A stretch of DNA of 38,572 bases from a virus: IMG/VR virus record IMGVR_UViG_3300028835_001054; one strand, written 5' to 3'. The notes beneath the pieces are model-generated. The model searched no databases. It saw only the letters and a list, made by a program, of their open reading frames with translations, and had not been told where the DNA came from. Shown piece after piece: positions 1 through 38,572 of this stretch. How positions within the stretch are numbered: position 1 is the stretch's first letter; every line of letters begins with the position of its first letter. Position numbers and translations under genes: made by a program.

Positions 1-144
1 AAACGCTGAGGATATTGGGAATGAGATTGAGATTCAGACGGCTCGCTCCATTTCCATCGCGGTCCACAGCAAAAGCTTTCGGATAAAAGAAATCCTTTGT
101 CAGTTTATGGATCCGCTCCTCAACGCGATCTATTATCGCCTGCT
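1..144. repeat. Terminal direct repeat, left copy (identical to 38429..38572); circular-closure overlap
   Basis: AAACGCTGAGGATATTGGGAATGAGATTGAG...CGATCTATTATCGCCTGCT is read at both window ends, 144/144 identical. It lies inside an open reading frame. Confidence 0.92.
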
Positions 145-250
145 TCTCAGCATCCGTCGCTCCTGAAGCCCAGTTGTCCACGTCTGAATCGCTGATATAA
201 TAACCTGATGCCGCCGCGCCCGCTGCTCTTGTCCCTGTCCCCGTTCCCAT
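1..250 (-). CDS. Head-tail connector/adaptor protein, N-terminal part (gene wraps the junction and continues 38428..37815; joined 864 nt, 287 aa)
   Basis: ATG at 250..248 has GGAGGTG 8 nt upstream and a TGATG overlap with the stop of ORF 250..795. The frame MGTGTGTRAAGAAASGYYISDSDVDNWASGATDAEKQAIIDRVEERIHKLTKDFFYPKAFAVDRDGNG runs off position 1 and is the same frame as track ORF 37815..38495. It sits directly before a head-closure gene. Confidence 0.6.
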   Translation of the reverse strand, partial: MGTGTGTRAAGAAASGYYISDSDVDNWASGATDAEKQAIIDRVEERIHKLTKDFFYPKAFAVDRDGNGASRLNLNLIPNILSV

Positions 251-795
251 CAGCTAACCACCTCCGTGTCCGGATTGGTGAAATTCCAGCCCGTCTTCTG
301 CGCCCACACGTAGACTGTTGAGCCGTAATCAAGAAAAAACGTAACTACTCCATTTGCATCTGTAGTTCCTGATGCGATTACAACCGTCCCGCCTATATCA
401 CTCGTAACCCAGACGTCGGCATCAGCTATAGGATCATGTGGCGCTGCGGAATCCGTGAGAGTATACGTCCAGGTTGTCGCTCCAGCGCCTAGCGTATGAA
501 GATCATCAAGCAAGCGCGCATTCACCCTGAACTGGAGATTGACCTGCTTGATGGTTCCCGAAGTGAATGTCATTGACAAAACGCCGCGAGTGGCGCTATG
601 CCCTACGCCTACAGGCAAACTATACCACCCGTTCTCCATCTCGGTTATAGTGACAGTCATAGCACCGAAAGCCGCGCCATTCTTGCTGATGCGCTTGACA
701 AAATCGCCATCGACTAATCCTGTAACAGCGTCGCCATTGACATCGTGAGCGAAGAACGGGACGGTGATTGCTGTTGATTGTTTGAGTGGGTACAT
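250..795 (-). CDS. Hypothetical virion-module protein (181 aa), beta-rich C-terminus
   Basis: ATG 795 is adjacent to the stop of 796..1611, and its own stop overlaps the next start (TGATG). Tightly packed in the late operon; no family recognised by eye. Confidence 0.4.
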   Translation of the reverse strand: MYPLKQSTAITVPFFAHDVNGDAVTGLVDGDFVKRISKNGAAFGAMTVTITEMENGWYSLPVGVGHSATRGVLSMTFTSGTIKQVNLQFRVNARLLDDLHTLGAGATTWTYTLTDSAAPHDPIADADVWVTSDIGGTVVIASGTTDANGVVTFFLDYGSTVYVWAQKTGWNFTNPDTEVVS

Positions 796-1611
796 CTAGT
801 TCACCCTCCCGAAAACACGCCCATGTACGCGTCTCGATATTGATCGCTCCATTGCCATCAGATTAGCCAACTGTGCCAGCATCGCTATATCCATCGTCGC
901 AAACGCCGCAAATGGACGCTGCATCACGTCCCGAATCTCAGATTGTGTTAGACAGCGATTATAGATACGCACATCGTCTATGAAACCGTCGAAATAATGT
1001 CCATCAAAAGAGCCATATCTGCCCAATGTAACCGGATTGGCAGAATTATATACAGATGCTATAGTTGCTGTCGTACCAACAGGGAATCCGTCCACATATA
1101 TTTGCATAGTATCATTGCCATTCCAAGTAGCCCCTATATGGTAGAAATTTGTATCAGGCGACCAAGTATAGCTCGCAAGCTGGTAGCCAGTCCCCCCGCC
1201 GGTTGAATTTAGATAATACCTCAATCTACTGCTAGTAACCCATCCAAATAAAACCTGGTCTGTCGTGGCTCCATTGCCTTTTCCTAGTATTATACCTGTG
1301 CCGCCTGCGTCCTCTTTTCTAATCCACGCCAGGATTGTCTGCGCGTTTTCCATACTTATATCCGCAGTCTCCATGAAATCACTCGCCCCATCGAAGACTA
1401 GCGCGCGTCCAAACTTACCCGGATTCCAGCCAGAGGATGCCGTCGGTGGGAAGACAAAGTTATTCAGCGTCCCCATATTCCCATTCCCGCTCAGATCGTT
1501 GACCCTATCCCCACTGCCTTCCTGAAACAGCCACCAGCCTACTAAGCCGTCAAGCTGTGGGTGTCCTGGAATCAACGGAGTGCCCATAGGAGGTTTTTGT
1601 ATCCATGCCAT
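796..1611 (-). CDS. LamG/concanavalin-like jelly-roll domain protein (271 aa), encoded in the head-proximal module
   Basis: Motifs GSGDRVNDLSGNGNMGTL, GKFGRALVFDGASDF, YHIGATWNGNDTMQIYVDG and FDGFIDDVRIYNRCLTQSEI follow the usual LamG (Laminin_G_3-type) strand pattern. TAATG overlap with the upstream gene. Confidence 0.7.
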   Translation of the reverse strand: MAWIQKPPMGTPLIPGHPQLDGLVGWWLFQEGSGDRVNDLSGNGNMGTLNNFVFPPTASSGWNPGKFGRALVFDGASDFMETADISMENAQTILAWIRKEDAGGTGIILGKGNGATTDQVLFGWVTSSRLRYYLNSTGGGTGYQLASYTWSPDTNFYHIGATWNGNDTMQIYVDGFPVGTTATIASVYNSANPVTLGRYGSFDGHYFDGFIDDVRIYNRCLTQSEIRDVMQRPFAAFATMDIAMLAQLANLMAMERSISRRVHGRVFGRVN

Positions 1612-2222
1612 TATTCTATATCCGTTGCCCTGGTGATCATCAGCCTGTATACCAGCGTTGATCCGTTGTCGTCGTAGGTATTGTCAACGATAAGCCGAAC
1701 ACGGCGCACGTATACAGACAGATGGGCTATCAGTTCAGACATGGCTATGCTGTAGATATTCACGGTATTAGCGTGTTCATTAGCTGTGCCGTCCAGAATG
1801 TCAATATCTACATTCGCATCTACAGCACTTTGTCGCACGACCTCGCTGTTGGCAATCGTACCATCCTTAATCCCGCGCCACAGACCCTCCGTCTCGTAGC
1901 CAGTCGTAGACGACATCAGTATAGTGACTGAGCCGGCAGTCAGCGGATTATCATCTATTAACTCTTCATTCGCCGTTCCTATCAAAATGATTTTATCAGT
2001 GCCGGGTATTTCAGCCCAATCCTCATCACCGGACGTATTATGCGAAATCTCTACGATGATCTTTGTGCCGGTGTGCGCTGTCTCGGTATCCAGGAATGCC
2101 TGTAGTATAAGACCTGCTTGCAGGTCGCTTGATATGTCCAGTATGTCAGAATGAACGATGGTATTCTGCGCGACTGCCGTCCAATCAGTTATCACCTGTC
2201 CGCCTGCTGTAATATCCGCCAT
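1611..2222 (-). CDS. Hypothetical virion-module protein (203 aa)
   Basis: ATG 2222 immediately follows the stop of 2223..2516. The ORF is acidic and beta-rich, with no recognisable family. Confidence 0.4.
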   Translation of the reverse strand: MADITAGGQVITDWTAVAQNTIVHSDILDISSDLQAGLILQAFLDTETAHTGTKIIVEISHNTSGDEDWAEIPGTDKIILIGTANEELIDDNPLTAGSVTILMSSTTGYETEGLWRGIKDGTIANSEVVRQSAVDANVDIDILDGTANEHANTVNIYSIAMSELIAHLSVYVRRVRLIVDNTYDDNGSTLVYRLMITRATDIE

Positions 2223-2516
2223 TTATATCACCAACCCGTTCTCTATCATAGTCATACCCGTAGCCATCGAGGGATGCGTTTCGATAGCGACTGCCGATTC
2301 GTAGCTATCGATCTTTTCCTGGAAGAATTCGATAATATCGTCCACAGCATCAGCAACGTTGTCACCAGGACGATATTTCAGCGGATATGTTTCATCCAGC
2401 CCTGCCATATCCTGATCATCATCAGCGCACACCATTCTGAATGTTATATTGTACAGATTTTTCTGCGTCTCAGTGACATGAGATGCTAAAGTAATCACTG
2501 GTGTTTGTAATGCCAT
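2223..2516 (-). CDS. Hypothetical small acidic protein (97 aa)
   Basis: Start moved from the track start to ATG 2516 (MALQTPVITL...), which has GGAGG upstream and lies 4 nt after the stop of 2521..2682. Confidence 0.45.
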   Translation of the reverse strand: MALQTPVITLASHVTETQKNLYNITFRMVCADDDQDMAGLDETYPLKYRPGDNVADAVDDIIEFFQEKIDSYESAVAIETHPSMATGMTMIENGLVI

Positions 2517-2520
2517 TCCT

Positions 2521-2682
2521 CTATGCCTCCTCCAGAACAGCTTTGATCTCCTGTAGCTCAGTTCTGACCTCAATCAAGACATCTCTGATCTCCCGAAGCG
2601 CCTCTTTGAGTTCCACAAGAGCCTCGATGGTCAATTTCGTATCCTCAGAAAAAAGACCGTTGAAACCATCCTGCTCTGCCAT
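2521..2682 (-). CDS. Small coiled-coil protein (53 aa)
   Basis: ATG 2682 (MAEQDGFNGLF...) is preceded by AGAGGGTGA. The longer track ORF (to 2892) starts at TTG and only reads through the palindromic repeats. Heptad-like LVELKEALREIRDVLIEVRTELQEIKAVLEE. Confidence 0.5.
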   Translation of the reverse strand: MAEQDGFNGLFSEDTKLTIEALVELKEALREIRDVLIEVRTELQEIKAVLEEA

Positions 2683-2744
2683 ATCATCACCCTCTTTGTG
2701 GGAGGGATCCATCCCAGCACGTAAGCGGAATTCGGGAAATGCGC

Positions 2745-2809
2745 TTTTGCTTCTCTCAAGGCTTCGAAGAGAGCAAATTTTGCTTCTCTCAAAGCATCGA
2801 AGAGAGCAA
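2745..2809 (+). repeat. Two abutting copies of the 33-nt palindromic element (2745..2777, 2778..2809)
   Basis: TTTTGCTTCTCTCAAGGCTTCGAAGAGAGCAAA then TTTTGCTTCTCTCAAAGCATCGAAGAGAGCAA. Flanked by ..TGCGC on the left and TGCGCC on the right. Confidence 0.9.
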
Positions 2810-2940
2810 TGCGCCGGGACGGATCCCCCTGCTATATGAGAAAATTCGATTTCCAGCGTGACACTAAAGCCCTGATTCTGTTGGCTTTCCAATCCCAGAA
2901 TCCGGATCCTGTTCGCCTATATGAGACGCTTCTGGAGACG

Positions 2941-2963
2941 ACAAAAAATAAGAAATCCTTATT
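2941..2963 (-). terminator. Weak intrinsic-terminator-like hairpin
   Basis: The minus-strand RNA reads AAUAAG-GAUUU-CUUAUU followed by UUUUUG, 52 nt after the stop of 3015..3494. The stem is short and AU-rich. Confidence 0.3.
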
Positions 2964-3014
2964 CCATGCGCTTTCAGGTTGCAGGCAGCCGAAGCTCCTG
3001 GAGTCTCCTATATG

Positions 3015-3494
3015 CTACTCATCCTCAGGTTGCTTCTGGAAAATCGACTTCGCTGGATTATCCGCTGGCTCCAGCGTTTCATCTTCGGTATAGGGCTCCT
3101 TCATAAGCTGTTTGCCTTCAGAGACCAATTCAGGAAGCTTTTTCGACTGAACGCTCAGGTCCCCTTCTACGATCTTCTGATAGAGGCTCAGAGCATCGCG
3201 GGGCAGCTTCTCCTCATCATTCAGCTTCACCAGAAGCTTCTTCAGAAGGTTGGCCTGATCCATGCTCAGATCGAGAACCATGCTGAAATCCTCAGCAAAT
3301 TCGTTTTCCCAATCCATGCCCCCGCGATCATTCTGGCGCAGATTGAGACCTTCGGGATCCCGGGCGCGCTCCATCTCATCCGGATCGAAACGTACCGCTT
3401 TGAGCAAGTTATCCGCTGTATTCATATCAAGATAACTACCCTCTCTGGGAAGGAATCCAGGGATCATAAGCCGTTCCAACAATGTGAAAATCAT
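3015..3494 (-). CDS. Hypothetical acidic protein (159 aa)
   Basis: ATG 3494 is preceded by GGGAGG. No family recognised. Confidence 0.4.
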   Translation of the reverse strand: MIFTLLERLMIPGFLPREGSYLDMNTADNLLKAVRFDPDEMERARDPEGLNLRQNDRGGMDWENEFAEDFSMVLDLSMDQANLLKKLLVKLNDEEKLPRDALSLYQKIVEGDLSVQSKKLPELVSEGKQLMKEPYTEDETLEPADNPAKSIFQKQPEDE

Positions 3495-3527
3495 GATAAA
3501 CCTCCCGGTCGGATAGGAAGTTGTTAA

Positions 3528-3579
3528 GCAGGATAGCCACCTCCGACCGTAACTCCCGAAGGAGTGGCGGCCATCCTGC
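3528..3579 (-). other. Long GC-rich stem-loop capped by a UUCG-tetraloop hairpin
   Basis: GCAGGAUGGCCGCC pairs with GGUGGCUAUCCUGC (14 bp including 2 GU pairs), enclosing ACUCC-UUCG-GGAGU. It lies between the stop of 3587..4801 and the RBS of 3015..3494. Confidence 0.6.
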
Positions 3580-3586
3580 GAGAATT

Positions 3587-4801
3587 TTAGTAGTCGAACA
3601 GAGCTATATAACGGACAGTAGATGGACCAACCAGGACGGCGATTTTGTGCGTAGAGTTATCGCCCGTAACGCCCGCATCTACTACCAAAAAACCGCCAGT
3701 TGCTCCGACGTGAAGCAGATAGTCCGCTGCACCGTGTCCATTATTAGCGAAATCGAACACGTAATCCATCGTATTCGATGCTCCGCCGTGATTATACATC
3801 CTGATGAACGATGCTACTGTGGCATTGTCACCGTTATCAATGTTAAGGTCTATCCCTGATCGGTAGTTGACGGTTGCTCCTCCGCCAATGTCATCCGAAT
3901 AGAGATACAAGCCGCTCAGATGCCCGATTGTTCCTGTCCCCATTCCGCCTGTATATAGAGACACAGCGAATGCGTTTGACACATCCCCGGCTGTAATCCC
4001 CATGTCTACAGATAGAGGGTTAATCTCTGCTGTACCAGTTACATCCCCGCTAACGTGAGTCCAGTTGACGTAAATCCCACGCGCATAGCCAGTTGAATGA
4101 GCCATTGTCTCATCTATATCAAGCTCAATCTGGTTCACAGCACTAGCGCCTGTAGGAGCATTCGCTATCTTGATCGGGTAAGTTGCCTGACCCGATGCCA
4201 TGAATAAACCATACTCCCAGGGATAGCTCACGTTTGCGGTTTCGACTATGAAGGCATAACTATCCGTCAGAGTTCCGCTGTTATTCAGGGATGCCCGGAA
4301 ACCTTTGAGCGTCGTGATAGTTCCACCAGCGCCTATATCGACCTGCATTTCAACGCCGTGAGCGGTGGTGATCGTGCCTTTCTTAGCGTCGATATTCGCG
4401 ATCACGCCCCTGGCACCCGCGATTGTCCCTGTATCGGAATCGCTATTCAGTCCCGCTTTGATCTCCGCTCCGTCACATCCGCCGGCAATCGCTCCGGTTC
4501 CAGTAGCCCGGGCGCGGATCTGTAACCCCTGGATGTTCTGGCCAGCTTTCATGGCTGAGCCAAGATGCTGAATATACAAGAGACGCCCCGGGGAATCATC
4601 CTCAGTCGTCCGCTGAAGGAATGCCTTGTCCTCTGAATGGTCATACCAGAAGAAAGAGTTATCGCCCTCATCGCCGAAGACTTTGAGATCGCAGTCGATC
4701 CCGCCTCCATCGTCTATGTTAAAAGCGTCAATGAATGGCCGCCCTATCGTTCCAAATACTTCACGATTCAGCGCGCCTATGTCAACTTTCTGTACTGACA
4801 T
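3587..4801 (-). CDS. Hypothetical Gly/Thr-rich virion protein (404 aa), possible capsid-associated/decoration protein
   Basis: Large ORF in the head module two genes after the major capsid gene. Repetitive G-x-T/G-rich beta-type sequence. The functional call is positional only. Confidence 0.3.
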   Translation of the reverse strand: MSVQKVDIGALNREVFGTIGRPFIDAFNIDDGGGIDCDLKVFGDEGDNSFFWYDHSEDKAFLQRTTEDDSPGRLLYIQHLGSAMKAGQNIQGLQIRARATGTGAIAGGCDGAEIKAGLNSDSDTGTIAGARGVIANIDAKKGTITTAHGVEMQVDIGAGGTITTLKGFRASLNNSGTLTDSYAFIVETANVSYPWEYGLFMASGQATYPIKIANAPTGASAVNQIELDIDETMAHSTGYARGIYVNWTHVSGDVTGTAEINPLSVDMGITAGDVSNAFAVSLYTGGMGTGTIGHLSGLYLYSDDIGGGATVNYRSGIDLNIDNGDNATVASFIRMYNHGGASNTMDYVFDFANNGHGAADYLLHVGATGGFLVVDAGVTGDNSTHKIAVLVGPSTVRYIALFDY

Positions 4802-4835
4802 TTTTCTATACCTCCATGCCCCCTGCGATCATGTC

Positions 4836-5126
4836 TCACATCGCAGATGACTCTATTTCCTGTCGTAATTGTGCTTTGGTCTTATTGGCTGCACTTGGGA
4901 TCCCCAGACTCCGGGCTTTTTCCATAAGCTCCTTTTTCCTCATCTCCTGGAGAGGCGTTTCTTTCTCTTCCACACCTATATACTTGCTGTATTCCTCAGC
5001 TTTCTTAGCAAGCTCCTCATCATCAACGATCTGAGTCTTGTTGCGAGGGAACCAAACTGCCTCCCCTGTCTTTGGATGTGGAACAATAACTAGCCGCCCG
5101 TGATTAGTGATCTCAAATCTACCCAT
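4836..5126 (-). CDS. Small protein with C-terminal Rho_N/HeH(SAP)-like motif (96 aa)
   Basis: MRKKELMEKARSLGIPSAANKTKAQLRQEI matches the helix-extended-helix pattern of Rho N-terminal-like domains, which are often encoded next to phage capsid genes. Confidence 0.55.
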   Translation of the reverse strand: MGRFEITNHGRLVIVPHPKTGEAVWFPRNKTQIVDDEELAKKAEEYSKYIGVEEKETPLQEMRKKELMEKARSLGIPSAANKTKAQLRQEIESSAM

Positions 5127-5160
5127 TCCGACCTACCTTTCAATTCGATACGAGGGTTAC

Positions 5161-5193
5161 TTTTGCTCTCTTCGAAGCCTTGAGAGAAGCAAA
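5161..5193 (-). repeat. 33-nt palindromic element, single copy, 2 nt after the major capsid stop codon
   Basis: Plus strand TTTTGCTCTCTTCGAAGCCTTGAGAGAAGCAAA. The capsid TAG is at 5196..5198. Confidence 0.9.
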
Positions 5194-5195
5194 TC

Positions 5196-6368
5196 CTATA
5201 ACACCTCGAGCCGCTTACATAAGACAGCGGCGTGGACGTCACCGACGAATGTATCGATCCGCGTTGTGAAATGGTAATAATTCCCACGATCTTCAGGGGA
5301 TCTCGCCGCTTCCATGATGAATTCCAGGTGGATACCGACTCCGAAGTTGCCGTTTTTGGTCAGCACAGCATCAGTCAGATCGCCACCAGTCGTCGGAAAG
5401 CCTGACTGCAACGTTCCCTTGATTGCGGCCGTATCTACCCACGCCTCTTTCTGAGCGTCTACCGTGTCGATCTTCATAGTGACAGGCATCAAGGGACAAG
5501 GAACGATTGGTATGCCATTTGCAGTTGTCAGCGTTCTCCCCATTACTTGCATATCACCAAGCTCCGTCCCGCGCTCCTGCAACTGCTCACAGTAATCGAC
5601 GAGGATCTTGTCGTTTACGAAAAACCTGAGGTCAGCAAGGCCATCAGCGAGGTATTCGGAAGGCATTTCCTTATACATCCGCCCGAACTTGATCTCCTGG
5701 CCGAAGGGCTGTGTAGTTTTCGTTTCTACGATCCCCTTTGTCGTCGTGAGAGCGAAATCCGAAGCTCTGTCTGTGACGATATTCGAGGCGTCCAGGATGA
5801 TGGTCGAGCCTGTCGAATCGTTCTCGTGGAGTTCGCCGCTTTGAGAATGATCCAGCCTGTAGCGCCAGCCATCCACCTCTCCCCTGGAATTATCTACCTC
5901 ATAGCCATTCAGATCATGGGTATCCCCTAGCCAGCAGATTTGCTCCATCTCCCGGGCCATTCTCTTCTCTACCATACTGAACAGATGATTCTTGAACTCG
6001 GCAGCGGAGCCAATCGTGAGATCCTCGTAATCTCTGTCTTTGATCAGAAGACCTCCACGAAGCTCTTTGCTGGTCAGCAGGATCGTATCATGTGCGAACT
6101 GCGTCTTGATCTTCGTGGAATCGTACTTCGCTTCAGGAACGAGAAAATCACCACTTCCCCAGGCGATCCCCCTGATGTTCTTCGTCCTGTATTTCATATT
6201 GACTTTTCGAGCGTAGTATTTCATGTTCGAGAGATCCCACGAGCGCTCGATAAAGCCAGCAGCTTCCTCTGGATTAAGCGTTATTGTCGGCAGTGTGAGC
6301 ATTTTATTGATAGCAGCTTGAACGCTAAACTTTCCGCTACTATCCAGCAGATCTCTGTTGCTTAACAT
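5196..6368 (-). CDS. Major capsid protein (390 aa, HK97-fold type inferred)
   Basis: Follows the protease and scaffold genes. RBS GAGGTGA. The N-terminal pattern LNPEEAAGFIERSWDLSNM...VNM is typical of HK97-family capsid proteins, and the size fits. Confidence 0.7.
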   Translation of the reverse strand: MLSNRDLLDSSGKFSVQAAINKMLTLPTITLNPEEAAGFIERSWDLSNMKYYARKVNMKYRTKNIRGIAWGSGDFLVPEAKYDSTKIKTQFAHDTILLTSKELRGGLLIKDRDYEDLTIGSAAEFKNHLFSMVEKRMAREMEQICWLGDTHDLNGYEVDNSRGEVDGWRYRLDHSQSGELHENDSTGSTIILDASNIVTDRASDFALTTTKGIVETKTTQPFGQEIKFGRMYKEMPSEYLADGLADLRFFVNDKILVDYCEQLQERGTELGDMQVMGRTLTTANGIPIVPCPLMPVTMKIDTVDAQKEAWVDTAAIKGTLQSGFPTTGGDLTDAVLTKNGNFGVGIHLEFIMEAARSPEDRGNYYHFTTRIDTFVGDVHAAVLCKRLEVL

Positions 6369-6392
6369 TTTCGATCACCTCTATTTTTGCAA

Positions 6393-6418
6393 AAGACATG
6401 GACATAGTATCATGTCTT
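6393..6418 (-). terminator. Hairpin/attenuator-like element between scaffold and capsid genes
   Basis: AAGACAUG-10 nt-CAUGUCUU followed by UUGC on the minus-strand RNA (run CUUUUG). Confidence 0.35.
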
Positions 6419-6439
6419 AATTGTCATACCTGAGGTAAC

Positions 6440-7378
6440 TTAGAGCGGAACACTCTTATAGTGATCAACCACCTCGTCCGCTCCAGCGCCTCCTGTCTCT
6501 TCAGCCTGTCTTGCTACGCCCGCGCTCTTTTCCACCACCTGGAGGCGATCCTCGATACCTTTCAGAGCTTCGAGTATCTTCGCGACACCTGGATCGGGAT
6601 CTGGATCGGCATCTGTGCCTTCGGGTTTTTCACCGGGCTTTGGGTCTTCGCCTTTCTCCAGCTTCCCGATTCGCGCTGTGATGGCTTTCAACTTCTCCAG
6701 AATGGCCTCGGCGCCAGTCGGTTCCTTACCATCCTCTTTCTTCCCGCCGATGATCTCCGCTATAGCATCCAGAGCAGTTTTCAGAGCTGCCATTTCTTCA
6801 TCTGAATACTTATTTGCAGGCGGATCGGTTTCCTCTTCAGCAGCAGGCTCCGCATCCAGATCTTTCAGGAAATGCCCGACAGCTTTCGATAGATCCGCCG
6901 GCATCTGGCCCTCATACTGGCTCAGAATATTGAGCGAATCAATCGCCTCTTGATCCAGCTTCTTGAGCTGCGCTTCCGTTACGTCCTTCGCTGTGAGCGC
7001 TTTGATAAACGCGATCAGTTTTGCGTAATCCATTGTATTCCCCTCTGCTTTCGACAGATGATAGCTCGTCTCAAACCCATTCTCGGCGTCACTGGCTACG
7101 GTATAAGAGCAACTAACAGGATCGATATATAATTCCTCGTCATTGTCTGGCTTGAAATAGTTGAAATAGAAAGCTTTTAGGTCTTCGATTTCTTTACCAT
7201 TCACCGTGAGCTTTGTACCCTCTAAGGTTCCGTCTGACTGAAGCCTTACATCCACCTCGGCTTTTTCGAGATCGCTTTTGAGGAACAAAAACTTTCTCTT
7301 GTTTGCTGGAGCGTCAACGACACTGACCTCCTCAATATCTATCTGCAGCAGTTCCCCGCCTTCTTTCTTCAGCTTCAT
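6440..7378 (-). CDS. Scaffolding protein (312 aa)
   Basis: Very acidic, with an Ala/Glu/Lys-rich helical C-terminal half. Lies between the protease and capsid genes. N-terminus IDIEEVSVVDAPANKRKFLFLK resembles the N-terminal motif seen on phage prohead protease/scaffold proteins. Confidence 0.55.
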   Translation of the reverse strand: MKLKKEGGELLQIDIEEVSVVDAPANKRKFLFLKSDLEKAEVDVRLQSDGTLEGTKLTVNGKEIEDLKAFYFNYFKPDNDEELYIDPVSCSYTVASDAENGFETSYHLSKAEGNTMDYAKLIAFIKALTAKDVTEAQLKKLDQEAIDSLNILSQYEGQMPADLSKAVGHFLKDLDAEPAAEEETDPPANKYSDEEMAALKTALDAIAEIIGGKKEDGKEPTGAEAILEKLKAITARIGKLEKGEDPKPGEKPEGTDADPDPDPGVAKILEALKGIEDRLQVVEKSAGVARQAEETGGAGADEVVDHYKSVPL

Positions 7379-7498
7379 AATTACCTCCAGATCTTATATC
7401 GGCGGTCATATAAATCAGCATCGCCACGCAAACGCATCGAGTTCGGTATTCAGCTTCCAGAAAAATCTTCCTGGAACTGTGAGCTCAATCGTATATGA

Positions 7499-8425
7499 TC
7501 AAACAGTCTCCTCTATGCGGAGCGCTTGCCCCGCCATAGAGTATCCTGTAAGTTCCCCTTTTTCGATCTGCTCCCAGACATCCTCATCCACAACTCTACT
7601 GGCCAGCATCCAGGAGCCTTTCTTGATTGGCTCCTCTTCAATCTTATAATCGACAGGAGCTATAAAACTCTCCAGAACGCGTATCGAAGCGTCTGAACCT
7701 TCGTGATTGATCTTGTAAACCTGCTCGCTCTCCATGAAAGAATAGGCTGCTTCCCTGATCTCATCCTCATTAGCCCAATCGCCCTGCGAATCTTTCGTAT
7801 CTGGCTCATAGACAATTCCCATAACGATCCGCTCTGGATTCTTGTCGGCTTTCTGGACCCCGACGAATTTTACGAATTTAGAAAACTGCTTTTTATCTCC
7901 TGCCTTTTTGACTTCCTTTGCCGCCTCGAATTTCCCATCGTGATCTTTGCAATGGGCTCGAGCATCATCCGGATCCCACGTATCTTTATGATAGCGATAT
8001 GCCTGCTCTGTCATAGATGTTTCGCCTTTGAGTTTCCCCATCAGGACGGAGTATTCCTTCCCATCGTGTTTACGTTTGGTCGTCCTGATAGATTTGTCCT
8101 TGAAAGCACTGGGAGATTTCAACTGGCAAGCGTGGAAGTTCGGATAAGGCTTTGATATGTCAACAGGCTCGCTCTTGCTCACTTCCTCTGCGACGATCCC
8201 GAATAACGTGCGATCAATCTCAGCAGGCAGGAAAGAAATATCCTGTTTCCGCATCTCGTCAGATACCAGCCGGTATATTTTCATAAAATCCTCTTGTTTG
8301 CAATCCGGCCAGTTGGGATCCATGAAATACTTGTCATGCACTTGCACGCATCGGAGTCGCAAGGCATGAAGAGCTTTGACATCTAAACTATCAAGATCGG
8401 TTTTTTTCAATCTTTCGATCCTCAT
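7499..8425 (-). CDS. Prohead protease, XkdF-like putative serine protease domain (308 aa)
   Basis: C-terminal half ERIVMGIVYEPDTKDSQGDWANEDEIREAAYSFMES..HEG..VLESFIAP..GSWMLASRVVDEDVWEQIEKGELTGYSMAG fits the XkdF-type pattern. Synteny portal-MuF-protease-scaffold-capsid supports the call. Confidence 0.6.
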   Translation of the reverse strand: MRIERLKKTDLDSLDVKALHALRLRCVQVHDKYFMDPNWPDCKQEDFMKIYRLVSDEMRKQDISFLPAEIDRTLFGIVAEEVSKSEPVDISKPYPNFHACQLKSPSAFKDKSIRTTKRKHDGKEYSVLMGKLKGETSMTEQAYRYHKDTWDPDDARAHCKDHDGKFEAAKEVKKAGDKKQFSKFVKFVGVQKADKNPERIVMGIVYEPDTKDSQGDWANEDEIREAAYSFMESEQVYKINHEGSDASIRVLESFIAPVDYKIEEEPIKKGSWMLASRVVDEDVWEQIEKGELTGYSMAGQALRIEETV

Positions 8426-8531
8426 AATGCCCCCGTATCCTGTTTATTGCCTCTTCGATGAAAAGGTTCATACAATAACATCCCCACAAGATAACAGCAA
8501 TTCCCCAGAGAAATGGAATAAGATATGTCAT
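8391..8531 (-). CDS. Small single-TM protein (46 aa), uncertain
   Basis: ATG 8531 gives MTYLIPFLWGIAVILWGCYCMNLF... with one hydrophobic helix. It overlaps the protease start by 35 nt and has a weak RBS. Confidence 0.3.
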   Translation of the reverse strand: MTYLIPFLWGIAVILWGCYCMNLFIEEAINRIRGHYEDRKIEKNRS

Positions 8532-8544
8532 AAGCAAATCTCCA

Positions 8545-8721
8545 TCAACTCTTTTTCTTAGCGTAATAGCGGGCAAGTTCCCTTTTTGCTCTGTTCAGTT
8601 CCTTGATCACTTTGTCCAGATCCTTGCTATCTCTAGTATGGAAATCTATCTTTACTACAGCAGTCCCGAAGTCAGTAAAGACCTGGCAATGATCAAATTT
8701 GACCATCTTTCTCACTGACAT
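8545..8721 (-). CDS. Hypothetical small protein (58 aa)
   Basis: ATG 8721 (MSVRKMVKFDH...) is preceded by GAGGAG 7 nt upstream. The track start at 8763 has no RBS. Confidence 0.4.
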   Translation of the reverse strand: MSVRKMVKFDHCQVFTDFGTAVVKIDFHTRDSKDLDKVIKELNRAKRELARYYAKKKS

Positions 8722-8765
8722 AATTACTCTCCTCATGCAGCGACCGCTGGCCTCCAGCCACATAT

Positions 8766-9548
8766 TCAGTTTGGATGCGCTGGAATCAAGCCACGCGCCT
8801 CGGCTATTGAGAATACTTTGCCATCATTCGGGGCGCATATATCGCAAGCTGCCTCACCGCGTGTGAGCCATTCAGCATCGATCTCCGCCGCCTCATAAGC
8901 CTGTAGCGTTCCTTCAGAAACGGCGCGGGAAGTCTCCGTCCTGGCGATCATCACCGCTCGTCTTCGATGCAATCTCTTCTCATAGCTCCCAACGCTCCGA
9001 TCTATTTGTGCTCTCGAATAATGCGGCTTCTGGATCAGTAATCGCTCCTCATAATTGGCAACAGAGATAACTTGCTTTTCTGTCAATCCCACCAGAGGCC
9101 TGATCCGCCTTCCAACTTGTGGCATACTCTTCCCCGCATTCACTCCATCGCGGATTGCCCACCTGAGCGCGGTCTTCGTCTCTTCAGTCACCTCGCGGAC
9201 CATATCGGCGGTGATCGTCTGAGCCAGTTCTACCGCCGCCGGGTTCAGCATATCGAATGAGAGCTTTATCCCTGCGATTCTATAGCCTTCAGTACCCGCA
9301 TCCGCTATGGCTCTCAGAACCGTCGGCTTGATGATGATCTGCCCCTCGCTCTCGATAGCCATCCAATCAGTCAATTCCATCACGATAGTCTCTGCCTGGT
9401 CTTTGCGGATCATATTGCTGTTAATCCCTTTGATGATCTCGTTTCTCGTAAACTCCAGCCATTTACGCACTGCTATCCTGACTTTCTTTTCGTGCTCTTT
9501 TTGCAGCCGGAGCATTCTGGCGTTGTAATTATCCCGTTTCAGAATCAT
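8766..9548 (-). CDS. Head morphogenesis protein, Mu F / SPP1 gp7-like
   Basis: Follows the portal gene. C-terminal ...ACDICAPNDGKVFSIAEARGLIPAHPN matches the CxxC...P.HPN end of the MuF-like family. The start is uncertain (ATG 9548 chosen; it overlaps the portal end by 20 nt). Confidence 0.65.
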   Translation of the reverse strand: MILKRDNYNARMLRLQKEHEKKVRIAVRKWLEFTRNEIIKGINSNMIRKDQAETIVMELTDWMAIESEGQIIIKPTVLRAIADAGTEGYRIAGIKLSFDMLNPAAVELAQTITADMVREVTEETKTALRWAIRDGVNAGKSMPQVGRRIRPLVGLTEKQVISVANYEERLLIQKPHYSRAQIDRSVGSYEKRLHRRRAVMIARTETSRAVSEGTLQAYEAAEIDAEWLTRGEAACDICAPNDGKVFSIAEARGLIPAHPN

Positions 9549-10953
9549 CTTCCCCAATCTCCACAAGAGTCGCATCCATGTAATAACTATATCCGGTAGC
9601 GTAGGGCGTCTCTCCACGCTTTTCTCTATACTGGTTCGGAGTCATAGTTCCGGTTCGTATCCTGCCCATATCCTCTTCATGCTCGATTACCTCGTCCCTG
9701 ATATCCAGATTCGTAAAAGACACCTCATAAGAAGGGCAGTTAAGCCCGATAGCGAAGATATTATCAGACCATAGCTCCTCTATATCCCGCTGTAATGGCT
9801 CCACAACGCCGTTGATGTAGTTTGTTGTAAGCTCCGCCGCGACGTTCCCAGCGAGGCTCCCCTGGCGGATGGGCAGCCCAAGTCTGTATGGCGGCATCTT
9901 ATATGCAACGAGAATATCCTGGTCGATCAGCGTTCTCAGAATTCTGAATGAGCCTTCTCTGATTTCTACGGCGAGCTTATCAACTTTGATCTCGCAACCT
10001 TCAGGCGTATCTACTACCAGCGTAGAGTGAGCTTTATCAGCGCCTGTCAGAGAGTTCATATAATCTTTGACAATCGTGATGGAATCCGTATCATCCTCTC
10101 CCGTACCATCTTCCCATTCGCCTGTCAGAGTTACGAGACAAGCTGGGATCCCGCAATTAGTGAAAAACGAGAGATTATAGTCGCGTATTCCCAGCCCTGT
10201 GAGAATATCTCCAGTAGTAGGAAGCATGTTCGGCACGCCATACCAGCGCGATTTTGGATAGTAGGTATGGTAGAAAATCAACTCATTAGCGCGCTGTTTG
10301 ATGTTCAGTCCTGGCGACTCTTCGCCTGTTTTCGGGTCCAGGATTAGTGGGAGCCCTTTTCTCTCCTCTGCTTCAGGATCGTCTCCCATAGCGAATCGTG
10401 CGAACCATGCTTTATTGACATCTTTTCTCTGACAGAACTTTTTGCCTCCCTTATGCACCCAGAGATCCCCTGTCGGCATGTGGCGAACTTCTGAGACCTC
10501 GTTATCCATACGTCTGACAACCTGGAGAGCGGAGTTTCCCGTAACGCCCCAATCCATAATGAATGCCTTGTTTATCCGCCGGAAGGACATATCAGGATTA
10601 GGCCGTTTTATAAAAGCCATGATCTTATCGTATTCAGCTTGATTCTCTGCCATATCCTCACGCGGCTTGACTGTCCAGCCCAATCCAGCGACATCAGTAG
10701 CGATCTGATCCACGCAAGCCCAGACCATCACATTGCTTTCCCACATGAAATAAAAAGATGACGCAGGATAGGGATGTTTCGCCAGATTATCAGAGCCGAT
10801 CCATTTTTCCTCATCAGGCAACTGCTGGTCGGCTTTCGTGATCTCCGCTTTCTCCAGGATGTTGTAAGGGAAAACGCCGCCAGATCGGGTCACAACAAAC
10901 GCCCTGGCCTTCTTCGGCTTGACTGGCTCCTGTATTTGCTTCCTGAATTTCAC
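9529..10953 (-). CDS. Portal protein (474 aa)
   Basis: GTG start in a GTGA overlap with the terL stop, with GGGGAGGG RBS. The size and its position immediately after the large terminase fit a portal, as does the region FYFMWESNVMVWACVDQIATDVAGLGW. Confidence 0.8.
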   Translation of the reverse strand: MKFRKQIQEPVKPKKARAFVVTRSGGVFPYNILEKAEITKADQQLPDEEKWIGSDNLAKHPYPASSFYFMWESNVMVWACVDQIATDVAGLGWTVKPREDMAENQAEYDKIMAFIKRPNPDMSFRRINKAFIMDWGVTGNSALQVVRRMDNEVSEVRHMPTGDLWVHKGGKKFCQRKDVNKAWFARFAMGDDPEAEERKGLPLILDPKTGEESPGLNIKQRANELIFYHTYYPKSRWYGVPNMLPTTGDILTGLGIRDYNLSFFTNCGIPACLVTLTGEWEDGTGEDDTDSITIVKDYMNSLTGADKAHSTLVVDTPEGCEIKVDKLAVEIREGSFRILRTLIDQDILVAYKMPPYRLGLPIRQGSLAGNVAAELTTNYINGVVEPLQRDIEELWSDNIFAIGLNCPSYEVSFTNLDIRDEVIEHEEDMGRIRTGTMTPNQYREKRGETPYATGYSYYMDATLVEIGEDDSETG

Positions 10954-12236
10954 GCTGCTGCCCTCCCCTTGCGTCTGCTCTTCATAGTGTGATGCGCGTA
11001 TCGCTCCGCATCCTGGCCGTGATCGTCTTCGTGAGCCATATCCTCTTTCGCCTTGTTCATCCAGACATACCCGGGCTTCTCAGTAATCGTGGAATATGGT
11101 TTCTTATTGATTACAAGCCGCTGATCTTTTTCCACCAGCGCATCAGCCATATAGAAGATTTTATCCTGCTCGTATTTATCATATACCGTTTGCTGGCCAG
11201 ACATCCGGTCTTTTTTCGCGTGTATCGTCTTGATCTTATGCTCCCTAAGAGTCGCCATATCCTCAGCATCGTGATCGCAGATTGCGCGTGGCGCCATGGA
11301 GTCCTCTTTGCAGTATTTCAGAATCAGCGGAGCATGTGTGTTGACCGTTCTGTGAGTGTGATAGATCTCTCGATAGAGATACCATACATCAGATGGAGAG
11401 ATAGCCCACCACTGACAATTGAAAGGATTGTCGAATCCGAAATCTATCGAAAGTACGCGCTTCCAATCTTTCGGAATTGCTATGTGTCCGGTACGCGCCT
11501 GAAACTGTGGCCACGTCAGAACGTGCTTTGCAGGATCGAATGGATATACGAGTCCTTCTGCAGCTACCCATAATCCATCTTTGTACCTGAGCTTGTATAT
11601 GCCTGTCAATTGATCCAGCCGTTCCATGTAGCTCCTGGGCAACAGGTGTCTCAGTATGGTTCCTTTGATCGCCTCATATCCATCCCACTTTTCGACAAGG
11701 AAGCGCTTGTTTAGCCAATGAGCAGGCACGTCAGGATTGCTGATAAGCATACACTGATGAAAAGGGACGCCGGGCAAACGCAGGCACCTGGAGATTTTCT
11801 CCTCAAAATCATTTTCAGAGACCTCACGCGCTTCCTCAACCACAACAAAACCATATTCGCGGGAGGCCAGCTTGTTGACATCATTAGCGGAATCCAGCCC
11901 GACGCCCCAGAACTCCGTGCCATTATGCAGCCTTCTGAATAATTCCGTGTCGTTCTTATCTTTCACAAGCCCCGGATGAAGGACTTTATCAATAAACCAT
12001 TTCCAGAGAGTGGCCTTCAGATCGACGCGCTTCCTTCTCACAAGAGCGATACAGTTCCCCGGATACTTCCATCCTACAGCCAGAGCTTTCGCAGCCCCGA
12101 TATGCGTCTTGCCAGTTCCCCATGCCCCCCAGAAAAACAAATTGAGCGCGATGTTCCTGAGCGCCTGTAGCTGGGCTCTGGATTCCGGCTTGAAATCGAT
12201 CACTTTGTCTTGTGGCTGGATCACGGTTGTAGTCAT
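10950..12236 (-). CDS. terL: Terminase large subunit (428 aa)
   Basis: Walker A GAWGTGKTH, Walker B GFVVVEEA, and a C-terminal RNase H-like nuclease segment LSIDFGFDNPF...DHDAED...HEDDHGQDAERY. Confidence 0.9.
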   Translation of the reverse strand: MTTTVIQPQDKVIDFKPESRAQLQALRNIALNLFFWGAWGTGKTHIGAAKALAVGWKYPGNCIALVRRKRVDLKATLWKWFIDKVLHPGLVKDKNDTELFRRLHNGTEFWGVGLDSANDVNKLASREYGFVVVEEAREVSENDFEEKISRCLRLPGVPFHQCMLISNPDVPAHWLNKRFLVEKWDGYEAIKGTILRHLLPRSYMERLDQLTGIYKLRYKDGLWVAAEGLVYPFDPAKHVLTWPQFQARTGHIAIPKDWKRVLSIDFGFDNPFNCQWWAISPSDVWYLYREIYHTHRTVNTHAPLILKYCKEDSMAPRAICDHDAEDMATLREHKIKTIHAKKDRMSGQQTVYDKYEQDKIFYMADALVEKDQRLVINKKPYSTITEKPGYVWMNKAKEDMAHEDDHGQDAERYAHHTMKSRRKGRAAA

Positions 12237-12239
12237 GAA

Positions 12240-12503
12240 TTATTTTTCCGATGCTTCCATGCTGGATTGAATTGACCACTCTATGAATTCCGCCGCCAAT
12301 TCAGCTTTAGATTTCAGCTTCCCAGGCGTGAGGTTGTCCTTGCTCACACACTGACATAGTAGATAGCGTTTCGTCACTACATCATAACCCTCATACCCGC
12401 GCCCGTAACATCGTTTACATTTCGGATCCGGTCGCTCTTGCAATTCGAGCCAGTTGCCGGATTCCATAGCTGCTTCCAATTTGCGGAATCTTTCAACTGT
12501 CAT
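12240..12503 (-). CDS. Small Cys-rich (zinc-ribbon-like) protein (87 aa)
   Basis: ATG 12503 is preceded by GAGGAG. CKRCYGRG...LLCQC cysteine pairs. Lies between terS and terL. Confidence 0.4.
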   Translation of the reverse strand: MTVERFRKLEAAMESGNWLELQERPDPKCKRCYGRGYEGYDVVTKRYLLCQCVSKDNLTPGKLKSKAELAAEFIEWSIQSSMEASEK

Positions 12504-12508
12504 GGTTG

Positions 12509-12925
12509 TCACTCCTCAGCATCTGGGAATGGATCATCACCCAGACCGACAAAATTGATAAATACGCGTCCTGGAGTATCGATCTCCAGCTTCATTTCCG
12601 GCTTCAATCCTGCGCGGTCCAGAATATCCCGCGCCGCTCCCAGCTTGACGGCCTCCGTTTTCGCGTTCAGCATCAGCTCCTGGAGAACTGGCAACGCATC
12701 CAGCGCAAGCGAGATCATCCGCGACCTGGACAGATCAAAGAGCTCCTGTTTCTTCTGTTCCCAATAGGCTTGCACTTTTGGGATTGTCAAAAGTCTGCTT
12801 GCCTTCGATGCTGCAATGTCATCATTCTTTGGCTTATAGCCAGCATCTTTGTATGCCTGCGTATACGTCTTACCTTCCAGGAGCCCATTGATGAAAAGTA
12901 TCTGACGGTTATTTATCTCCGGCAT
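12509..12925 (-). CDS. terS: Terminase small subunit (138 aa)
   Basis: MPEINNRQILFINGLLEGKTYTQAYKDAGYKPKNDDIAASKASRLLTIPKVQAYWEQ is the typical HTH N-terminus of Terminase_2-type small subunits. It lies upstream of terL. Confidence 0.75.
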   Translation of the reverse strand: MPEINNRQILFINGLLEGKTYTQAYKDAGYKPKNDDIAASKASRLLTIPKVQAYWEQKKQELFDLSRSRMISLALDALPVLQELMLNAKTEAVKLGAARDILDRAGLKPEMKLEIDTPGRVFINFVGLGDDPFPDAEE

Positions 12926-13298
12926 CCTTGATCGCCTCTCGAAATCGCTTAGCAAGTCGCATCCGTGATTTCTGAATCGTCATGGATCCTGCGGCATATC
13001 CGACGGTTTTGATCAGTTCTGCGATGGTATTGATCTGGAGAGTGGTATGGATTCGGGGATTGTCAGGATGGAGCTCGATTTCTGAAAGCGGTAGTATCTC
13101 CGTATCCAGTTTTGCAACGAGTTCCTCGGTGGATTGGGCTGGCCTGCTAAATTTCGGGTTTGCCATTTTAACACCAGGATTGTTAAAACGGCTGGAAGGC
13201 AAAACAAACCCCGGTCGGGAAATACTTTGCCCTCCAACCGGGGTTTGTTTCAGCAAAGGATTCGGCAAGATAGGCTCAAGTATCTTGCTGTATCCCAT
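12909..13298 (-). CDS. ParB N-terminal-like domain protein (start uncertain: 13298 or ATG 13166)
   Basis: ILPLSEIELHPDNPRIHT..INTIAELIKTVGY resembles the ParB/Srx-fold box (HP.NPR). First gene downstream of the predicted promoter at 13325..13353. Confidence 0.4.
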   Translation of the reverse strand: MGYSKILEPILPNPLLKQTPVGGQSISRPGFVLPSSRFNNPGVKMANPKFSRPAQSTEELVAKLDTEILPLSEIELHPDNPRIHTTLQINTIAELIKTVGYAAGSMTIQKSRMRLAKRFREAIKDAGDK

Positions 13299-13324
13299 CG
13301 AAAAGATGTTACCATATCACTCCA

Positions 13325-13353
13325 ATTATACCAAGATACTGTGAATTGATCAA
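13325..13353 (-). promoter_or_regulatory. Sigma70-type promoter with extended -10 (candidate packaging/late operon promoter)
   Basis: Minus strand TTGATC-17 nt-TATAAT with TGG immediately upstream (TGGTATAAT). The same 9-mer occurs at the two switch promoters. Confidence 0.45.
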
Positions 13354-13612
13354 GGAATCTTTTTAACTTCTGTTAGTAATAGCCCCATAATGAAACTTAT
13401 GCAGACCAATCACGCCCGTAGATGCGCTATTTACGCGGGTTGGAATTTTGTGACATGGTTATGCCATGAAATGGTAGGATTTCTCTTTTTCCTGGCATGA
13501 TTCTATACAAATGGTTTGTATTTCTTGAACGATTCGGCATGAGGTAGGCAAGATGGCCTGCCGGTGTGATTACTTCTTGTTTAAGTTCTGGGACTTGATT
13601 CGATCTAATTTT

Positions 13613-13813
13613 TTATTTGTTGTGTTGATGAATCTGACCGTGCCCTGCGTTTCGTATGCAAATCATATTTTCCACCGCTTCATCCATATCGCTTTTGAGC
13701 GAGTAGCCAATCAATTCTTTCCCTTTCATTGCCAAATATACCGGCGCTGGATAATAAATCATCATAGCATCTTCCGGGATAGTATCCACCTCTATGATCT
13801 TTATTTCGATCAT
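13613..13813 (-). CDS. Hypothetical small protein (66 aa)
   Basis: ATG 13813 is preceded by GGAGGTG. Last gene of the early-left operon. Confidence 0.4.
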   Translation of the reverse strand: MIEIKIIEVDTIPEDAMMIYYPAPVYLAMKGKELIGYSLKSDMDEAVENMICIRNAGHGQIHQHNK

Positions 13814-13827
13814 TGCCGCACCTCCTT

Positions 13828-14196
13828 TTAGTATCTCCACATGATTCTCTGGCTTTTAGCTTGATCAGAATCAGCGTGAATGAAATTCTTTCCTACGCCG
13901 ATCCGCGTGAACCCAGCCCGAATTAGCCCAAATATAACAGCAAATCGCTCAGAACTCGACGCCACCCGAATATCAGCCGCTAATCCTACTTCGTGCGAGC
14001 TGGACTTCGATCCGCCGACTGCCGCGTTGTGCGCGTCACATCTGAAGCCGCTGTTGATGATAAACGGAATTCCTGCAATACTCCGAGCCATCTGGAGTTT
14101 GCGAATAAAGCCTATATACATCTCTATCTTACCGCAACAGGGACATCTGAACTCGTCCACCGAAAAATTCTCTGATAATCTTTCAGATACTCTCAT
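13828..14196 (-). CDS. Endolysin, peptidase M15-type (zinc D-Ala-D-Ala carboxypeptidase fold)
   Basis: FSVDEFRCPCCG, GFRCDAHNAAVGGSKSSSHEVGLAADI and FIHADSD give the H..D...H zinc ligand pattern of M15 phage lysins. ATG 14196 follows AAGGAG. Confidence 0.75.
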   Translation of the reverse strand: MRVSERLSENFSVDEFRCPCCGKIEMYIGFIRKLQMARSIAGIPFIINSGFRCDAHNAAVGGSKSSSHEVGLAADIRVASSSERFAVIFGLIRAGFTRIGVGKNFIHADSDQAKSQRIMWRY

Positions 14197-14232
14197 TAAG
14201 ATCACGCTCCTTTTGTGTGTTTTTAATCGAAA

Positions 14233-14433
14233 TCAAAATACCTTTTTAGGCTTTCCCAACTGCTCCGCTTGATGTATTTCAACGTCAATCAGACGGCAGT
14301 GGATGTTATTATGTCCTGCCCGGCCGCAATATGAGCAAACCTTCGAAGCGCGCGCTATCTTGTCAAATTTCGCTTCCGTGATCTTTGCGCTTTTGCTTCT
14401 CTCAATACATCGAAGAGAGCAAAAGTCATTTCT
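14233..14433 (-). CDS. Startless 66-codon open frame in phase with the TGA of 14434..15114; contains a CCHC zinc knuckle (possible readthrough extension or decayed C-terminus)
   Basis: Codon-by-codon reading gives TGA(14434-36) RNDFCSLRCIERSKSAKITEAKFDKIARASKVCSYCGRAGHNNIHCRLIDVEIHQAEQLGKPKKVF TGA(14233-35). The frame contains no ATG/GTG/TTG. CX2CX4HX4C lies at 14296..14337. Confidence 0.4.
   Translation of the reverse strand, partial: RNDFCSLRCIERSKSAKITEAKFDKIARASKVCSYCGRAGHNNIHCRLIDVEIHQAEQLGKPKKVF
14391..14424 (+). repeat. 33/34-nt palindromic element, 9 nt downstream of the TGA at 14434
   Basis: TTTTGCTTCTCTCAATACATCGAAGAGAGCAAAA. Confidence 0.9.
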
Positions 14434-15114
14434 TCATAGCCCTTTCTGTTTCAGAAAGTTGTCTAGATCCCGGCGATCTTTTGTTTCCCGCTCTTCATGT
14501 GTTAGTTTAGCATCTTTATCAGGCCATTCGCCAGAGATCCGCTCAATACCTTTTTCAGATTCTATCAATTTGGAACAAGCCGCTATGTTGAAAGGTAGGC
14601 AATCAATTTCCCTGAGCGTAAACTTGACAATCGGAATGTCTATGATAATTCGATACCGAAATTCCCCGATGTATTGATATTTCTTCACCAGGTTAAGATT
14701 TGCTCTCTTCGATGCTTTGAAGGTAGTACCTGAAGTAAAATCTGAGATCTTGCGGATGCCATCGGAGATCCGCCTCAGGATCCAGTTATTGGCGCCCACG
14801 TTATAATCCAGAACCACTTCTTTTTCCCCCTGGAGCATATTGAACATGCCCCATCTTCGGCGCTTGCGATGTTTTTCCAGGACAGGACAATTAGCATAAG
14901 CGCAGTATCCGCCGGCATAGTTGACCCCGGCTGGTACGCCATCCGGCAGGAGCTTTCCCTTTCCAAATCTTCCCCTGGACGCAATGACTTTGATGTTATT
15001 TCTGAGAAAAAGTCTGCCAATTCCGCGCAGCTTTACCTCGAAAACTTTACCCCGGAGTTCGCTTACTAGCGGAGTGTTTCCCATCTTCCATTGATAATTC
15101 CATTTATTGCTCAT
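14434..15114 (-). CDS. Hypothetical protein (226 aa) carrying an in-frame long-variant repeat insertion
   Basis: ATG 15114 is preceded by AAGGGAG. No family recognised. Residues DFTSGTTFKASKRAN are encoded by the repeat at 14698..14742. Confidence 0.45.
   Translation of the reverse strand: MSNKWNYQWKMGNTPLVSELRGKVFEVKLRGIGRLFLRNNIKVIASRGRFGKGKLLPDGVPAGVNYAGGYCAYANCPVLEKHRKRRRWGMFNMLQGEKEVVLDYNVGANNWILRRISDGIRKISDFTSGTTFKASKRANLNLVKKYQYIGEFRYRIIIDIPIVKFTLREIDCLPFNIAACSKLIESEKGIERISGEWPDKDAKLTHEERETKDRRDLDNFLKQKGL
14698..14741 (-). repeat. Long (44-nt) variant of the palindromic element, inside ORF 14434..15114
   Basis: Plus strand ATTTGCTCTCTTCGATGCTTTGAAGGTAGTACCTGAAGTAAAAT. Same architecture as 25372..25416 and 35875..35918. 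Confidence 0.9.
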
Positions 15115-15133
15115 AATTTATTTACCGCTCCCT

Positions 15134-15379
15134 TCAGAAAGGCCAGCCCAGCGCGCGCAAGCCGTCTGCCTGTTGCTCGTCTTTCGCTTCCGTCATTAGC
15201 AAGCCCCAGCGCGCACTGAAAAGTTCCGCCGCTAACATTCCCAGTGATGGTGTTATATGGAATGTCTTGCCCCATGTTTCGCCCCTGCGTTTCTTTAACA
15301 TATCATAAACATCGTCTATAGATTGCTCCATCATTCTCCGCGTGATTTCTCTGATTTCTTTCCAATCTTCCGGCTCCAT
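15134..15379 (-). CDS. Hypothetical small protein (81 aa)
   Basis: ATG 15379 (MEPEDWKEI...) is preceded by AAGGAGG. Confidence 0.45.
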   Translation of the reverse strand: MEPEDWKEIREITRRMMEQSIDDVYDMLKKRRGETWGKTFHITPSLGMLAAELFSARWGLLMTEAKDEQQADGLRALGWPF

Positions 15380-15453
15380 AGTTTGCCTCCTTTTCCCTCG
15401 CTTGAAAACGCTTCCCGTAAATAAAAACCGAAGCGTTTCCAAACAGTATTGGA

Positions 15454-15597
15454 TTATCTAGCCAGGTCGATCAAGTTTGCACACATTTTGAGAGCGACAC
15501 CTATCGCTAGAATGATCCCCGCGTAGATTCCGATCAGAATCGAAGCTCGCGCTAGTCCCTGCTTTCTGGTAAGAAGTAAATTCTTTATCCTTTCCAT
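15454..15597 (-). CDS. Small single-TM protein (47 aa), not in the ORF track
   Basis: GAGGTGAAAACG-ATG gives MERIKNLLLTRKQGLARASILIGIYAGIILAIGVALKMCANLIDLAR-TAA. One hydrophobic helix. Confidence 0.45.
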   Translation of the reverse strand: MERIKNLLLTRKQGLARASILIGIYAGIILAIGVALKMCANLIDLAR

Positions 15598-15616
15598 CGT
15601 TTTCACCTCATCATGA

Positions 15617-15737
15617 TTATGCTTCTCTCAAGGCTTCGAAGAGAGCAAAATTAGCTTCTCTTGAGGCTTCGAAGAGAGCGAAATTTTCTTCTCTTGCCCC
15701 TGGCTTTTGCTTCTCTCTGAGCATCGAAGAGAGCAAA
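15617..15737 (+). repeat. Cluster of three full copies plus one partial copy of the palindromic element
   Basis: Copies at 15617..15650, 15651..15683 and 15705..15737; partial TTTTCTTCTCTTGCCCCTGGC at 15684..15704. Confidence 0.9.
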
Positions 15738-15935
15738 TCCGGCTGTCTCTGGAACCTTCCAGAGTCCAAAATCACTATACATCTGGCATCTGGTGATATA
15801 CAGTACTATAGCGACCTCTTCTGGATCAATCGCTGTGCATTGGTAAGCTGCTGAATCTTCACTACAGTTCGCCATCAGGTCGTTTGTAAGCTGGCGAATT
15901 TCTTTTGCTGTTGGGCTAGTCTGTTTGCTTCCCAT
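15651..15935 (-). CDS. Hypothetical protein (94 aa) whose last ~30 codons and stop codon are supplied by the repeat cluster
   Basis: ATG 15935 is preceded by GAGGAG. The C-terminus FALFDAQREAKARGKRRKFRSLRSLKRS* is a translation of the repeats in reverse orientation. Confidence 0.45.
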   Translation of the reverse strand: MGSKQTSPTAKEIRQLTNDLMANCSEDSAAYQCTAIDPEEVAIVLYITRCQMYSDFGLWKVPETAGFALFDAQREAKARGKRRKFRSLRSLKRS

Positions 15936-15945
15936 TTTACTCTCC

Positions 15946-16377
15946 TCACAGGTGATCGATTTGCGCTGCAGCTTCTTTGATCTCTGGGTTGCCAATAGCC
16001 ATCAAACGAAGTATGCCATAGATCGTCGTTCCTGAAATCTTGAGCCTGATACATTCTTTCGTGATCGCCTCAAGCCCGCGCTGTATCTCTTTCGCTTTGA
16101 GCCTCGCTATTTCCTCTGTAAGATTGCGGATGCCCGCCTCGAATGTTTCTGCCTCCTCTTTGTTTTTTTCTGCCAGGAGCATAGGCTTCCGCTTTTCTTC
16201 CTCCCTTGCCGACTTTTTGAGATCTTTCGCAACCTGGACTTTCCTCAGCAATTCCTTTTCCTTTTCAGGATCCAGATCCAGATCGCTGAGGATATTCTTG
16301 GTCTGCTTTACTGACCAATCCTCTCTGATGCAATCCTCAATTAGTTCGTTCACATATGTTTCAGTAAAACCGCCCAT
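15946..16377 (-). CDS. Hypothetical coiled-coil protein (143 aa)
   Basis: Charged Lys/Glu-rich central helix. No family recognised. Confidence 0.4.
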   Translation of the reverse strand: MGGFTETYVNELIEDCIREDWSVKQTKNILSDLDLDPEKEKELLRKVQVAKDLKKSAREEEKRKPMLLAEKNKEEAETFEAGIRNLTEEIARLKAKEIQRGLEAITKECIRLKISGTTIYGILRLMAIGNPEIKEAAAQIDHL

Positions 16378-16402
16378 GTTCTTTTTCCGCTCCTTTCTGG
16401 TT

Positions 16403-16693
16403 CTAAAAGACCTTTCGCGAAACAGCTATTCCGGACAACTCTCTGTCGTGATACGCTAATTCCCTTTTCTCCCTAAACCACATGGTCACTTTCTCATGGC
16501 AGTCGGCACACAGGACGACAAGATCGTAAAGGTCTTCATCACCGACATACTCATAGCTGTTATGATGCACATGCAGATTCTTCGTCTCTGCACACAGCGC
16601 GCACCTATATCCGAAACGCTCTAGTGTCGCATTCCTTGTCACGAGCCACGCGTCGGATTTCAGATATATATCGTTATACCATGTTCTGTCCAT
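16403..16693 (-). CDS. HNH-type endonuclease-like protein (96 aa)
   Basis: CALCAETKNLHVHHNSYEYVG....LVVLCADCHEKV gives CxxC...HH-N...CxxCH, the HNH/zinc-finger pattern. Confidence 0.6.
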   Translation of the reverse strand: MDRTWYNDIYLKSDAWLVTRNATLERFGYRCALCAETKNLHVHHNSYEYVGDEDLYDLVVLCADCHEKVTMWFREKRELAYHDRELSGIAVSRKVF

Positions 16694-17470
16694 TTATTCA
16701 GGGTAGTCCTCTGTTATATACCCGTTTCTAATCCTGGACACTAGCGCACCGCCGGGATTCCTAAACGTGATTCCTTTCTCAAAGTCCTTTTTGATCTGTG
16801 CTATCTGCCGGAGAAGATACCGCGTTTCATATTTTGCCGCCAGTTCAGATCGCGCCGGCTCCTTTACGTGATGATAATCTAATTCCCTGCGCGCCTTCTC
16901 GAAATCAGCTTCCGATTTTTCCTCAGTTACCAAAAAACCATTACCACCATTTTTAGGACTTTTCTCAACCCCCTCTCCGGTAGTAACTATATTAATATTG
17001 GTATGGGTATGGTCCTCTCCTCTCTTCTCTTCTGATCTTAGGATGGTGCCCTCTACTGTGCCCTCTACTCGTCCTCTACTGTGCCCTCTACTGCTCCCTT
17101 TTTGTTCCAGTAAGCTATTTCCCCCAGTCCAGACGCCCTTATACAGCAACAGTGATTTATAGTTAATTTCGTACTTTGCGCAGGTGTTTTTACCAAAGTT
17201 TCCGGAGATAACTTTCAATAATGGCTTACCATCTATTCTGAACTTGCACAAATTAGCGCGCCTCCCGCGAACGGATTTCGGGGTATTTCCACCACCCGCC
17301 GCCATCGCCTGAAGGTTATTCAGATCAAATGGCATCTTAAATCCGCGCCTGTTGTGTTCCAGGATGATACCGATCAGAAACGTGAACGACTCTTCGCTCA
17401 GTTTGCATACCAGGCCATATTTGTCAATACCCAGCATTACATCAATCAACGTAAAAGGCCGATCAACCAT
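16694..17470 (-). CDS. Hypothetical protein (258 aa), possibly DNA-binding/replication-associated
   Basis: Sits in the replication/recombination module. Contains a 12-nt tandem repeat. The function is not recognised with confidence. Confidence 0.3.
   Translation of the reverse strand: MVDRPFTLIDVMLGIDKYGLVCKLSEESFTFLIGIILEHNRRGFKMPFDLNNLQAMAAGGGNTPKSVRGRRANLCKFRIDGKPLLKVISGNFGKNTCAKYEINYKSLLLYKGVWTGGNSLLEQKGSSRGHSRGRVEGTVEGTILRSEEKRGEDHTHTNINIVTTGEGVEKSPKNGGNGFLVTEEKSEADFEKARRELDYHHVKEPARSELAAKYETRYLLRQIAQIKKDFEKGITFRNPGGALVSRIRNGYITEDYPE
17046..17092. repeat. Tandem 12-nt repeat, four units (one unit is 11 nt)
   Basis: GTGCCCTCTACT GTGCCCTCTACT CGTCCTCTACT GTGCCCTCTACT. Encodes SRGHSRGRVEGTVEGT on the minus strand. 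Confidence 0.85.
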
Positions 17471-18105
17471 TAATCATCGCCCTTCCTGCCAGATACAGGC
17501 CATCTACCTTTATACGGTGTATCAATTATTTCCATCTCAAGCTGGTATTCCCTTAATATTTCATTCCCCCAAGCATCCCATCCATTTGTCTGCTCGCGAG
17601 CAAATAGTTCAATACGTGGTAGATCGCCAAAGAGATTCACAATGAGTCTGCGAAAGAGATCGGGCTTTTGAGAGTGTGCCAAGCGTTTATGAAATTGCAC
17701 ATTCATTATATCCTTTCTCAATCTCTGGGCTCCTTTTCCTCTTCGGCCTAGTAACAAAATCTCAGGATTGGAACGTGTATAGCGTCCCATACCCATAGCA
17801 GGGATACTCGCCTGTGTCAGTTTGATCCATGTGAAGGCAACTGTTTTATAATCAAAACCCCATGACTCAACAACTGATATACCCTCTTTCAGTTGCGGAT
17901 AAGTGACCCATAGAAAAAGAATAGAATCATCGGCCGCGACATCTTTGACAGGCAAATTACATATGGAATCCGTCCTCATGCAGGGATAATGCGCTTCCGC
18001 GCCTCCTCCATGACTATAGCTTTTGTCAGCATAGAACCACGGCGGATCAGCATAGATTATTTTATAATGTTTTAAAGGAAGTTCTAAAAGGTCATTATAA
18101 ACCAT
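17470..18105 (-). CDS. MT-A70-family N6-adenine DNA methyltransferase (211 aa)
   Basis: IIYADPPWFY (DPPW catalytic motif). ATG 18105 is preceded by AGGAGG 6 nt upstream. Confidence 0.8.
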   Translation of the reverse strand: MVYNDLLELPLKHYKIIYADPPWFYADKSYSHGGGAEAHYPCMRTDSICNLPVKDVAADDSILFLWVTYPQLKEGISVVESWGFDYKTVAFTWIKLTQASIPAMGMGRYTRSNPEILLLGRRGKGAQRLRKDIMNVQFHKRLAHSQKPDLFRRLIVNLFGDLPRIELFAREQTNGWDAWGNEILREYQLEMEIIDTPYKGRWPVSGRKGDD

Positions 18106-18274
18106 ACTTAGCCTCCTGGATCCGCTCCGACATAACGCCTCCATCATTAAAGCGGAGCCGAAGCCCCGCCCTGACAAAGTCTTTCTGCTCCGTCGCACAA
18201 GTTGGCTCCTGAGTGGAAAGTGTCCAGGACGGTGAGGTTATCACCATCCTGGATGGAGTAAAGCTCAGGAGCGC

Positions 18275-20245
18275 TTATTTCGGCGCATCGTTGAGGGCTT
18301 CTTGCTCCTCTTTCTGATTCTGGGTAGGTGCCAGATGTTTTGACAATTCCTGTTCGAGAGTTCTGAGTAGAAGTTCTGCCTCTGGCAGCTTCATCATGCC
18401 CATTCGCTTTGGCTTATATCCGATCACATCTTTAACCTTCACCCTGAAAGCAACCGATCCCAGCGTTTTATACTGCGGAAGGGACGTAGCGAGCGCGCGC
18501 AATCTCTTGAATTGCTCTTTGGTGATCTCCTGTTCTTCATCCGGTGGCTCCGTCTGTCCAGGAAGCACAGGATTGGGATTGTGATCGACTATATCCAGTT
18601 GCGGATTCTCTTCATCAGGTTTGGCATCCGGATCGAAATCTGGCAACCGTCGGATCCGGACAATAGCCTCTGCGTAATCATCCAGAGTCCATGAATCTGC
18701 TGGGGCTTTGTGTAGATTTTCGAGGATCCACGCGTCCCGCTTCTCTACGGTTCCGAATTTCTTGACGCATACCGTAAGTAGATCCTTTGTGAGGTTCCGC
18801 TCCTCTTTTTCCGCTGATTCGATTACAGCGTCAATCTCCGCACGGAGTTCTTGCGCTGTTTCCTCTGTGCCAGTTTTTACCGCATCTTTCACAGCGTCCT
18901 CAACAGGCGTGCCATCTTTCGTGACTGGCTCTGGAAATTCTGCCTGGATCAAGAGGATCGCTTTCTGGAATTGTTCCGCCATCCATTTCGAGAGATCAGT
19001 ATCATCAGGGAAGTGTTCCAGAATCCATACGTCGCGCTCCTGGATTCCAGCGAAACAGGTTGCACCTAATTCCATGAAAGTTGATCGGAGTGCCTCGAGC
19101 TCAGGATCGGAATCTTCGTCCTTTCCGGTATCCACAACATCGCCCAGGACTTTCAGAGCTTTTTGATAATCTTCCACTGTCCAGGCTCCGATAAGCTTTT
19201 CTGCAACCGTTTTGCAGAAAGCATCCCTGTCCTGGATTCCAGCGAATACCGTCGCTCCCAATTCAGCGAAAGCGGCTTTCAGTTGCTCGAGCTCAAGATC
19301 GAATCTTCCGCTCTTCCCTTTCGTTTCCTCTTCTGGCTCCTGTTTCGGTTTGTGCGCCTCTGCTCTCTTCGAAGCCTTGAGAGAAGCAAACGGCATTTTA
19401 TGGATGGCGCTGAAAGCCTTTGCATAATGCGGCGCTTTCCATTTTGTGACAGAAGCTTCGCCCGTGTTCTGGAGTTGCCAGGAGTGCCGATCATCTTCAT
19501 TTGCGAAGAGGTCCTTGATCATCCCAAAATATGATTCTCTGAGCGCTGTTAGATCCTCTCCGCTATCTACCGTCACCGATGCCACTTCAGGAATCTCCTG
19601 GGCAGGCTCCGATGCTTCCAGCGGCGGCTCATTATATGCCTGTAAAGCAGGATTCTCGAATCCGCCGCCGAGTTCCTCAGCGATATATGGTAGATGCTGA
19701 GTTTCCAGTCCCGCGTATCGGAGCGCTCGTGTTACAGCGCATTTTCTGAACATATCGCGCAACATTGTCTCCCAAAACCTGTTCGGCTTATTATCGCTTT
19801 TGCGCCGTTTGATACAATCCTCCAACCACGTTTCCCAGACGTGAGGTCTTTCTCTGTCCTTGATCGTCAAAGTGATTTTGCACACTTTGGGATCGTCAGG
19901 ATCGTCGAATTCATACTCAATATGCTCCAGCCCATTAGCGTATGCCACATCCAGATACTTTCTATAGCCCACTATCGTCTGACCAGGTTCGCCTGCGATC
20001 TTCATAAAGTATACCTCGCCCTTTAGCGGATCCAAATTCAGGGCGCGGCATTTTCCCATGAACCAGAAAATATCATCATCTGTGCCGCCTTTGCATATAT
20101 ATTTTCTCACAAGCTCCTTGTTGATCTGGATTGTCTCATAGCTGTATTGGAGCGGCGCTATCTCCGCGCCGGTTCCCTCTGTTGCTGGCTGTCTGGTTTC
20201 CGCATCCATCTTATCAAGTTCTGCCATGTCATTTTTCTGATTCAT
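18275..20245 (-). CDS. RecT/Redbeta-like single-strand annealing protein with a long repeat-containing C-terminal extension
   Basis: The N-terminal third (CRALNLDPLKGEVYFMKIAG..GQTIVGYRKYLDVAYANG...MFRKCAVTRALRYAG) fits the RecT/Bet pattern. The C-terminal ~400 aa hold four ~50-aa repeats. The start is ambiguous (ATG 20245 or 20227). Confidence 0.65.
   Translation of the reverse strand: MNQKNDMAELDKMDAETRQPATEGTGAEIAPLQYSYETIQINKELVRKYICKGGTDDDIFWFMGKCRALNLDPLKGEVYFMKIAGEPGQTIVGYRKYLDVAYANGLEHIEYEFDDPDDPKVCKITLTIKDRERPHVWETWLEDCIKRRKSDNKPNRFWETMLRDMFRKCAVTRALRYAGLETQHLPYIAEELGGGFENPALQAYNEPPLEASEPAQEIPEVASVTVDSGEDLTALRESYFGMIKDLFANEDDRHSWQLQNTGEASVTKWKAPHYAKAFSAIHKMPFASLKASKRAEAHKPKQEPEEETKGKSGRFDLELEQLKAAFAELGATVFAGIQDRDAFCKTVAEKLIGAWTVEDYQKALKVLGDVVDTGKDEDSDPELEALRSTFMELGATCFAGIQERDVWILEHFPDDTDLSKWMAEQFQKAILLIQAEFPEPVTKDGTPVEDAVKDAVKTGTEETAQELRAEIDAVIESAEKEERNLTKDLLTVCVKKFGTVEKRDAWILENLHKAPADSWTLDDYAEAIVRIRRLPDFDPDAKPDEENPQLDIVDHNPNPVLPGQTEPPDEEQEITKEQFKRLRALATSLPQYKTLGSVAFRVKVKDVIGYKPKRMGMMKLPEAELLLRTLEQELSKHLAPTQNQKEEQEALNDAPK
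19361..19390 (-). repeat. Palindromic element inserted in frame in the RecT-like gene
   Basis: Plus strand TGCTCTCTTCGAAGCCTTGAGAGAAGCAAA, read as FASLKASKRA between protein repeats 1 and 2. Confidence 0.9.
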
Positions 20246-20465
20246 TTTCTTTCTCACTTTCTTGAAGGAGCACCTCAGCGTTTTCAACGGCGTTGATGAA
20301 TTCATCCCGCTTTTGTTTCGCCATAGCGATCCAGTGTCTTGTTTCGGTCCTGAGAAAATGGAGATCTTCCGAATCCGTTCGCTGCCAATCCTGGCTGGTG
20401 AGCGCTTTCAGATAATCGATAACGCATCTCAGCGCGTGGACTTTTTGATCGTGTATGCTTCCCAT
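20229..20465 (-). CDS. Hypothetical small protein (78 aa)
   Basis: ATG 20465 is preceded by AGGGAG. Lies between the nuclease and annealase genes. Confidence 0.4.
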   Translation of the reverse strand: MGSIHDQKVHALRCVIDYLKALTSQDWQRTDSEDLHFLRTETRHWIAMAKQKRDEFINAVENAEVLLQESEKENESEK

Positions 20466-20476
20466 TAAGATACTCC

Positions 20477-21247
20477 CTATGGCTTGACTCTGCCGCCATT
20501 TTCCGCCTCGCACTCCTGCCAGTATCGACAATAGCGCTGAGAGCACAGGTTATTATTAACTCGGTTAGCGTACCAGATCTCCGCCTCGATACCTTTCGCT
20601 ACTCCGGATAGGAGAGTCAGAAAATACCGCTCTTCGGCTTCCGTCACCTCTACTGGAAAAGATAGAATCCTGGGAACCTTTCCCCGGACACCGTAATCTA
20701 TTCTAGCCTCCATATCTGGGCTCTGGAGCTTGCGGCGCATAGCGCTGGTGTAGCCGTAGGTCTGGAGCAAATGCGTATCACGCGGCCGATTCAGACCGCG
20801 CGCGGTGGTTTTGTTTTCGATAACGATCCCATCGTCGCTCACTAGATCCACTCTGCCTGTGAAAGGCCACGGCTTATTGCTGAAAGTCATGGTAAACATC
20901 TGCTCAACTTCCACTGGCTGAATCTTATATGCGATAACGCTTTGATACTCAGCCAGAAGCATGATCCCTGAATCTTTTTCGATTCCGCGATCCTCTCCCT
21001 GCCTGAGCTCTATCTCATGTTCGTCAAAGCCCGCGCTGAAAATGGCCAGGACATCATCCAGCGGAAGATCCCGATATGTGTCGCATTTCTGCAAATAATT
21101 GTGCTTTGTGGTATCGTGGAAAACCGTTCCTATGGCAAGTGCTATATTGGCAGGTTTCCAGAGTTCAAGGCAATATTGGCAGTAGTAGCGGTATGGGCAA
21201 ATCAGGAAGGTGGTTACTCGGCTGCTGGATAAACGTTTTACTTGCAT
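20477..21247 (-). CDS. PD-(D/E)XK Cas4/RecB-like exonuclease (256 aa)
   Basis: ATG 21247 is preceded by AGGAGG. N-terminal Cys (FLICPYRYYC), GRVDLV..IVIENKT (D...E.K core) and a C-terminal Cys cluster CSQRYCRYWQEC. Adjacent to the annealase. Confidence 0.65.
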   Translation of the reverse strand: MQVKRLSSSRVTTFLICPYRYYCQYCLELWKPANIALAIGTVFHDTTKHNYLQKCDTYRDLPLDDVLAIFSAGFDEHEIELRQGEDRGIEKDSGIMLLAEYQSVIAYKIQPVEVEQMFTMTFSNKPWPFTGRVDLVSDDGIVIENKTTARGLNRPRDTHLLQTYGYTSAMRRKLQSPDMEARIDYGVRGKVPRILSFPVEVTEAEERYFLTLLSGVAKGIEAEIWYANRVNNNLCSQRYCRYWQECEAENGGRVKP

Positions 21248-21285
21248 CTTATTGAGCCTCCTTTTGATCCTTTGCTGATTCTCCG

Positions 21286-21492
21286 TCAATCGAAGATTAT
21301 GATGTCCTTCAACTCCATCTTGAGAGCTGCCGCAGCCGCTTCGACTTTCTTTGTGTGGAATCCTCCATTTCTCCACCGGAAAAGCGTCCGCGCAGAAATA
21401 TCAACGCTTTTTTCATTGAGCAAATCCGCCAGACTTCCAACAGTAGACACGCCTTCGGTTTCCTCGATCATTCGATCTATGTTTACCCTCAT
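21286..21492 (-). CDS. Small HTH DNA-binding protein (68 aa)
   Basis: VSTVGSLADLLNEKSVDISARTLFRWRNG is HTH-like. RBS AGGTGGTGA. Confidence 0.45.
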   Translation of the reverse strand: MRVNIDRMIEETEGVSTVGSLADLLNEKSVDISARTLFRWRNGGFHTKKVEAAAAALKMELKDIIIFD

Positions 21493-21576
21493 TATCTTTC
21501 ACCACCTTTCGGTTGGAATCTAATGACTCAAACTAACACAAGCTAGTTAGAGAACTAGAGAAAAAAATATGATAAT

Positions 21577-21951
21577 TCATTCATCTCTCTTACGAAGTTG
21601 TGCTTTAAGAGACAATACCTCATGCTGTAGTTCTTGGCTCTGCTTGGTGAGCGCAAGTATAATCGTGTCTTTTCTTTCCCGGAGATCATTCAATTCTTCC
21701 CATATTTCCCTGGCCTGATCATCTGCCAGAACGGATACGCGCACTTTCAAGCACTTAGCGATCTTCTTGGCAAGATAGAGGCTGACGCTGGTTTTAGCCC
21801 GAAGGATTTTATATAAAGTATCCCTGTGTATCGCCTTCCCTGTCTCCTGGCTCAAGCGAACCATGTCAGGGACTTTCAGATCCTGGAGTTTCATCTCTCT
21901 CTTAACGTTTTCCGCGAATTCTACTTTGACATCCTCTCTCTCTTGATTCAT
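21577..21951 (-). CDS. Cro/XRE-like HTH regulator with C-terminal coiled coil (124 aa)
   Basis: First gene of the leftward operon, divergent from the repressor gene. PDMVRLSQETGKAIHRDTLYKILRAKTSVSLYLAKKIAKCLKV is an XRE-type HTH. RBS GGGAGG. Confidence 0.6.
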   Translation of the reverse strand: MNQEREDVKVEFAENVKREMKLQDLKVPDMVRLSQETGKAIHRDTLYKILRAKTSVSLYLAKKIAKCLKVRVSVLADDQAREIWEELNDLRERKDTIILALTKQSQELQHEVLSLKAQLRKRDE

Positions 21952-21995
21952 TTCTATATCCTCCCTTGATAGGGTTTATAACTCTATATCAGTTA

Positions 21996-22025
21996 ATTAT
22001 ACCATAGAGCGACACGATATGTCAA
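21996..22025 (-). promoter_or_regulatory. Leftward early promoter (near-consensus sigma70, extended -10)
   Basis: Minus strand TTGACA-18 nt-TATAAT with TGG upstream of the -10 (TGGTATAAT). About 45 nt upstream of the Cro-like start. Confidence 0.6.
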
Positions 22026-22085
22026 CCTAAAATAGGCTTTGATTATATCTAAAGCCTCTTTAACTAACAAAAGTGTCGATTTTAG

Positions 22086-22114
22086 TATACAAATATCTTG
22101 AAATCTGGTATAAT
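22086..22114 (+). promoter_or_regulatory. Rightward promoter for the repressor operon (extended -10)
   Basis: TATACA-17 nt-TATAAT preceded by TGG (TGGTATAAT). Overlapped by the inverted repeat CTGGTA-12 nt-TACCAG (22105..22128). Confidence 0.45.
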
Positions 22115-22205
22115 GAGATAATTACCAGTTATACGATCATTTATTTTTTTAAGCCGCCGACCAAGTTTGGCGGAGCAAATGCCAGAACAGATCAGGAGGT
22201 ATCGA

Positions 22206-22922
22206 ATGAGAAAAAAGCCATTTACTTTGACTCTCAAGGAGAAAGAGACGATAGGGCTAATCATCAAAGACAGGCGAAACAGACTCGGCTTAACTCTCGA
22301 CGATCTAGCTGGCGCGATAGGGAGCACAAACGCATATTTATCCATGCTAGAAAACAGTAAGCGCATAGCTTCAGATAGAGTCCTCCGCCAGATCACTGAG
22401 GAACTCGATTTGGATTATGAGTACCTGCGAGAACTTTCAGAAAAAGAGCGGTATGAAAGAGAAGCAAACAAGATTAGATCCAAATATTTTGAGATACAGA
22501 AAATAGCTCAGGATAAATGCATGAACCTGGATAGCTCTGTTCTGTATGTTCCTATACTTGGGACCGTTCCTACTCAAGCTCCACTTGCAGATGAATCGGA
22601 GACAGCTATCTGTGTGCCTCAGAATTGGATCAGTGAGGCAGACAAAATCTTCGCTCTACAGATCAGTGATGACACCATGACCGGTCGGCTTGAGGATACC
22701 GACCTCGTAGCTGTCAAGAGAGGACTCGATCCAGAAAATAATGATATAGTAATAGTCCGCGTAAATGATATGATAATGGCGAAGACAATCGAGTTTATTG
22801 GTAATATGGTTGTGTTAAGAAGCACAAACGGACAGCCTGAGACGATGCACTTCACCGAAAAAGATAAGGAGCAGATGGAGGTAATCGGCAAAGTGATTTT
22901 CAGGATTACCCAGGCTTCGTGA
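22206..22922 (+). CDS. CI/LexA-like repressor: XRE HTH plus S24 peptidase-like C-terminal domain (238 aa)
   Basis: ATG 22206 lies 7 nt after AGGAGG. HTH RLGLTLDDLAGAIGSTNAYLSMLENSKR. C-terminal ALQISDDTMTG...DIVIVRVNDMIMAKTIE aligns by eye with the G(D/N)SM...K pattern of S24 domains, with Thr in the Ser position. Confidence 0.7.
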   Translation: MRKKPFTLTLKEKETIGLIIKDRRNRLGLTLDDLAGAIGSTNAYLSMLENSKRIASDRVLRQITEELDLDYEYLRELSEKERYEREANKIRSKYFEIQKIAQDKCMNLDSSVLYVPILGTVPTQAPLADESETAICVPQNWISEADKIFALQISDDTMTGRLEDTDLVAVKRGLDPENNDIVIVRVNDMIMAKTIEFIGNMVVLRSTNGQPETMHFTEKDKEQMEVIGKVIFRITQAS

Positions 22923-22934
22923 AAAGGAGATGCT

Positions 22935-23432
22935 ATGTCACTGAATTGTGGAGAACCGCAACAGAAAGAGGAAGAGGAACCTGAAATAGAGAAGAAGAAA
23001 GGCATTTGGGCTGGTGGGGATGTATCTTATAAATCTGGCTGTCTAGTAGCTCTGATTGTTGTTGCTTTCGCGATTCTTGCCGTTGTAATATTTCAATTCT
23101 TATCATCAGATGGCGATACAAAAAAGCCAGATATTCTCAAGTTTAGCGCCTCAGTCTCATTCACGGGAACCCAATTTATCATCATTAACCAGGATACTTT
23201 TGATTGGCTCAATGTCAAGCTGGAGATAAACGCCGGATTGATCGCCGGCGGTTATTCACTGGAGCATCCAGTTATGAAAGCCGGGCAGAGCTACACAGTT
23301 GGAGCACTGCAATTTGCTAAATCCGATGGCACGCGTTTTAATCCAATCACAATGAAGCCTCAGAAATTAGCTATTTATTCACGCGATAAGCGTGGCATGA
23401 TAAAGGGATCATATCATGCCCGATGGAAGTAA
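22935..23432 (+). CDS. Membrane-anchored protein (165 aa), candidate superinfection-exclusion/immunity-region moron
   Basis: AAGGAG RBS. Acidic N-terminus, one TM helix (CLVALIVVAFAILAVVIFQFL), then a beta-rich ectodomain. Located directly after the repressor gene. Confidence 0.35.
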   Translation: MSLNCGEPQQKEEEEPEIEKKKGIWAGGDVSYKSGCLVALIVVAFAILAVVIFQFLSSDGDTKKPDILKFSASVSFTGTQFIIINQDTFDWLNVKLEINAGLIAGGYSLEHPVMKAGQSYTVGALQFAKSDGTRFNPITMKPQKLAIYSRDKRGMIKGSYHARWK

Positions 23433-23460
23433 ATCTGTTCGTCAAATCGGCTCAAAATCA

Positions 23461-23548
23461 TCCGCACTATTGAGTACAGTAATATCCGCACTATCGGGTT
23501 AAATAGTCCGCACTATTGAGTACAGTGATCCGCACTATTGAGTTAAGT
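23461..23548 (+). repeat. Four direct iteron-like repeats upstream of the rep gene
   Basis: TCCGCACTATTGAGTACAGT (23461), TCCGCACTATCGGGTTAAAT (23485), TCCGCACTATTGAGTACAGT (23507), TCCGCACTATTGAGTTAAGT (23529). Spacing 24/22/22 bp. Confidence 0.8.
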
Positions 23549-23571
23549 TTTTGGAGGCAAAGTCAATAATC

Positions 23572-24729
23572 ATGCGCTTTTATAGACCCAGAGACTTCTT
23601 TATTACTCTTTTAAAACGATTTAAAAGGGCGCCTGTGCAATTAGAGCTTGATCCGGACTCTCCCGAATCTTCTTCTCTCAAGGCTTCGAAGAGAGCAAAA
23701 TTTGCTTCTCTCAAGGCATCGAAGAGAGCAAAATCCACCCCACCGAAAGAAGTCAAGGAAGCAAAAGAGAAAAAGCCAAAGCCCTCCCCGGAGATAGTGA
23801 GAAGCGAACTCAACCTGGAAAAGAACGCGGTCTTTGCAGTCTCCACTTACAGGGAAAGGTCCAGGGAGGTCATCAGAACCTATGAGACGGATTCGGGATC
23901 CATGGAGCGCAGAGTCGTTGTAGGCAGAGCGACGGACGGCTCCGAAGTCGGTATCCTCACCACGACTCATTTCAAGCTGTATCTTGCCCTCCTGGAACTC
24001 TGGGAGAAAGCAGGGAAGCCAGTTAGCCAGCCTGTCCATTTCACCGTCCTCAAGTTGATAAAACGTCTCAAATTGGTGGATTCAGGGAATAATTATAAGA
24101 ACATGCTGAAATCAATGGAAGGACTGAGAAGCATACCGATACGATTCATTGATAGCTTCCAGACCAAAGATGGAGAATTCCGGTCAACAGGGCATTTGAG
24201 CGTCCTATCGTACCTGGATATATACGAGAGAAAGAGAAGGACGAAAGGCGGAGATAAGGTCTATGGATACGGGGAATTCCAGTTTGACAGGCACATTCTT
24301 ATGTCGCTTGTGGAAAATTTCACGCACCCTCTTCGATTAGATGTGATCACCAGTTTCAGAAAACATCGGGAACTAGCTATACTCCTCTACACATATCTTG
24401 ATCGCCAATTAGCCTTCAGAAGAAAGTTTGAGATTACGCTGAAAAAGCTCTACACGCAACTTGATCTGTCTCAGGCATACATTACCTATCCATCACAGAG
24501 GAAATCGAAAATAGAGCCCGTTCTGGAGCAACTGATAGGCAAAGAACTATCTACAGGGAAGTTATCATACTGCGAAACCGAGAAGACGAAGGACGGGAGG
24601 GATTATAAATTGGTTTGCAGAAAGACCGGCGTTACGCAAATCCCCGCGCCGGAGCCTGTCAAATTAGATTGGAGCCTGGCCCTGGACAAACTGTTATCTC
24701 AGATGGAGCAAATGAAAGACAACCGATGA
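23572..24729 (+). CDS. Replication initiator, RepA-like winged-helix protein (385 aa)
   Basis: Iterons lie immediately upstream. The central region (GILTTTHFKLYLALLELWEKAG...FTVLKLIKRLKL..GNNYKNMLKSMEGLRSIPIRF...HRELAILLYTYLDRQL) resembles plasmid/phage replication initiator protein A-type sequences. ATG 23572 follows GGAGG; the track TTG 23551 is less likely. Confidence 0.55.
   Translation: MRFYRPRDFFITLLKRFKRAPVQLELDPDSPESSSLKASKRAKFASLKASKRAKSTPPKEVKEAKEKKPKPSPEIVRSELNLEKNAVFAVSTYRERSREVIRTYETDSGSMERRVVVGRATDGSEVGILTTTHFKLYLALLELWEKAGKPVSQPVHFTVLKLIKRLKLVDSGNNYKNMLKSMEGLRSIPIRFIDSFQTKDGEFRSTGHLSVLSYLDIYERKRRTKGGDKVYGYGEFQFDRHILMSLVENFTHPLRLDVITSFRKHRELAILLYTYLDRQLAFRRKFEITLKKLYTQLDLSQAYITYPSQRKSKIEPVLEQLIGKELSTGKLSYCETEKTKDGRDYKLVCRKTGVTQIPAPEPVKLDWSLALDKLLSQMEQMKDNR
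23668..23733 (+). repeat. Two abutting copies of the palindromic element in frame inside rep
   Basis: TCTTCTTCTCTCAAGGCTTCGAAGAGAGCAAAA plus TTTGCTTCTCTCAAGGCATCGAAGAGAGCAAAA, read as SSSLKASKRAK FASLKASKRAK. Unit boundaries coincide with codon boundaries. Confidence 0.9.
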
Positions 24730-25082
24730 AGGAATGGATAACTGTCAAGGAAGCCGCGAAACTTCGGAAATGCACGGAAAGAAACATTCTGCAACTGATA
24801 AAGAAAAATGAGCTTGAGGCCAGAAAGGAAGGGCATCGCTGGCTGATACGGAAAGATTCAATAGAAAAGATTTCCGAAAAATCTCCGAATAATTCCGAAC
24901 TCATTTCCGTACTTAAAGCAGAACTCCAGGAGAGGAATGATCAGATAAAACAGTTGCAGGAAGAATTAAGCAAGGTCCGAGAAAGATCCGATACGATTAT
25001 TCTTAGACTTACAGAACACAATCAGCAATTATTGGAAGATAAGCGCCCCTGGTATCACAAGCTATTCAAGCGGCATCAATAA
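24726..25082 (+). CDS. HTH (MerR/excisionase-like) DNA-binding protein with coiled-coil tail (118 aa)
   Basis: ATGA overlap with the rep stop. MKEWITVKEAAKLRKCTERNILQLIKKNELEARKEGHRWLI is a helix-turn-helix_17-type N-terminus. The C-terminus is paralogous to that of 21577..21951. Confidence 0.5.
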   Translation: MKEWITVKEAAKLRKCTERNILQLIKKNELEARKEGHRWLIRKDSIEKISEKSPNNSELISVLKAELQERNDQIKQLQEELSKVRERSDTIILRLTEHNQQLLEDKRPWYHKLFKRHQ

Positions 25083-25104
25083 CACCGCTGGCGGAACTTC
25101 CAGC

Positions 25105-25150
25105 GCTCCAGCGAGAGCCGCTACGGTATCAACGCTCGCGCCCCTGGAGC
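25105..25150 (+). other. Stem-loop just after the early-right operon
   Basis: GCTCCAG...CTGGAGC outer stem (7 bp), with an inner CGAGAGC/GCTCGCG imperfect stem. Confidence 0.3.
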
Positions 25151-25317
25151 AGTCAAGGATTTTCAGGTGTCAGAATTCTGCACGGAAGCTGCTTTCCGTG
25201 GCCACGGGATCCCTTCCAGGAAGTGGAATCCGCAAGCCAGTCATAGTGCGGGATCTTGATTTTACCTCAAAAGTGTCAGGATTCCGCACATAATATTCGA
25301 AAGGATTTCAGGAGGGA

Positions 25318-25370
25318 AGGCGGCTCCCGGTCTGTAAGATGAGGAGAGTTTTTTGTTTCAGGAGCCGCCT
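25318..25370 (+). terminator. GC-rich hairpin with T-run in the convergent intergenic region
   Basis: AGGCGGCTCC-33 nt-GGAGCCGCCT followed by GATTTTG. The loop is unusually large for an intrinsic terminator. Confidence 0.35.
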
Positions 25371-25371
25371 G

Positions 25372-25416
25372 ATTTTGCTCTCTTCGATGCCTTGAAGGTA
25401 GTACCTGAAGCAAAAT
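25372..25416 (-). repeat. Long (45-nt) variant of the palindromic element, 17 nt after the last late-operon stop codon
   Basis: Plus strand ATTTTGCTCTCTTCGATGCCTTGAAGGTAGTACCTGAAGCAAAAT, followed by a truncated arm TTTGCTCTGG (25415..25424). Confidence 0.9.
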
Positions 25417-25433
25417 TTGCTCTGGTTGTGACG

Positions 25434-26324
25434 TTACTGGAATAATCCTATAGCGATCAGATCGTTGATCATCGTGCCGACTATATCAGCCAATTCCGCG
25501 ACTGCTACAGTATTAGCATCGTAATCGCGATCTTCCAATTCATTCGCTACTGTGTACGTCTCAGGACTGTCGAAAAGGGTTACCGTATGAATCGCTCCGC
25601 CATCATTCATGACTATTTTGCAATTCCCTGAAGTGTCTTGCCATATCCGCATCCTATCATTAGCAGGATTCGCTACGGTGTCCTGCTCAAAACCGACGAA
25701 GCAATTAGTTCCGCCAGATAACACCAACTCGTCGCTCCCTGCTATGCCTACGGTGATCGTCCACGCTCCCACTCCATCTCCAACCTGGATATTATCCTCA
25801 AAAGTAACTTCCCCCGCTCCTGAATCGCGGATATTATCTGCTCTCAAATTGGGCACATCCAGATAAAGCCCCGCATCAAAAGCCATGTGGATTCCGACAG
25901 TGATCAGCGCAGCTCCTGAATGATCCAGATTGTCAGTATATATAGTCCCTGTCACATCAAGATCGCCATCCACATTAAGAGTGGTATTCATAGCGATAGC
26001 TGCAGCGCCGGAATCGTCTATCGTATCTACCGTCAGAGATCCTACAACATCCAGCGCACCACCAACGCTAAGAGCGCCTGTTATTTGTACCCCATCATCC
26101 AGGATGATATCTCCGCCGGAAAAATAGATCTCCAGATTGCCGCCCCACTTTATCCCCTTGTCAACGACAATATCAAAATTGCCGTCAGAAACGTTATTAA
26201 CGAGATCCCCTAGTCCTTCACCGATAGCATTGATATTATCTACCAGTGTATTCAGAAAAGCAGGATTGACCTGTGTGCTGGTCGTTACTGCCGGCAAACT
26301 TGGATCGTCTGGAAATGTACCCAT
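25434..26324 (-). CDS. Tail fibre / receptor-binding-type protein (296 aa)
   Basis: Last gene of the tail module. ATG 26324 is preceded by GGAAGGAGAG. Internal periodic D-x-SGA repeats (DDSGAAAI, DHSGAALI, RDSGAGEV) suggest a beta-helical fibre. Confidence 0.45.
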   Translation of the reverse strand: MGTFPDDPSLPAVTTSTQVNPAFLNTLVDNINAIGEGLGDLVNNVSDGNFDIVVDKGIKWGGNLEIYFSGGDIILDDGVQITGALSVGGALDVVGSLTVDTIDDSGAAAIAMNTTLNVDGDLDVTGTIYTDNLDHSGAALITVGIHMAFDAGLYLDVPNLRADNIRDSGAGEVTFEDNIQVGDGVGAWTITVGIAGSDELVLSGGTNCFVGFEQDTVANPANDRMRIWQDTSGNCKIVMNDGGAIHTVTLFDSPETYTVANELEDRDYDANTVAVAELADIVGTMINDLIAIGLFQ

Positions 26325-26325
26325 T

Positions 26326-27399
26326 TTAGAATCGCTCTCCTTCCGATAATAGAATATAAGTCCCCGAATAACTGGTAACGCTAAACCGCTCATGTACGCC
26401 TATGATAATGAAATACCCTGCGATGCCAGTCTCCTCACTCCTGATAAAGATTCTATATGCGATTCCCAGAAGCGGACACGCTGGCATCTTCAGAAGATAG
26501 ATCTCTCTTTGATAAGGGAAATAATCCAGCGTCTGATCGATTATCTGACCCGCATTCGTCCACGTCCCTATAAGCTCGTCAGTCTCCTGATCTCCATGCG
26601 CTCCGTATTTACGCTTCGATACCGAATCCGTCCTGGACCGCGTATGCTGGCCAGCGTAGACACCATCGCCGGCAGTGAACTCCGGCCGAATGCAATGGAC
26701 GAAATCTATTGCCTTATAATTGATCAATTCCGCTACTTGCTTATGGATTAGATACTCGATATCCGAATCGGTGAATACATACCCTGTATCAGTGAAAGTC
26801 GTTCTTCTGGTAAGATTCAGCCTTCCTTCTGGATCGAAACGCTGGATATATCCTATGCAGAGAGCGGCGCCATGGATCATAGCCCAGTAATTTCTGAGCT
26901 CAAGAAAGGTATCCCCGAATTCTTTAGTAGTTGGAGGTCCTGTTTCATTCTCGTAGATGACTTCACCGATCCGTGCCAGGCTTGCCAGTTGGTCTACCAG
27001 CTTAACGGGCGTCTCATAGGATGAATAATCACCGCTAGTCCTCGATTTGCGGAGCTTATATCCCTCTTCAGCTAGTGTCAGAGTGATATTCTGATCCGTA
27101 TCCATAGTCACATCGCGAATGATTCCTGAAAACCGCGCGACGTTATTCCCATCAAAGCCGGCAAACAGCTTGATCTTCGCTCCGCGCCGGAACACTGGTC
27201 GGCCAGCTTCGATATATTTCCCCGCCTCATCAGCTATCGTGAGCGTCCCTGTCCCATAATTCGGCTCGTGAAGAGAGTCTTCAGCCCTGCGAGAATACGT
27301 TGCTACCATACTATCGCTGGTTATATCCCCATGATAAGCTGCGAAAACGGAAAAGGTGGGATGTCTGACTCTTTCTCTGGATTTTGCCAAGAGCGACAT
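26326..27399 (-). CDS. Tail tip/baseplate hub-like protein (Tal position, 357 aa)
   Basis: Second gene after the tape measure. The size fits a gp27-like Tal N-terminal module. The call is positional only. Confidence 0.4.
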   Translation of the reverse strand: MSLLAKSRERVRHPTFSVFAAYHGDITSDSMVATYSRRAEDSLHEPNYGTGTLTIADEAGKYIEAGRPVFRRGAKIKLFAGFDGNNVARFSGIIRDVTMDTDQNITLTLAEEGYKLRKSRTSGDYSSYETPVKLVDQLASLARIGEVIYENETGPPTTKEFGDTFLELRNYWAMIHGAALCIGYIQRFDPEGRLNLTRRTTFTDTGYVFTDSDIEYLIHKQVAELINYKAIDFVHCIRPEFTAGDGVYAGQHTRSRTDSVSKRKYGAHGDQETDELIGTWTNAGQIIDQTLDYFPYQREIYLLKMPACPLLGIAYRIFIRSEETGIAGYFIIIGVHERFSVTSYSGTYILLSEGERF

Positions 27400-27411
27400 A
27401 TAGGACTCCCC

Positions 27412-29649
27412 CTATTCAAGTGCGATTTGACCCCTCAACTTCAGCGAAGCAGACCTTGTTGGGGTCGCGGCATTTGCCTCCCCGGTATGATGCCTGCGCT
27501 CTGAAAATGATAAACTGGAAACTCTATAATACTGATCGTATTCCACCTCGACTACATCTCCATTAGCGAAGCTAGATACTTCCCGGCCGCAGTTCGCAAA
27601 TGTCTCATTCCCGCCATCGAATGGGATCAGATCCCGCCCGGCATCTCCCTGCGTATTATCCATAGCTGTCGCGGCTCCCGGTTCATCCAGGTGCCACTGA
27701 GCGATTATATTCCCCGCTCCTGATAGATCCTCGGCGGGCTCGTTATAAGACGCTAATATCTCGCCCGCTGTCCGCATATCATTGAAAAGCGCAAGGTGAG
27801 CGATAGAGCCATCGAAGAAGGTTGCACCTTCATGCTGGCCAACCGTAAAATCGGGATCTTTGTCAGCGATACTGTTTTTGAAGCCAGTCGCCTGAGAGAC
27901 AAATGCACCATTTTTGTAAAAATCAACAGTCCCTTCAGAGGCGTCATAGACAGCACAAATAAACGCCCATTCATCAACTACTAAATTCAGGCCGGAGGAC
28001 TGTCCACTCGTGTTACCCCCCATCATTCCGTCATCGTTGATATACACAATCAATTCATCATCGTCTCGCCGAAAAAGATACATGCGCTTATCACCAGCGC
28101 CCAACCACTTACCGACGATTGTTTTGATGATGCCAGAAACACTATCAGGCTTTATCCATACCTGGATAGTCAAATCATTCGCCCCGGTGATCCCCGACTC
28201 AGGAAAGTCAGCATCGCTGCGATAGAAATACTGACTATTACCATCCAGATGTGCGGAGACTTTATCAGCAATAATCGAATCACCCTCATCTCCGATCCTG
28301 TAATCCAGTTTATGGCGCAATATGTAATCATCTGTCAGATTTTCTATACGAATAGCCGCGCCCGCATCATCTAAAACCGCCCGATTCTTTAACGGGACTG
28401 TGGTACTCAGAGATTTGTTCACCGTAACCTCAACGTAATAGCTGTCCAGATCGAGAGCAGTTCCTGCTCCCTTTGTCCCATTCGTCTGAACCAGAACGCG
28501 CACAAAGCCAGTAGCTGTATCGACAAACATCTGCGCGTGCTCTGGCTTCATGAGCGATAGAGAGACAGTCTCTTTGGTGGAGACGCGTGTCGCTCCTATC
28601 TCTACCCAGTTGCCAGCGGTCACATTCCATAGATAGACCGTTACGCCATCCTGGTTCGATGCTGAAGCATCATTCGCAGCGCCTTTATAAGTCACCTCAA
28701 AACTCTGAATATCTGCAGCGGATGCATATTCGCCAGAGATTTTAGGAGTAAACTTATGATACTGATAATGCCCCGTCACGGATGCGGAATCCCTGACGTA
28801 GTTTTCATCGTCATCATCCAGAATATTGTAATCGGCGGTAGTGAATTCTGTTGTCGAGAAATCCCCTGCAGCCGAAGGCTCGGAGGCGCTCTTTGAATCA
28901 TAAGCGCAGTGCGTTCCTGATGGATTGGAGATCCCCGTGAAATTATATTGAGTCTCCAGATAAGCTGTCATCCGCTCAATCGCTGAAGGGACAGCCTGAT
29001 CGTTAAAATAAGTTTCCCACCGGCTCCTGTGAAAATCCAGCATCCGATCAAAGCCATCGTAACTCAATCGCGGAAAGATCATATCGGCCTCTGCTGTAAC
29101 CATAAACACGTCAGATCGAAGGGTTCCATCGAGCGTCCACTTCGAGGAGCTCGCCTTTGGATAGTTATAAGACAGCGATTCAGGATCCACTTCGAGAACG
29201 TTTCCATGAAATTTCAGATCGTCAATATAGAATGCCAGGCCCGAACCTGTACCCGCTCTCAGGTAAATTATTATCTCAATGCAGCCCGCGGGAGAATCAA
29301 CCTCTTCGTAATGATATGACCAATCAGTTTCAATAAGCGTCCCTGTGGAGATGTTCGCAAGATTGGAATTGTCATATATGACATAATCGATCTCCTGGCC
29401 AGCAGCGCACTTATAAGCCATACTAAACGCGTGTTTAGTACTTTCCCGAATGCCGGATATTGTGTAACGAACACCTTTCGTATCAGTATCGGACACGACT
29501 TTCAATATAGAATCACGATCTGCGTCTGTCGTGTCTATAGTCTTCGTGATGGCTGCTCCCGTTTGAGCGACCCATTGCAGCGCTTCCCAGGCCGCCTCAA
29601 AAGGGAAAGTCGTATCTTCTGGATTGGGAAGGAATAATCTCACTGTCAT
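27412..29649 (-). CDS. Distal-tail (Dit position) protein with CBM-like N-terminal and LamG C-terminal modules (745 aa)
   Basis: ATGA overlap with the tape-measure stop. The C-terminal third LDGNSQYFYRSD...LTIQVWIKPD...VDEWAFICAVYDASEGTVDFYKNG...FFDGSIAHLALFNDMRTAGEI has the LamG strand pattern. Confidence 0.5.
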   Translation of the reverse strand: MTVRLFLPNPEDTTFPFEAAWEALQWVAQTGAAITKTIDTTDADRDSILKVVSDTDTKGVRYTISGIRESTKHAFSMAYKCAAGQEIDYVIYDNSNLANISTGTLIETDWSYHYEEVDSPAGCIEIIIYLRAGTGSGLAFYIDDLKFHGNVLEVDPESLSYNYPKASSSKWTLDGTLRSDVFMVTAEADMIFPRLSYDGFDRMLDFHRSRWETYFNDQAVPSAIERMTAYLETQYNFTGISNPSGTHCAYDSKSASEPSAAGDFSTTEFTTADYNILDDDDENYVRDSASVTGHYQYHKFTPKISGEYASAADIQSFEVTYKGAANDASASNQDGVTVYLWNVTAGNWVEIGATRVSTKETVSLSLMKPEHAQMFVDTATGFVRVLVQTNGTKGAGTALDLDSYYVEVTVNKSLSTTVPLKNRAVLDDAGAAIRIENLTDDYILRHKLDYRIGDEGDSIIADKVSAHLDGNSQYFYRSDADFPESGITGANDLTIQVWIKPDSVSGIIKTIVGKWLGAGDKRMYLFRRDDDELIVYINDDGMMGGNTSGQSSGLNLVVDEWAFICAVYDASEGTVDFYKNGAFVSQATGFKNSIADKDPDFTVGQHEGATFFDGSIAHLALFNDMRTAGEILASYNEPAEDLSGAGNIIAQWHLDEPGAATAMDNTQGDAGRDLIPFDGGNETFANCGREVSSFANGDVVEVEYDQYYRVSSLSFSERRHHTGEANAATPTRSASLKLRGQIALE

Positions 29650-32531
29650 TCTTGATACCCTTGCTCTCTAATCCGTCTGCCAATATCTTCAGCAAACTCA
29701 TTTGCCCAGGCTTCGTCGCCGCCATAGACGTTTTGTATATTGATATTGATCGTCTGACCACCACCACCGCCTGAATAGGAAGGCTCTGCTATAGGTCCTG
29801 GCGCTGCTGGTGATGGCTGGGAAGGGCTTGTTTCCTCTGGAAAGAATACCTGCTGAGCTAACCCGTAATTAAGCCGCTGTCGGTATTCAGGATCCATTCC
29901 CTCGTATATGGATCGGCCTCGTAGTAATCCGCTCATAGCACCACCGAAAAGCTCCTCATGCGATCTTACTTTCTCATCATAGCTTACGTAGTAATCATCC
30001 AATTCCTTTATTCTGGCCTTGCCAAGTTCCTTATCTATCGCCTTGATCTGAGTAGCGCGCCACTTCTCAAGCTCTACAGTATCAAAAGCGAATTTCTGGT
30101 AGTAGGGATAATAATCATCATATACTCGCTGGATTAACTCCATGGCCCCTTGATATGCTTCTCCAAGCTCGATCTTGGTCTTTTTCGTGAAAGCGGATTG
30201 CAGATCAAGCTCCGATTTCACATTCGCAGTTGCAGAACTCAGAAACTTTGCCTGTAGCTTTTCGCGTTCGCCTGCTAATCTTTGATCTTCCTGGAAAGAG
30301 AGGTTTTTCAATTCCAATTGGCGCTCGTCATCTTCTTGAGCCATCAGAAATTCGCGTTCAAATATATTATCTGTTGAGCGCTCTAAGGATTCCCTTGCCG
30401 CAAGCTCCTCAGCATACTGGTCTTTCCTGATCCGTATCTCTTTCTGAGAGCGGATCGCCGCCGCCTGAACAGACCAGTCGAAATGTTCCTGAATCAGACC
30501 GCTCTCCTTTTTCAGAGTTTCATCAGAAGTCGATAAACCCTTTAGATAATTTTGCACTTTTCTATCAAAATAATCCCTGTCAATAACCTCGCGCTTATCG
30601 ATCTCCCAAGCATGTTTCTGCGTTTCCTTGATTTCCAAGAATCCAGCCTCAGAAAAATGTTTTGCCTTTAATCCTATGATAGTATTTGTAACACCGCGCT
30701 CTGCCTCAACAGTTTTTAAGCCGCCAGCCTTTACTTCCTCATAATAAGCAATCGCCTGGAGTATATTCTGCCCGTAGCCTTCCCCTGTGATGTCTGTATA
30801 ATCCTTAAAAGCTTTCGTTATATTATCCCATCCGCTTTCGCCTTCTTGCAATGTCTTGGTAAAATCTTTGACAGCTTTTTCAATAGTTTCTGTTGACTCA
30901 GTTGCCTCGTCCTCTGCTTTGCTCAGACCAGTAACTTTCTCTATAGTATACCCAGTCTGCTTTGCAAGCATCTCCATCAGTCTCGTAACAGTGATATTCT
31001 CATCTATGGTCACACCCAGCTTCTTACTCAGTTTATCAAGGTTAATTCCGAAGTCGCCTATAGCTAACCCCGTCGTATAAAACCCTTGTTTCTCAAGTTC
31101 TACTAGACGGTTTTTTAGCATATGGAAAGCCTCGGCCTGCTCGCCACTCGCTTTGATCCATCCTTCGGCATCCTCTTCGGCGCTTATAGTTCCATCACGC
31201 CATTTCTTATAAGCATTGTAAGATTCATTCGCAGCCCAGGAAACCGCTAACAGCGCAGCTCCTATCGCTGCTATTTGCGGCACGGAGGTTGCACTGACCA
31301 TCTGCCATCCTTTGGCTATCTTTGGCAGTTGAGTCAGCATCAGTCCCGCCCCGCCTGTAACTAAAGCCAAAGCCCCTGCGCTTGCCGCTCCCCAGGCGAC
31401 CATCTTCTTATCAGTCTCGCCCAGTTTATTAAACCATCCGACCGAAGAAGTTATATCCCTAGTGACTTTTCGTATGGCTGGCGATAAGGATTCACCAAGC
31501 GAAATGGCCGCTCCTTCGGTGGCTGATTTCAATAGCGTCAAATCCCCGCTCAAGCTATCCAACTGTACGTCGCGCATCTTCTGGGCCGCCCCCGCAGAAG
31601 AACGAAGGCTCTTCTCAAACTCAATGAGCTTCGCGGACCCCTGAGATACCAGCTTAGACATTGCATCATTTTCTTTGCCAAAGATTTTGATGCTATCAGT
31701 AGTATCGAAATTCGCCTGTTCCAGCTTTCTAACGATCTCCGCCAGAGTGTTCGTCGTAGGGCTTACATCCTCTAAAGTCAAGCCCATCTCAGCAAGCGCC
31801 TTCGTGCCATCTGGCGTTACATCCAGCAAGGTCTTGATAGCGTTTCGTAATCCACTTGCGGCTGTCTCTGCGCGCCCACCGCGATCATATAGCAAAGACA
31901 GCGCAGCGACATTATCCTCTATGCTCCAGTTCATATCGCTAAAAGCCGACGCGGTGATAGGAATGCTTGTGCTAAGTTTTGATAGAGTGGCTTGCGAGGC
32001 AGATATTGATTCTGCAAAGGTGTCAGCAACGCGTCGAGATTGATCGGCTTCTAATTGAAAGCCGCTCAATGTATTGACTACCGCCGAGGAGGTCTCGGCC
32101 AACTCGCTCTGGGTTGCGGCTGCTAAATCCAATACAGCGGAGGTTGTTTTCATTTGATCCGCTACACTTAGTCCAGCAGAAGCCAGATAATACATACCAT
32201 CGGCAGCTTCTTTTGCTGTGAAGGCAGTTGTCGATCCCATTTCAAGGGCAAAGTTTTTCAGAGTATCGAACTCCTCAGATGTCGCACTGCTGACAGCCGC
32301 TACGTTCTTCATTGATTTCTCAAAACCAGAAAACTTCCCGACAGCAAATGCTAGCGCCCCTGTTACAGCGGTTCCCATTCCTACCAGGGCGAGAGAAACC
32401 GGCTTGACATATTTCGGAACTTCCGTCCCAAGACTCTTGAAACCTTTCTTGGCGCTTTTTATGGACGTATTCAGGCCACCAACGTCCATTTCGATCGCGC
32501 TCCTGATCGTGCCCAGTTGAGAAATTTTCAT
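29646..32531 (-). CDS. Tail tape measure protein (961 aa)
   Basis: TP901-type core FSGFEKSMKNVAAVSSATSEEFDTLKNFALEMGSTTAFTAKEAADGMYYLASAGL, Gly/Ala TM-like segments and a long helical remainder. Preceded by the G/GT chaperone. Confidence 0.85.
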   Translation of the reverse strand: MKISQLGTIRSAIEMDVGGLNTSIKSAKKGFKSLGTEVPKYVKPVSLALVGMGTAVTGALAFAVGKFSGFEKSMKNVAAVSSATSEEFDTLKNFALEMGSTTAFTAKEAADGMYYLASAGLSVADQMKTTSAVLDLAAATQSELAETSSAVVNTLSGFQLEADQSRRVADTFAESISASQATLSKLSTSIPITASAFSDMNWSIEDNVAALSLLYDRGGRAETAASGLRNAIKTLLDVTPDGTKALAEMGLTLEDVSPTTNTLAEIVRKLEQANFDTTDSIKIFGKENDAMSKLVSQGSAKLIEFEKSLRSSAGAAQKMRDVQLDSLSGDLTLLKSATEGAAISLGESLSPAIRKVTRDITSSVGWFNKLGETDKKMVAWGAASAGALALVTGGAGLMLTQLPKIAKGWQMVSATSVPQIAAIGAALLAVSWAANESYNAYKKWRDGTISAEEDAEGWIKASGEQAEAFHMLKNRLVELEKQGFYTTGLAIGDFGINLDKLSKKLGVTIDENITVTRLMEMLAKQTGYTIEKVTGLSKAEDEATESTETIEKAVKDFTKTLQEGESGWDNITKAFKDYTDITGEGYGQNILQAIAYYEEVKAGGLKTVEAERGVTNTIIGLKAKHFSEAGFLEIKETQKHAWEIDKREVIDRDYFDRKVQNYLKGLSTSDETLKKESGLIQEHFDWSVQAAAIRSQKEIRIRKDQYAEELAARESLERSTDNIFEREFLMAQEDDERQLELKNLSFQEDQRLAGEREKLQAKFLSSATANVKSELDLQSAFTKKTKIELGEAYQGAMELIQRVYDDYYPYYQKFAFDTVELEKWRATQIKAIDKELGKARIKELDDYYVSYDEKVRSHEELFGGAMSGLLRGRSIYEGMDPEYRQRLNYGLAQQVFFPEETSPSQPSPAAPGPIAEPSYSGGGGGQTININIQNVYGGDEAWANEFAEDIGRRIREQGYQE

Positions 32532-32809
32532 TTTCTTCCCTTTGCTTTGAGCTTTGCAAGCATCTGTTCCGAAGTCACGCGCTTGACAATCCGCGTTCTA
32601 TTACTTCGAGATGGTCTTTCCTTTGATCTTCCCCTTGATCTTTCTATGATGTCCAGTTTCTTTTTCATGAAACCGTAGAGATATGGCAATTCGTATTTCA
32701 GGACTGCCTCGCGTGTATGACCTGAGTCCAGAAGGCAAAAACTTATCTCTTCCAGCGTGTCTAACTGGTCTCTGAGGCTATATCCTGATTCTCCGCCTGT
32801 GTAGGGTTT
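32528..32809 (-). CDS. -1 frame extension of the tail assembly chaperone (GT-type product, about 92 extra codons)
   Basis: The -1 frame is closed by TGA at 32810..32812, then open from AAA CCC (32809) to TGA at 32528..32530, which overlaps the tape-measure ATG (ATGA). All triplets were checked by eye and contain no stop. Confidence 0.65.
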   Translation of the reverse strand, partial: KPYTGGESGYSLRDQLDTLEEISFCLLDSGHTREAVLKYELPYLYGFMKKKLDIIERSRGRSKERPSRSNRTRIVKRVTSEQMLAKLKAKGRK

Positions 32810-33219
32810 TCAGAGTCTACCTCATTTGCTCTCTTCGATGCCTCGAGAGAAGCAGAAGGCGCATCTTCGCCAGCCTTTGCGTCCGCAACAAATTCATCTT
32901 TCTCAAAATCCGCCTCTATCTCTTCCCGGGTATAGCTAGTGAAGAAATAGATTACCTCTTTGAGAATCTCGTTAGTGGCCGCCTTATCAGTAAACCCTAT
33001 GCGCGCCCCGACTTCTTCTATGCTTATCTCCGCAGCGTCCCGGAGCGCTCTGACCCAGGCAAGCACCCTGAAAACTTCACGATCTAATGGTCCATCTTCG
33101 TGGTATAAGCACTTTGGTATGGGTCGGGTGATCCGTTTAGGCAGGTTCTCGGCAGCCAGGATAACCTCGTTAAGTGTAGCCTTATCACCCTGTAATTTCA
33201 GTAAATCAATGAATTCCAT
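32761..33219 (-). CDS. Tail assembly chaperone (G-type, 152 aa, acidic)
   Basis: Immediately upstream of the tape measure, with an overlapping -1 ORF. Acidic C-terminus. Confidence 0.65.
   Translation of the reverse strand: MEFIDLLKLQGDKATLNEVILAAENLPKRITRPIPKCLYHEDGPLDREVFRVLAWVRALRDAAEISIEEVGARIGFTDKAATNEILKEVIYFFTSYTREEIEADFEKDEFVADAKAGEDAPSASLEASKRANEVDSENPTQAENQDIASETS
32803..32809 (-). promoter_or_regulatory. Candidate -1 slippery heptamer A_AAC_CCT
   Basis: The zero frame reads GAA AAC CCT, which fits the X_XXY_YYZ pattern. It lies 14 codons before the zero-frame stop. Confidence 0.55.
32824..32856 (-). repeat. Palindromic element in frame in the chaperone gene, 15 nt upstream of the slippery site
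   Basis: Plus strand ATTTGCTCTCTTCGATGCCTCGAGAGAAGCAGA, read as SASLEASKRAN (11 codons exactly). Confidence 0.9.
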
Positions 33220-33242
33220 TTTCTCTCCTCATCGGCTTTGAC

Positions 33243-33611
33243 TCAGAATAACGCTTTTAACGTCTTCTCCAGGATCGTCCAGATCTTGCCTTGCATCTCC
33301 ATAAGACCTGGTAGCAGAAAAGCATACTTCCCGTTCCAGCGACATTCCACATATATGGCATAATATGTGCCTGCATAAATGTATCCCATGATATAGCTCT
33401 TGCTCTCGATAATAACGTGATGGCCTATGCTGCGCCGGAGGGTACCCGTTCTGTCGGTAAACCCCTTCCCCGTCCGCTGCCTCTGGAACTCTTTTTTGAT
33501 ATGCGCCTCTGTCGCCAGAGAAGCAAGCCCCACCCCTTTGACGCCAGCTTTGACAATCTCCGCCTCGGCGCGGTCAAGATTTTTCAGTACCGTATCGAGA
33601 CCGTAGATCAT
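33243..33611 (-). CDS. HK97 gp10-like tail-completion family protein (122 aa)
   Basis: TDRTGTLRRSIGHHV...YIYAGTYYAIYVE matches the tG.Lr.Si...YA..vE signature of the gp10 family. ATGA-type overlap with the upstream gene. Confidence 0.5.
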   Translation of the reverse strand: MIYGLDTVLKNLDRAEAEIVKAGVKGVGLASLATEAHIKKEFQRQRTGKGFTDRTGTLRRSIGHHVIIESKSYIMGYIYAGTYYAIYVECRWNGKYAFLLPGLMEMQGKIWTILEKTLKALF

Positions 33612-35854
33612 GGGTTCTCCACGGAATATTTATAATCATCCAGATACATGATAGGAACGTCATGGACGACATAATCCAAATTCGAGAAATTGATCGGCCC
33701 AAGCAGGATTTTCGATTCCTCACAATACAACTGGTTTGTATATCCATCGCTATCAGTAAACTGTAGTATCGTCTGAAGAACCGGCGGCTCGAAATTATCA
33801 TCAAAATGATATTCCCGGAAATCTACCTTATGACATGAGAAGTTATCGAACCACGCTGCAACACCATCGCCATAGATTTTGATCGTGAGCGTTCCGCTGG
33901 CTGCCGTGAATCTGTGAGTCACCTTCACCCAATCGGTCGTCTCTGAGCCATTATCGAGCGTTACAGATGCCGCTCCTGACAGAACGACCATAGCCTTGTC
34001 AGCGGTTCCAGCTTTAACATGGCCGCAAAATGTGTACTCCTCCCCACTGGTAATCGTTACCGCCTGGCTCACGTATTTCGTTGCAGGATCGTCGGAATTG
34101 ACCTCATAGCAGAACTCTCCAGACTGTTCCGCCACGTCCTCATCATCTACAGTCGGCACGCCAGTAGTAGCCCACTCGGAGTCTGCAATATCCGACTCGA
34201 ACCCGCCCGCGTCGATATAGTTTTTCGATATATGGACGTTATCCCAGTATCCCATCTCCCCATCTGTCGTCGATCCAGATCCCAGGTCGATAGTCGTGGC
34301 AGTATCGCCAGCCTCGAAATCGAACTCTATCTCATACCAGGTCCCGCCGGTAGTGGCTCCGGCTTGCGTTACGGTTATGCCCTTATCCGCCGCAAGGTCC
34401 ACATCCACAAGCTGGGAAGCTCCGTTAGGTGTAACTGGCGCTCTAAACCAGCCGTGGAAATGATACTCTACATTAGTGATAGTTGTCACCGTATGCCGAG
34501 CAGAGGCTTGAGTCCCATCGGTATTTTTGACTCTGAGAGATCTGGCTCCATACTTTGTATACTGAGTATCTTTCCTGACCTCACAGAAAGCATCCGGCCT
34601 CTTCCAGGGGCCAATCCCCGCGTTTTCCATTCCCCAATCGAAGTTCATCAGATTGGAGCTCAGGATAGCTATCTGAGATCTGCTATGCACTCCATAATTC
34701 GCCGTTTCGCCCCCAACGAATGTTAAAACCAAACCGTTCGCGGCGGTAGCAAGATCTTCAATATCAGTCGCCGCGGCAGCATCTCTAAATGGCCACCAGG
34801 CATCAGGTAATTCCGCCTCTGTTCGTGGAGTAGCGGCAGCCGTTAGAGCCTGAGCCGCTGTCAGGACCACGTCATCATAAATCGCCGCCTCAGCAATATG
34901 CCCATCGAAAGGCCTGCCACCATCGGATTCTGCCCCTATAGATATAACAAGAGCATTTGAGCAATCACCAATATTGGCCAGCGTTCCGGTTCTGGATGCT
35001 GTATCATCATAGCCCTCGACGTAGATTTTACAATCCGCTGCGCTATTCTCATTATAGGTCACTATTACAAAGCGCATCTCGTCTTTGAGGATCGGAGTAG
35101 CGCCTGTCAGGAGATAAGCATCGACTCCATCGTTTACAGCGAAGTTCAGAAAGCCGAAAACGTCAATGAAGAGCACCCACCCAGTGGTCGTGACGTAAGC
35201 CGTACCATCGTAATCAGAGCTTTTTGCGATCAAGACTTCTGTCGTACTTTCACGCCTGCGCTTGAACCTGATGAGGATTGAGTAATCCTGAGTATCCCCT
35301 ATATCGAACAGGACGTTATCAGCGCGGGTAAAATACTGCGGCGCCGAATAATCCAGATCCGCCATCACGCCGATTGTTTCCAGGCTGGGTATGTCGTTTC
35401 CAGCGCCATCGTCGATGTCTACTGACGTTCCTGGAGTAACAGGAGTTCCATCAATGTAGCCCGCATAGAAAGCGCCAGTCTCTTCGCTCAATATGATCTG
35501 CTCATTATCCTCAAAAGAATTGTGAGAGCCTGGTTCGGTCGTGAGTGTATCTTCCGTATCCCCGGTAGTTATAGCAGTGACCTCTTTCGTGCCTGCTTTC
35601 TCTACAGGATCGATACCGCAAAGGTCAGCGAGAGTGTCAACGTTGAAAGCCATCTCACCGATTGTCAAGCCCACATTCCGCCTCACAAGAGTAGCGCCTT
35701 TGAGAACGCGGCTCTGGCCTCTCCACTCAATAATAGTATCCTCACTGACAAACGAGGATCCGCCGCGCCAATCTGCCATCAGGAAATCAGCCGATGCAAT
35801 TACGTCTGATAGACCTGCATAGAATGTGCCATCAAATGCTATATGCTCATTCAT
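33608..35854 (-). CDS. Tail tube protein paralog with ~570-aa internal LamG plus CBM-like insertion (748 aa)
   Basis: N-terminus (..IIEWRGQSRVLKGATLV..IGEMAFN) and C-terminus (FEPPVLQ...LLGPINFSNLDYVVHDVPIMYL) are homologous to the termini of the 167-aa tube protein. The middle has a LamG pattern (ILIRFKRR..VIVTYNENSAADCKIYVEGY..FDGHIAEAAIYDDVVLT) and two CBM-like jelly rolls. Confidence 0.6.
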   Translation of the reverse strand: MNEHIAFDGTFYAGLSDVIASADFLMADWRGGSSFVSEDTIIEWRGQSRVLKGATLVRRNVGLTIGEMAFNVDTLADLCGIDPVEKAGTKEVTAITTGDTEDTLTTEPGSHNSFEDNEQIILSEETGAFYAGYIDGTPVTPGTSVDIDDGAGNDIPSLETIGVMADLDYSAPQYFTRADNVLFDIGDTQDYSILIRFKRRRESTTEVLIAKSSDYDGTAYVTTTGWVLFIDVFGFLNFAVNDGVDAYLLTGATPILKDEMRFVIVTYNENSAADCKIYVEGYDDTASRTGTLANIGDCSNALVISIGAESDGGRPFDGHIAEAAIYDDVVLTAAQALTAAATPRTEAELPDAWWPFRDAAAATDIEDLATAANGLVLTFVGGETANYGVHSRSQIAILSSNLMNFDWGMENAGIGPWKRPDAFCEVRKDTQYTKYGARSLRVKNTDGTQASARHTVTTITNVEYHFHGWFRAPVTPNGASQLVDVDLAADKGITVTQAGATTGGTWYEIEFDFEAGDTATTIDLGSGSTTDGEMGYWDNVHISKNYIDAGGFESDIADSEWATTGVPTVDDEDVAEQSGEFCYEVNSDDPATKYVSQAVTITSGEEYTFCGHVKAGTADKAMVVLSGAASVTLDNGSETTDWVKVTHRFTAASGTLTIKIYGDGVAAWFDNFSCHKVDFREYHFDDNFEPPVLQTILQFTDSDGYTNQLYCEESKILLGPINFSNLDYVVHDVPIMYLDDYKYSVENP

Positions 35855-35874
35855 AATATCACGCCCTTTCCCAG

Positions 35875-35918
35875 ATTTGCTTCAGGTACTACCTTCAAGG
35901 CATCGAAGAGAGCAAAAT
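35875..35918 (+). repeat. Long (44-nt) variant of the palindromic element, 7 nt after the tail tube stop codon
   Basis: ATTTGCTTCAGGTACTACCTTCAAGGCATCGAAGAGAGCAAAAT. Confidence 0.9.
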
Positions 35919-35925
35919 TGCTATC

Positions 35926-36429
35926 TTAGTTCTCAAGTAAGAACGAGGCCAGCGAACCTGTAGCGCTGTAGAGCTTCAGTATGACATCCTGGACTATCTT
36001 ATCTATATTCGTGAAATTGATCGGCACCCCCAGAGCGATCCCATCGCCAGCGAATGCCTGGAATATCTGCCCACCGAGCATGCATTGGACGAGCCACTGC
36101 ATCTCAGGCGGCACGGTATCCTTATCGAATGTGTAGCTGGTTGCTGGTTCCGTTCCCACCGATTTCAGAGCGTCACTCCCATTCTTTGTTGCTCCATAGA
36201 GCGTCTCAAGAAGTCCAGGCTTGAAAGCGACCTCAGAGATCGTAAATATAATATCGGTCTTTACGACTTCTACATCCTTCAGAACCCGGCTCTGGCCCCT
36301 CCATTCGACTGTCTCAGTGGCGATCTCCGCCACCCATCCGCCCCTGAACTCCGCGACCTCGTTTTCCGCCGCATTCGTGACAGCGGTTGCGTGTGCGTAT
36401 AATGCCCCTGCTAATCCAACTTCTGACAT
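35926..36429 (-). CDS. Major tail (tube) protein (167 aa)
   Basis: ATG 36429 lies 7 nt after AAGGAG. The size and position (after neck genes, before chaperone/TMP) fit a siphovirus tube protein. The call is positional plus paralogy. Confidence 0.55.
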   Translation of the reverse strand: MSEVGLAGALYAHATAVTNAAENEVAEFRGGWVAEIATETVEWRGQSRVLKDVEVVKTDIIFTISEVAFKPGLLETLYGATKNGSDALKSVGTEPATSYTFDKDTVPPEMQWLVQCMLGGQIFQAFAGDGIALGVPINFTNIDKIVQDVILKLYSATGSLASFLLEN

Positions 36430-36440
36430 GATCAAGCTCC

Positions 36441-37109
36441 TTATAATAATTGAGACATGTACTCATAATGTACAGCCTGTGAGTGAGTCGCTTCCGGTAT
36501 ATCGATCTCAGGGATCAAGCCCGACTTGAACACCTCCCTCAGAACGTCGATCCGCAAGCTTGCATTCGAGATGTCATTCTCTTTTTGATGTAGCAGCTCT
36601 CTGATACGATCTGCGATCAGATTCAGAGCCGTTAGAGGCTGGCCTTTACTTCCCGGCCCCGACTGATAATAAATGAAAAGAAAACACATCCCTGATAAGG
36701 TATTCGGGAAATTGTATCCAACAGCGCCATCTAATCGCATTGCAATAGCCGGGAATACAGCAGGCAAGCTCACTCCTGCTGCTCTTATAGCGCTAGCAGC
36801 CACCACTGCCCGATCATCATGGCTCACGGCGGCGCCCGAGACCGTTTCCACAGCCTTCGTATGTAAAGTAAAAACGGAGCCATTGATACTTTCTATCCAC
36901 GTGGCTAACTCGCCGCCTCCGGTTCCAGCCCCCGCGATCTTTATTCCATGCCCGGCGCTGAAACTTGTCGGACTGGCTACCGTGAGAGTATCCGTCCCTG
37001 AGGTTATACTACCCGTTGTCGTGACTTCCGATCCCGATGAGGTAGTAAGACCGGAATCCGTCGCCAGTCGCCCGCGTATCGCCTCGAATGTTGATTGTGT
37101 GACCGACAT
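36441..37109 (-). CDS. Putative tail completion/terminator protein with Gly/Thr/Ser-rich insertion (222 aa)
   Basis: Lies immediately upstream of the tube gene. The functional call is positional only. Confidence 0.3.
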   Translation of the reverse strand: MSVTQSTFEAIRGRLATDSGLTTSSGSEVTTTGSITSGTDTLTVASPTSFSAGHGIKIAGAGTGGGELATWIESINGSVFTLHTKAVETVSGAAVSHDDRAVVAASAIRAAGVSLPAVFPAIAMRLDGAVGYNFPNTLSGMCFLFIYYQSGPGSKGQPLTALNLIADRIRELLHQKENDISNASLRIDVLREVFKSGLIPEIDIPEATHSQAVHYEYMSQLL

Positions 37110-37119
37110 AGCTGTAAGT

Positions 37120-37467
37120 TCACTTCCCTAAAGATTCTACGAATGAATCAAATAGGTCGTCCATCCCCGCGCCTTGCCCGCAATATAAAAGCCCTTCCTT
37201 GCGGTCAGTAAATTCGCATTTATGAGCATATCCTGCAAATCTGCGGAGGTGTGAGAAAATGAGCCATGAGCCAGCATTCTTAACGGTGTAATACCAATCC
37301 AATCGTAATTGATAATACTTTTCACCCCAGATCTTGGGTATTCTCCACGTACCGTCCGCTTGCTCTCTGATGAAGAACAACTTAAACGGATCGCGATAGC
37401 TCCACCAAAATTGTATTTTCCATGCAAAGAATCTGAGCCAAATTATCGGGTTCATTGTATATCGCAT
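37120..37467 (-). CDS. Hypothetical neck-module protein (115 aa), Trp/Tyr-rich
   Basis: ATG 37467 is preceded by GAGGAGG. Chosen over the overlapping track ORF 37137..37427, which lacks an RBS. Confidence 0.4.
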   Translation of the reverse strand: MRYTMNPIIWLRFFAWKIQFWWSYRDPFKLFFIREQADGTWRIPKIWGEKYYQLRLDWYYTVKNAGSWLIFSHLRRFAGYAHKCEFTDRKEGLLYCGQGAGMDDLFDSFVESLGK

Positions 37468-37477
37468 AATTACCTCC

Positions 37478-37813
37478 TCATTGCAGATCCGTTATCCCGC
37501 AAACTGTGTTGATATGATTTGACCAGCTTGCTTTATGCTGTACAACGTAATAATTTCCATCCGAATCCAGTAATCTATCATCTACCTCGACAGGACTTCC
37601 TGGCTGAAACATGATCCTGTGAGAGCTTCTCAGAAGTTGCCCGGGATCCGCCCGCGCTAAAGATGCCGCTGCGCCCATAGGTAGCGGCTGGAGATTGACT
37701 GAGATATCCTCTCCATCAGTGACAGCAGGCCACGTCTCCGCTGGCTCTCCAGCAGGATTGAGAGCGCCCTCAGTCCTGCGATAGATTGTGAGTTTCTTAT
37801 TGAATCGCAGCAT
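37478..37813 (-). CDS. Head closure / head-tail joining protein (111 aa)
   Basis: MLRFNKKLTIYRRTEG..NPAGEPAETWPAV..ISVNLQP...D.DGNYYVV follows the pattern of the head-tail joining (SPP1 gp16/HK97 gp9-like) family. Follows the connector gene. Confidence 0.55.
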   Translation of the reverse strand: MLRFNKKLTIYRRTEGALNPAGEPAETWPAVTDGEDISVNLQPLPMGAAASLARADPGQLLRSSHRIMFQPGSPVEVDDRLLDSDGNYYVVQHKASWSNHINTVCGITDLQ

Positions 37814-37814
37814 A

Positions 37815-38572
37815 TCAGACCACCATGGCGCGAACTTTCTTCCGCACGTAAGGACGCAGAAGCATATCGGCCTCTCTTAAGCCTGTGAGCGGCTTCTGCT
37901 TTGTCGTATAAGAGATCCCCGCGACTGTTTCTGTACCTTCGCTGTAGGTCGTATAGAGCGTATCATTATTTCTATATCTGGCACAGATGATACATGCTTC
38001 CTTGATCATCTCCGGCGGATCGTTTACCGCGCCGTTTGTGTTATCCACATCCGCTGTCGCTTCAGAAGTCCCGCCGGTGATCTCCTCATTATTCTGAAAA
38101 TCCGTGGAACTCCTGCCTGAAATCTTCAGATATAAGGGATTGACATCATTCACTTTCGCAGTGGCTCCGCTCGTCCCACCGGTGATGATCTCTCCTACCG
38201 CGAACGTGCCTGATATATTATCCATATCAAGCCGCTCAGTCCAGCCGTAGCTTCCCACGATATGGATATTCCTCATCCCGCGCGGAAACAGGCAAGATCT
38301 CTCCACACGTTTCAGCAAATAGCGCAGCTCATGCTCGGTTGTGATATTAGTCGTATCAAGAAATACGGAGTGCTTATCATGCGTGTAGTAGGTTGTGGAA
38401 AGGCTCACTCCAGAGAGCGAAATAGCGGAAACGCTGAGGATATTGGGAATGAGATTGAGATTCAGACGGCTCGCTCCATTTCCATCGCGGTCCACAGCAA
38501 AAGCTTTCGGATAAAAGAAATCCTTTGTCAGTTTATGGATCCGCTCCTCAACGCGATCTATTATCGCCTGCT
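37815..38572 (-). CDS. Head-tail connector/adaptor protein, C-terminal part (5' end runs off the window; true start is the ATG at position 250 across the junction)
   Basis: The frame stays open upstream of the track start (GTG 38495) to the window edge, and is continuous with 250..1 through the 144-nt overlap. Confidence 0.6.
   Translation of the reverse strand, partial: QAIIDRVEERIHKLTKDFFYPKAFAVDRDGNGASRLNLNLIPNILSVSAISLSGVSLSTTYYTHDKHSVFLDTTNITTEHELRYLLKRVERSCLFPRGMRNIHIVGSYGWTERLDMDNISGTFAVGEIITGGTSGATAKVNDVNPLYLKISGRSSTDFQNNEEITGGTSEATADVDNTNGAVNDPPEMIKEACIICARYRNNDTLYTTYSEGTETVAGISYTTKQKPLTGLREADMLLRPYVRKKVRAMVV
38429..38572. repeat. Terminal direct repeat, right copy (identical to 1..144)
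   Basis: Same 144-nt string as the window start. Confidence 0.92.

Follow-up and report, generated by a model that had tools for sequence, protein, structure and literature searches.

Short palindromic repeats such as REPs, REPINs and Rickettsia palindromic elements (RPEs) are regarded as features of bacterial chromosomes that co-evolve with a resident transposase; REPs and REPINs are mobilised by RAYT tyrosine HUH transposases. Bacterial REPs measure 20-40 bp and lie mostly downstream of genes, sometimes wholly inside open reading frames (ORFs), and RPEs insert in frame (PMC3733652, PMC10969869). In mycobacteriophages, the "ultra-small" elements MPME1 and MPME2 were detected by their presence or absence between near-identical phages (PMC3029335). 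Here, we describe a repeat family found in a stretch of viral DNA of 38,572 nucleotides (the window), which represents a circularly closed, ~38.4-kb temperate phage or phage-plasmid. Judging from sequence comparisons, the repeat is probably a small, non-autonomous copy-and-paste DNA element of the REP or RPE type that recently multiplied in the phage lineage.

The family comprises 14 full copies and one partial copy, which confirms the dispersed 33-nt palindrome of about 15 copies described in an earlier note on this DNA; when the copies were re-located in the window, all coordinates and orientations given there proved correct. The right-arm 14-mer TCGAAGAGAGCAAA occurs 14 times with at most two mismatches, as compared to 0.56 occurrences expected by chance, and none of 100 shuffles reached 14. 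The left arm TTTGCTTCTCTC was found 10 times with at most one mismatch (0.41 expected), and nine of these occurrences are within copies. With about 15 copies in its tightly packed 38 kb, the phage has one per 2.5 kb. In a profile search of the window, the 14 copies scored at least 20.8 and the next best match at most 4.2, with none intermediate; because of this gap, old, degenerate copies are absent, and the best reading of the sequence is that the repeat multiplied recently and that the copies are exclusively young. Over the region they share, an ENA MEGAHIT contig and the window agree to 100%. Logan contigs also match without differences and break exactly inside copies at window positions 15623, 23701, 5190 and 2748, which is the behaviour of true repeats of at least 31 nt.

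The element is a 32-33-nt imperfect palindrome with the arms TTTGCT(T)CTCT and AGAGAGCAAA and the termini TTTGC.../...GCAAA; ~43-nt and 25-nt relatives exist. Its ends are sharp, positions 2-33 being conserved and the flanks unrelated. Variation between copies is concentrated in the loop and in the outermost bases of the left arm, which tolerates uncompensated changes, and the right arm TCGAAGAGAGCAAA is nearly invariant. The loop is dispensable: the 25-nt variant lacks it and retains the arms. The three longer variants of ~43 nt (at 14698, 25372 and 35875) differ from the 33-nt unit by 9 nt. All three tandem arrays (2745-2809, 15617-15737 and 23668-23733) are head-to-tail with a 33-nt period and zero spacer. 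The predicted stem of 10 bp (6+4) with one bulged T is slightly shorter than the 11-12 bp assumed earlier. The stem is AT-rich, A-rich or unrelated sequence follows it in both orientations, and no U-tail was found after the copies. An intrinsic terminator was considered and rejected, as the stem is not G+C-rich, a U-run is missing, and a terminator scan flagged no copy as a hairpin.

A syntenic relative (L021, L023) with ~78-87% nucleotide identity contains zero 33-nt copies in the ~29 kb compared, which cover nine of the ten window loci; neither in L021 nor in L023 were repeat sites found at homologous positions. At the replication-initiator locus and at the 2745 locus, the relative has clean empty sites. 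In one spacer, however, it carries a related 25-nt palindrome, TTTGTCTTCTTTCGAAGAAAGCAAA, where the window has an empty site. A metagenome contig from a separate JGI sample contains, in a 50-nt spacer, a 33-nt copy that matches 23701-23732 perfectly (100% identity); apart from this copy, the contig resembles the window neither in nucleotides nor in translation. In a pattern scan for exact matches at 19 specified bases, the 33-nt element was not found in 185,579 representative genomes.

Four of the ten loci lie within ORFs. In the replication-initiator gene (23572..24729, plus strand), two head-to-tail copies (23668..23733, plus strand) encode in frame SSSLKASKRAKFASLKASKRAK (residues 33-54); precisely these 22 residues are missing from all of eight homologues, which are 57-86% identical in the alignment. 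At the DNA level, L021 reads CCCCAATC directly followed by CGTTCC, whereas the window reads CCCGAATC, the 66 inserted nucleotides and CACCCC. The 152-aa ORF 32761..33219 (minus strand), located just upstream of the tape-measure gene, contains a 45-nt in-frame insertion (32812..32856, minus strand). A 33-nt copy (32824-32856) and 12 further nt make up this insertion, whose product is SASLEASKRANEVDS (residues 122-136); exactly this block is missing from three homologues. The 3' flank of this copy resembles the 3' flank of copy 15705-15737. In the 216-aa ORF 14434..15084 (minus strand), a long (~43-nt) variant (14698..14741, minus strand) encodes in frame FTSGTTFKASKRAN (residues 116-129), and the sole homologue, P0128 (64% identity), lacks exactly those 14 residues. 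The alignment of orthologues, which had been proposed as a check, thus revealed the exact absence of the repeat-encoded block from homologues of three interrupted proteins; for this reason, the repeat is a DNA-level insertion instead of a protein motif passed on by descent. The RecT-like gene (18275..20245, minus strand) is consistent with a fourth case of this kind: a single in-frame copy (19359..19390, minus strand) encodes FASLKASKRA (residues 286-295), where the linker behind the first conserved module begins. Alignments with two homologues end exactly at ...MP before this block, and the linker there is unrelated.

All four coding insertions are independent, have a length of 3n and share orientation and frame, the encoded peptide being FASLKASKRAK or FASGTTFKASKRAK; under five equally likely open frames, the probability of this outcome is about 0.008. 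Three of them are in poorly conserved linker or tail segments, and the one in the 216-aa protein lies between conserved blocks. Because coding copies occur in one orientation and frame and intergenic copies in both orientations, the sequences suggest that an element defined at the nucleotide level passes through a filter at the peptide level. The previous assumption that selection acts on nucleotides and not on a peptide thus held with respect to the nucleotide level; the exclusion of the peptide did not, given the uniform frame of the coding copies. The single coding frame may result from purifying selection on the encoded peptide; we only infer this cause, because a hydropathy score did not single out the used frame as giving the mildest peptide.

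The other six loci fall into spacers; most of them follow a stop codon by 0-18 nt, and both orientations occur. Two head-to-tail copies (2745-2777 and 2778-2809, plus strand) are located 33 nt upstream of ATG 2712 of a minus-strand gene, antisense to local transcription. This spacer has a length of ~70 nt in the window versus only 8 nt in L023; as the L023 gene starts at the ATG equivalent to 2712, the 123-aa ORF called at 2521..2892 is an over-extension. A single copy (5161..5193, minus strand), which is sense to the minus-strand operon, starts 2 nt after the TAG (5196-5198) of a 390-aa capsid-like gene; 34 nt lie between the end of the copy and the next start codon (5126). Another single copy with the loop AATACA (14391..14424, plus strand) is found 9 nt past the stop of the 216-aa gene, antisense to transcription. 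The largest array (15617..15737, plus strand), also antisense to transcription, consists of three copies (15617-15650, 15651-15683 and 15705-15737) and a 21-nt partial one (15684-15704); it overlaps the 3' end of a predicted 94-aa ORF (15651..15935), and about 15 nt separate its end from the ribosome-binding site of the gene that follows. A long variant (25372..25416, minus strand) follows the stop of a 319-aa tail gene after 18 nt in sense orientation; at this position, L021 has a 68-aa gene instead. Its nucleotides 25372-25414 are 100% complementary to 35876-35918, which belong to the long variant at 35875..35918 (plus strand). The latter is antisense to transcription and lies between the stop of a 167-aa gene (35926) and the start of a 748-aa gene (35854); L023 contains unrelated spacer sequence at this locus.

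The homologues without the block, the empty sites, the 25-nt relative and the copy in an unrelated contig support the first explanation considered in the earlier note, namely an RPE-like element that tolerates in-frame insertion. Such an element would be moved in trans by an enzyme recognising the hairpin or the inverted arms. The likeliest mover would be a single-strand transposase of the HUH/Y1 type (RAYT or IS200-IS605-like), which would be encoded by the host or a co-resident element and generates no target duplication. Scans of the window's proteins with Pfam, PHROGs and NCBIfam found no transposase, RAYT or integrase, so that the absence of a transposase or RAYT-like gene noticed earlier holds. 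No consistent target duplication was seen, the junctions showing AATC, GCGC, CT or no duplication. The dinucleotide TC directly follows the element at six of 12 loci (binomial P about 1e-4) and pre-exists in empty sites, which suggests a weak target preference. The insert lengths are heterogeneous (25, 42, 45 and 66 nt), and one flank is common to two copies; such heterogeneous junctions fit illegitimate or microhomology-mediated recombination as well as transposition. The arrays may have been made by replication slippage or unequal recombination, and the phage's own RecT/PD-(D/E)XK recombination system might occasionally copy the element together with some flank. Effects on the phage, for example of a weak 3' hairpin after the capsid gene, would be secondary.

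Alternatively, though we regard this as unlikely, the repeat could be a functional cis-element that spread through its benefit, either as a multi-copy protein-binding site (KorB/ParB- or stoperator-like) or as an RNA hairpin that stabilises or processes mRNA. A nearly invariant right arm combined with uncompensated changes in the left one would be expected of a recognised sequence more than of a hairpin. Both the 33-nt and the 25-nt variant retain the arms, and genes for several HTH proteins and a ParB-like protein are present in the phage. Moreover, most intergenic copies closely follow a stop codon, including the one right behind the capsid-like gene. Against this, the close syntenic relative has the same genes but not the sites, five of the ten loci are inside or overlap coding sequence, copies occur in both orientations, and an identical copy exists in an unrelated contig. 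A binding site for a phage protein, as had been suggested, has a low probability, and its sites are not conserved in the relative. The proposed RNA hairpin is weakened by folding energies of -4 to -14 kcal/mol, which are mostly no better than those of shuffles, and by the lack of a U-run. Folding is minimal in one coding copy and in the long variants, and only the hairpin of copy 14391..14424 clearly beats its shuffles (-14.2 kcal/mol, z -4.6).

It is quite improbable that the repeat is a self-propagating minimal palindrome resident in the phage, which spreads with no transposase by means of the phage's own recombination or nuclease genes, or else that it is a portable beneficial module (for example, a protein-binding or anti-defence site); in both cases, it would continuously remodel phage proteins with 11-residue basic linkers. 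Candidate genes for a transposase-free spread are those of RecT, the PD-(D/E)XK exonuclease and a small HNH endonuclease (16403..16693), the latter being absent from the repeat-free relative.

Phages carry solitary CRISPR repeat units, and the 33-nt size and partial palindromy resemble CRISPR repeats. A CRISPR-repeat mimic, which had been listed among the candidates, or another anti-defence decoy nevertheless has very little probability: there is no multi-match locus in 185,579 genomes, a metagenome collection or IMG/VR, and a pattern scan of these genomes (exact match at 19 specified bases) gave two single-copy chance matches and no array. In addition, the units abut without spacers and occur inside genes, self-complementarity extends over the entire unit, which sets it apart from most CRISPR repeats, and Rfam gives no match. 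Equally, we hardly believe that FASLKASKRAK is a protein motif with a peptide function (basic tag or cleavage site), whose nucleotide identity is a by-product of recent duplication. This would account for the one frame and orientation of coding copies, for unit lengths that are multiples of three and for the 9 nt by which the long variant differs; judged by the sequences, it is largely refuted, since nine of the 15 copies are non-coding or antisense, homologues lack the block, the length of the related element, 25 nt, is not divisible by three, and the carriers (a recombinase, a replication initiator, a tail-module protein and a protein of no assigned function) are functionally unrelated. Finally, short repeats can mis-assemble, but the probability of an assembly artefact is negligible, as independent assemblies are identical, a k=141 contig spans every array (all at most 121 nt), reading frames are intact across coding copies, and the same 33-mer occurs in a separate sample.

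With the mobile element as the preferred reading, a repeat has entered the genes of a recombinase, a replication initiator, a tail-module protein and a fourth protein with their reading frames preserved. The locus is a compact natural system: empty sites are available for comparison, a relative has a sister element, and an unrelated genome contains a copy. This system opens the questions of how mini-elements move, whether they cross between phages sharing a host, and what they contribute to the evolution of linkers and tails in phage proteins. There is a practical lesson for annotation as well, as gene callers run ORFs through such repeats (for instance in the 123-aa call) and assemblers break contigs there.

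REPs and REPINs are likewise non-autonomous imperfect palindromes of 20-40 nt with a bulge, which exist in many copies and cause no target-site duplication, occasional intra-ORF copies adding few residues (PMC3733652, PMC3116915). Most REP copies are extragenic just downstream of genes (PMC3733652, PMC3116915); of the ten phage loci, six are in spacers and four inside ORFs. The phage element, with 32-33 nt, a 10-bp stem and a bulge, matches this description of a short, many-copy palindrome. It lacks the GTAG/CGTC tag at one end (PMC3733652), GTAG being present only internally on the reverse strand of the long variant, and no cognate RAYT is among the window's proteins. A REPIN is an inverted doublet, whereas the doublets of the phage element are head-to-tail with zero spacing; further differences from REPs are the location in a 38-kb phage instead of a chromosome, the weak AT-rich stem and the coding position of a third of the copies. 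RPEs are palindromic selfish repeats that lie in frame in functional, unrelated genes, add a conserved peptide and are revealed by orthologues lacking the element (PMC10969869, PMC3733652); the same was found here for three proteins, and a fourth is consistent with it. However, RPEs measure ~100-150 bp, are confined to Rickettsia chromosomes and have no sequence relationship to the 33-nt (11-codon) phage element. MPME1 and MPME2 are similar in being non-autonomous and in moving within and between phage genomes (PMC3029335). In contrast to the 15-copy family, MPMEs are single-copy per genome and make no in-frame peptide insertions; they are ~439 bp long, have a small ORF and inverted repeats at their ends, and leave 6 additional bp at the junction. 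Elements of the MITE type (Correia/NEMIS, ERIC, RUP and similar) are also non-autonomous, have inverted ends, are found beside genes or within operons and sometimes fuse in frame with ORFs (PMC10969869). They differ by a length of 70-300 bp, terminal inverted repeats of 15-30 bp and defined target duplications, the phage element being one 33-nt hairpin without a consistent duplication. Like the stoperators of cluster A mycobacteriophages and the KorB operators of plasmid RK2, it is a short conserved site with at least a dozen copies, intergenic and coding, on a small replicon. In those systems, related genomes share the sites, and stoperators point in the direction of transcription; the phage element is absent from a close relative and occurs in both orientations. 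Our best reading is that it is the phage counterpart of the small selfish palindromes of bacteria (REP, RPE).

The dispersed repeat proved to be real, and the best supported reading is that of a recently expanded, non-autonomous mini-palindrome, which is inserted at the DNA level and tolerated in genes in one frame only. With up to two mismatches, the right-arm 14-mer TCGAAGAGAGCAAA matches 14 times in the window, whereas 0.56 matches are expected and 14 were reached by no shuffle; the left arm TTTGCTTCTCTC, with up to one mismatch, gave 10 matches, with 0.41 expected. Tandem Repeats Finder reported 33-nt arrays at 2745-2809, 15616-15696, and 23672-23734, and the coordinates and orientations which the earlier note had assigned to the copies were all correct. 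The eleven 33-nt copies can be aligned with sharp ends: conservation covers positions 2-33 and stops at the flanks, which are unrelated. Hardly any base changes at positions 5-13 and 20-33; differences occur only in the loop and the outermost bases of the left arm. In a longer variant (copies 14698, 25372, and 35875, named by their start coordinates), AGGTACTACCT stands in place of the TC of the left arm, so that these copies are longer by a net 9 nt. A profile made from the copies detected just the 14 in the window with scores of at least 20.8, whereas the next match scored at most 4.2; given this gap, the window is devoid of old, decayed copies. The two intergenic long variants, 25372-25414 and 35876-35918, are 100% complementary over 43 nt and lie in inverted orientation. 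They flank the entire 10.4-kb tail module (tape measure and lectin-domain proteins), which recombination between them would invert; an invertase gene was not found in the window.

A syntenic relative could be recovered from a single sample as the Logan contigs L021 and L023; nucleotide identity over shared genes is about 78-87%. No 33-nt copy occurs in its ~29 kb, where nine of the ten window loci have their counterparts. At the locus of the replication initiator (rep), the flanks are 66 nt apart in the window and contiguous in L021; where the window has about 70 nt at the 2745 locus, there are 8 nt in L023. The spacers at 25372 and 35875 are occupied by unrelated sequence in the relative, and short GTGAATC-type repeats are found at about 7230-7290 of L023, in the spacer matching the 35875 locus. 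A local repeat of the relative's own, three copies of TGGCGGAAAATCCGCCAAGT, adjoins its Phage_rep_O gene (L021, 4427-4500). One related 25-nt palindrome, TTTGTCTTCTTTCGAAGAAAGCAAA, does occur in the relative, where it separates a 122-aa from a 137-aa gene; it has the same ends as the 33-nt form, a nearly identical right arm, and a missing loop segment. The window has an exact empty site here, between ATTCTGAG and TCAAAGCC. A perfect 33-nt copy, 100% identical to 23701-23732, sits in a 50-nt spacer of a 1.1-kb JGI metagenome contig (L003); neither of the two flanking ORFs resembles the window or its relative at the nucleotide or translated level. Presence and absence in both directions, together with an identical copy in an unrelated genome, are hallmarks of mobile DNA. 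Neither the terminase-based relatives (L011-L018) nor more distant rep-carrying elements (L028-L031) have copies or an analogous dispersed repeat, and INPHARED phages and PLSDB plasmids have no nucleotide similarity to genome or repeat. Scans with the exact pattern gave no match in IMG/VR (a relaxed variable-gap pattern gave two chance matches), only two single chance matches in 185,579 representative GTDB genomes, and five matches in JGI metagenomes, with a true copy only in L003.

No fixed target-site duplication was found at the junctions: The rep insertion has AATC, the 2745 pair GCGC, the 45-nt insertion CT at most, and the 25-nt element nothing beyond a 1-nt ambiguity. TC directly follows the element at 6 of 12 independent loci (P about 1e-4, based on the window's own dinucleotide frequencies) and is already present in empty sites, which suggests a weak target preference. 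GA directly precedes the element at five of these 12 loci, the insertion in the gene of a 216-aa protein splits AGATCT between AGA and TCT, and copies 15705 and 32824 have ~17 nt of similar 3' flank in common. Single-strand transposition of the HUH type creates no target duplication and uses a short target motif; the junctions fit this process and microhomology-mediated copying about equally well. A possible candidate for the mobilising activity is a small HNH endonuclease (96 aa; 16403-16693, minus strand) of the replication/recombination module. It is encoded next to a 258-aa protein of unknown function and an MT-A70 methylase, and this block is missing from the repeat-free L021. The 258-aa ORF (16694..17470) contains about four copies of a 12-nt tandem repeat, GTGCCCTCTACT, at 17046-17099.

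The main rival is a cis-acting function, according to which the repeat would be a protein-binding site or a weak 3' hairpin. Copies in spacers are mostly found near a stop codon, 2 nt after the capsid-like gene and 9, 18, and 7 nt at others. Their orientation relative to transcription is sense at 5161 and 25372 and antisense at 2745, 14391, 15617, and 35875; if L003 and L023 are included, three intergenic copies are sense and five antisense, so that insertion as such does not depend on transcription direction. In the predicted RNA hairpin, a stem of 6+4 bp with one bulged U closes an 11-nt loop; the bulge agrees with the earlier note, and the stem is slightly shorter than the 11-12 bp proposed there. 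Energies range from -4.4 to -14.2 kcal/mol (-4 to -8.5 kcal/mol with DNA parameters), dinucleotide shuffles are clearly surpassed by the 14391 copy alone, and hardly any folding is predicted for the 23668 copy and the long variants. The right arm does not compensate for the changes seen in the outer left arm (TTAT, ATTA, ATCT, TTCT). A U-run 3' of the copies is absent in either orientation, a terminator scan picked no copy as a hairpin, and Rfam and tRNA scans of the window found nothing. According to these predictions, the palindrome is neither a strong RNA structure nor an intrinsic terminator; with folding weak and non-significant and arm changes uncompensated, an RNA hairpin, one of the options raised initially, was rejected as the primary explanation. 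The hairpin may still play a role in recognition, as both the 33-nt and the 25-nt form retain the arms.

Two gene calls touch intergenic copies. A predicted 94-aa ORF (15651..15935) runs with its 3' end into the array at 15617, and its C-terminus FALFDAQREAKARGKRRKFRSLRSLKRS lies inside repeat copies; this ORF and a 47-aa ORF, both adjoining the array, have no homology to the relative's genes. A public call of 123 aa (2521-2892, minus strand, TTG start) passes through both copies at 2745. The corresponding gene of L023 starts at the ATG equivalent to 2712, which indicates that the call is over-extended and that the true product has 63 aa. Programmed frameshifting or readthrough into copies 5161 and 25372 was rejected: The FASL frame is stopped 16-19 nt upstream, there is no slippery site, and a ribosome reading through the capsid stop would enter the LLLS frame.

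Four copies or pairs lie within genes, all of which have homologues elsewhere. The in-frame blocks are FASLKASKRA in the RecT-like protein (residues 286-295), SSSLKASKRAKFASLKASKRAK in the replication initiator (residues 33-54), SASLEASKRANEVDS in a 152-aa protein adjoining the tape-measure gene (residues 122-136), and FTSGTTFKASKRAN in the 216-aa protein (residues 116-129). As the earlier note had proposed, homologues were inspected for absence of the block, and it is exactly absent in three cases. All eight initiator homologues (57-86% identity in the alignment) lack precisely the 22 residues, with flanks aligning residue for residue; the block of 15 residues is exactly missing from three homologues of the 152-aa protein, and that of 14 residues, which lies between well-conserved segments, from the sole homologue of the 216-aa protein. 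For RecT, alignments to two homologues stop at ...MP directly before the block, where the linker is unrelated. These comparisons clearly argue for insertion at the DNA level, and an inherited peptide motif is effectively excluded. In the RecT-like protein (18275-20245, minus strand), a normal RecT domain precedes four or five repeated modules of ~55 residues with the pattern L..LR..F....F....DR..W.L......S...W....YAKAF..I, an architecture also found in its homologue P0002 and in L021.

Of the six frames of the repeat unit, five are open: all three of one strand and two of the opposite strand. All four independent coding insertions are in sense orientation and share one frame, the probability of which is about (1/5)^3 = 0.008 under equal use. 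The encoded peptide is rich in Ala, Ser, and Lys, without Cys or a run of Leu; its first Phe is replaced by Ser in two coding copies. The simplest reading is that only the tolerated peptide survived. This step we infer, as the hydropathy score does not pick out the coding frame and lends no support to the idea that it simply encodes the most hydrophilic peptide. The same filter is indicated by the insert lengths, which are 33, 42, 45, and 66 nt in genes versus 25 nt in a spacer.

The contig has a 100% identical direct repeat of 144 nt at its ends (1-144 and 38429-38572) and is therefore circularly closed or terminally redundant, with about 38,428 bp. It encodes small and large terminase subunits, portal, Mu F-like protein, S78 protease, and capsid-like protein; a tape-measure protein (947 aa as called, versus an ORF of 961 aa), lectin-domain tail proteins, and M15 endolysin; RecT, PD-(D/E)XK nuclease, MT-A70 methylase, and the HNH endonuclease; and a LexA-like (HTH plus S24) repressor and a plasmid-type replication initiator. 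Apart from about 22200-25080, the minus strand carries almost all genes. After the capsid-like gene, a 96-aa protein (4836-5126, minus strand) has a weak Rho_N/SAP-like helix-extended-helix motif (residues 59-92) below Pfam cut-offs. Immediately upstream of rep, four direct repeats of ~22 nt, ATCCGCACTATTGAGTACAGT, are located at 23455-23551; as this arrangement is kept in L021 (9884-9981) and L028 (4074-4165), they probably serve as iterons of a plasmid-type origin. Together with the lack of an integrase (neither integrase nor transposase was found among the window's proteins), they suggest a phage-plasmid lifestyle. A perfect sigma-70 consensus promoter (21996-22025, minus strand; TTGACA, 18-nt spacer, TG-TATAAT) is directed away from the repressor gene (22206..22922, plus strand); it is probably the early lytic promoter, and it indicates a bacterial host. 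A long G+C-rich hairpin (25320-25369; GGCGGCTCC ... GGAGCCGCC), located where plus- and minus-strand operons converge, is kept in L021 and abutted by a repeat copy.

An assembly artefact is effectively excluded: An ENA k141 contig and several Logan contigs, which are independent assemblies, are 100% identical to the window, and the k=141 assembly runs through every array, the longest of which has 121 nt. Ends of Logan contigs fall exactly within copies (window 15623, 23701, 5190, and 2748), as expected when a k=31 assembler meets real repeats of at least 31 nt. Mimicry of a CRISPR repeat, also considered in the earlier note, is effectively excluded; no array was matched in the 185,579 genomes scanned with a pattern of 19 fixed bases.

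Among the four options raised there, a mobile palindrome is thus best supported, by DNA-level insertion and by homologues and a relative without copies. In the open-access literature subset searched, we found no description of a REP-sized, multi-copy element inserting in frame in a phage. REPs are palindromes of 20-40 bp, mostly located after genes and occasionally wholly within ORFs, and RPEs are palindromic repeats placed in frame in unrelated functional genes (PMC3733652, PMC10969869, PMC3116915). The phage element differs from the ~439-bp MPME elements of mycobacteriophages (PMC3029335); from MITEs it differs in size, terminal repeats, and duplications. It works like a REP and, in genes, like an RPE; however, it has no GTAG/CGTC tag, RAYT gene, or inverted-doublet (REPIN) organisation and is four times shorter than RPEs, and is therefore a member of neither family.

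Follow-up and report, generated by a model that had tools for sequence, protein, structure and literature searches.

The window, by which we mean the whole 38,572-nucleotide stretch of DNA analysed here, is a complete phage-like genome with a circular overlap (bases 1-144 = 38429-38572) and a base composition of 48% G+C, and its minus strand holds most of the genes. These include genes for a CI-like repressor, a RecT-like annealing protein, an exonuclease, an MT-A70-type methylase, an HNH endonuclease, an M15 endolysin, the small and large terminase subunits and a portal protein. The locus considered here is situated between ORF226, a gene with no assigned function, and the endolysin gene (Table 1). 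As a sequence-only reading of this DNA had pointed out, ORF226 ends in TGA (14436-14434), beyond which the reading frame runs on for 66 codons (14433-14236) before it meets a second TGA (14235-14233). Also in line with that reading, this extension encodes ...KVCSYCGRAGHNNIHCRL..., a zinc knuckle with the exact C-X2-C-X4-H-X4-C spacing and both glycines of the retroviral-type motif, and a repeat copy that can fold into a hairpin begins 9-10 nt downstream of the stop. Ahead of the knuckle, the frame contains no ATG, GTG or TTG; the statement that the entire extension lacks these codons has to be amended for a single in-frame TTG, codon 58 (14262-14260; Leu in QLGK), which comes after the knuckle and has no relevance to its initiation.

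Table 1. Features of the ORF226-knuckle locus, in window coordinates.
Feature	Position	Strand	Remarks
ORF226, 226 aa, no assigned function	14434..15114	-	Start placed by gene callers at M1 (226 aa) or M11 (216 aa)
Variant repeat copy, 41 nt, inside ORF226, read as FTSGTTFKASKRA(N)	14699..14739	+	42-nt gap in the L011 homologue
GAAAGGG, ribosome-binding-like motif	14440..14446	-	10 nt upstream of ATG 14429
TGA stop of ORF226, followed by A	14434..14436	-	Same in three assemblies
ATG in the +1 frame, 4 nt past the TGA; proposed original knuckle start	14427..14429	-	Near GAAAGGG
Current ORF from ATG 14429, 24 codons (MTFALFDVLREAKAQRSRKRNLTR) plus TAG	14355..14429	-	Repeat read as FALFDVLREAK
66-codon open frame, in phase with ORF226	14236..14433	-	Startless before the knuckle
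32-nt repeat core (palindrome extends to 14390-14425)	14392..14423	-	Directly after ATG ACT; 9-10 nt past the TGA
A_AAT_TTG heptamer, phased for a -1 shift out of the ATG frame into the knuckle frame	14364..14370	-	Three codons before the mini-ORF TAG
Conserved knuckle module, 37 aa	14236..14346	-	C-terminal homology to P0004 and P0005; purifying selection
CSYCGRAGHNNIHC, C-X2-C-X4-H-X4-C motif	14296..14337	-	C, C, G, G, H, H, C invariant in all three homologues
TGA closing the knuckle frame	14233..14235	-	C-terminal position same as in P0004 and P0005
Downstream gene, M15-type endolysin	13828..14196	-	Own GGAG ribosome-binding site

The length of this startless frame, from which it had been argued that the extension is unlikely to be noise, proves nothing, since frames of this kind are common in the genome: in the window, 36 open frames run for 60 codons or more with no start in the first 50 or more codons. 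The argument holds on other grounds, as the frame is marked as non-random by its motif, its homology to real proteins and its signature of purifying selection. The C-X2-C-X4-H-X4-C pattern occurs once in the six-frame translation against an expectation of 0.075, and for the stricter form CxxCGxxGHxxxxC the expectation is 0. Of all six frames, the 66-codon frame scores best in codon usage, at a level similar to the neighbouring endolysin gene. When 1.84 billion representative proteins were scanned using HMMER, with the 293-aa conceptual fusion of ORF226 and the extension as the query, only three proteins were recovered, namely the ORF itself, P0003 and P0004; a further search added P0005. Over the last 37 codons of the frame, identity to the C-terminal ends of P0004 and P0005 (104 aa each) is 62-70%, and the match between the knuckle and these proteins has a library-wide E-value of 2.6e-6, a pairwise identity of 70% (E 2e-16) and an hhalign probability of 98.7%. 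The knuckle frame, P0004 and P0005 all end at the same final residue, and at the nucleotide level the homology begins a few codons ahead of the first Cys and ends at the stop codon. Within the 37-codon module pN is 0.21-0.23 against a pS of 0.76-0.77 (Fisher p about 2e-6), with synonymous sites saturated. The knuckle is a real, conserved coding module under past purifying selection. It identifies a tiny, previously unnamed phage protein family with a conserved CCHC-type C-terminal module, which counts three members among the 1.84 billion representative proteins.

The organisation of the homologues bears on how the module is expressed. P0004 and P0005 have a conserved SD sequence and GTG start of their own, lie in differing gene neighbourhoods and possess a 67-aa N-terminal domain that is unrelated to ORF226 and missing from the window's version; because of these features, the knuckle gene can be said to behave as a small, movable, stand-alone gene. 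Homology of the 67 N-terminal residues to the ORF226 tail or to the extension was considered and rejected, as hhalign gives it no support; a weak patch (PLDVVA--RVLESARGLER vs PFNIAACSKLIESEKGIER) reaches a shuffle p of 0.001-0.03 in this comparison. The alternative that the sequence-only reading had set against its own proposal, two separate genes with a normal start for the knuckle, is partly matched by the SD-GTG starts of P0004 and P0005, although they are not syntenic with ORF226. In the three relatives, none of them syntenic, the stop and the extension are not kept together. Searches of viral, metagenome and genome contigs for closer relatives, with ORF226, the alignments A3 and A5 and the repeat pattern as queries, returned only the contig L013, and none was found among GenBank phages; relatives of the window's TerL (L002-L009) show no synteny upstream of the terminase. 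The further suggestion that a knuckle protein might bind the repeated hairpins finds no favour here, as the 7-kb contig L010 encodes a knuckle homologue (P0004) and has no repeat family of this kind.

As regards the class of zinc knuckle, the window's motif resembles the retroviral-type CCHC knuckle in its exact C-X2-C-X4-H-X4-C spacing and its two glycines (CxxCGxxGHxxxxC). It differs from the curated zf-CCHC group in scoring below every threshold, and in a second invariant His (H-x3-H-C) and a helix predicted to start inside the motif. The zf-CCHC_4 profile gives E-values of 0.004-0.005 and 16.8-17.2 bits against a curated cut-off of 27, and the matches to PDB profiles, with E-values of 0.2-1, are mostly CCHC knuckles (XRN-type exoribonuclease, HIV NCp7 and TUT4/7). 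An AF2 model of the knuckle has a pLDDT of 66.8, and Foldseek searches with this model found no match at E < 3. Because the scores are below threshold, no fold match is significant and a second His is present, the knuckle would belong to zf-CCHC at the level of the pattern only.

The ORF226 side of the junction appears to be an ordinary gene end. P0003 (155 aa), the sole ORF226 homologue found, is 63% identical to ORF226 over residues 3-171 and ends there without a knuckle, and no knuckle is encoded downstream of the P0003 gene on that contig. The last 55 aa of ORF226, at its C-terminus, are lineage-specific; the structure prediction for ORF226 (pLDDT 34.6) was unusable. TGA is in regular use as a stop in this genome, terminating 20 of the 52 greedy ORFs, many of them at tight junctions that include overlapping GTGA, and TGA-A, the context found here, is the commonest TGA context (7/17 TGA stops). 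Genome-wide reassignment of TGA (codes 4 or 25) was rejected, since code 11 gives contiguous, tightly packed genes with TGA in stop use. No tRNA genes were detected in the genome, including suppressor tRNA and tRNA-Sec; Rfam families gave no match, and the SECIS models gave none even at E <= 10. Over this locus the Logan assembly L001 and the ENA assembly L014/L015 match the JGI window at 100% identity, though the three may share reads; because these three assemblies agree, the TGA at 14434-14436 is not an assembler artefact, and sequencing or assembly error as its source was rejected. A search of the gap for a late promoter or terminator found nothing exceeding shuffle expectation.

The hairpin that follows this stop is one member of a repeat family. 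A 32-nt near-palindrome, TTTGCTCTCTTCGAAGCCTTGAGAGAAGCAAA, is present in 14 copies in the genome as against 0 in 20 shuffles. The copy at 14392-14423 folds as a bulged, moderately stable hairpin with a stem of about 15 bp; one U is bulged out, and the apical loop contains GU. Its spacing from the stop had been taken as typical of structures that stimulate recoding. This spacing is not specific to recoding, because other intergenic copies likewise lie 2-10 nt past stops of any type, including TAG 5196, TAA 35926 and a TGA in the unrelated contig L013, which carries one copy; at the other intergenic copies adjacent to TAG or TAA, the extensions beyond the stop are short. Five of the six frames of the repeat are open, and a single frame is used inside genes: in-gene copies have the opposite orientation and always read FASLKASKRA. 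The copy past the ORF226 stop is oriented like several other intergenic copies and never like in-gene ones, which fits a true end of ORF226 at a genuine TGA.

The variant copy inside ORF226 provides a case of presence and absence, as the L011 homologue of ORF226 has a gap of 42 nt at this position. By this gap, the repeats are shown to be insertions that genes tolerate in frame. Three tandem repeat pairs have a period of 33 nt, and the gap in L011 measures 42 nt against a core of 41 nt; for these reasons the natural repeat unit looks like 33 nt (42 nt for the variant) rather than 32. Three repeat copies share the flank AGCGCA. We detected no direct repeats flanking the copies and no target duplication, and the subset of ORFs scanned gave no transposase-like match and no REP-associated tyrosine transposase.

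The sequence-only reading missed an ATG that lies in the +1 frame 4 nt past the TGA and has a good ribosome-binding site. The pattern AAGGG-N5-11-ATG occurs at six sites on the minus strand, five of which start ORFs of 124-961 aa; the sixth is ATG 14429. When the exact 32-nt repeat core is removed, this ATG is joined to the knuckle frame, giving an ORF of 54 aa (MTSAKITEAKFDKIARASKVCSYCGRAGH...), and removal of 38 nt (the core plus AGCGCA) gives a 52-aa knuckle ORF in frame. Removal of 33, 34 or 36 nt leaves the ATG out of the knuckle frame, and one extra A in the A-run creates a 65-aa ORF from ATG 14429 into the knuckle.

We tentatively favour, as a possibility that falls somewhat short of probable, a separate small knuckle gene that was frameshifted by the repeat and is in phase with ORF226 by chance. 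In the simplest history, which takes a single event, such a gene would have had its own start at 14429-14427, just downstream of ORF226, and a repeat copy would have landed after its second codon (ATG ACT / repeat / AGC GCA...). This event would have shifted the ATG out of the knuckle frame by one base, so that initiating ribosomes would make a 24-aa peptide, and the coincidence of the knuckle frame with that of ORF226 would be a 1-in-3 chance. With the ATG out of phase, the knuckle would now be untranslated, as a recently disabled accessory gene, or produced in trace amounts by unprogrammed UGA leak or slippage. We infer that the knuckle gene once started at this ATG and that its frame was lost through the repeat itself or a 1-nt change inside the repeat; the searches turned up neither an empty site nor a close relative, and this ancestral state is reconstructed rather than observed. 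An insertion of the 33-nt unit would keep the frame, so that the model needs a 32-nt insertion or a later loss of 1 nt. The 54-aa stand-alone form is likewise hypothetical, since the window's version is without the 67-aa N-terminal domain of P0004 and P0005. Against a disrupted gene, the knuckle is perfectly intact, which fits a recent disruption and continued expression equally. One of the options raised by the sequence-only reading, that insertion of a repeat disrupted a longer gene, comes close to this model, except that the gene disrupted would be a separate knuckle gene with its own ATG and not a longer ORF226. Of the readings considered, the likeliest is this ordinary case, in which a small accessory gene was cut off from its start by a repeat. 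A startless, in-phase ORF next to a hairpin can therefore come from a repeat insertion, and such an arrangement is insufficient to call recoding.

It seems unlikely overall that the conserved knuckle is expressed only by recoding, whether by UGA readthrough or by a -1 shift or bypass from its own ATG across the hairpin. If the shift or bypass route were true, mobile hairpins inserted into coding sequence would be tolerated in this phage because translation passes through or around them. Programmed readthrough, in which the UGA would be decoded, for example by tRNA-Trp, while the hairpin slows termination to yield a 293-aa ORF226-knuckle fusion, is in our view decidedly unlikely. It would account for two frames that are in phase and open for 66 codons with no canonical in-frame start before the knuckle, for a module that is intact and selected, and for a moderately stable hairpin 9-10 nt past the stop; moreover, UGA followed by A, the context here, is leaky in E. 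coli. Against this, UGA-A is the commonest TGA context in the genome and no suppressor tRNA is present. The arrangement is also not conserved, P0003 being without the extension and P0004 and P0005 standing alone with their own starts, and the hairpin is one of 14 generic copies, others of which follow TAG or TAA with short extensions. In a fusion the repeat would read CSLRCIERSK, whereas in-gene copies always read FASLKASKRA, and a well-placed ribosome-binding site and ATG in another frame would be a coincidence. Readthrough stimulated by the hairpin, as proposed by the sequence-only reading, consequently has neither comparative nor contextual support. Like the UGA readthrough from coat to A1 in Q-beta and like retroviral gag-pol, the locus combines an in-frame stop with a startless extension as a would-be fusion, and it shares with gag-pol an RNA structure a few nucleotides downstream of the stop. 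In Q-beta and retroviral readthrough the arrangement of stop and extension is conserved and the product is essential. Unlike these systems, the parts here are separate in homologues, the structure is a generic repeat and the TGA is like other TGA-A stops. Programmed readthrough with a hairpin stimulator would be rare in a dsDNA phage, which made it worth testing.

No better placed is the proposal that the knuckle is translated by itself from a near-cognate codon (ATT 14409-14407, ATC 14385-14383 or ATA 14361-14359), which we regard as equally doubtful. In the ATA variant, ribosomes terminating at the TAG of the 24-codon mini-ORF could reinitiate at the ATA, the two codons overlapping as AUAG. 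This overlap, the intact module and the fact that frame 0 is the sole open frame, with the best codon-usage score, speak for such a start; no convincing SD lies at a suitable distance from any of the three codons, comparative support is lacking, and near-cognate initiation in bacteria usually has about 1% of the efficiency of AUG or less.

It also appears improbable that ORF226 and the knuckle once formed a single gene, with the TGA as a recent nonsense mutation and the extension as a fresh pseudogene tail. The in-phase frames and the lack of a start would be explained, and TGA is one change away from TGG, CGA, GGA and other codons. This option of the sequence-only reading loses ground because the fusion occurs in no homologue and conservation of ORF226 does not extend past residue 171; the orientation of the repeat is typical of intergenic copies, and the ribosome-binding site and ATG would again be coincidental.

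Translation might alternatively start at ATG 14429 and move into the knuckle frame by a -1 frameshift at A_AAT_TTG, giving a product of about 65 aa, a route that we consider very unlikely. In its favour, the heptamer follows the X_XXY_YYZ pattern and lies in the right phase a short way ahead of the 0-frame stop, and the ATG has a good ribosome-binding site. Set against this, the downstream fold is no better than shuffles (z = +0.81), and we estimate the chance of an in-phase heptamer in about 22 codons at roughly 4-9%. The motif is also a poor one in E. coli: A_AAU_UUG is not among the efficient slippery motifs measured there, and shifting is poor on ZZN codons that mix purine and pyrimidine, UUG among them (PMC4066793).

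Bypassing of the gene-60 type was rejected because its defining features are absent. As in T4 gene 60 and the yeast mitochondrial 'byp' elements, a short hairpin insert lies between the gene start and an in-frame continuation, and a Thr codon (ACT) precedes the insert, with a Thr codon in frame 0 (ACG) 44 nt further on. Gene-60-type bypassing is defined by a stop after the take-off codon, matched take-off and landing codons and a longer nascent peptide; here, unlike gene 60, no stop follows the take-off codon, take-off and landing codons are not matched and the nascent peptide has 2 residues. Decoding of the UGA as selenocysteine, with the hairpin as a bacterial SECIS, is hardly credible: the geometry is reminiscent, with the hairpin about 10 nt past the UGA, a bulged U and GU in the apical loop, but there is no Rfam SECIS match at E <= 10, no tRNA-Sec and no redox motif near the UGA, no Cys/Sec homologue exists at that position, none aligns across the UGA, and the hairpin is a generic repeat.

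The repeat family may be a more interesting object than the knuckle. It resembles REP/BIME, MITE-like and Rickettsia palindromic elements, the last of which occur in frame within ORFs, in being a short imperfect palindrome with many copies that lie mostly just past gene ends, are sometimes translated within genes and are missing from one homologue. Unlike Rickettsia palindromic elements and typical MITEs, the repeat is much shorter, resides in a phage genome and has one fixed in-gene frame. The 32/33-nt palindrome is tolerated in genes in one frame and otherwise occurs just past stop codons.

The window holds 14 copies of a 32-nt near-palindrome, three of them 41-nt variants; some are arranged in tandem, as three pairs whose period is 33 nt (see table). 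Five of the six reading frames are open across the near-palindrome, and the copies that lie within genes are invariably translated as FASLKASKRA(K/N). Stop codons are found 2-10 nt before several of the intergenic copies. At the position of the copy within ORF226, the homologous gene on contig L011, which encodes the 155-aa protein P0003, has a 42-nt gap. Beside this repeat insertion, ORF226 carries a second insertion relative to P0003, of 10 aa (SRGRFGKGKL, residues 46-55), and its last 55 residues are without counterpart in that protein.

A single copy of the same repeat was also identified in L013 (Ga0114925_10287328), a 1.1-kb metagenome contig that is unrelated to the window apart from the repeat. 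This copy is preceded at 2 nt by a TGA stop and followed immediately by the AGGAGG-ATG of the next gene, and its 5' flank is identical at 9 of 12 nt to that of the window copy at 14392 (GAA[A/G]AAATGA).

Repeat copies and associated genes
Feature	Sequence	Coordinates
Repeat copies	window	2746-2810
Repeat copies	window	5162-5193
Repeat copies	window	14392-14423
Repeat copies	window	14699-14739
Repeat copies	window	15618-15737
Repeat copies	window	19359-19390
Repeat copies	window	23668-23732
Repeat copies	window	25374-25414
Repeat copies	window	32825-32856
Repeat copies	window	35876-35916
Repeat copy	L013	514-545
RecT-like gene, internal repeat copy	window	
392-aa ORF, internal repeat copy	window	
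152-aa ORF, internal repeat copy	window	
ORF226, gene with internal repeat copy	window	14434-15114 (-)
P0004 gene	L010	3891-4205
P0005 gene	L012	291-605

L001, an independent Logan assembly contig of the same phage, ends at window positions 5164 and 15649, exactly at two repeat copies, and the repeats therefore limit assembly. The window itself has an exact 144-nt terminal overlap (1-144 = 38429-38572), which shows that it is a complete genome, either circular or circularly permuted, with a length of 38,428 nt; a third assembly, from ENA (38,569 nt), agrees with this.

The genes for P0004 and P0005, stand-alone 104-aa proteins with a C-terminal zinc-knuckle module, have different neighbours. 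The former is preceded by a gene for a 670-aa TIG/PKD/beta-helix protein, and the latter by a homologue of a gene that in L010 is situated ~1.2 kb downstream of P0004. Given these unlike neighbourhoods, the knuckle gene is mobile among phage genomes.

Elsewhere in the window, a 129-aa ORF (12909-13298, minus strand) overlaps the small terminase gene. Since its match to a ParB-like PHROG is weak (E 1e-4) and confined to the first 45 of 217 positions, this ORF may be a truncated remnant; it is without pairwise similarity to the ParB-methylase of L005, a TerL relative. Three direct repeats of ~29 nt (AAATCATCCGCACTATTGAGTACAGTAAT) lie at 23455-23551, just upstream of ORF 23551-24729 and near the CI-like repressor region, and may constitute operator or iteron sites.

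Follow-up and report, generated by a model that had tools for sequence, protein, structure and literature searches.

A 33-nt palindromic repeat dispersed in a temperate phage genome and piled up at a gene end: a probable miniature selfish element

Introduction

Why does a phage gene end inside a cluster of short tandem repeats? The question is raised by a 38,572-nt stretch of viral DNA (IMG/VR record IMGVR_UViG_3300028835_001054), the whole of which we call the window. At positions 15618-15737 it holds an imperfect palindrome of 33 nt (TTTGCTTCTCTCAAGGCWTCGAAGAGAGCAAAA) three times in full and once truncated, always in one orientation. A first-pass annotation had seen here a hotspot of element amplification that remodelled the 3' end of a 94-aa gene. 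To say what the cluster is, one has to ask whether its copies belong there, where else they occur, and what they do to the genes that contain them.

Results

The phage and its genes

Bases 1-144 of the window are the same as bases 38429-38572, and the genome is therefore circularly assembled, with a length of 38,428 bp. It has a GC content of 48% and belongs to a temperate phage. Almost all genes are on the minus strand. The following could be named:

Cro-like HTH protein, PD-(D/E)XK exonuclease and RecT-like protein of 656 aa
MT-A70 methyltransferase and a small HNH endonuclease (16403-16693)
M15 endolysin
Small and large terminase, portal and Mu F-like head morphogenesis protein (PF04233)
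S78 protease, 390-aa virion structural (capsid-like) protein and tape measure
22167-22922, plus strand: CI-like repressor with an S24 peptidase domain
23572-24729, plus strand: replication initiator (Rep), with more than 160 homologues, some named RepB or carrying a Pfam RPA domain

No integrase, transposase or IS was found among the Pfam and PHROG matches of the phage's proteins, and there is no cas gene in the genome. GenBank phages contained no relative by DNA (megablast of 6 kb) or by capsid (tblastn of the capsid-like protein).

The array at 15.6 kb

The array and the two ORFs that adjoin it are made up as follows:

15618-15650, plus strand: copy C, nhmmer E 2.6e-13; canonical, with loop GGCTTCG; intergenic
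15651-15683, plus strand: copy B, nhmmer E 4.7e-11; diverged (CTCTTG, GCGAAA, TTAG)
15684-15696, plus strand: truncated copy, a 13-nt 5' fragment (TTTTCTTCTCTTG), followed by 8-9 unrelated bases (CCCCTGGC)
About 15705-15737, plus strand: copy A, nhmmer E 4.1e-09; loop of the GAGCATCG type
15651-15935, minus strand: 94-aa ORFan, ATG after a GGAGAG RBS; called by the public gene caller
15454-15597, minus strand: 47-aa single-TM ORF, RBS GAGGTGA at about 15604-15610

The nhmmer profile finds the three full copies, a reading of the sequence shows the truncated one, and TRF reports a period of 33 nt across 15616-15696. The cluster had been described as spacer-less. This is true of copies C and B and the truncated copy, but 8-9 nt lie between the truncated copy and copy A.

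Copy B and the truncated copy have the derived motif CTCTTG in common, where the other copies have CTCTC[A/G/T]. At least that part of the array therefore came from local duplication or slippage and not from separate insertions; local amplification, as first proposed, is in this sense demonstrated at the level of the DNA sequence. Copy C has a change of its own, A to T, which makes a TAA in the element's own phase, so that all three frames are closed ahead of the RBS of the 47-aa gene, whose ATG is 20 nt beyond copy C. This small ORF is indeed there with its RBS, but it is not previously uncalled, for the public gene caller has it.

Two assemblies, possibly of the same sample, reproduce the array: an ENA contig built at k=141 and the Logan contigs of SRR5211005 both match the phage genome at 100% identity across copies A and B, the truncated copy and most of copy C. 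From Logan there are contigs for 2748-5190, 5164-15649 and 15623-23701, which break only within canonical copies. Since the array is shorter than k=141 and the inner copies are each unique, an artefact of copy number is very unlikely, and the feared collapse on re-assembly was not seen in either pipeline. On record are 5 contigs that encode precisely this 94-aa product. Look-ups with the 94-aa, 143-aa and 47-aa proteins gave only identical contigs, and no population variants with other copy numbers.

How the 94-aa ORF ends

Residues 1-66 of the 94-aa ORF are unique and coding-like, whereas the repeats provide residues 67-94 and the stop codon. Codon usage in the first 66 codons scores 0.17 per codon, and the other frames score -0.29 and -0.44 (the mean for the phage's genes is 0.28 ± 0.12), and the 28-codon tail has no preferred frame and lacks coding-type codon usage. 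The claim that the C-terminus and the TAA of this gene derive from repeats is thus borne out.

On entering the array, the ORF translates copy A as FALFDAQREAK, the element's own phase. ARG follows, the truncated copy adds KRRK, and copy B, read with an offset of one base, contributes FRSLRSLKRS up to TAA 15653-15651, a stop created by a CAAA to CTAA change in that copy. Two phases are therefore used, as had been noted, but the shift had been attributed to the partial copy, and this does not hold. The 21-nt stretch 15684-15704 keeps the frame, the distance from the TTT of copy A (15737) to the TTT opening copy B (15683) being 54 nt. Copy B is one base off the element's phase because of a T to C change, by which its leading TTTTGC became TTTCGC.

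That an older 3' end was remodelled could not be upheld. In a set of 5.8 billion clustered proteins the 94-aa protein finds no match but itself. A complete HMMER scan against 1.84 billion representatives gave one weak match (P0124, E 3.6e-4), in which residues about 16-76 align to Y_Y_Y-like repeats around DxGLWxVPET; residues about 16-66 may form a real small domain. The corresponding slot of a sister phage (contig L041, see below) holds an unrelated 120-aa ORF and a 51-aa TM ORF. As the protein is an ORFan and the sister ORF is unrelated to it, homologues cannot reveal the ancestral stop, and the comparison that had been suggested for this purpose finds no usable homologue. A candidate for the old stop is TAA 15619-15617, which would be in frame after ..PETAG if 15620-15737 were removed. 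The order of stop, short gap and element recurs, as TAG-GA-element at 5161 and as TGA-GA-element on a second contig (L038, see below). Most likely the running of the 94-aa ORF into the array is a by-product, and so presumably is the 28-residue tail.

A dispersed family

The array was rightly taken for part of a dispersed repeat family, and it is the largest local cluster of the 33-nt element in the genome. An nhmmer search of the whole phage genome with a profile built from the copies detected 11 full copies and the 3 copies of a 42-nt variant; together with 1 truncated copy, read from the sequence, they occupy 10 loci and lie in both orientations. The full copies start at 2746, 2778, 5161, 14391, 15618, 15651, about 15706, 19359, 23668, 23701 and 32824. 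A search with a 29-mer core (up to 3 mismatches) gave 10 matches, against 0 expected from 100 shuffles. Outside the array the loci are:

2746-2810, plus strand: tandem pair, T-type then A-type, in the likely 5' untranslated region of a 53-aa gene
5161-5193, minus strand: single copy, intergenic, 2 nt past the stop of the 390-aa virion structural (capsid-like) gene
14391-14424, plus strand: single copy, intergenic, between the 216-aa gene and the endolysin gene
14698-14739, minus strand: variant B, 42 nt or 14 codons, in frame in the 216-aa ORF (FTSGTTFKASKRAN)
19359-19390, minus strand: single copy, in frame in the 656-aa RecT-like gene (FASLKASKRAE)
23668-23733, plus strand: tandem pair, in frame in the Rep gene (SSSLKASKRAK FASLKASKRAK)
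25373-25414, minus strand: variant B, intergenic, at an indel junction relative to the sister phage
32824-32857, minus strand: single copy, in frame near the C-terminus of a 152-aa ORF upstream of the tape measure gene (SASLEASKRAN)
35876-35917, plus strand: variant B, intergenic, about 20 nt upstream of the ATG of a 748-aa gene

The unit is 32-33 nt long. Its consensus, TTTGCTTCTCTCAAGGC[T/A]TCGAAGAGAGCAAAA, is an imperfect palindrome from end to end, with one bulge. Three apparent half copies proved to be the 42-nt variant B, in which TC is replaced by AGGTACTACCT. The copies are 84-100% identical. They differ in the loop and in the outermost bases, and the stem core (columns 4-14 and 22-28) is unchanged throughout 12 of 12 copies. 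In each of the tandem pairs 2746/2778 and 23668/23701 a GGCTTCG-type copy comes first and a GCATCG-type copy second. A consistent target-site duplication or target motif is missing from the flanks of 11 loci; the Rep site has an ambiguous 2-nt TC, and in some copies the flanking GA...TC merely extends the palindrome.

Coding geometry and placement

The unit is exactly 11 codons and the variant exactly 14, and the sequence is free of stops in five of its six frames. Read from TTT, the unit gives FASLKASKRAK in one orientation and FALFEALREAK in the other. This geometry, with copies in frame within several real genes elsewhere, is the main point that the first-pass annotation had missed.

Five loci lie within ORFs, those in RecT, Rep, the 152-aa ORF, the 216-aa ORF and the tail of the 94-aa ORF (copy A), and all five are in the same codon phase (phase 0), for which (1/3)^5 = 0.004. 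A single shared phase hints at selection on the peptide or at a mechanism linked to phase, since purely selfish insertion predicts none. In RecT the context is ..HKMP-FASLKASKRAE-AHKP... Tolerance of the element within protein linkers is explained by its length, a multiple of three, and by its being open in five of six frames.

Intergenic loci number 6 of 10, whereas only 9% of the DNA is non-coding (p = 8e-5). The 2746/2778 pair is counted among them because codon usage splits at ATG 2682, which has an RBS. A gene caller places a 123-aa ORF across the pair, but there is no coding-type usage upstream of ATG 2682, and the 53 codons after it score very high; the RBS is GAGGGTGA. The pair is most likely in the 5' untranslated region of this 53-aa gene. 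Copies at 5161, 15618 and 35876 and on L038 occupy regular spots, just after a stop or just before an RBS, which would also fit a cis-acting RNA role. In all, the element survives only where it does little harm, either in short intercistronic gaps or in frame in variable linkers.

An empty site in a sister phage

Two contigs of a sister phage, L041 and L042, have the same gene order, with 68-91% nucleotide identity in the syntenic blocks. There is no copy of the element in L041 (17.9 kb) or in L042, nor in 145 kb of DNA from more distant relatives found via TerL, RecT and Rep; the TerL relatives (L005-L012) and the RecT relative (L013) contain no analogous repeat either. L041 has no other dispersed repeat that could replace the element, and it retains the 22-nt iterons upstream of rep.

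The Rep gene is the most informative site. Rep has 385 aa here and 363 aa in its closest homologue (P0005, on L041/L042), which is 86% identical in the alignment. A single 22-residue gap falls precisely at the two element peptides in all nine aligned homologues, P0005 included, and the peptide is absent from the 120 Rep homologues listed. At the DNA level the site reads ..CTCCCCAA|TCCGTTCC.. in L041 and ..CTCCCGAA[66 nt]TCCACCCC.. in the phage, the sole difference being one gap of 66 nt. This precise empty site, the one clean case, establishes by sequence comparison that the element is added DNA. Both RecT homologues that were available cease to resemble the phage protein after ..MP, where a variable, low-complexity linker begins, and opposite the element peptide they have a gap.

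The copy at 25373 lies exactly between two blocks of homology; in its place L041 carries 196 nt that include a 68-aa ORF. Next to the copy, the native sequence (TTTTCTCAGG in L041, TTTGCTCTGG in the phage) resembles the end of the element, which hints at microhomology. A block at 13.8-16.2 kb is non-homologous between the two phages, and it holds three of the ten loci. The small HNH endonuclease is missing from the aligned part of the sister phage. The RecT/exonuclease, too, is absent from that part of the copy-free phage or has a different form there.

Occurrence elsewhere

DNA patterns were scanned against IMG/VR, JGI metagenomes and GTDB. The scan of JGI metagenome contigs gave one further copy, on the 1.1-kb contig Ga0114925_10287328 (L038), which is the only known carrier outside the phage. 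This copy is 100% identical to that at 23701 and lies 1-2 nt after the stop of a 152-aa ORF, directly ahead of the GGAGG of the next ORF. L038 and the phage have nothing else in common at the DNA or translated level, and the ORFs of L038 have no Pfam or PHROG match. Judged from these comparisons, the element is present at full identity in an otherwise unrelated genome. Ga0114925 was a source of virus contigs in a study of Asgard archaeal genomes from deep-sea sediment (10.1101/2021.07.29.453957), and we take it as a marine-sediment sample because it is named there.

Three patterns gave 0 matches in IMG/VR, and blastn of the array gave nothing in GenBank phages or PLSDB plasmids. In GTDB an exact 26-mer was not found, and an 18-base pattern gave 24 singletons with unrelated flanks, a count at chance level. 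The GTDB scan covered 185,579 species-representative genomes and required an exact match to 18 bases, and the host of the phage may be unsampled there; an origin of the element in a host genome is possible.

Structure and signals

Predicted hairpin energies for the two orientations are -10.4 and -8.8 kcal/mol (z of -1.5 and -0.7 relative to shuffles), and the whole array folds no better than shuffles. The stem is AT/GA-rich and the tail A-rich. No pair has changed on both sides, though the low variation weakens this test of covariation, and substitutions at the ends of the element break pairs. The array has no match to a sigma-70-type promoter or an intrinsic terminator and no U-tract, and an Rfam scan of the full window gave no match.

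Discussion

Likeness to known repeats

Which known element does this repeat resemble? The Rickettsia palindromic elements (RPEs) are an established case of palindromic insertions in frame within protein genes (PMC10969869). Like them, our element is a dispersed palindrome that often lies in frame in unrelated genes, to which it adds a conserved peptide, while other copies are intergenic; RPEs, too, are deemed selfish DNA (PMC10969869). The frame-keeping insertions that are absent from homologues, 66 nt in Rep and the gap in RecT, are of the RPE kind. RPEs differ in being about 100-150 bp long, in forming several families and in residing in Rickettsia chromosomes, whereas the element is 33 or 42 nt long, belongs to a phage and forms head-to-tail arrays. 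The element has no sequence relationship to RPEs, and neither Rfam nor BLAST finds similarity to anything known.

REP elements and BIMEs, which are mobilized by RAYT proteins, and hairpin ends of the IS200/IS605 type are imperfect palindromes of 20-40 nt with a bulge, mostly extragenic and often clustered, and a 32-33-nt imperfect palindrome with one bulge in 15 copies is of this form. Both lack terminal inverted repeats of their own and target-site duplications. The element, however, starts with TTTGC and not with a GT[AG]G head, has no RAYT/TnpA gene nearby, forms direct rather than inverted clusters and has copies within ORFs. REP elements reach a high copy number in the chromosome of their host; the 185,579 species-representative genomes, in which the host of the phage may be unsampled, hold no true match to our element. 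In its working the element is like the RPEs, and in its physical form it resembles REP elements.

Other likenesses are partial. MITEs, and MPME1/2 in mycobacteriophages, are small non-autonomous insertions that some members of a phage cluster have and their close relatives lack, and they are recognized by the same logic of the empty site. They are 100-500 bp long, with terminal inverted repeats, usually target duplications, and a recognizable parent IS. None of these is seen here; the whole unit is one palindrome, and a consistent target-site duplication is lacking. PeSL cassettes of T4-type phages are repeated stem-loops at gene boundaries and at indel junctions of hyperplastic regions (PMC2839356, PMC4122927). 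The copy at 25373 is at such a junction, and three loci are in the variable 13.8-16.2 kb block. PeSLs, however, lie strictly between genes and pair an early promoter with a terminator-like stem-loop, whereas the element carries no such signals and is translated within genes. Finally, Cluster O mycobacteriophages have dispersed 17-bp palindromes, mostly in short intergenic gaps and some in the ends of ORFs (PMC4351075), and they share with our phage the many copies of a small dyad-symmetric motif across the genome (PMC4351075). Those palindromes are kept in all five related genomes and are presumed to be regulatory; our element is absent from L041/L042 and from the 145 kb of relatives' DNA.

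A terminator or PeSL cassette was rejected as an identity for the array, which has no GC-rich stem with a U-tract and no promoter match. So was a CRISPR repeat, as the tandem copies have no spacers, no such array is found in the GTDB representatives, and the phage has no cas gene. Because the defining features tested for REP/RAYT, MITE, PeSL, terminator and CRISPR repeat fail, we file the element in no family.

A selfish repeat or a functional site?

We think it probable that a miniature selfish palindrome of the REP/RPE kind, itself non-autonomous, spread recently in one temperate phage lineage and that the array is a place where its copies piled up. Readings in which the repeat has a function, as RNA or as peptide, together command a minor part of our belief.

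The better of these holds that the copies are cis-acting sites, either intercistronic RNA hairpins that serve mRNA processing, stability or coupling, or palindromes bound by a regulator of the phage or host, after the manner of the Cluster O palindromes or of stoperator-type sites, with the array as a strong version. The preponderance of intergenic loci (6 of 10) and the position of several copies right after a stop or 20-35 nt before a start, as also on L038, are what such sites would show. So are the invariant stem core in 12 of 12 copies and a tandem period of 33 nt, about three helical turns, and phage palindromes with a presumed regulatory role have a precedent (PMC4351075). We nevertheless consider this reading unlikely. 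In the sister phage, whose gene order is the same and whose repressor and Rep are closely related, there is neither a copy nor a substitute repeat. Five loci are in ORFs and are translated. The hairpin is no stabler than shuffles and is accompanied by no compensatory change, U-tract, promoter or terminator match. The invariant core is equally expected under recent spread.

Alternatively, the repeat could be a protein module, an 11-residue peptide (a basic linker, a DNA/RNA contact, or a cleavage or targeting signal) copied between genes, of which the intergenic copies have decayed. The single phase of the five in-ORF loci speaks for it, as do the lengths of 33 and 42 nt, both multiples of three, and the soluble, helix- or linker-like character of the peptides. 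But copies in unrelated genes are 90-100% identical in DNA, with no synonymous drift; both orientations occur and give unrelated peptides; the majority of loci are non-coding; the segment is dispensable in the 120 Rep homologues listed; and the 94-aa tail reads one copy out of phase. We regard this origin as improbable.

It is very improbable that the element serves the phage as a decoy for CRISPR repeats of the host, as an RNA anti-CRISPR or solitary unit would, or is another repeat derived from the host. Phage-borne solitary CRISPR repeats (RNA anti-CRISPRs) have a similar length, partial dyad symmetry and a repeat-repeat arrangement, and the element, at 32-33 nt with partial dyad symmetry and tandem copies without spacers, resembles them; yet the 18-base scan of the 185,579 species-representative genomes gave chance singletons only, Rfam has no match, copies lie in ORFs and in both orientations relative to transcription, and the palindrome runs end to end with no unpaired 3' handle. 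Hardly any credence is due to a wrong copy number at 15.6 kb from mis-assembled short repeats, for although the breaks of the Logan contigs (k=31) in canonical copies show that the repeats interfere with assembly, the ENA contig was built with k=141, which exceeds the length of the 120-nt array, copies A, B and the truncated one are each unlike all others, two pipelines agree, and the exact 94-aa product is on 5 contigs.

How the array may have formed

If the array is a pile-up of a selfish repeat, copies would have landed at or just ahead of the stop of a gene of about 66 aa. A partial duplication or deletion would then have left the truncated copy, and the T to C change at the start of copy B would have put that copy one base off the element's own phase. 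Reading would thereafter run on for 28 extra codons, to the TAA provided by a point change in copy B. The three modest RNA hairpins ahead of the RBS of the 47-aa gene could have an incidental effect on translation or mRNA stability.

We infer mobility of the element from its distribution, because no transposase, target-site duplication or conserved target motif was found. One candidate mobilizer is a hairpin-specific enzyme of the host, of the RAYT or IS200/IS605-TnpA type. Another is the small HNH endonuclease, which is missing from the aligned part of the sister phage. A candidate route is insertion by microhomology or template switching, which the phage's RecT/exonuclease might aid.

More tentatively, one may suppose an ultra-small palindrome proofed for translation, with one favored phase that yields a harmless linker of Ala, Ser and Lys, which actively moves between unrelated sediment viruses, inserts without inactivating genes and marks or creates junctions of cassette swaps, perhaps mobilized by the phage through its HNH endonuclease or its RecT/exonuclease. 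This bolder proposal we hold to be possible but somewhat doubtful.

What the element means

Repeats of this kind break short-k assemblies and mislead gene callers, as the 123-aa call over the 2746 pair and the 28-codon tail of the 94-aa ORF illustrate. The pair of phages, one with 15 copies and the other with none, is a ready system for learning what mobilizes REP-like hairpins and what they cost. If the selfish reading is true, the phage offers a miniature case of selfish DNA colonizing a gene-dense viral genome. A stop-free length that is a multiple of three would let the element sit in the genes for Rep, RecT and tail assembly without destroying them, and the element would also lengthen or create the ends of ORFs, that of the 94-aa gene being an example. 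Should it prove to be a mobile, translation-proofed palindrome, it would be the smallest in-frame selfish element known and the phage counterpart of the RPEs.

Genome Form and Possible Replication Origin

The first 144 nt of the window recur exactly at its end (1-144 = 38429-38572), and the record is a genome of 38,428 bp assembled as a circle. The same genome is represented by an ENA contig of 38,569 bp, which is equivalent to an overlap of 141 nt. A candidate origin feature is as follows:

23455-23551: four direct repeats, ATCCGCACTATTGAGTACAGT, each about 22 nt, just upstream of the replication initiator (Rep) gene

The repeats are kept in the sister phage (contig L041, 9884-9981). They look like the iterons of an origin that are bound by Rep, and are candidate Rep-binding sites. 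Since no integrase was found in the phage, it may persist as a plasmid-like prophage. The sister phage additionally carries three copies of a 20-nt palindrome, TGGCGGAAAATCCGCCAAGT, adjoining its Phage_rep_O-like gene (L041 4427-4500). These palindromes, absent from the window, may represent a second origin or an operator in L041.

Gene Blocks, RecT-like Protein and Inverted Repeats

The region 13833-16190, compared with L041 2860-3914, is a hyperplastic block: it holds the endolysin, a 216-aa ORF, an 81-aa ORF, the 47-aa TM ORF and the 94-aa ORF whose tail is read from the element array, whereas in the sister phage a 120-aa ORF and a 51-aa TM ORF are the sole occupants. In the sister phage, the part that aligns lacks the genes of 16403-18105 (HNH endonuclease, a 258-aa protein and an MT-A70 methylase) and instead carries a Phage_rep_O-like gene and an N6_N4 methylase. 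Three other features were noted:

18275-20245, - strand: RecT-like protein, 656 aa
25316-25372: inverted repeat GGCGGCTCC..GGAGCCGCC, GC-rich and accompanied by a T-run, separating convergent + and - strand gene blocks
15400-15440, - strand: 11-bp inverted repeat GAAACGCTTC..GAAGCGTTTC, in the gap separating the 47-aa gene from the one after it

The length of the RecT-like protein is unusual. C-terminal to its RecT domain, a module of about 60-100 aa (..LR..F......DR..W.L.......W....Y..A...I...P) occurs as three to four internal repeats, and both homologues found have these modules as well. The GC-rich repeat, kept in the sister phage (L041 11794-11849), is probably a bidirectional terminator. 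The 11-bp repeat has no U-tract and falls outside the 33-nt element family; the gene that follows it starts at ATG 15379 with the RBS AAGGAGG.

Reading Frames at Element Copies

32489-32860, - strand: 152-aa ORF and a subsequent -1 frame, upstream of the tape measure gene
2521-2892, - strand: public gene call of 123 aa with a TTG start, spanning the 2746/2778 pair of tandem element copies

The -1 frame has 93 codons and reaches the tape measure start. Directly after its last stop lies the heptamer A-AAC-CCT (about 32811-32805), with GAGGT about 10 nt upstream and an element copy (32824-32857) immediately 5′. The arrangement looks like a programmed -1 frameshift of the G/GT type, and is a candidate for one.

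In the public call, codon usage and the GAGGGTGA RBS favor a start at ATG 2682, and point to a coiled-coil-like protein of 53 aa as the likely true product. The 123-aa call is an instance of a gene caller led astray by a stop-free repeat.

Follow-up and report, generated by a model that had tools for sequence, protein, structure and literature searches.

Rickettsia palindromic elements (RPEs) insert in frame into genes, where they encode a conserved peptide (PMC10969869). The element described here resembles them in being a dispersed palindrome that lies in frame in unrelated genes, with its peptide read in one frame. As with RPEs, some copies lie in non-coding DNA, neither element has a known transposase, and the host protein stays compatible with function despite the added peptide (PMC10969869). 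However, RPEs measure approximately 100–150 bp and reside in an obligate intracellular bacterium, whereas the present element is 33 nt (11 codons) or 42 nt long and resides in a phage genome. Its length sets it apart from the RPE families, to which it bears no apparent sequence relationship; it has no Rfam, phage or plasmid match and, unlike RPEs, it forms head-to-tail 33-nt doublets.

The element also shares features with REP/REPIN sequences (RAYT, Y1 HUH), which are likewise 20–40-nt imperfect palindromes with a bulged stem base and many copies, mostly extragenic just past stop codons, often clustered and without target-site duplication. Nevertheless, the GTAG/CGTC head of the two REP superfamilies (PMC3733652) is absent from it, the phage genome contains no RAYT gene, and the doublets are direct rather than inverted as in REPINs, with a third of copies intragenic. 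Bacterial MITEs (ERIC/RU, BOX, Nezha) are similarly non-autonomous and occasionally translated as in-frame fusions (PMC10969869; PMC2759123); they are bounded by inverted repeats, to which the arms of the present element may correspond. MITEs, however, usually measure 50–500 bp, have target-site duplications and share their ends with a parent IS, and the present element shows none of this.

Among phages, the PeSL cassettes of T4-type genomes are, like the present element, short conserved repeats scattered over the genome at gene boundaries, where close relatives differ by indels and replacements (PMC2839356). A PeSL combines a strong early promoter with a terminator stem-loop, is strictly intergenic and is spread by recombination (PMC2839356); in contrast, the copies described here have neither promoter nor terminator, and some lie inside ORFs. 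PARCELs are coding repeats with DNA dyad symmetry and a horizontal distribution, features that the present element shares, but their 25-residue domains form long tandem arrays in ORFs of their own (PMC2996958), whereas this element consists of individual 11-codon units scattered through unrelated genes and non-coding DNA.

The window, meaning the whole 38,572-nt stretch of phage DNA analyzed, carries one copy of this element in a RecT-family gene:

18275..20305, minus strand: RecT-family gene, with a RecT domain at the N-terminus and, behind it, four or five ~55-aa helical repeats that acidic linkers join
19358..19390, minus strand: element copy in the RecT-family gene, residues 286–296 of the 656-aa protein

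These 33 nt probably belong to a family of very small palindromic mobile elements, best read as REP/MITE-like, non-autonomous and functionally closest to RPEs. Gene callers place the start of the RecT-family ORF at 20245, which yields 656 aa, with the Pfam RecT domain at residues 59–214 (E 5.5e-23). The reverse complement of 19358–19390 reads TTT GCT TCT CTC AAG GCT TCG AAG AGA GCA GAG, encoding FASLKASKRAE in frame. The initial annotation had delimited the element as 19361–19390; this interval is an exact 30-nt match, but the full unit is 33 nt (19358–19390). At the DNA level, the copy is identical (30/30) to intergenic copies, among them the one at 5164–5193. Its described position behind protein repeat 1 holds, with residues 286–296 followed by AHKPKQEPEEETKG and then by repeat 2. 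Repeat 1 (residues ~231–284) matches three later repeats (E 3e-6, 1e-5 and 0.007), and AlphaFold pLDDT falls across the copy from 93–97 to 74, 51 and 34. The linker after repeat 1 is hypervariable, and the segment could be aligned in none of the RecT homologues. An equivalent basic 11-mer, which had been named as a finding that would speak against insertion, occurs in 0 of 47 RecT homologues, the two nearest of which have only RRKKSVK or RKK. In the RecT protein, the copy would lengthen the linker after repeat 1 without a function of its own.

The repeat unit is the 33-nt imperfect palindrome TTTGCTTCTCTCAAGGCWTCGAAGAGAGCAAAA, of which the 38-kb window holds 14 copies and one truncated copy. 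With up to 3 mismatches allowed, the 33-mer has 5 matches in the window and 0 in 100 shuffles; the count of 14 comes from a looser pattern search. Copies are spread over coding and non-coding DNA on both strands, with 9 of the 14 non-coding and 5 genic at four loci. Two unit lengths occur, namely 33 nt and a 42-nt subfamily with an additional 9-nt mini-palindrome. The arms TTTGCT(T)CTCT and AGAGAGCAAA pair as a 10-bp inverted repeat, interrupted by one bulged T, and take up nearly the whole element, which starts with TTTG and ends with CAAA. These arms never vary between copies, and tandem copies abut directly with a 33-nt period and no spacers. The right block TCGAAGAGAGC (11 nt, positions 19–29) shows 0 changes among 15 copies, coding and non-coding, whereas loop positions 13–18 have accumulated 15. 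Because the right block is invariant in coding and non-coding copies alike, the constraint acts on nucleotides and not on the peptide; its invariance in every copy also makes it a candidate recognition site for a putative partner. The unit length is divisible by three, and no phase of the sense strand contains a stop codon. The predicted stability of the hairpin is unexceptional (z = -0.7 and -1.5).

Besides the RecT gene, three genes carry copies:

14698..14739, minus strand: 42-nt variant copy in the 226-aa ORF 14434–15114, encoding FTSGTTFKASKRAN in frame
23572–24729: replication-initiator (Rep) gene, iteron-type, carrying a doublet
23668..23733, plus strand: tandem doublet (2 x 33 nt) read in frame within the replication-initiator gene, encoding SSSLKASKRAK FASLKASKRAK
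32824..32856, minus strand: copy in the 152-aa ORF 32761–33219, encoding SASLEASKRAN in frame in the acidic C-terminal tail

The earlier proposal of a nucleotide-level repeat inserted in frame and tolerated is borne out by clean presence/absence at the Rep and 226-aa loci. In the Rep gene, the 66 nt (22 aa) are missing in 11/11 aligned homologues, and also from the DNA of the one among these that is 86% identical, and alignment with the related phage contig L021 leaves a clean 66-nt gap. The 42-nt copy at 14698 has a 9-nt mini-palindrome, AGGTACTAC, inserted in its left arm. Homologues of the 226-aa protein were sought in a set of 5.8 billion proteins. In the homologue P0124 (54% identity), precisely the 14 aa (42 nt) of the copy are absent, and the insert sits between conserved blocks. 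No target-site duplication is present at the empty sites in L021 and a second contig, L027, where the junctions are ambiguous by 4 nt (AATC) and 2 nt (AT). Similarly, no conserved motif flanking the copies was found in the window, and left flanks vary between copies (GAA, GAT, CCG, CCT, GCT, GGA, AAT, AGA).

Insertion into linkers or disordered segments, which had been suggested for all genic copies, is evident at two loci, in RecT by the drop in pLDDT and in Rep by pLDDT values below 50 across the doublet region. Disordered siting is plausible for the 152-aa protein, a probable tail assembly chaperone that has its copy in an acidic C-terminal tail. The suggested uniformity of the genic copies (14698, 19358, 23668, 23701, 32824) likewise stands in part: all are sense and in the same phase, but the copy at 14698 shares only KASKRA with the others. 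Chance would produce the shared orientation and phase at four genic loci with a probability of about 0.008. Alternative frames have a hydropathy similar to that of the frame used, so the bias is not obviously a product of peptide tolerance.

The remaining copies are non-coding and, where a distance can be assigned, lie 2–19 nt past stop codons:

2746..2811, plus strand: tandem doublet, probably intergenic, antisense to the local minus-strand genes
5161..5193, minus strand: intergenic copy, sense, 2 nt past the stop of ORF 5196–6368
14392..14424, plus strand: intergenic copy, antisense, 10 nt past the stop of ORF 14434–15114
15618..15738, plus strand: copy cluster antisense to local genes, made up of 15618–15650, 15651–15683, the truncated copy and 15706–15738
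15684–15697, plus strand: truncated copy (left arm)
25373..25414, minus strand: variant copy with convergent genes on either side, placed precisely where homology with L021 breaks
35876..35917, plus strand: variant copy, intergenic, antisense

Intergenic copies do occur in both orientations, as had been noted, though unevenly: seven are antisense, one is sense and one lies between convergent genes. The last of these (25372–25414) is 43/43 identical to the copy at 35876..35917. A TTG-start ORF reads across the doublet at 2746–2811, and nothing supports that ORF. In the ENA contig, a called gene, 15651–15935(-), overlaps the cluster with its 3ʹ end; its final ~35 codons would run through copies 15706 and 15651 in antisense, and it would end at a TAA within copy 15651.

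Several known identities were considered for the element and rejected. A CI operator or stoperator-type site does not fit, with no copy or half-site at 21951–22206 and a mixed orientation. No copy was called as a sigma-70-type promoter or an intrinsic terminator, and the element has no T tract. Membership in a known RNA family was set aside in the absence of an Rfam match, and a CRISPR-like array in view of tandem copies without spacers and no CRISPR match in Rfam. As a frameshift stimulator for a G/GT-like pair, the element would be misplaced, lying 5ʹ and not 3ʹ of the slippery site. An IS200/IS605-type hairpin element (PATE-like) would require a fixed tetra- or pentanucleotide target, which is lacking given the differing left flanks.

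The distribution of the element outside the window is sparse. L021 has 68–91% nucleotide identity to most of the window between ~12600 and 31283 and, in the part of the contig analyzed, contains no element copies or core motif; its homology with the window breaks exactly at 23669/23732 and 25373/25415. No analogous repeat family was found in phage relatives; hence the element is not conserved across this phage group. Three other assemblies of the window phage are 100% identical, and hence there is no presence/absence polymorphism between them. Two exact patterns had no match in IMG/VR viral contigs, and no IMG/VR relatives of the RecT, 152-aa, 226-aa and 390-aa proteins were found. Exact-pattern scans returned 13 metagenome and 4 genome-collection matches, with no IS; about 4.3 matches would be expected by chance in the genome collection. 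A paired match in one Pseudomonadales MAG was discarded, as it belongs to a 600-nt repeat. The sole true copy among these matches lies in L005, a 1.1-kb contig from a different metagenome that is otherwise unlike the window; it matches the consensus at 31/32 positions and window copy 23701 at 32/32, and follows a stop codon, ahead of the next ribosome-binding site. BLAST with a doublet found nothing in GenBank phages or PLSDB plasmids, and a search of Rfam at E <= 1 was likewise negative.

On the favored reading, a miniature mobile element would have spread recently through a temperate siphovirus-like phage with a plasmid replicon, and would also have reached at least one unrelated contig. Mobilization would occur in trans, by an enzyme encoded outside the window that would recognize the hairpin or inverted repeat, especially the invariant right block. 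Copies would persist only where they are harmless, either just past stop codons or in genes that tolerate a basic 11-aa peptide, the tolerated intragenic sites presumably being domain edges and disordered tails. The 33-nt doublets may reflect insertion beside an existing copy or movement of the doublet as a unit. Several observations count against mobility. The window encodes no transposase, RAYT or IS200/IS605-like protein, only a weak 96-aa HNH, and L005 holds the sole copy outside the window phage in the collections scanned. The lack of a target-site duplication, the shared orientation and phase of genic copies, and the unexceptional hairpin point in the same direction.

Part of the evidence would also fit a portable recombination cassette, a short shared linker that does not transpose. 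It would spread and shuffle modules as co-infecting phages recombine by homology or microhomology, perhaps with the help of the RecT/exonuclease pair of this phage, and in the manner of the PeSLs of T4-type phages. The phage does encode both RecT and a PD-(D/E)XK nuclease, and PeSLs provide a precedent (PMC2839356). Copy 25373–25414 sits exactly at a break in homology between the window and L021, which has a different segment of 196 nt holding a 68-aa gene in its place. In the RecT gene, nucleotide homology with L021 stops at a distance of 56 nt from the element; further downstream, the gene is mosaic. Moreover, a window-specific block (13833–16190) contains five copies, and the same 32-mer stands at a gene boundary in the unrelated L005. 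However, the Rep and 226-aa insertions are clean within collinear conserved sequence and do not lie at module junctions, the copies lack the promoter or terminator of PeSLs, and recombination alone does not explain the entry of 33 nt into a site without prior homology. This explanation is possible, if unlikely.

A bolder form of the mobile-element reading, doubtful at this stage, is that the repeat represents a new class, a phage-hopping, codon-compatible micro-transposon with its block read by a putative enzyme and its patches serving as RecT landing pads. If true, this reading would mean that the element remodels proteins at domain edges and drives phage mosaicism.

It is quite unlikely that the copies are dispersed protein-binding sites (operator-, stoperator- or centromere-like) maintained by selection, with genic copies only incidentally readable as protein. 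An invariant 11-nt block with a variable center is the pattern expected of a recognition site, the arms are about two helical turns apart, and the tandem period of 33 bp corresponds to about three turns. Additionally, the CI-like repressor differs in its N-terminal HTH part from that of L021, which lacks the sites; in nucleotide alignment with L021, only window positions 22404–22932 are covered. A partition function is conceivable because the phage has a plasmid-type replicon, but a ParA/ParB-like gene was not found in the window. Nor is there a copy or half-site in the repressor/cro intergenic region, or anywhere beyond the full copies, and orientation relative to transcription is mixed. Furthermore, binding sites normally evolve in place, whereas here precise insertions of 33, 42 and 66 nt are found, and the same sequence recurs in the unrelated contig L005.

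Selection at the level of the peptide is very improbable. Under this explanation, the basic 11-mer (F/S)ASLKASKRA(K) would be a selected short linear motif that several proteins have acquired, such as a patch for binding DNA or a partner, with the non-coding copies as by-products. The single frame used in all five genic copies and the DNA-binding nature of two host proteins (RecT and Rep) accord with it. Nevertheless, 9 of 14 copies are non-coding and equally conserved, the part that is invariant in genic copies is invariant in non-coding ones as well, most substitutions that separate the genic copies change the amino acid (F to S, A to S/T, K to E/N), and homologues function without the peptide.

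Illumina adapters start with ATCGGAAGAGC. An assembly or library artefact, such as adapter-like sequence, is scarcely credible: the element core ATCGAAGAGAGC is loosely similar to that start and a single set of reads may underlie all the independent assemblies, but three assemblers gave an identical sequence, the copies lie in frame in long ORFs with frames intact and vary in sequence, and one is present in a different metagenome.

The mobile mini-element, if confirmed, would be smaller than any palindromic element so far known to enter genes in frame and, as far as the literature was searched, the first case documented in a phage. It would indicate that tightly packed, strongly selected virus genes can still absorb selfish DNA at domain boundaries, and its copies would mark out, as a map made by nature, where RecT, a replication initiator and a tail chaperone permit insertions. 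An undiscovered enzyme or binding partner is what the invariant 11-nt block points to. Identical patches of 33–41 bp in unrelated phages would suffice in length for RecT-type annealing and could help to account for mosaic junctions. As a practical matter, repeats of this kind break short-k-mer assemblies and create spurious or altered gene ends.

In the RecT-family gene of this phage, one copy of a dispersed 33-nt imperfect palindrome is read in frame: positions 19390-19358(-) give TTT GCT TCT CTC AAG GCT TCG AAG AGA GCA GAG, translated as FASLKASKRAE. The copy lies within ORF 18275-20305, for which gene callers place the start at 20245, yielding a 656-aa protein (P0001) whose residues 59-214 match the Pfam RecT domain (E 5.5e-23); the gene adjoins a PD-(D/E)XK nuclease and an MT-A70 methylase. 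Beyond the RecT core are four or five helical repeats of ~55 aa, the first of which (~residues 231-284) matches three later repeats (E 3e-6, 1e-5 and 0.007). The element occupies residues 286-296, directly after ...AFSAIHKMP, and is followed by AHKPKQEPEEETKG and then repeat 2; the initial annotation was thus correct in placing it between repeat 1 and the linker before repeat 2.

Alignment with the nearest RecT homologues, P0002 (50% identity, N-terminal part) and the RecT of the related phage contig L021 (44%), extends to ...A(I/L)xxM, past which both have unrelated, mostly acidic linkers starting PRRKKSVKEEE and VGPRKKEAEE. In an 11-aa indel comparison across an alignment of 47 RecT homologues, the segment after repeat 1 is unalignable and often EPDP-rich. 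An equivalent basic 11-mer in homologues, which the initial annotation had named as evidence against insertion, was found in none of the 47. The decisive argument that the RecT copy is an insertion is its 30/30 nt identity to intergenic copies, together with the family's demonstrated insertion elsewhere. By eye, the junction after paralogous repeat 4 (...RRLP then DFDPDAKPDEE) resembles ...HKMP joined to AHKPKQEPEEE with the element removed, which weakly suggests the same. In an AlphaFold model built with 48 sequences, pLDDT is 93-97 to residue 280 and 74, 51 and 34 in the next three ten-residue blocks, a fall that would place the copy where a domain ends and a flexible linker begins; a short helix is predicted at 286-297. 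The proposed location of genic copies in linkers or disordered regions is borne out for both RecT and Rep (the iteron-type replication initiator), where the insert falls within residues 16-60 with pLDDT <50.

Genic copies of the element and the peptides they encode
19358-19390(-), RecT gene: FASLKASKRAE
23668 and 23701, doublet in the Rep gene, ORF 23572-24729(+): SSSLKASKRAK-FASLKASKRAK
32824-32856, gene for a 152-aa tail-chaperone-like protein: SASLEASKRAN
14698, gene for a 226-aa protein: FTSGTTFKASKRAN

Insertion is precise at other loci. Among 120 Rep homologues found, 11 of the 11 aligned are without the 22 aa; P0004, the Rep homologue of L021 (86% identity), is exactly 22 aa shorter, and L021 DNA aligns on both sides of the doublet with a clean 66-nt gap. 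P0124, the sole homologue of the 226-aa protein (54% identity), is missing exactly the 14 aa, which are flanked by conserved RISDGIRxIxD and YQxIGEFRY blocks. L021 has 68-91% nucleotide identity to most of window ~12600-31283 and contains no element copy, nor the 11-nt core. The homology breaks exactly at 23669/23732 and 25373/25415; at the latter, L021 has 196 nt with a 68-aa gene and the window has the 41-nt variant copy. Three other relatives (L023, L026 and L001) contain no element copy and no analogous repeat family. In L005, an unrelated 1.1-kb contig of a different metagenome that otherwise shows no similarity to the window, one copy matches copy 23701 at 32/32 positions; a stop codon precedes it and the next ribosome-binding site follows. 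Missing from relatives and present in L005, the element is therefore lineage-specific here and horizontally shared.

As a family, the 33-mer has five matches with <=3 mismatches in the window (0 in 100 shuffles), and a looser search finds 14 copies, beyond which a truncated left arm lies at 15684-15697. The consensus is TTTGCTTCTCTCAAGGC(T/A)TCGAAGAGAGCAAA(A/T), with a 10-bp inverted repeat (arms TTTGCT(T)CTCT and AGAGAGCAAA), one bulged T and an 11-nt centre. The three copies at 14698, 25373 and 35876 make up a subfamily in which a 9-nt mini-palindrome, AGGTACTAC, interrupts the left arm; two of these are 43/43 identical despite 10 kb of separation. Across 15 copies (14 in the window plus L005), positions 19-29 (TCGAAGAGAGC) have no changes and the six loop positions 13-18 have 15; the chance that 15-31 evenly spread changes spare those 11 positions is 2e-3 to 2e-6. 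Copies stand head to tail at three loci with a period of exactly 33 nt. In the doublets at 2746-2811 and 23668-23733, unit 1 has T at position 18 (giving CTTCGAAG) and unit 2 has A; the Rep gene may have acquired the 66-nt doublet as a single piece. Hairpin energies are ordinary, and no Rfam family matches the element. Searches for sigma-70-type promoters and for intrinsic terminators picked out none of the copies. A CRISPR-like array was rejected because spacers are absent, and a CI operator since the only half-sites are those in full copies, none of them near cI/cro.

As initially annotated, all five genic copies are in the sense orientation and in one phase. Five of the element's six frames are open, the chance of three further loci sharing the first locus's frame is ~0.008, and hydropathy gives no distinction between the frame in use and the rest; the frame bias is real, yet without explanation. 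The claim that intergenic copies occur in both orientations needs qualifying, as they are mostly antisense to local transcription (5/6 loci, counting L005; Fisher p = 0.024 for the antisense excess of non-coding over genic loci). Non-coding copies lie 2-19 nt past a stop codon where the distance is assignable. One possible exception to the sense rule is ORF 15651-15935(-), called as a 94-aa gene on an ENA contig (region 15651-15995), whose tail of ~35 codons would read two copies antisense (…FALFDAQREAKARGKRRKFRSLRSLKRS*) and whose stop would be a TAA that arises where copy 15651 has A in place of T at its third position. Here the element may have replaced or extended the 3' end of the gene.

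The element is probably a REP/MITE-like mini-element that is non-autonomous and moved in trans, and whose inverted repeat and invariant right block would serve for recognition; an 11-codon stop-free insert would be tolerated at domain edges or in disordered tails, and selection would filter copies to harmless spots, just past stops and at those same edges and tails. That an enzyme mobilises it, that the inserts are neutral and which way events ran at 25373 are presumed. Counting against this reading, the window contains no transposase (nor was a RAYT gene found there, only a weak 96-aa HNH), there is no target-site duplication or conserved target, the sole outside copy is that of L005, and the frame and orientation biases are unexplained. 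A recombination cassette like the PeSLs (promoter plus stem-loop) of T4-type phages would also suit the breakpoint at 25373 and a phage that encodes its own RecT system, but the element has neither the promoter nor the terminator of PeSLs, and such an origin is unlikely. The invariant block and 33-bp phasing would fit dispersed binding sites for a protein, a less likely reading again. A selected peptide motif is highly improbable: the right block is invariant in non-coding copies also, so the constraint is on nucleotides, not peptide. The chance of an artefact is negligible, an assembly error being ruled out by other assemblies of the phage and by the second-metagenome copy in L005.

The closest functional parallel is with the Rickettsia palindromic elements, which likewise insert in frame and keep a single peptide frame conserved (PMC10969869); the phage element is three to five times shorter, is carried by a virus and has no detectable sequence relationship to them. 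It resembles REPs in size and shape, but has neither the GTAG/CGTC head nor a RAYT gene, and it differs from MITEs in size and in having no target-site duplication. It is not to be filed in the Rickettsia, REP, MITE or PeSL families, and the literature searches turned up no phage equivalent.

The genome of ~38.4 kb was assembled as a closed circle, since positions 1-144 recur exactly at 38429-38572, a 144-nt direct repeat of the window's ends. Its genes are those of a tailed temperate phage: terminase, portal, protease, tape measure, Laminin_G tail proteins, CI-like repressor and RecT/exonuclease. No integrase was seen in the window; in its place is the 385-aa Rep, which has no Pfam match and, in its AlphaFold model, resembles RepE54 as well as domains 2-3 of RctB (E 1.8e-12 for RctB). 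Neither ParA nor ParB was found. Four 22-24-nt iterons (ATCCGCACTATTGAGT...) lie directly upstream, at 23455-23551, a layout shared by L021 (9884-9981) and L023 (4074-4165). Iterons, an initiator modelled as RctB/RepE-like and no visible integrase suggest a plasmid-like prophage.

Block 13833-16190, with five copies and the truncated one, is the densest in the genome and holds several small ORFs without known function; it has no counterpart in L021, which has ~1 kb of other genes there. About 0.7 kb from the densest element cluster is a putative 96-aa HNH protein, 16403-16693(-), with a weak Pfam match (E 9.5e-4, below cut-off) and a second match, to NCBIfam IscB, within the HNH portion of that model (E 1.4e-8); this proximity does not imply a link to the element. 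The CI-like repressor (HTH_3 + Peptidase_S24) aligns in nucleotides to its L021 counterpart over window 22404-22932 only; its N-terminal HTH part is unaligned (window 22206-22404, L021 8852-9047), which suggests a different immunity specificity. The region 32528-32860(-) resembles a tail-assembly-chaperone G/GT arrangement, with a canonical slippery heptamer, A_AAC_CCT, at 32809-32803(-) and a -1 frame with no stop between 32821 and the tape-measure start (32528-32531). That frame is closed by a TGA formed where copy 32824-32856 ends on its 3' side, so the frameshift window starts right past the element; a role as stimulator of this frameshift was rejected, the element being 5' of the heptamer. 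The 32-nt repeat fragments k=31 assemblies; L003, an independent short-k-mer assembly of the same phage (Logan SRR5211005) corresponding to window 15623-23701, has both ends inside element copies.

Follow-up and report, generated by a model that had tools for sequence, protein, structure and literature searches.

A short, imperfectly palindromic repeat is dispersed through the genome of this phage, which is circular and ~38.4 kb in size. The window, meaning the whole 38,572-nt stretch of DNA that was analysed, carries 14 copies of the repeat at 10 loci on both strands, in a 33-nt and a 42-nt form. Some copies occupy spacers between genes and at least four genes contain the unit in frame (Table 1); most of the 10 loci have nothing to do with replication. 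On balance, the family is probably a recently expanded, frame-preserving mini-palindromic mobile element, one insertion of which would be the tandem pair found inside the replication initiator gene rep.

Table 1 Copies of the repeat in the window, together with the rep gene and its upstream iterons.
Feature	Position	Strand	Description
Gene rep (P0001, 385 aa), iteron-type replication initiator by predicted fold	23572..24729	+	ORF 23551-24729, called start ATG 23572
Four 22-bp iterons ATCCGCACTATTGAGTACAGTA	23460..23546	.	Directly 5' of rep; probable origin or rep operator
Copy 1 of the rep tandem pair	23668..23700	+	TCTTCTTCTCTCAAGGCTTCGAAGAGAGCAAAA; T-type loop GGCTTC; reads SSSLKASKRAK
Copy 2 of the rep tandem pair	23701..23733	+	TTTGCTTCTCTCAAGGCATCGAAGAGAGCAAAA; A-type loop GGCATC; reads FASLKASKRAK
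Second tandem pair, T-type then A-type	2746..2811	+	Probably intergenic; antisense to local transcription; ~34 nt upstream of ATG near 2712
Single copy, intergenic	5161..5193	-	Starts 2 nt past the stop of virion structural (capsid-like) gene 5196-6368
Single copy, intergenic	14392..14424	+	9 nt past the stop of ORF 14434-15114; antisense to transcription
42-nt long variant in ORF 14434-15114	14698..14739	-	In frame as FTSGTTFKASKRAN, residues 126-139
Cluster	15618..15738	+	Full copies 15618-15650 and 15651-15683; 22-nt left-arm fragment 15684-15705; third copy 15706-15738
Single copy in 676-aa RecT-fusion gene	19358..19390	-	In frame as FASLKASKRAE, residues 306-316, in the linker after the RecT domain
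42-nt long variant	25373..25414	-	Between convergent genes
Single copy in 152-aa ORF 32761-33219	32824..32856	-	In frame as SASLEASKRAN, residues 122-132, in the acidic C-terminal tail
42-nt long variant, intergenic	35876..35917	+	8 nt past the stop of 35926-36435

A tandem pair inserted in the replication initiator gene

The tandem pair lies in a gene whose product, P0001, is by its modelled structure an iteron-type Rep, an assignment made because the predicted fold matches RctB and RepE and because four 22-bp iterons stand upstream of the gene. The AlphaFold2 model of Rep (pLDDT 81) contains the two winged-helix domains of initiators with the RepE / pi / RctB fold, and Foldseek comparison with the PDB matched it to RctB domains 2-3 (E 5e-12) and to RepE54 (E 2.5e-4). 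Against Pfam PF10134 (RPA), Rep scored 15.6 bits, under the cut-off of 27, and 8 of 12 Rep homologues matched the same family, all below threshold (best E 2e-4). Together with the fold matches, these hits bear out the preliminary description of the gene as a replication initiator. Each of the five family members examined (the relatives being L001, L025, L029 and L026) has an array of four to five 22-bp iterons upstream of rep, and the arrays co-vary with Rep; on this sequence evidence the upstream iterons appear a much likelier origin or operator than the intragenic pair.

As first described, the pair consists of two abutting 33-nt copies, which differ at 3 of 33 positions. The 5' end of copy 1 is changed to TCTTC, and copy 2 departs from the computed family consensus by a single mismatch, at position 18. 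Tandem Repeats Finder places the array at 23672-23734, with a period of 33, 1.9 copies, 96% matches and a score of 119. The repeat is not a chance occurrence, since a 29-nt core has 10 matches in the window at up to three mismatches and none in 100 dinucleotide-preserving shuffles. An assembly or adaptor artefact was rejected, as the copies vary by point substitutions and keep their reading frames; the record of the window's proteins in JGI, ENA and Logan sources also counts against an assembly artefact. As copy 1 begins 96 nt from the start codon (23668 = 23572+96), each unit starts in register with the codons; translated as SSSLKASKRAK FASLKASKRAK, the pair makes up residues 33-54 of P0001, in agreement with the codon register reported at the outset. 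The conserved core of Rep starts at IVRSELNLE; the pair lies ahead of it, in an N-terminal linker modelled with low confidence, which corresponds to the low-complexity region in which it had been placed.

The preliminary description had also predicted a 22-aa indel among Rep homologues, and such an indel was found. The 22 residues are missing in all 11 of the closest homologues, the motif occurs in none of the 70 homologues of a larger Rep alignment, and the pair is missing from the DNA of all five relatives compared. For example, L001 and L002 (Rep 80-86% identical) have a clean 66-nt gap at this position between flanks that are 84-88% identical, yet retain the rep gene and its four upstream 22-bp iterons. 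On these alignments, the pair is an insertion and not an ancestral feature. The linker that it lengthens by 22 basic residues varies among homologues and is modelled at low confidence, and the insertion appears to be tolerated rather than needed for replication. The string ASKRA in another Rep homologue, P0010, was considered as a remnant copy and rejected; the DNA there, GCTTCGAAGCGCGCG, is a different palindrome, and the segment is homologous to P0003 sequence with no indel.

Copies and architecture of the repeat family

The family is dispersed, discrete and young. With an nhmmer profile, the 14 copies score 21-45 bits and nothing else in the window exceeds 5 bits; the 11 short (33-nt) copies of the window differ at 1-8 of 33 positions, and no decayed copies were found in the family. 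The 33-nt unit corresponds to 11 codons, TTTGCTTCTCTC-AAGGCWTC-GAAGAGAGCAAAA, and the 42-nt derivative to 14 codons with both termini kept, and the unit is open in five of the six reading frames. Pairing between the arms TTTGCT-(T)-CTCT and AGAG-AGCAAA leaves a bulge; TTTGCT(T)CTCTC and GAGAGCAAA are imperfect inverted repeats, and the arms behave as terminal inverted repeats. Positions 5-11 and 19-29 are invariant in the 12 short copies, internal variation being confined to positions 12-18; by hand calculation, the chance of all six variable sites falling within 7 of 25 positions is 7/177100. The family combines three features of MITEs, namely terminal inverted repeats, multiple copies and the lack of a transposase of its own. 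The term palindrome, used for the units from the start, holds in that the arms pair, but the pairing is imperfect and bulged and the hairpin is weak.

Intergenic copies lie 1-28 nt past stop codons. At 15618..15738, the cluster supplies the 3' end of ORF 15651-15995 and runs directly up to the ribosome-binding site of the gene that follows. At the four coding loci the element is always in the sense orientation and in a single phase, reading ..ASL(K/E)ASKRA.., and all four coding copies are located in variable or low-confidence protein segments; the coding copies are filtered.

Filled and empty sites in relatives

Aligned with homologues, the copies present as dispersed, frame-preserving insertions. 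About 29 kb of a relative that is 75-87% identical to the window contains no copy of the unit. The 42-nt variant at 14698 is an exact 14-codon (42-nt, 14-aa) insertion relative to homologue P0126 (locus L030, which shares only the 226-aa gene with the window around the 14392 copy), ~15 aa around the 32824 copy in the 152-aa protein are missing in three homologues, and the 2746 pair is absent from L018, which has 10 nt there versus 73 nt in the window. Other sites are occupied differently. For example, L001 has an extra 68-aa gene instead at the 25373 position, and the 35876 (35885) site in L018 holds an unrelated repeat-rich, self-complementary spacer. The copy in the RecT linker is in frame, but the indel relative to homologues is ambiguous.

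No target-site duplication of the kind found in MITEs recurs consistently in the sequences flanking the 10 loci. The two clean insertion sites offer no more than 2-4 nt (AT, AATC) that might count as duplicated, and since AAA(A/T) is also how the element terminates, even these are ambiguous.

Wider distribution and candidate enzymes

The unit also occurs, with one mismatch, between two genes of an otherwise unrelated metagenome contig, L004, which implies that the element has moved between genetic contexts. Given this copy and the ten loci of the window, it is unlikely that all copies arose by ordinary local duplication without movement between loci. Exact-pattern scans of JGI metagenomes gave five matches, of which only L004 is a true copy; in IMG/VR, two of three patterns gave nothing and the loosest gave four chance matches, and GTDB genomes gave no match. 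BLAST of the pair returned no match above chance level among GenBank phages and only two chance-level partial matches in PLSDB (E 0.07-0.2). When FASLKASKRAK repeated four times was searched against 5.8 billion proteins, nothing scored, the window's own Rep included, a blank that is probably due to repeat or bias filters, and a single 11-aa match could not have reached E 10. No close relative of the terminase or the 745-aa tail protein was found in IMG/VR (best 57% aa identity) or in GTDB, nor did tblastn of Rep against phages and plasmids retrieve one.

Within the window, no transposase, integrase or RAYT-like gene was found, nor a Y1/HUH transposase, nor a parent IS or transposase with matching ends. 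The only candidate enzymes encoded there are an HNH nuclease, RecT and a PD-(D/E)XK nuclease. Pfam, PHROGs, NCBIfam and PDB sequence searches with the lineage-specific ORFs returned only HNH, RecT, PD-(D/E)XK and MT-A70, and lineage-specific genes without an assigned function are located at 13.8-19.4 kb.

A probable frame-preserving mobile element

If the family is a mobile element, a very short, imperfectly palindromic, non-coding repeat would have multiplied recently within the phage lineage, with the invariant arms as the part recognised by the copying machinery and with each copy neutral, or nearly so, for its host gene. As 33 and 42 nt are multiples of three and five of the six frames are open, copies would survive both in a few intergenic nucleotides, usually directly past a stop codon, and in frame within flexible or variable protein segments. 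At the rep site, a pre-formed dimer may have inserted. Such an element would be a compact, natural form of selfish DNA that persists by frame neutrality and creates protein linkers while spreading. Several findings count against mobility: the lack of a transposase and of a consistent target duplication, the weak hairpin, and the near absence of the family from public data. In addition, selection on each copy, whether as a binding site or as peptide, would account equally well for the invariant arms and the single phase.

Transposable elements are rare in phage genomes, as insertions are purged. In this 38-kb phage, 14 copies of a 33/42-nt palindrome are tolerated, some of them in frame in the genes for the replication initiator, the RecT recombinase fusion and a tail-associated protein. 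A bolder version of the mobile reading, which we consider speculative and rather unlikely in its full form, is that this is phage-borne ultra-short mobile DNA of 11 or 14 codons that inserts at codon boundaries without classical target duplication, is copied by the phage RecT, PD-(D/E)XK or HNH protein or by a host factor, and both writes peptide linkers into essential phage proteins and seeds mosaic junctions. If true, this would represent a hitherto undescribed way in which phage proteins and genomes evolve.

Alternative explanations

The copies could instead be dispersed double-stranded DNA binding sites for a phage or host protein, such as stoperators, a dispersed centromere or nucleoid-organising sites, with the rep pair as two adjacent sites that happen to fall in coding sequence. 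We regard this as unlikely. Arms that are constant in all 12 short copies around a variable loop would suit a bound site, as would the invariance of TCGAAGAGAGC in all 15 copies, the high density (14 copies per 38 kb), the use of both strands, which is expected of a nearly symmetric site, the tandem arrangement of two or three sites at three loci, and the lineage-specific genes at 13.8-19.4 kb, which could encode the binder. However, the relative that shares most genes at 75-87% identity has no copy at orthologous sites, so a binding-site system would have to be wholly new to the window's lineage. The immunity region at 21951-22167 is free of copies, and no ParA/ParB or other candidate binder was identified in the window. 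A regulon with sites placed inside the protein-coding parts of rep, recT and a tail gene would also be oddly designed, and the presence of the unit in the unrelated contig L004 likewise speaks against binding sites.

A role as recombination linkers, in which RecT and the PD-(D/E)XK nuclease shuffle modules by means of the copies in the manner suggested for the PeSL cassettes of T4-type phages and the intragenic copies are by-products, is improbable. The phage encodes both enzymes, and the lengths of 33-66 nt suit RecT-type annealing, for which homology of this extent is within the range used in recombineering. Of the nine comparable loci, five fall within or border on segments that L001 or L018 does not share, a pattern that fits recombination and to that extent counts against the mobile reading. 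The copy at 25373 stands where a relative has an extra gene, that at 19358 is 56 nt from where nucleotide homology with L001 ends, and three loci fall within the window-specific block at 13.8-16.2 kb. The direct copies at 14392 and 15618 bracket a 1.2-kb block of three ORFs. Nevertheless, no module junction is involved in rep, in the 226-aa ORF or at 2746, where the unit was simply inserted between flanks that are homologous on either side, and copies are only weakly enriched at mosaic edges (by hand estimate, ~5 of 9 loci as compared with roughly 22% of the sequence). Moreover, the relatives, which would be the exchange partners, lack the element, and linkage would account for the use of the copies, not for their arrival.

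A function at the RNA level, with the copies forming hairpins that stabilise mRNA 3' ends or serve as processing sites or attenuators, similar to REP elements or RNase III sites, is very unlikely. Their placement just past stop codons, the formation of an RNA hairpin in either orientation (-9.5 and -10.3 kcal/mol) and the different self-complementary repeat spacer that a relative has at the 35885 site would all be consistent with such a role. However, the hairpin is weak (DNA -5.5 kcal/mol, z -1.9; RNA -9.5 kcal/mol, z -1.95) and barely above shuffled sequence (z ~ -2), while that of the tandem pair is not significant (z -0.85 and -1.2). Most of the stem is lost in the 42-nt variant, the changes T3 to A and A30 to G in copy 15651 do not pair, so that arm changes are not compensatory, and at least four loci lie within coding sequence. 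On both strands a T-run precedes the stem and an A-run follows it, the reverse of what an intrinsic terminator has. A consensus terminator scan flags none of the copies, and a terminator or promoter role was rejected. Rfam gave no matches at the gathering threshold for the whole window or at a relaxed threshold for the pair, and known-RNA identity of the unit was rejected on this result. A CRISPR repeat or solitary repeat unit was also rejected, as the copies abut without a spacer and no Rfam CRISPR-DR match was obtained at the gathering or relaxed threshold.

Selection of the unit as protein, with the basic ASLKASKRAK as a functional module (e.g. a DNA- or partner-binding motif) copied between genes, is highly improbable. 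All four coding loci share orientation and phase, the chance of which is ~(1/5)^3 if five open frames are equally likely (hand estimate), and the peptide is basic and, at low confidence, predicted to be helical. However, ASLKASKRAK is not produced from at least five of the loci, which are intergenic or antisense, conservation is at the nucleotide level with third codon positions included, the segments that host the peptide are linkers or tails of functionally unrelated proteins, and the peptide search retrieved nothing elsewhere (nor the window's own Rep).

The least credible reading is the one first proposed, that the rep pair, like lambda ori within O, serves as an origin-like element inside the gene of its initiator and aids unwinding or protein loading: the pair does lie in a genuine initiator gene, ~120 nt 3' of the iterons, its units are repeated and partly palindromic, and L025 has an unrelated 18-nt perfect palindrome in the corresponding Rep linker, but the pair is absent from all homologues, including the closest, iteron-keeping ones, the unit stands at nine other loci without a tie to replication, it has no similarity to the 22-bp iterons, and the DNA flanking the pair is purine-rich, not AT-rich. 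The rep pair may still have a modulatory cis effect on replication.

Comparison with known systems

Among known elements, the Rickettsia palindromic elements (RPEs), selfish DNA carried in frame in protein genes (Ogata et al. 2000, via PMC10969869), offer a close parallel. As far as the account in PMC10969869 extends, RPEs are likewise palindromic dispersed repeats, many copies of which lie in frame in unrelated genes and encode a conserved peptide at tolerated places, their insertions are missing in orthologues, and no element-encoded enzyme is known for them. In the phage, position in frame in unrelated ORFs together with absence from orthologues was found for Rep, the 226-aa ORF and the 152-aa ORF. 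RPEs are, however, ~150 bp long (families of about 100-150 bp, by the same account) and reside in a bacterial chromosome, whereas the unit is 33/42 nt and resides in a 38-kb phage; the sequences are unrelated, and the unit had no match in Rfam or the other databases searched.

Similarly, the GC clusters of yeast mitochondria are mobile palindromes of 30-48 nt, e.g. GC42 and the 48-nt cluster inside var1 (PMC4478555). The two families share hairpin-forming units of ~30-48 nt, which in GC clusters amount to tens of near-identical copies in a small compact genome, as well as presence/absence polymorphism at homologous sites, merged and derived forms, occasional copies within a protein gene, and target duplications that are only 2-3 nt or ambiguous (PMC4478555). 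In contrast, GC clusters are GC-rich islands in AT-rich organelle DNA and mostly intergenic (PMC4478555), while the phage unit is of average composition and 4 of its 10 loci are coding.

REP/REPIN elements, which are mobilised by RAYT transposases, resemble the unit in being imperfect palindromes of 20-40 nt just past stop codons, in forming paired clusters and in lacking a target duplication (PMC3116915). They are found in bacterial chromosomes, not phages (PMC3116915). The unit, for its part, has no 5' GT[AG]G, and no GTAG/GTGG stands at or beside the 5' end of the copies; the phage pairs are direct and abutting rather than inverted, at least four loci are intragenic, and no RAYT gene was found in the window. 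If the mobile reading is right, the filled and empty sites described here also provide clean pairs for studying how such mini-palindromes move, a matter that concerns REP-like elements, RPEs and mitochondrial GC clusters alike.

Non-autonomous virus-borne repeats with short terminal inverted repeats are also known as vMITEs, which were found in only 0.01% of the viral sequences surveyed (PMC11602168), so that a dense family in a single phage is unusual. The unit differs from them in being far below the usual MITE size, in having no clear target-site duplication, and in that no matching host copies or parent IS are known.

A further comparison is with the PeSL 'mobile regulatory cassettes' of T4-type phages, reported by Arbiol et al. 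in 2010, which are said to be near-identical short stem-loop repeats dispersed in one phage genome and tied to variable regions. PeSLs reportedly carry an early promoter and are strictly intergenic and in one orientation, whereas the unit has no promoter, occurs in both orientations and is in some copies intragenic.

In lambda, the initiator itself binds the repeats of ori within gene O, and lambdoid O genes have these repeats in common. The rep pair resembles them as repeated units in the N-terminal half of an initiator gene, but is neither conserved among initiator homologues nor iteron-like and locus-specific; the phage iterons lie upstream of rep, and the intragenic repeats are lineage-specific and genome-wide. 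For annotation, this is a warning that repeats in an initiator gene need not be origin elements, the conserved upstream iterons being the better origin candidate here.

Insertion of the element in the replication initiator gene

The tandem pair in rep is an ordinary member of a dispersed family of short palindromic elements, and it is the family, not the pair alone, that matters here. Read directly from the sequence, the two abutting 33-nt units (TCTTCTTCTCTCAAGGCTTCGAAGAGAGCAAAA followed by TTTGCTTCTCTCAAGGCATCGAAGAGAGCAAAA; period 33, 1.9 copies and 96% matches in Tandem Repeats Finder) are exactly as given in the preliminary description. The rep ORF occupies 23551-24729 on the + strand and its 385-aa product (P0001) starts at ATG 23572 in public gene calls; the first unit begins 96 nt past this ATG, so that both units begin at a codon boundary and specify the two peptides originally reported (see table). 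Their palindromic character was borne out in part: each unit forms stems of 6 bp and 4 bp, but the palindrome is imperfect, with a bulge between the stems. The unit hairpin reaches -5.5 kcal/mol as DNA (z -1.9) and about -10 kcal/mol as RNA (z about -2), while the 83-nt region around the pair folds no better than shuffled sequence.

P0001 itself had no significant match in Pfam, PHROGs or NCBIfam, and Pfam RPA (replication initiator protein A) gave a sub-threshold match in 8 of 12 close Rep homologues. An AlphaFold2 model built on 71 homologues (mean pLDDT 81) matched RctB domains 2-3 (E 5e-12) and RepE54 (E 2.5e-4) in a Foldseek search of the PDB, and four 22-bp direct repeats lie immediately 5' of the gene. 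These predicted fold matches and upstream iterons establish rep as an iteron-type initiator, in agreement with its initial assignment. Arrays of 4-5 x 22 bp were found directly 5' of rep in the window and in all four other family members examined, and the iteron core co-varies with the Rep protein across the family (CGCACTATTGAGT, CGTCATATCGAGT or CGCAGAATTGAGT), in what appears from sequence to be a tidy case of initiator/iteron co-variation. The array in the window is the obvious candidate origin or operator.

A 22-residue gap falls exactly at the pair in all 11 of the closest Rep homologues (50-86% identity), and the motif occurs in no homologue in the 71-sequence alignment. DNA of the nearest relatives (contigs L001 and L002, from the Logan assembly of SRR31155647 and SRR31155649) has a single clean 66-nt gap (CCC-CAA^TCC versus CCC-GAA[66 nt]TCC in the window), with flanks that are 84-88% identical and conserved iterons. 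The anticipated 22-aa indel is therefore present at both the protein and DNA level, and the duplication is far from universal in Rep. Through the insertion Rep gains 22 residues (8 basic) in a linker that varies among homologues and is modelled with low confidence (pLDDT below about 60 across the N-terminal 76 residues, inserted residues included). The proposal that the pair acts in cis as an origin within its gene, in the manner of lambda O, fails because the pair is unconserved, the element is found at other loci and a conserved iteron array lies 5' of rep.

A 66%-identical Rep (P0010, on contig L025) has its own palindrome in this N-terminal linker, 18 nt long and perfect (CCGCGCTTCGAAGCGCGG, 886-906), which encodes RASKRA. 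This palindrome was rejected as a copy of the element, being homologous without an indel to the corresponding sequence of contig L029.

A dispersed family of palindromic elements

The 29-nt core gave 10 matches at <=3 mismatches in the window and none in 100 shuffles. Looser matching and a profile search brought the count to 14 copies, spread over 10 loci and both strands and scoring 21-45 bits against <=5 bits for the rest of the window. Eleven copies have the 33-nt form and three a 42-nt derivative (TTTGCTTC-AGGTACTACCTT-CAAGGCATCGAAGAGAGCAAAA). Among 12 short copies, positions 5-11 and 19-29 are invariant and internal variation is confined to the loop (positions 12-18); by hand calculation the chance of all six variable sites falling within 7 of 25 positions is 7/177100, for a small sample of non-independent copies. 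Arm changes in copy 15651 do not compensate for one another. In the 2746 pair as in the 23668 pair, a GGCTTC-loop copy precedes a GCATC-loop copy, a weak hint that the dimer may have been copied as one unit.

Coordinates of element copies and iteron arrays (window positions unless a contig is named)
Feature	Position	Setting
Coding copies	23668-23700; 23701-23733	Rep; SSSLKASKRAK-FASLKASKRAK, residues 33-54
Coding copy		Linker after RecT domain; FASLKASKRAE, residues 306-316
Coding copy		Acidic tail of 152-aa protein; SASLEASKRAN
Coding copy		226-aa ORF; FTSGTTFKASKRAN
Intergenic copy	5161	2 nt past stop codon
Intergenic copy	14392	9 nt past stop codon
Intergenic copy	25373	28 nt past stop codon
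Intergenic copy	35876	8 nt past stop codon
Other tandem arrangement	2746-2811	
Other tandem arrangement	15618-15738	
Iteron array	23460-23546	5' of rep
Iteron array	L001 9887-9977	5' of rep
Iteron array	L025 693-782	5' of rep
Iteron array	L029 432-542	5' of rep
Iteron array	L026 4056-4160	5' of rep

Intergenic copies occur in either orientation relative to transcription. All four coding loci carry the element in sense orientation and in one common phase; five of the six unit reading frames are open, and 33 and 42 are both divisible by three. These frame-use figures, like those for loop variation and mosaic edges, are small numbers drawn from copies that are kin by descent and hence not independent. 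It is uncertain whether ORFs 2521-2892 and 15651-15995 are real genes.

Comparison of the other loci drew on one close relative (two partial contigs) and a few short contigs. The only homologue of the 226-aa ORF is exactly 14 aa shorter at the element, and its DNA (contig L030) lacks exactly the 42-nt variant, which in the window lies between two codons. About 15 aa around the copy in the 152-aa protein are absent from three homologues, and the 2746 site comprises 73 nt in the window versus 10 nt in L018, a contig of the relative. Elsewhere the relative holds an unrelated repeat-rich spacer (35876 site) or an extra 68-aa gene (25373 site). In the divergent linker that holds the RecT copy, nucleotide homology ends 56 nt from the copy, which precludes drawing a clean indel. 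No copies were found in ~29 kb of the relative (L001 and L018; 75-87% identical where alignable), and no consistent target duplication was found across loci, only an ambiguous AT or AATC at two clean sites.

The L018 spacer at about 7230-7300 (window 35855-35925) contains GTGAATC four times and the complementary-looking GTCACCA three times, so that the same spacer holds different structured repeats, the 42-nt variant in the window and short repeats of its own in L018. At 25316-25372, between convergent genes and adjoining a 42-nt variant, lies a conserved stem of 9 bp (GGCGGCTCC...GGAGCCGCC; T-rich loop) that also occurs in L001 and could be a bidirectional terminator. Direct copies at 14392-14424 and 15618-15650 bracket three ORFs (226, 102 and 50 aa) in a 1.2-kb block, which looks like a cassette and falls in a 13.8-16.2 kb segment without nucleotide homology to L001.

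Exact-pattern scans found the element neither in IMG/VR nor in 185,579 GTDB species genomes; GenBank phages and PLSDB gave chance-level matches only, and Rfam no match. None of IMG/VR, GTDB, GenBank phages or PLSDB held close relatives of the phage. JGI metagenomes contained one true copy (1 mismatch), in a 1.1-kb contig (L004) where it separates a stop codon from the following ribosome-binding site; the contig has no other sequence in common with the window.

Origin of the copies and comparison with known elements

The pattern is best fitted by a recently expanded selfish mini-palindrome whose copies would persist only where harmless, a reading we hold with moderate confidence. It draws on six features: copies are discrete and near-identical, none of them decayed; at several loci they are clean insertions when set against homologues; the nearest relative lacks them; one lies in an unrelated contig; the terminal arms are conserved while the loop is free to vary; and the length keeps the frame, survival being confined to linkers, tails and the few intergenic nucleotides. 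Confidence is not higher because no enzyme or target duplication was found and because selection and recombination offer alternatives. Selection on individual copies would likewise yield invariant arms and a single reading phase, and a loose association of copies with mosaic edges (small numbers) leaves room for a role in recombination. In all, four rival readings were weighed in addition to the origin proposal.

If the copies are such a selfish element, its behaviour would most resemble that of Rickettsia palindromic elements, which are about 150 bp long and inserted in frame in many genes (PMC10969869); in-frame gene insertion is common to both. It would also resemble yeast mitochondrial GC clusters, which are mobile 30-48 nt palindromes that show presence/absence polymorphism and merged forms, include one case within var1 and have an unresolved mechanism (PMC4478555). 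Classical MITEs were rejected on the element's size and missing target duplication, REP/RAYT on the lack of GTAG, the intragenic copies, the direct doublets and the failure to find a RAYT, and CRISPR repeats and terminators on their defining tests. Phages seldom carry MITE-like elements, which occur in 0.01% of viral sequences (PMC11602168). It is unusual for such a family to be so dense and to have inserted into the coding sequence of one replication and one recombination gene.

Features of the phage genome

An identical 144-nt repeat at the window ends (1-144 and 38429-38572) indicates that the assembly is circular, at about 38,428 bp. The window represents the complete genome of a tailed temperate phage that has iterons and a Rep of plasmid type and encodes terminase, portal, protease, virion structural (capsid-like) and tape-measure proteins together with a CI-like S24 repressor, RecT, a PD-(D/E)XK nuclease, an MT-A70 methylase and an HNH nuclease. 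Domain scans found no integrase or transposase in the window; given the lack of an integrase hit together with the plasmid-type Rep and iterons, the phage may be a phage-plasmid.

RecT (18275-20305, - strand) is fused to a ~370-aa C-terminal region with three internal repeats that carry an ELGAT.FAGIQ.RD.W-like motif, an architecture shared by the 716-aa fusion in L001. The region 12909-13542 is 86% identical to part of the 493-aa N6_N4 methyltransferase of L001, its remaining ORF being only 129 aa with a weak ParB-like N-terminal match, and by sequence looks like a truncated methylase; the window's MT-A70 methylase (17470-18198, in a lineage-specific segment) stands in place of that of L001. 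About four tandem copies of a 12-nt unit (GTGCCCTCTACT, 17046-17099) lie within a 258-aa ORF (16694-17470). Finally, two direct repeat pairs (33657-33698/35984-36025, 79% identity; 35700-35728/36278-36306, 86% identity) lie between the 748-aa Laminin_G_3 gene and a 169-aa gene and may reflect paralogous segments.

Follow-up and report, generated by a model that had tools for sequence, protein, structure and literature searches.

The window analysed here, the whole 38,572-nt stretch of IMGVR_UViG_3300028835_001054, comes from an uncultured phage of ~38 kb and carries two adjacent paralogous ORFs on its minus strand, which raises the question of why a phage should encode a greatly enlarged version of a putative tail-tube (major tail) protein beside a plain one. 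The small gene (35926..36435, minus strand) is listed with 169 aa from a TTG; its start is likely the ATG at 36429, which gives 167 aa and matches the database entry P0001. The large gene (33608..35854, minus strand) encodes 748 aa with an internal insert of ~595 aa and lies 71 nt downstream of the small one; neither a terminator nor a convincing promoter was found between them. An AAGGAG ribosome-binding site precedes the small gene, the corresponding site of the large gene (GGGAAAGGG) is weaker, and the stop of the large gene overlaps the start of the next gene (ATGA).

Paralogy of the two proteins

The two proteins resemble each other at both ends: in BLASTP, 36 of 109 residues are identical at the N-termini (33%, E=1e-11) and 19 of 52 at the C-termini (37%, E=9e-7). 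At the profile level, the N-terminal part of the large family aligned with the small family with an hhalign probability of 99.5% (E=3e-22), the C-terminal 71 residues did so by themselves (98.3%, E=1.2e-14), and the large family without positions ~84-678 was colinear with small-family residues 3-157 (99.95%, E=1.2e-38), the sole gap being the 12-residue loop of the small protein, that is, the insert site. Judged by these alignments, the profile-level similarity far exceeds chance. The tube domain of the 748-aa protein is complete and split once, its two parts being ~33-44% identical to the small paralog, and the inserted module follows the single peripheral helix. The large protein is thus almost certainly a paralog of the small one with an insertion in a single loop, and the view of the sequence-only reading that the large gene is the small gene plus one big insertion was confirmed by the colinear alignment. 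That reading had given the shared ends as ~80 N-terminal and ~60 C-terminal residues; the sharing stands, but the sizes are closer to ~83 and ~70 residues, for which reason the insert measures ~595 aa and not ~570 aa.

The N-terminal half of the tube domain (aa 1-83; 35606..35854, minus strand) contains the hairpin-tip motif EWRGQSRVLK (aa 43-52; 35699..35728, minus strand), a 10-mer also present in the small paralog (36277..36306, minus strand) and encoded there by a 30-mer that differs at five third-codon positions, all synonymous; the identical 10-mer and its synonymous coding had been pointed out earlier. The pairing of GVPINFTNIDKIVQDV with GPINFSNLDYVVHDV, the latter in the C-terminal half (aa 678-748; 33611..33823, minus strand), was likewise recovered with BLASTP and the ORF translations. 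An old duplication with purifying selection on both copies, as proposed earlier, is supported by the presence of the pair in at least 10 non-redundant metagenomic genomes, at identities down to ~37-50%, and with saturated synonymous sites. The modest pairwise identity of the paralogs (33-37%) is the one observation that would fit a chance resemblance or a functionless, decaying duplicate. This explanation has next to no probability in view of the profile alignments (E=1e-38 and 1e-14), of at least 30 relatives whose ORFs of 746-757 aa are intact (49-77% identity) and of synonymous saturation beside a conserved protein sequence; the homolog set, the profile alignment and the saturation refute it.

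The hairpin deserves separate consideration. Hairpin identity between small and large paralogs is 0.556 within genomes and 0.388 between genomes, and the within-genome value exceeds even the identities between orthologs (0.465 and 0.402), with genome-specific motifs shared by both proteins (RVLK, RTRK, LTRQAA, RQQA and IARK, among others). Outside the hairpin, the tube halves of the paralogs are ~31-36% identical. Recent gene conversion was considered as the origin of the identical motif and rejected: where the residues are identical, the hairpin shows no deficit of synonymous differences (62% vs 57% elsewhere), and selection therefore explains the match better. The covariation is partly clade-structured, so that it represents only a handful of independent events.

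Probable tube identity, gene neighbourhood and relatives

Whether the shared domain is that of a tube protein was approached through predicted structure, gene order and database searches. In the AlphaFold model of the 748-aa protein (pLDDT 85.4, pTM 0.81), the termini comprise a strand (8-14), a long hairpin (25-45/51-70), a helix (72-79) and six strands (679-745) that complete a beta-sandwich, with a local pLDDT in the N-terminal half of ~72-89 from residue 11 onwards and of 65 for the first ten residues. The predicted model thereby combines the beta-sandwich, the long hairpin or hinge loop and the one peripheral helix that define the tube fold, which is what the structure-prediction check suggested earlier was meant to look for. 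The model of the 169-aa protein shows the same order of elements at low confidence (pLDDT 54.6). A Foldseek search of this low-confidence model against BFVD gave as best match the major tail protein gp12 of BFK20 (E=4.3e-3, probability 1.00, TM 0.44), followed by TP901-1-type, Mycobacterium, Gordonia and Lactococcus major tail proteins, whereas the top PDB matches (best E 0.15) were chains of tail, neck and baseplate assemblies: the phage 812 neck, the HFTV1 tail, the diffocin collar, the DSR2-tube complex and the head-to-tail connector regions of Douge and Mycofy1. The top matches are almost all tube-type but weak, none of them reaching E<=1e-3 in BFVD or PDB with this low-confidence model. 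The full 748-aa model returned only LamG and CBM matches among the 50 best listed and, as these fill that list, the search is silent on the tube part.

Sequence searches gave weak matches at most. The two lowest-E annotated PHROG matches among 32 family members are both to 'major tail protein' (phrog_117, 0.0036; phrog_807, 0.027), with weaker matches to tail-terminator (0.19) and head-decoration (0.24) families alongside them. For the two window proteins and their profiles, no significant match to a curated tube family was found in Pfam, PHROGs or NCBIfam, and for the tube part no solved structure was matched by sequence or profile searches of PDB. The tube family of JBD30 gp44 was also compared: its PF27730 members gave an hhalign probability of 0.9% against the present family, and a profile link sought via a single sequence and via a 27-sequence alignment was colinear both times and not significant.

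The gene order is that of a tail module. Directly upstream of the small gene lies a gene for a tail-terminator-like protein of 222 aa (36441..37109, minus strand) with an extra N-terminal domain of ~100 aa; residues 101-192 of its family align with the N-terminal domain of ~300-aa fusion relatives (hhalign 94.2%, E=1.1e-7), and this domain in turn matches PHROG tail-terminators (phrog_78, E=4.5e-5; phrog_123; phrog_176). The large gene is followed by the overlapping gene of a tail-completion or Neck1-like protein of 122 aa (33243..33611, minus strand; phrog_5, E=1.5e-10), by an ORF of 152 aa (32761..33219, minus strand) and by the tape measure gene (961 aa; 29646..32531, minus strand; PhageMin_Tail, E=4.5e-32; phrog_1533, E=1e-67). 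The 152-aa ORF is placed as a candidate tail-assembly chaperone by its position, which is kept in relatives, and gave no family match in Pfam or PHROG. The order terminator-like, 169-aa, 748-aa, Neck1-like, chaperone-position ORF and tape measure is kept in L001, L002, L012 and others, and it sets the pair between the terminator and the chaperone and tape measure genes, the place by which a tube gene is recognized. After the tape measure gene comes a different LamG protein, of 745 aa, in the usual position of a distal tail protein. Taken together, these data make a tube fold for the paralog pair very likely. The tube identity, based on predicted topology, Foldseek top matches and gene order, can be regarded as well supported but indirect; the tube-protein label of the sequence-only reading is therefore retained on these three grounds, while significant similarity to a curated family does not contribute to it.

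Relatives of both proteins were found in metagenomes. For the small family, 18 close members were found, and clustering at 50% left 47 representatives, most of them ~170 aa long, while the large type, with 33 near-full-length homologs at 49-77% identity to the 748-aa protein, forms a single cluster at that threshold. The survey of single versus duplicated tube genes proposed earlier yielded, besides the genomes with the pair, distant relatives with a single tube gene of ~175 aa, and in some relatives the small tube-type protein is fused to a terminator-like domain. A tblastn search of the pair against cultured phage genomes gave no match, and GTDB genomes searched for the family contained nothing useful for the tube part; the family is so far known from metagenomes only, one source record being labelled marine sediment. 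Two apparent relatives were discarded: P0098 (766 aa), taken for a second long member of the tube family, was a spurious repeat match whose PHROG matches are Ig-like repeats, and the 766-aa LamG protein of L005 has the LamG domain alone in common with the 748-aa protein.

This distribution bears on the division of labour between the two subunits. Were the roles swapped, the 748-aa protein would be the main shaft subunit, so that the tail would be thick and decorated throughout, and a minor tube-like part such as an initiator or adaptor ring would be left to the 169-aa protein; by our own packing estimates an all-large-subunit tube would be conceivable, and conservation is equally strong in both proteins. 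We nevertheless consider this very improbable, since the small family is far more widespread (47 clusters against one), stands alone in distant relatives, directly follows the terminator-like gene, is fused to a terminator-like domain in some relatives, and has the stronger ribosome-binding site.

A second lineage (L040-L042) possesses a comparable arrangement. Its 307-aa paralog carries one CBM-like insert at the same loop and lies beside a plain 171-aa paralog, both belonging to the same tube family (hhalign 98.8% and 99.8% vs A3) and being encoded next to each other upstream of the tape measure gene, as here. It differs from the present pair in having one inserted domain of ~137 aa instead of four, in the reversed gene order, and in the closeness of its paralogs, which are 69% identical in the tube domain (synonymous sites saturated at 65%) compared with ~35-44% here.

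Terminators, distal tail proteins, tube initiators and many other proteins outside the shaft make use of the tube fold as well. This reuse, together with the mixed Foldseek matches of the 169-aa model, would fit a role of the 748-aa protein outside the tube, be it as a separate hexameric adhesin hub, an assembly factor, a decoy or a free lectin. Such a role is improbable, as all genomes examined have the gene inside the tail block, between those for tube and tape measure, the hairpin co-evolves with that of the tube protein, the tube domain is present in full and in colinear order, and the second lineage shows the architecture again. That the 748-aa protein is built into the tail is the likely case.

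Composition and conservation of the insert

The insert is made up of four domains and a linker, all on the minus strand. The first domain (aa 84-160; 35375..35605), delimited by the secondary structure of the model, is small and all-beta. It gave no match in a Pfam scan, recurs in stand-alone LamG/CBM proteins (41% identity to residues 262-329 of P0052) and forms part of the module of the L037 homolog; no kinship was detectable with the additional domains that the 222-aa and 226-aa neighbours carry. It is a fourth element of the insert that the sequence-only reading did not list. The second domain (aa 161-345; 34820..35374) is a concanavalin-like jelly roll in which residues 187-334 match Laminin_G_3 (PF13385) above the gathering threshold (E=2.3e-11; 44.5 bits, cut-off 27.6); it is modelled with a pLDDT above 90 and has Foldseek matches to the lectin-type domains of PAPP-A and NanB. 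The linker (aa 346-395; 34670..34819), which holds the sole internal segment of low confidence (384-389), is conserved at 53-67% among relatives.

The third domain (CBM1; aa 396-546; 34217..34669) is a CBM4/9-like jelly roll whose residues 410-524 match CBM_4_9 (PF02018) just below the cut-off (E=1.8e-5; 25.6 bits, cut-off 25.9), with Foldseek matches to the CBM22 tandem and to CBM-like domains of Cry1Ac and Vip3, and the fibre-like protein P0054 contains this domain at 57% identity. The fourth (CBM2; aa 547-677; 33824..34216) is homologous to CBM1 (hhalign 90.8%, E=1.2e-6) and, scanned alone, gave a sub-threshold CBM_4_9 match only (E=0.03). In the L037 homolog, CBM_4_9 is matched above the cut-off (residues 660-767, E=3.9e-10, 40.7 bits) within the part aligned to the CBM2 half of the insert, and tandem CBM22 structures are among the Foldseek matches of the 748-aa model (4xup, E=2.6e-10). 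The earlier description of the insert as a LamG domain plus two CBM-like domains thus holds, firmly for Laminin_G_3 and, for the CBMs, whose Pfam scores lie near or below the cut-off, by virtue of hhalign and the tandem CBM22 match.

Fibre-like proteins that stand alone contain the module too, in one case together with an SGNH esterase domain. That the insert binds glycan is, in our judgement, rather probable; a putative adhesin role draws on the Laminin_G_3, CBM_4_9 and CBM22-like matches, on the occurrence of the module in stand-alone fibre-like proteins and on the analogy with phages of the 936 group. Within the tail module, however, conservation is highest in the insert (62-69% vs 33-59% for the tube parts), which is unusual for a host-range determinant and counts against such a role.

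Comparison with known decorated tails and proposed position of the large paralog

In phage lambda (gpV), SPP1 (gp17.1*) and the 936 group (TpeX), decoration of the tail consists of a C-terminal extension of a single tube gene, sometimes produced by frameshifting. Here, the decoration is internal (aa 84-678) and encoded by a separate gene. SPP1 gp17.1* and 936-group TpeX nonetheless resemble what we propose, being minority tube forms that decorate the shaft with an adhesin or CBM and bind host cell-wall polysaccharide; attachment to host cells by such CBM extensions is known from the 936 group (PMC6669499). They differ in that the same gene yields both forms by programmed frameshifting, with the domain appended C-terminally, so that the tube domain of the decorated form is identical to that of the major form, whereas the 748-aa protein stems from a separate, diverged gene (33-44% identity) and carries its domains internally.

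The sequence-only reading held that decorations are known only as C-terminal appendages, which is contradicted by JBD30 gp44 (PF27730), where an Ig-like decoration domain is inserted straight after the peripheral helix: the sandwich is formed by residues 8-41, 62-73 and 184-256, with a hinge loop at 42-62, the helix at 77-83 and the decoration domain at 88-175 (PMC11445458). Sandwich, hinge loop, helix, insert and a final ~70 sandwich residues follow each other as in the 748-aa protein, and the decoration domain, inserted at the same topological site, projects from the disc. In JBD30, however, a single Ig-like domain of 88 aa sits in the only tube gene of the phage, compared with ~595 aa and four domains in a separate paralog beside an undecorated subunit. 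Separate genes are in turn found in the Microbacterium phage Damascus (OQ995438; PMC11080557), whose adjacent genes for gp17, gp19 and gp20 encode paralogous tube domains; gp19 is likewise larger (609 aa; identities over ~215 residues of 51% to gp17 and 45% to gp20), but its extra ~390 aa are C-terminal, not inserted, and lack a Pfam match. No homology was found between the Damascus proteins and the present family, in line with the empty tblastn search of cultured phages. Since an internal insert in JBD30 and separate paralogous genes in Damascus were already known, the novelty is smaller than implied earlier: a paralog with an inserted lectin module is a new twist on a known theme, not a new kind of system.

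By analogy with the JBD30 tail structure, the insertion loop would face outward from the tube disc, and the module would then project from the tail shaft. The account we lean towards, on balance, is that the 748-aa paralog, most likely as a minority subunit, is co-polymerised into the tube and displays lectin domains along the shaft. It would share one tube with the 169-aa subunit, polymerising about the tape measure protein and docking through the hairpin kept matched to that of the small paralog, and would make up entire discs or occur side by side with the small subunit within them; the paralogs are ~33-44% identical in their tube domains, which makes mixed hexamers less certain. The weaker Shine-Dalgarno sequence of its gene is consistent with a minority subunit. 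The displayed lectin-like domains would provide multivalent, low-affinity and reversible binding of a conserved host-associated polysaccharide and thus raise adsorption before the tail tip engages; the insert would probably turn the tail shaft into an adhesive surface. We also put forward, more tentatively, a heteromeric tube built from two long-diverged genes that co-evolve at the inter-disc hinge, in which the 62-kDa lectin array would make the whole shaft a multivalent glycan-binding brush.

A distribution of the 748-aa protein along the shaft and its confinement to one special ring appear evenly balanced to us. A distal tail protein (Dit) is typically encoded immediately downstream of the tape measure gene and combines an N-terminal tube-like belt with a galectin-type domain. 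The 748-aa gene lies upstream of the tape measure gene, and its tube domain is split between the N- and C-terminus instead of being N-terminal only. There is nevertheless a likeness to the distal tail protein of JBD30 and to the evolved distal tail proteins known from 936-group and Lactobacillus phages, in that carbohydrate-binding domains are inserted into loops of a tube-like ring (PMC6669499, PMC11445458); distal tail proteins are encoded after the tape measure gene and form a single ring at the tail tip, whereas the present gene comes before both the chaperone-position ORF and the tape measure gene, and its product is closely paralogous to the shaft subunit and colinear with it. An analogy with neck passage structures was set aside, as those proteins have a BppU-type N-terminal ring and not a tube fold.

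The distal tail rings of JBD30 and of 936-group phages are a precedent for a dedicated hexamer of the 748-aa protein, as a collar below the terminator or as the first disc on the tail tip, bearing six lectin modules only. The strong divergence of the tube halves, with the inter-disc hairpin alone kept matched, fits a homo-hexamer that needs compatibility in stacking only; the overlap with the gene of the Neck1-like protein, a proximal-end component, points the same way, and by our own estimate six 62-kDa inserts per ring would be sterically comfortable. We regard this possibility as somewhat unlikely: the gene lies outside the usual position of a distal tail protein, its tube domain keeps every element of the shaft subunit, down to the C-terminal tail, in colinear order, and not all genomes have the overlap with the Neck1-like gene, a 55-aa ORF intervening in L001. 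Moreover, the decorated and plain paralogs of the second lineage share 69% identity over the entire tube domain, which argues for full interface compatibility.

If shaft decoration by the 748-aa paralog is true, duplication combined with insertion into a surface loop would be a third route to it, beside C-terminal extension and programmed frameshifting, and would imply tubes made of two diverged but necessarily compatible subunits, with the co-varying hairpin as a concrete interface. Within the family, the post-helix loop takes one to four domains (137 to 595 aa) and is therefore an attractive site for engineering tail display; under the brush arrangement, it would be a naturally validated display site that tolerates ~600 residues. 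For the orphan family of ~170-aa tube proteins and its relatives, which curated libraries miss, the analysis supplies a working annotation. A lectin module conserved to such an unusual degree suggests that its glycan ligand is conserved too; as no other part of the tail is equally well conserved, the target of the array may be an environmental or cell-envelope polysaccharide of wide occurrence and not a strain-specific receptor, and such binding would, if it occurs, allow these phages a sub-diffusive search by 'adherence'.

Two paralogous genes and their scaffold

Two neighbouring minus-strand genes of the window encode related proteins, namely a small tube-type ORF of 169 aa (35926..36435; the database entry, which counts from the ATG at 36429, has 167 aa) and a large ORF of 748 aa (33608..35854) lying 71 nt downstream. 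BLASTP gave two alignments between them, one over the N-terminal ~109 residues (33% identity, E=1e-11) and one that pairs residues 101-151 of the small protein with 682-733 of the large protein (37% identity, E=9e-7). When a tube profile of the large family was built from 30 full-length homologs with residues 84-677 cut out, it matched the small family colinearly over residues 3-157 (hhalign, 99.95%, E=1.2e-38). This alignment has a single gap, at the very position of the insert, where the small protein has a loop of 12 residues, and the C-terminal 71 residues of the large family by themselves reached E=1.2e-14. The 748-aa protein is thus a paralog of the 169-aa protein with an insertion in a single loop, as the sequence-only reading had proposed; both ends are shared, although they measure ~83 and ~70 residues, and the insert ~595, instead of the ~80, ~60 and ~570 estimated there. 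Its observation that the 10-mer EWRGQSRVLK is the same in both paralogs but differently coded also held: the two 30-nt strings that it quoted (36277..36306 in the small gene and 35699..35728 in the large gene) have five third-codon differences, every one synonymous.

The tube part of neither paralog was recognised by the curated libraries (Pfam, PHROG, NCBIfam and PDB). In the AlphaFold model of the 748-aa protein, the N-terminal part contributes a strand (8-14), a long hairpin (25-45/51-70) and one helix (72-79), and the C-terminal part six strands (679-745). For the major tail protein of phage JBD30, the published structure (PMC11445458) has a sandwich built from 8-41, 62-73 and 184-256, with the hinge loop at 42-62, the peripheral helix at 77-83 and the decoration domain at 88-175; the elements agree in order and size, and so does the insertion site of the decoration. 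Profile-profile alignment to the JBD30 gp44 family (PF27730) gave a colinear but non-significant match. The AlphaFold model of the 169-aa protein was poor (pLDDT 54.6), and tube proteins dominated its Foldseek matches, none of which was individually significant. In BFVD, the best match was the major tail protein BFK20 gp12 (E=4.3e-3, probability 1.00), followed by TP901-1-type, Mycobacterium, Gordonia and Lactococcus major tail proteins; in the PDB, the top matches were tail, neck and baseplate-assembly chains (phage 812 neck, HFTV1 tail, diffocin collar, the DSR2-tube complex, and the Douge and Mycofy1 head-to-tail connector regions). On these structural and contextual grounds, the scaffold of both paralogs is very probably a tail tube fold. 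An exhaustive profile search found 47 clusters, most of ~170-180 aa, with the large type forming a single 50% cluster; distant relatives have a single small gene.

Composition and conservation of the insert

Between residues 84 and 678, the AlphaFold model of the 748-aa protein (33 homologs; pLDDT 85.4, pTM 0.81) shows four all-beta units. The first, a small beta domain (aa 84-160), had no family match in Pfam. Laminin_G_3 matched above threshold over residues 187-334 (E=2.3e-11), and CBM_4_9 scored 25.6 bits over residues 410-524, for a cut-off of 25.9. Foldseek returned 131 PDB matches at E<=1e-3, the best of which include tandem CBM-type jelly rolls (Cry1Ac protoxin, Vip3 and CBM22-1/CBM22-2 of 4xup, E=2.6e-10) and the LamG-type domains of PAPP-A and NanB. 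The two CBM-like modules, CBM1 and CBM2, are homologous to one another (hhalign, 90.8%, E=1.2e-6). The insert therefore contains the LamG and the two CBM-like modules first suggested for it, with the small beta unit besides.

The module also occurs outside the tube context. In a stand-alone 817-aa protein of the contig L037 (3538..5991), an extra LamG precedes the complete set of four domains, with 34% identity to the insert over residues 92-678 and a CBM_4_9 match above threshold; this protein could be a donor or recipient of the insert cassette. This contig and L018, one of the genomes with both paralogs, belong to the same metagenome series. Among the database proteins, P0052 has the small domain, LamG and CBM1 together with an SGNH/GDSL esterase, and P0053 and P0054 share CBM1 with the insert at 57% identity. 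Since these proteins resemble fibres or spikes, the insert would be a mobile cassette with a predicted role in polysaccharide recognition.

No homologs of either paralog were found in cultured phages or GTDB genomes; metagenome and IMG/VR scans provided 27 loci. Wherever upstream DNA is present, the large gene is immediately preceded by the small paralog, in at least 10 non-redundant genomes, and the pair is kept even in locus L007, whose small paralog is just 37% identical to that of the window. Between genomes, LamG, CBM1 and CBM2 of the large protein are 62-69% identical, compared with 33-49% for its two tube halves, 42-59% for the small tube protein and 22-52% for the tape measure protein, so that no other part of the tail proteins compared is as conserved as the insert (LamG and CBM, 33824..35374). 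Receptor-binding domains usually show the opposite pattern.

In a second lineage (L040-L042), a 307-aa family member carries a single CBM-like insert of ~137 aa in the same loop (hhalign, 98.8%), with a weak BppA-type CBM match (E=0.07). Its gene and that of a plain 171-aa paralog (hhalign, 99.8%) lie side by side, with the tape measure gene downstream. The tube domains of this pair are 69% identical, although the codons differ at 65% of the identical residues. A plain subunit paired with a loop-decorated paralog is therefore a recurrent arrangement, and the loop is a hot spot for insertions in this tube family.

Gene neighbourhood and genome

Directly upstream of the 169-aa gene lies a terminator-like gene of 222 aa (36441..37109, minus strand). 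Over residues 101-192, its product can be aligned (94%, E=1e-7) to an N-terminal domain that ~300-aa relatives have and that matches PHROG tail-terminator families; the ~100 N-terminal residues of the product lie outside this alignment, have no family match and look like an extra domain. These ~300-aa relatives (L005 6001..6900, L006 2793..3692, the database entry P0066 and about 10 other cluster representatives) are distant small-tube relatives fused to that N-terminal domain of ~137 aa, and such a terminator-tube fusion in a single polypeptide is odd. An adaptor-like protein of 226 aa (37815..38495, minus strand) has an internal repeat of the type 'GEIITGGTSGATAKV...EEITGGTSEATADV', which matches PHROG tail-fibre and virion-structural families, not adaptors. 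Add-on domains seem to be present on several neck and tail proteins of this phage.

The 748-aa gene is followed by a tail-completion/Neck1-like gene (phrog_5, E=1.5e-10) and an ORF at the position of a chaperone gene, and then by the tape measure gene. Right after the latter, in the usual distal-tail/tip position, a 745-aa gene (27412..29649, minus strand) matches Laminin_G_3 (E=7e-20) and, weakly, a GH114-associated domain. Past it only two ORFs (357 and 319 aa) precede the strand switch, which leaves a very short tail tip module.

The first 144 nt (1..144) are repeated exactly at 38429..38572, so the contig is a complete, circularly closed phage genome of ~38.4 kb. The head module, on the same minus strand, extends from 12236 down to ~250 and, past the junction, leads on to the neck and tail genes. 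Within it, two adjacent minus-strand ORFs of 308 and 312 aa (7499..8425 and 6440..7378) match different stretches of the head-maturation-protease profile phrog_3017 (positions 34-156 and 226-396) and look like a split or duplicated gene. The sole plus-strand block (~22000..25100), in which GC and AT skew are reversed and whose 392-aa ORF had no Pfam match, is possibly a regulatory or lysogeny module. Transcriptionally downstream of this block, the minus strand encodes an unusually long RecT-domain protein (676 aa) as well as a PD-(D/E)XK nuclease and an MT-A70 methyltransferase.

Proposed placement of the large paralog in the tail

The tube parts of the small and large proteins were aligned from 10 genomes, and identities were compared in the hairpin (columns 36-62). 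An old duplication predicts that the identity between small and large proteins is independent of genome pairing. Nevertheless, hairpin identity was 0.556 within the same genome and 0.388 between different genomes, compared with 0.465 among small and 0.402 among large orthologs; none of 20,000 shuffles reached the within-genome value, and the effect was small outside the hairpin. Genome-specific motifs are common to both paralogs (EWRGQSRVLK in the window, FAEWYGQSIARK in L012, LTRQAA in L002, RQQA in L018 and RTRK in L026). The excess means that both hairpins changed in coordination, with a signal that is partly clade-structured and perhaps reflects four or five independent events. Recent gene conversion was ruled out as the cause, because synonymous differences at identical residues are undiminished in the hairpin (62%, 57% elsewhere). 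The equivalent hinge loop of JBD30 makes disc-to-disc contacts (PMC11445458); if the register holds, both paralogs would dock their hinges into the same kind of socket, as co-assembly in one tube predicts.

The large paralog would probably be built into the tube alongside the small one, with its insert pointing outward by analogy with JBD30. Its weaker Shine-Dalgarno (GGGAAAGGG, compared with AAGGAG of the small gene) suggests a minority subunit. Such subunits might form a single special ring, and the fact that the window clade keeps the hairpin alone matched fits whole homo-hexameric discs; in the L040 lineage, however, the tube domain stays similar to the plain paralog throughout, which argues for full interface compatibility. 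We therefore consider the single ring rather unlikely and favour a distribution along the shaft, to which we give an about even chance. The lectin-like domains may provide multivalent, reversible binding to a conserved polysaccharide, in the manner of the CBM-bearing TpeX extensions of 936-group phages, which bind host cells in fluorescence assays (PMC6669499).

The sequence-only reading was essentially right but overstated the novelty, as inserted decorations and tube paralogs both have precedents. In JBD30 gp44 the decoration occupies this site, but it is one Ig domain in the only tube gene of the phage. SPP1 gp17.1* and 936 TpeX are minority decorated tube subunits, yet their extensions are C-terminal and arise from the same gene by frameshift. 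Microbacterium phage Damascus has tube paralogs in separate genes (gp17, 286 aa; gp19, 609 aa; gp20, 255 aa), 45-51% identical over ~215 residues, in which the large extension is C-terminal, and evolved distal tail proteins, as well as the JBD30 distal tail protein, have CBM insertions in tube-like rings. The window paralogs have no sequence relationship to any of these systems, and none of them combines a separate, diverged paralog with a four-domain internal insert of 595 aa. What stands out in this tube family is a tube that may be heteromeric, with a hinge that co-evolves, together with repeated insertion into one and the same loop and the unusual conservation of the lectin module.
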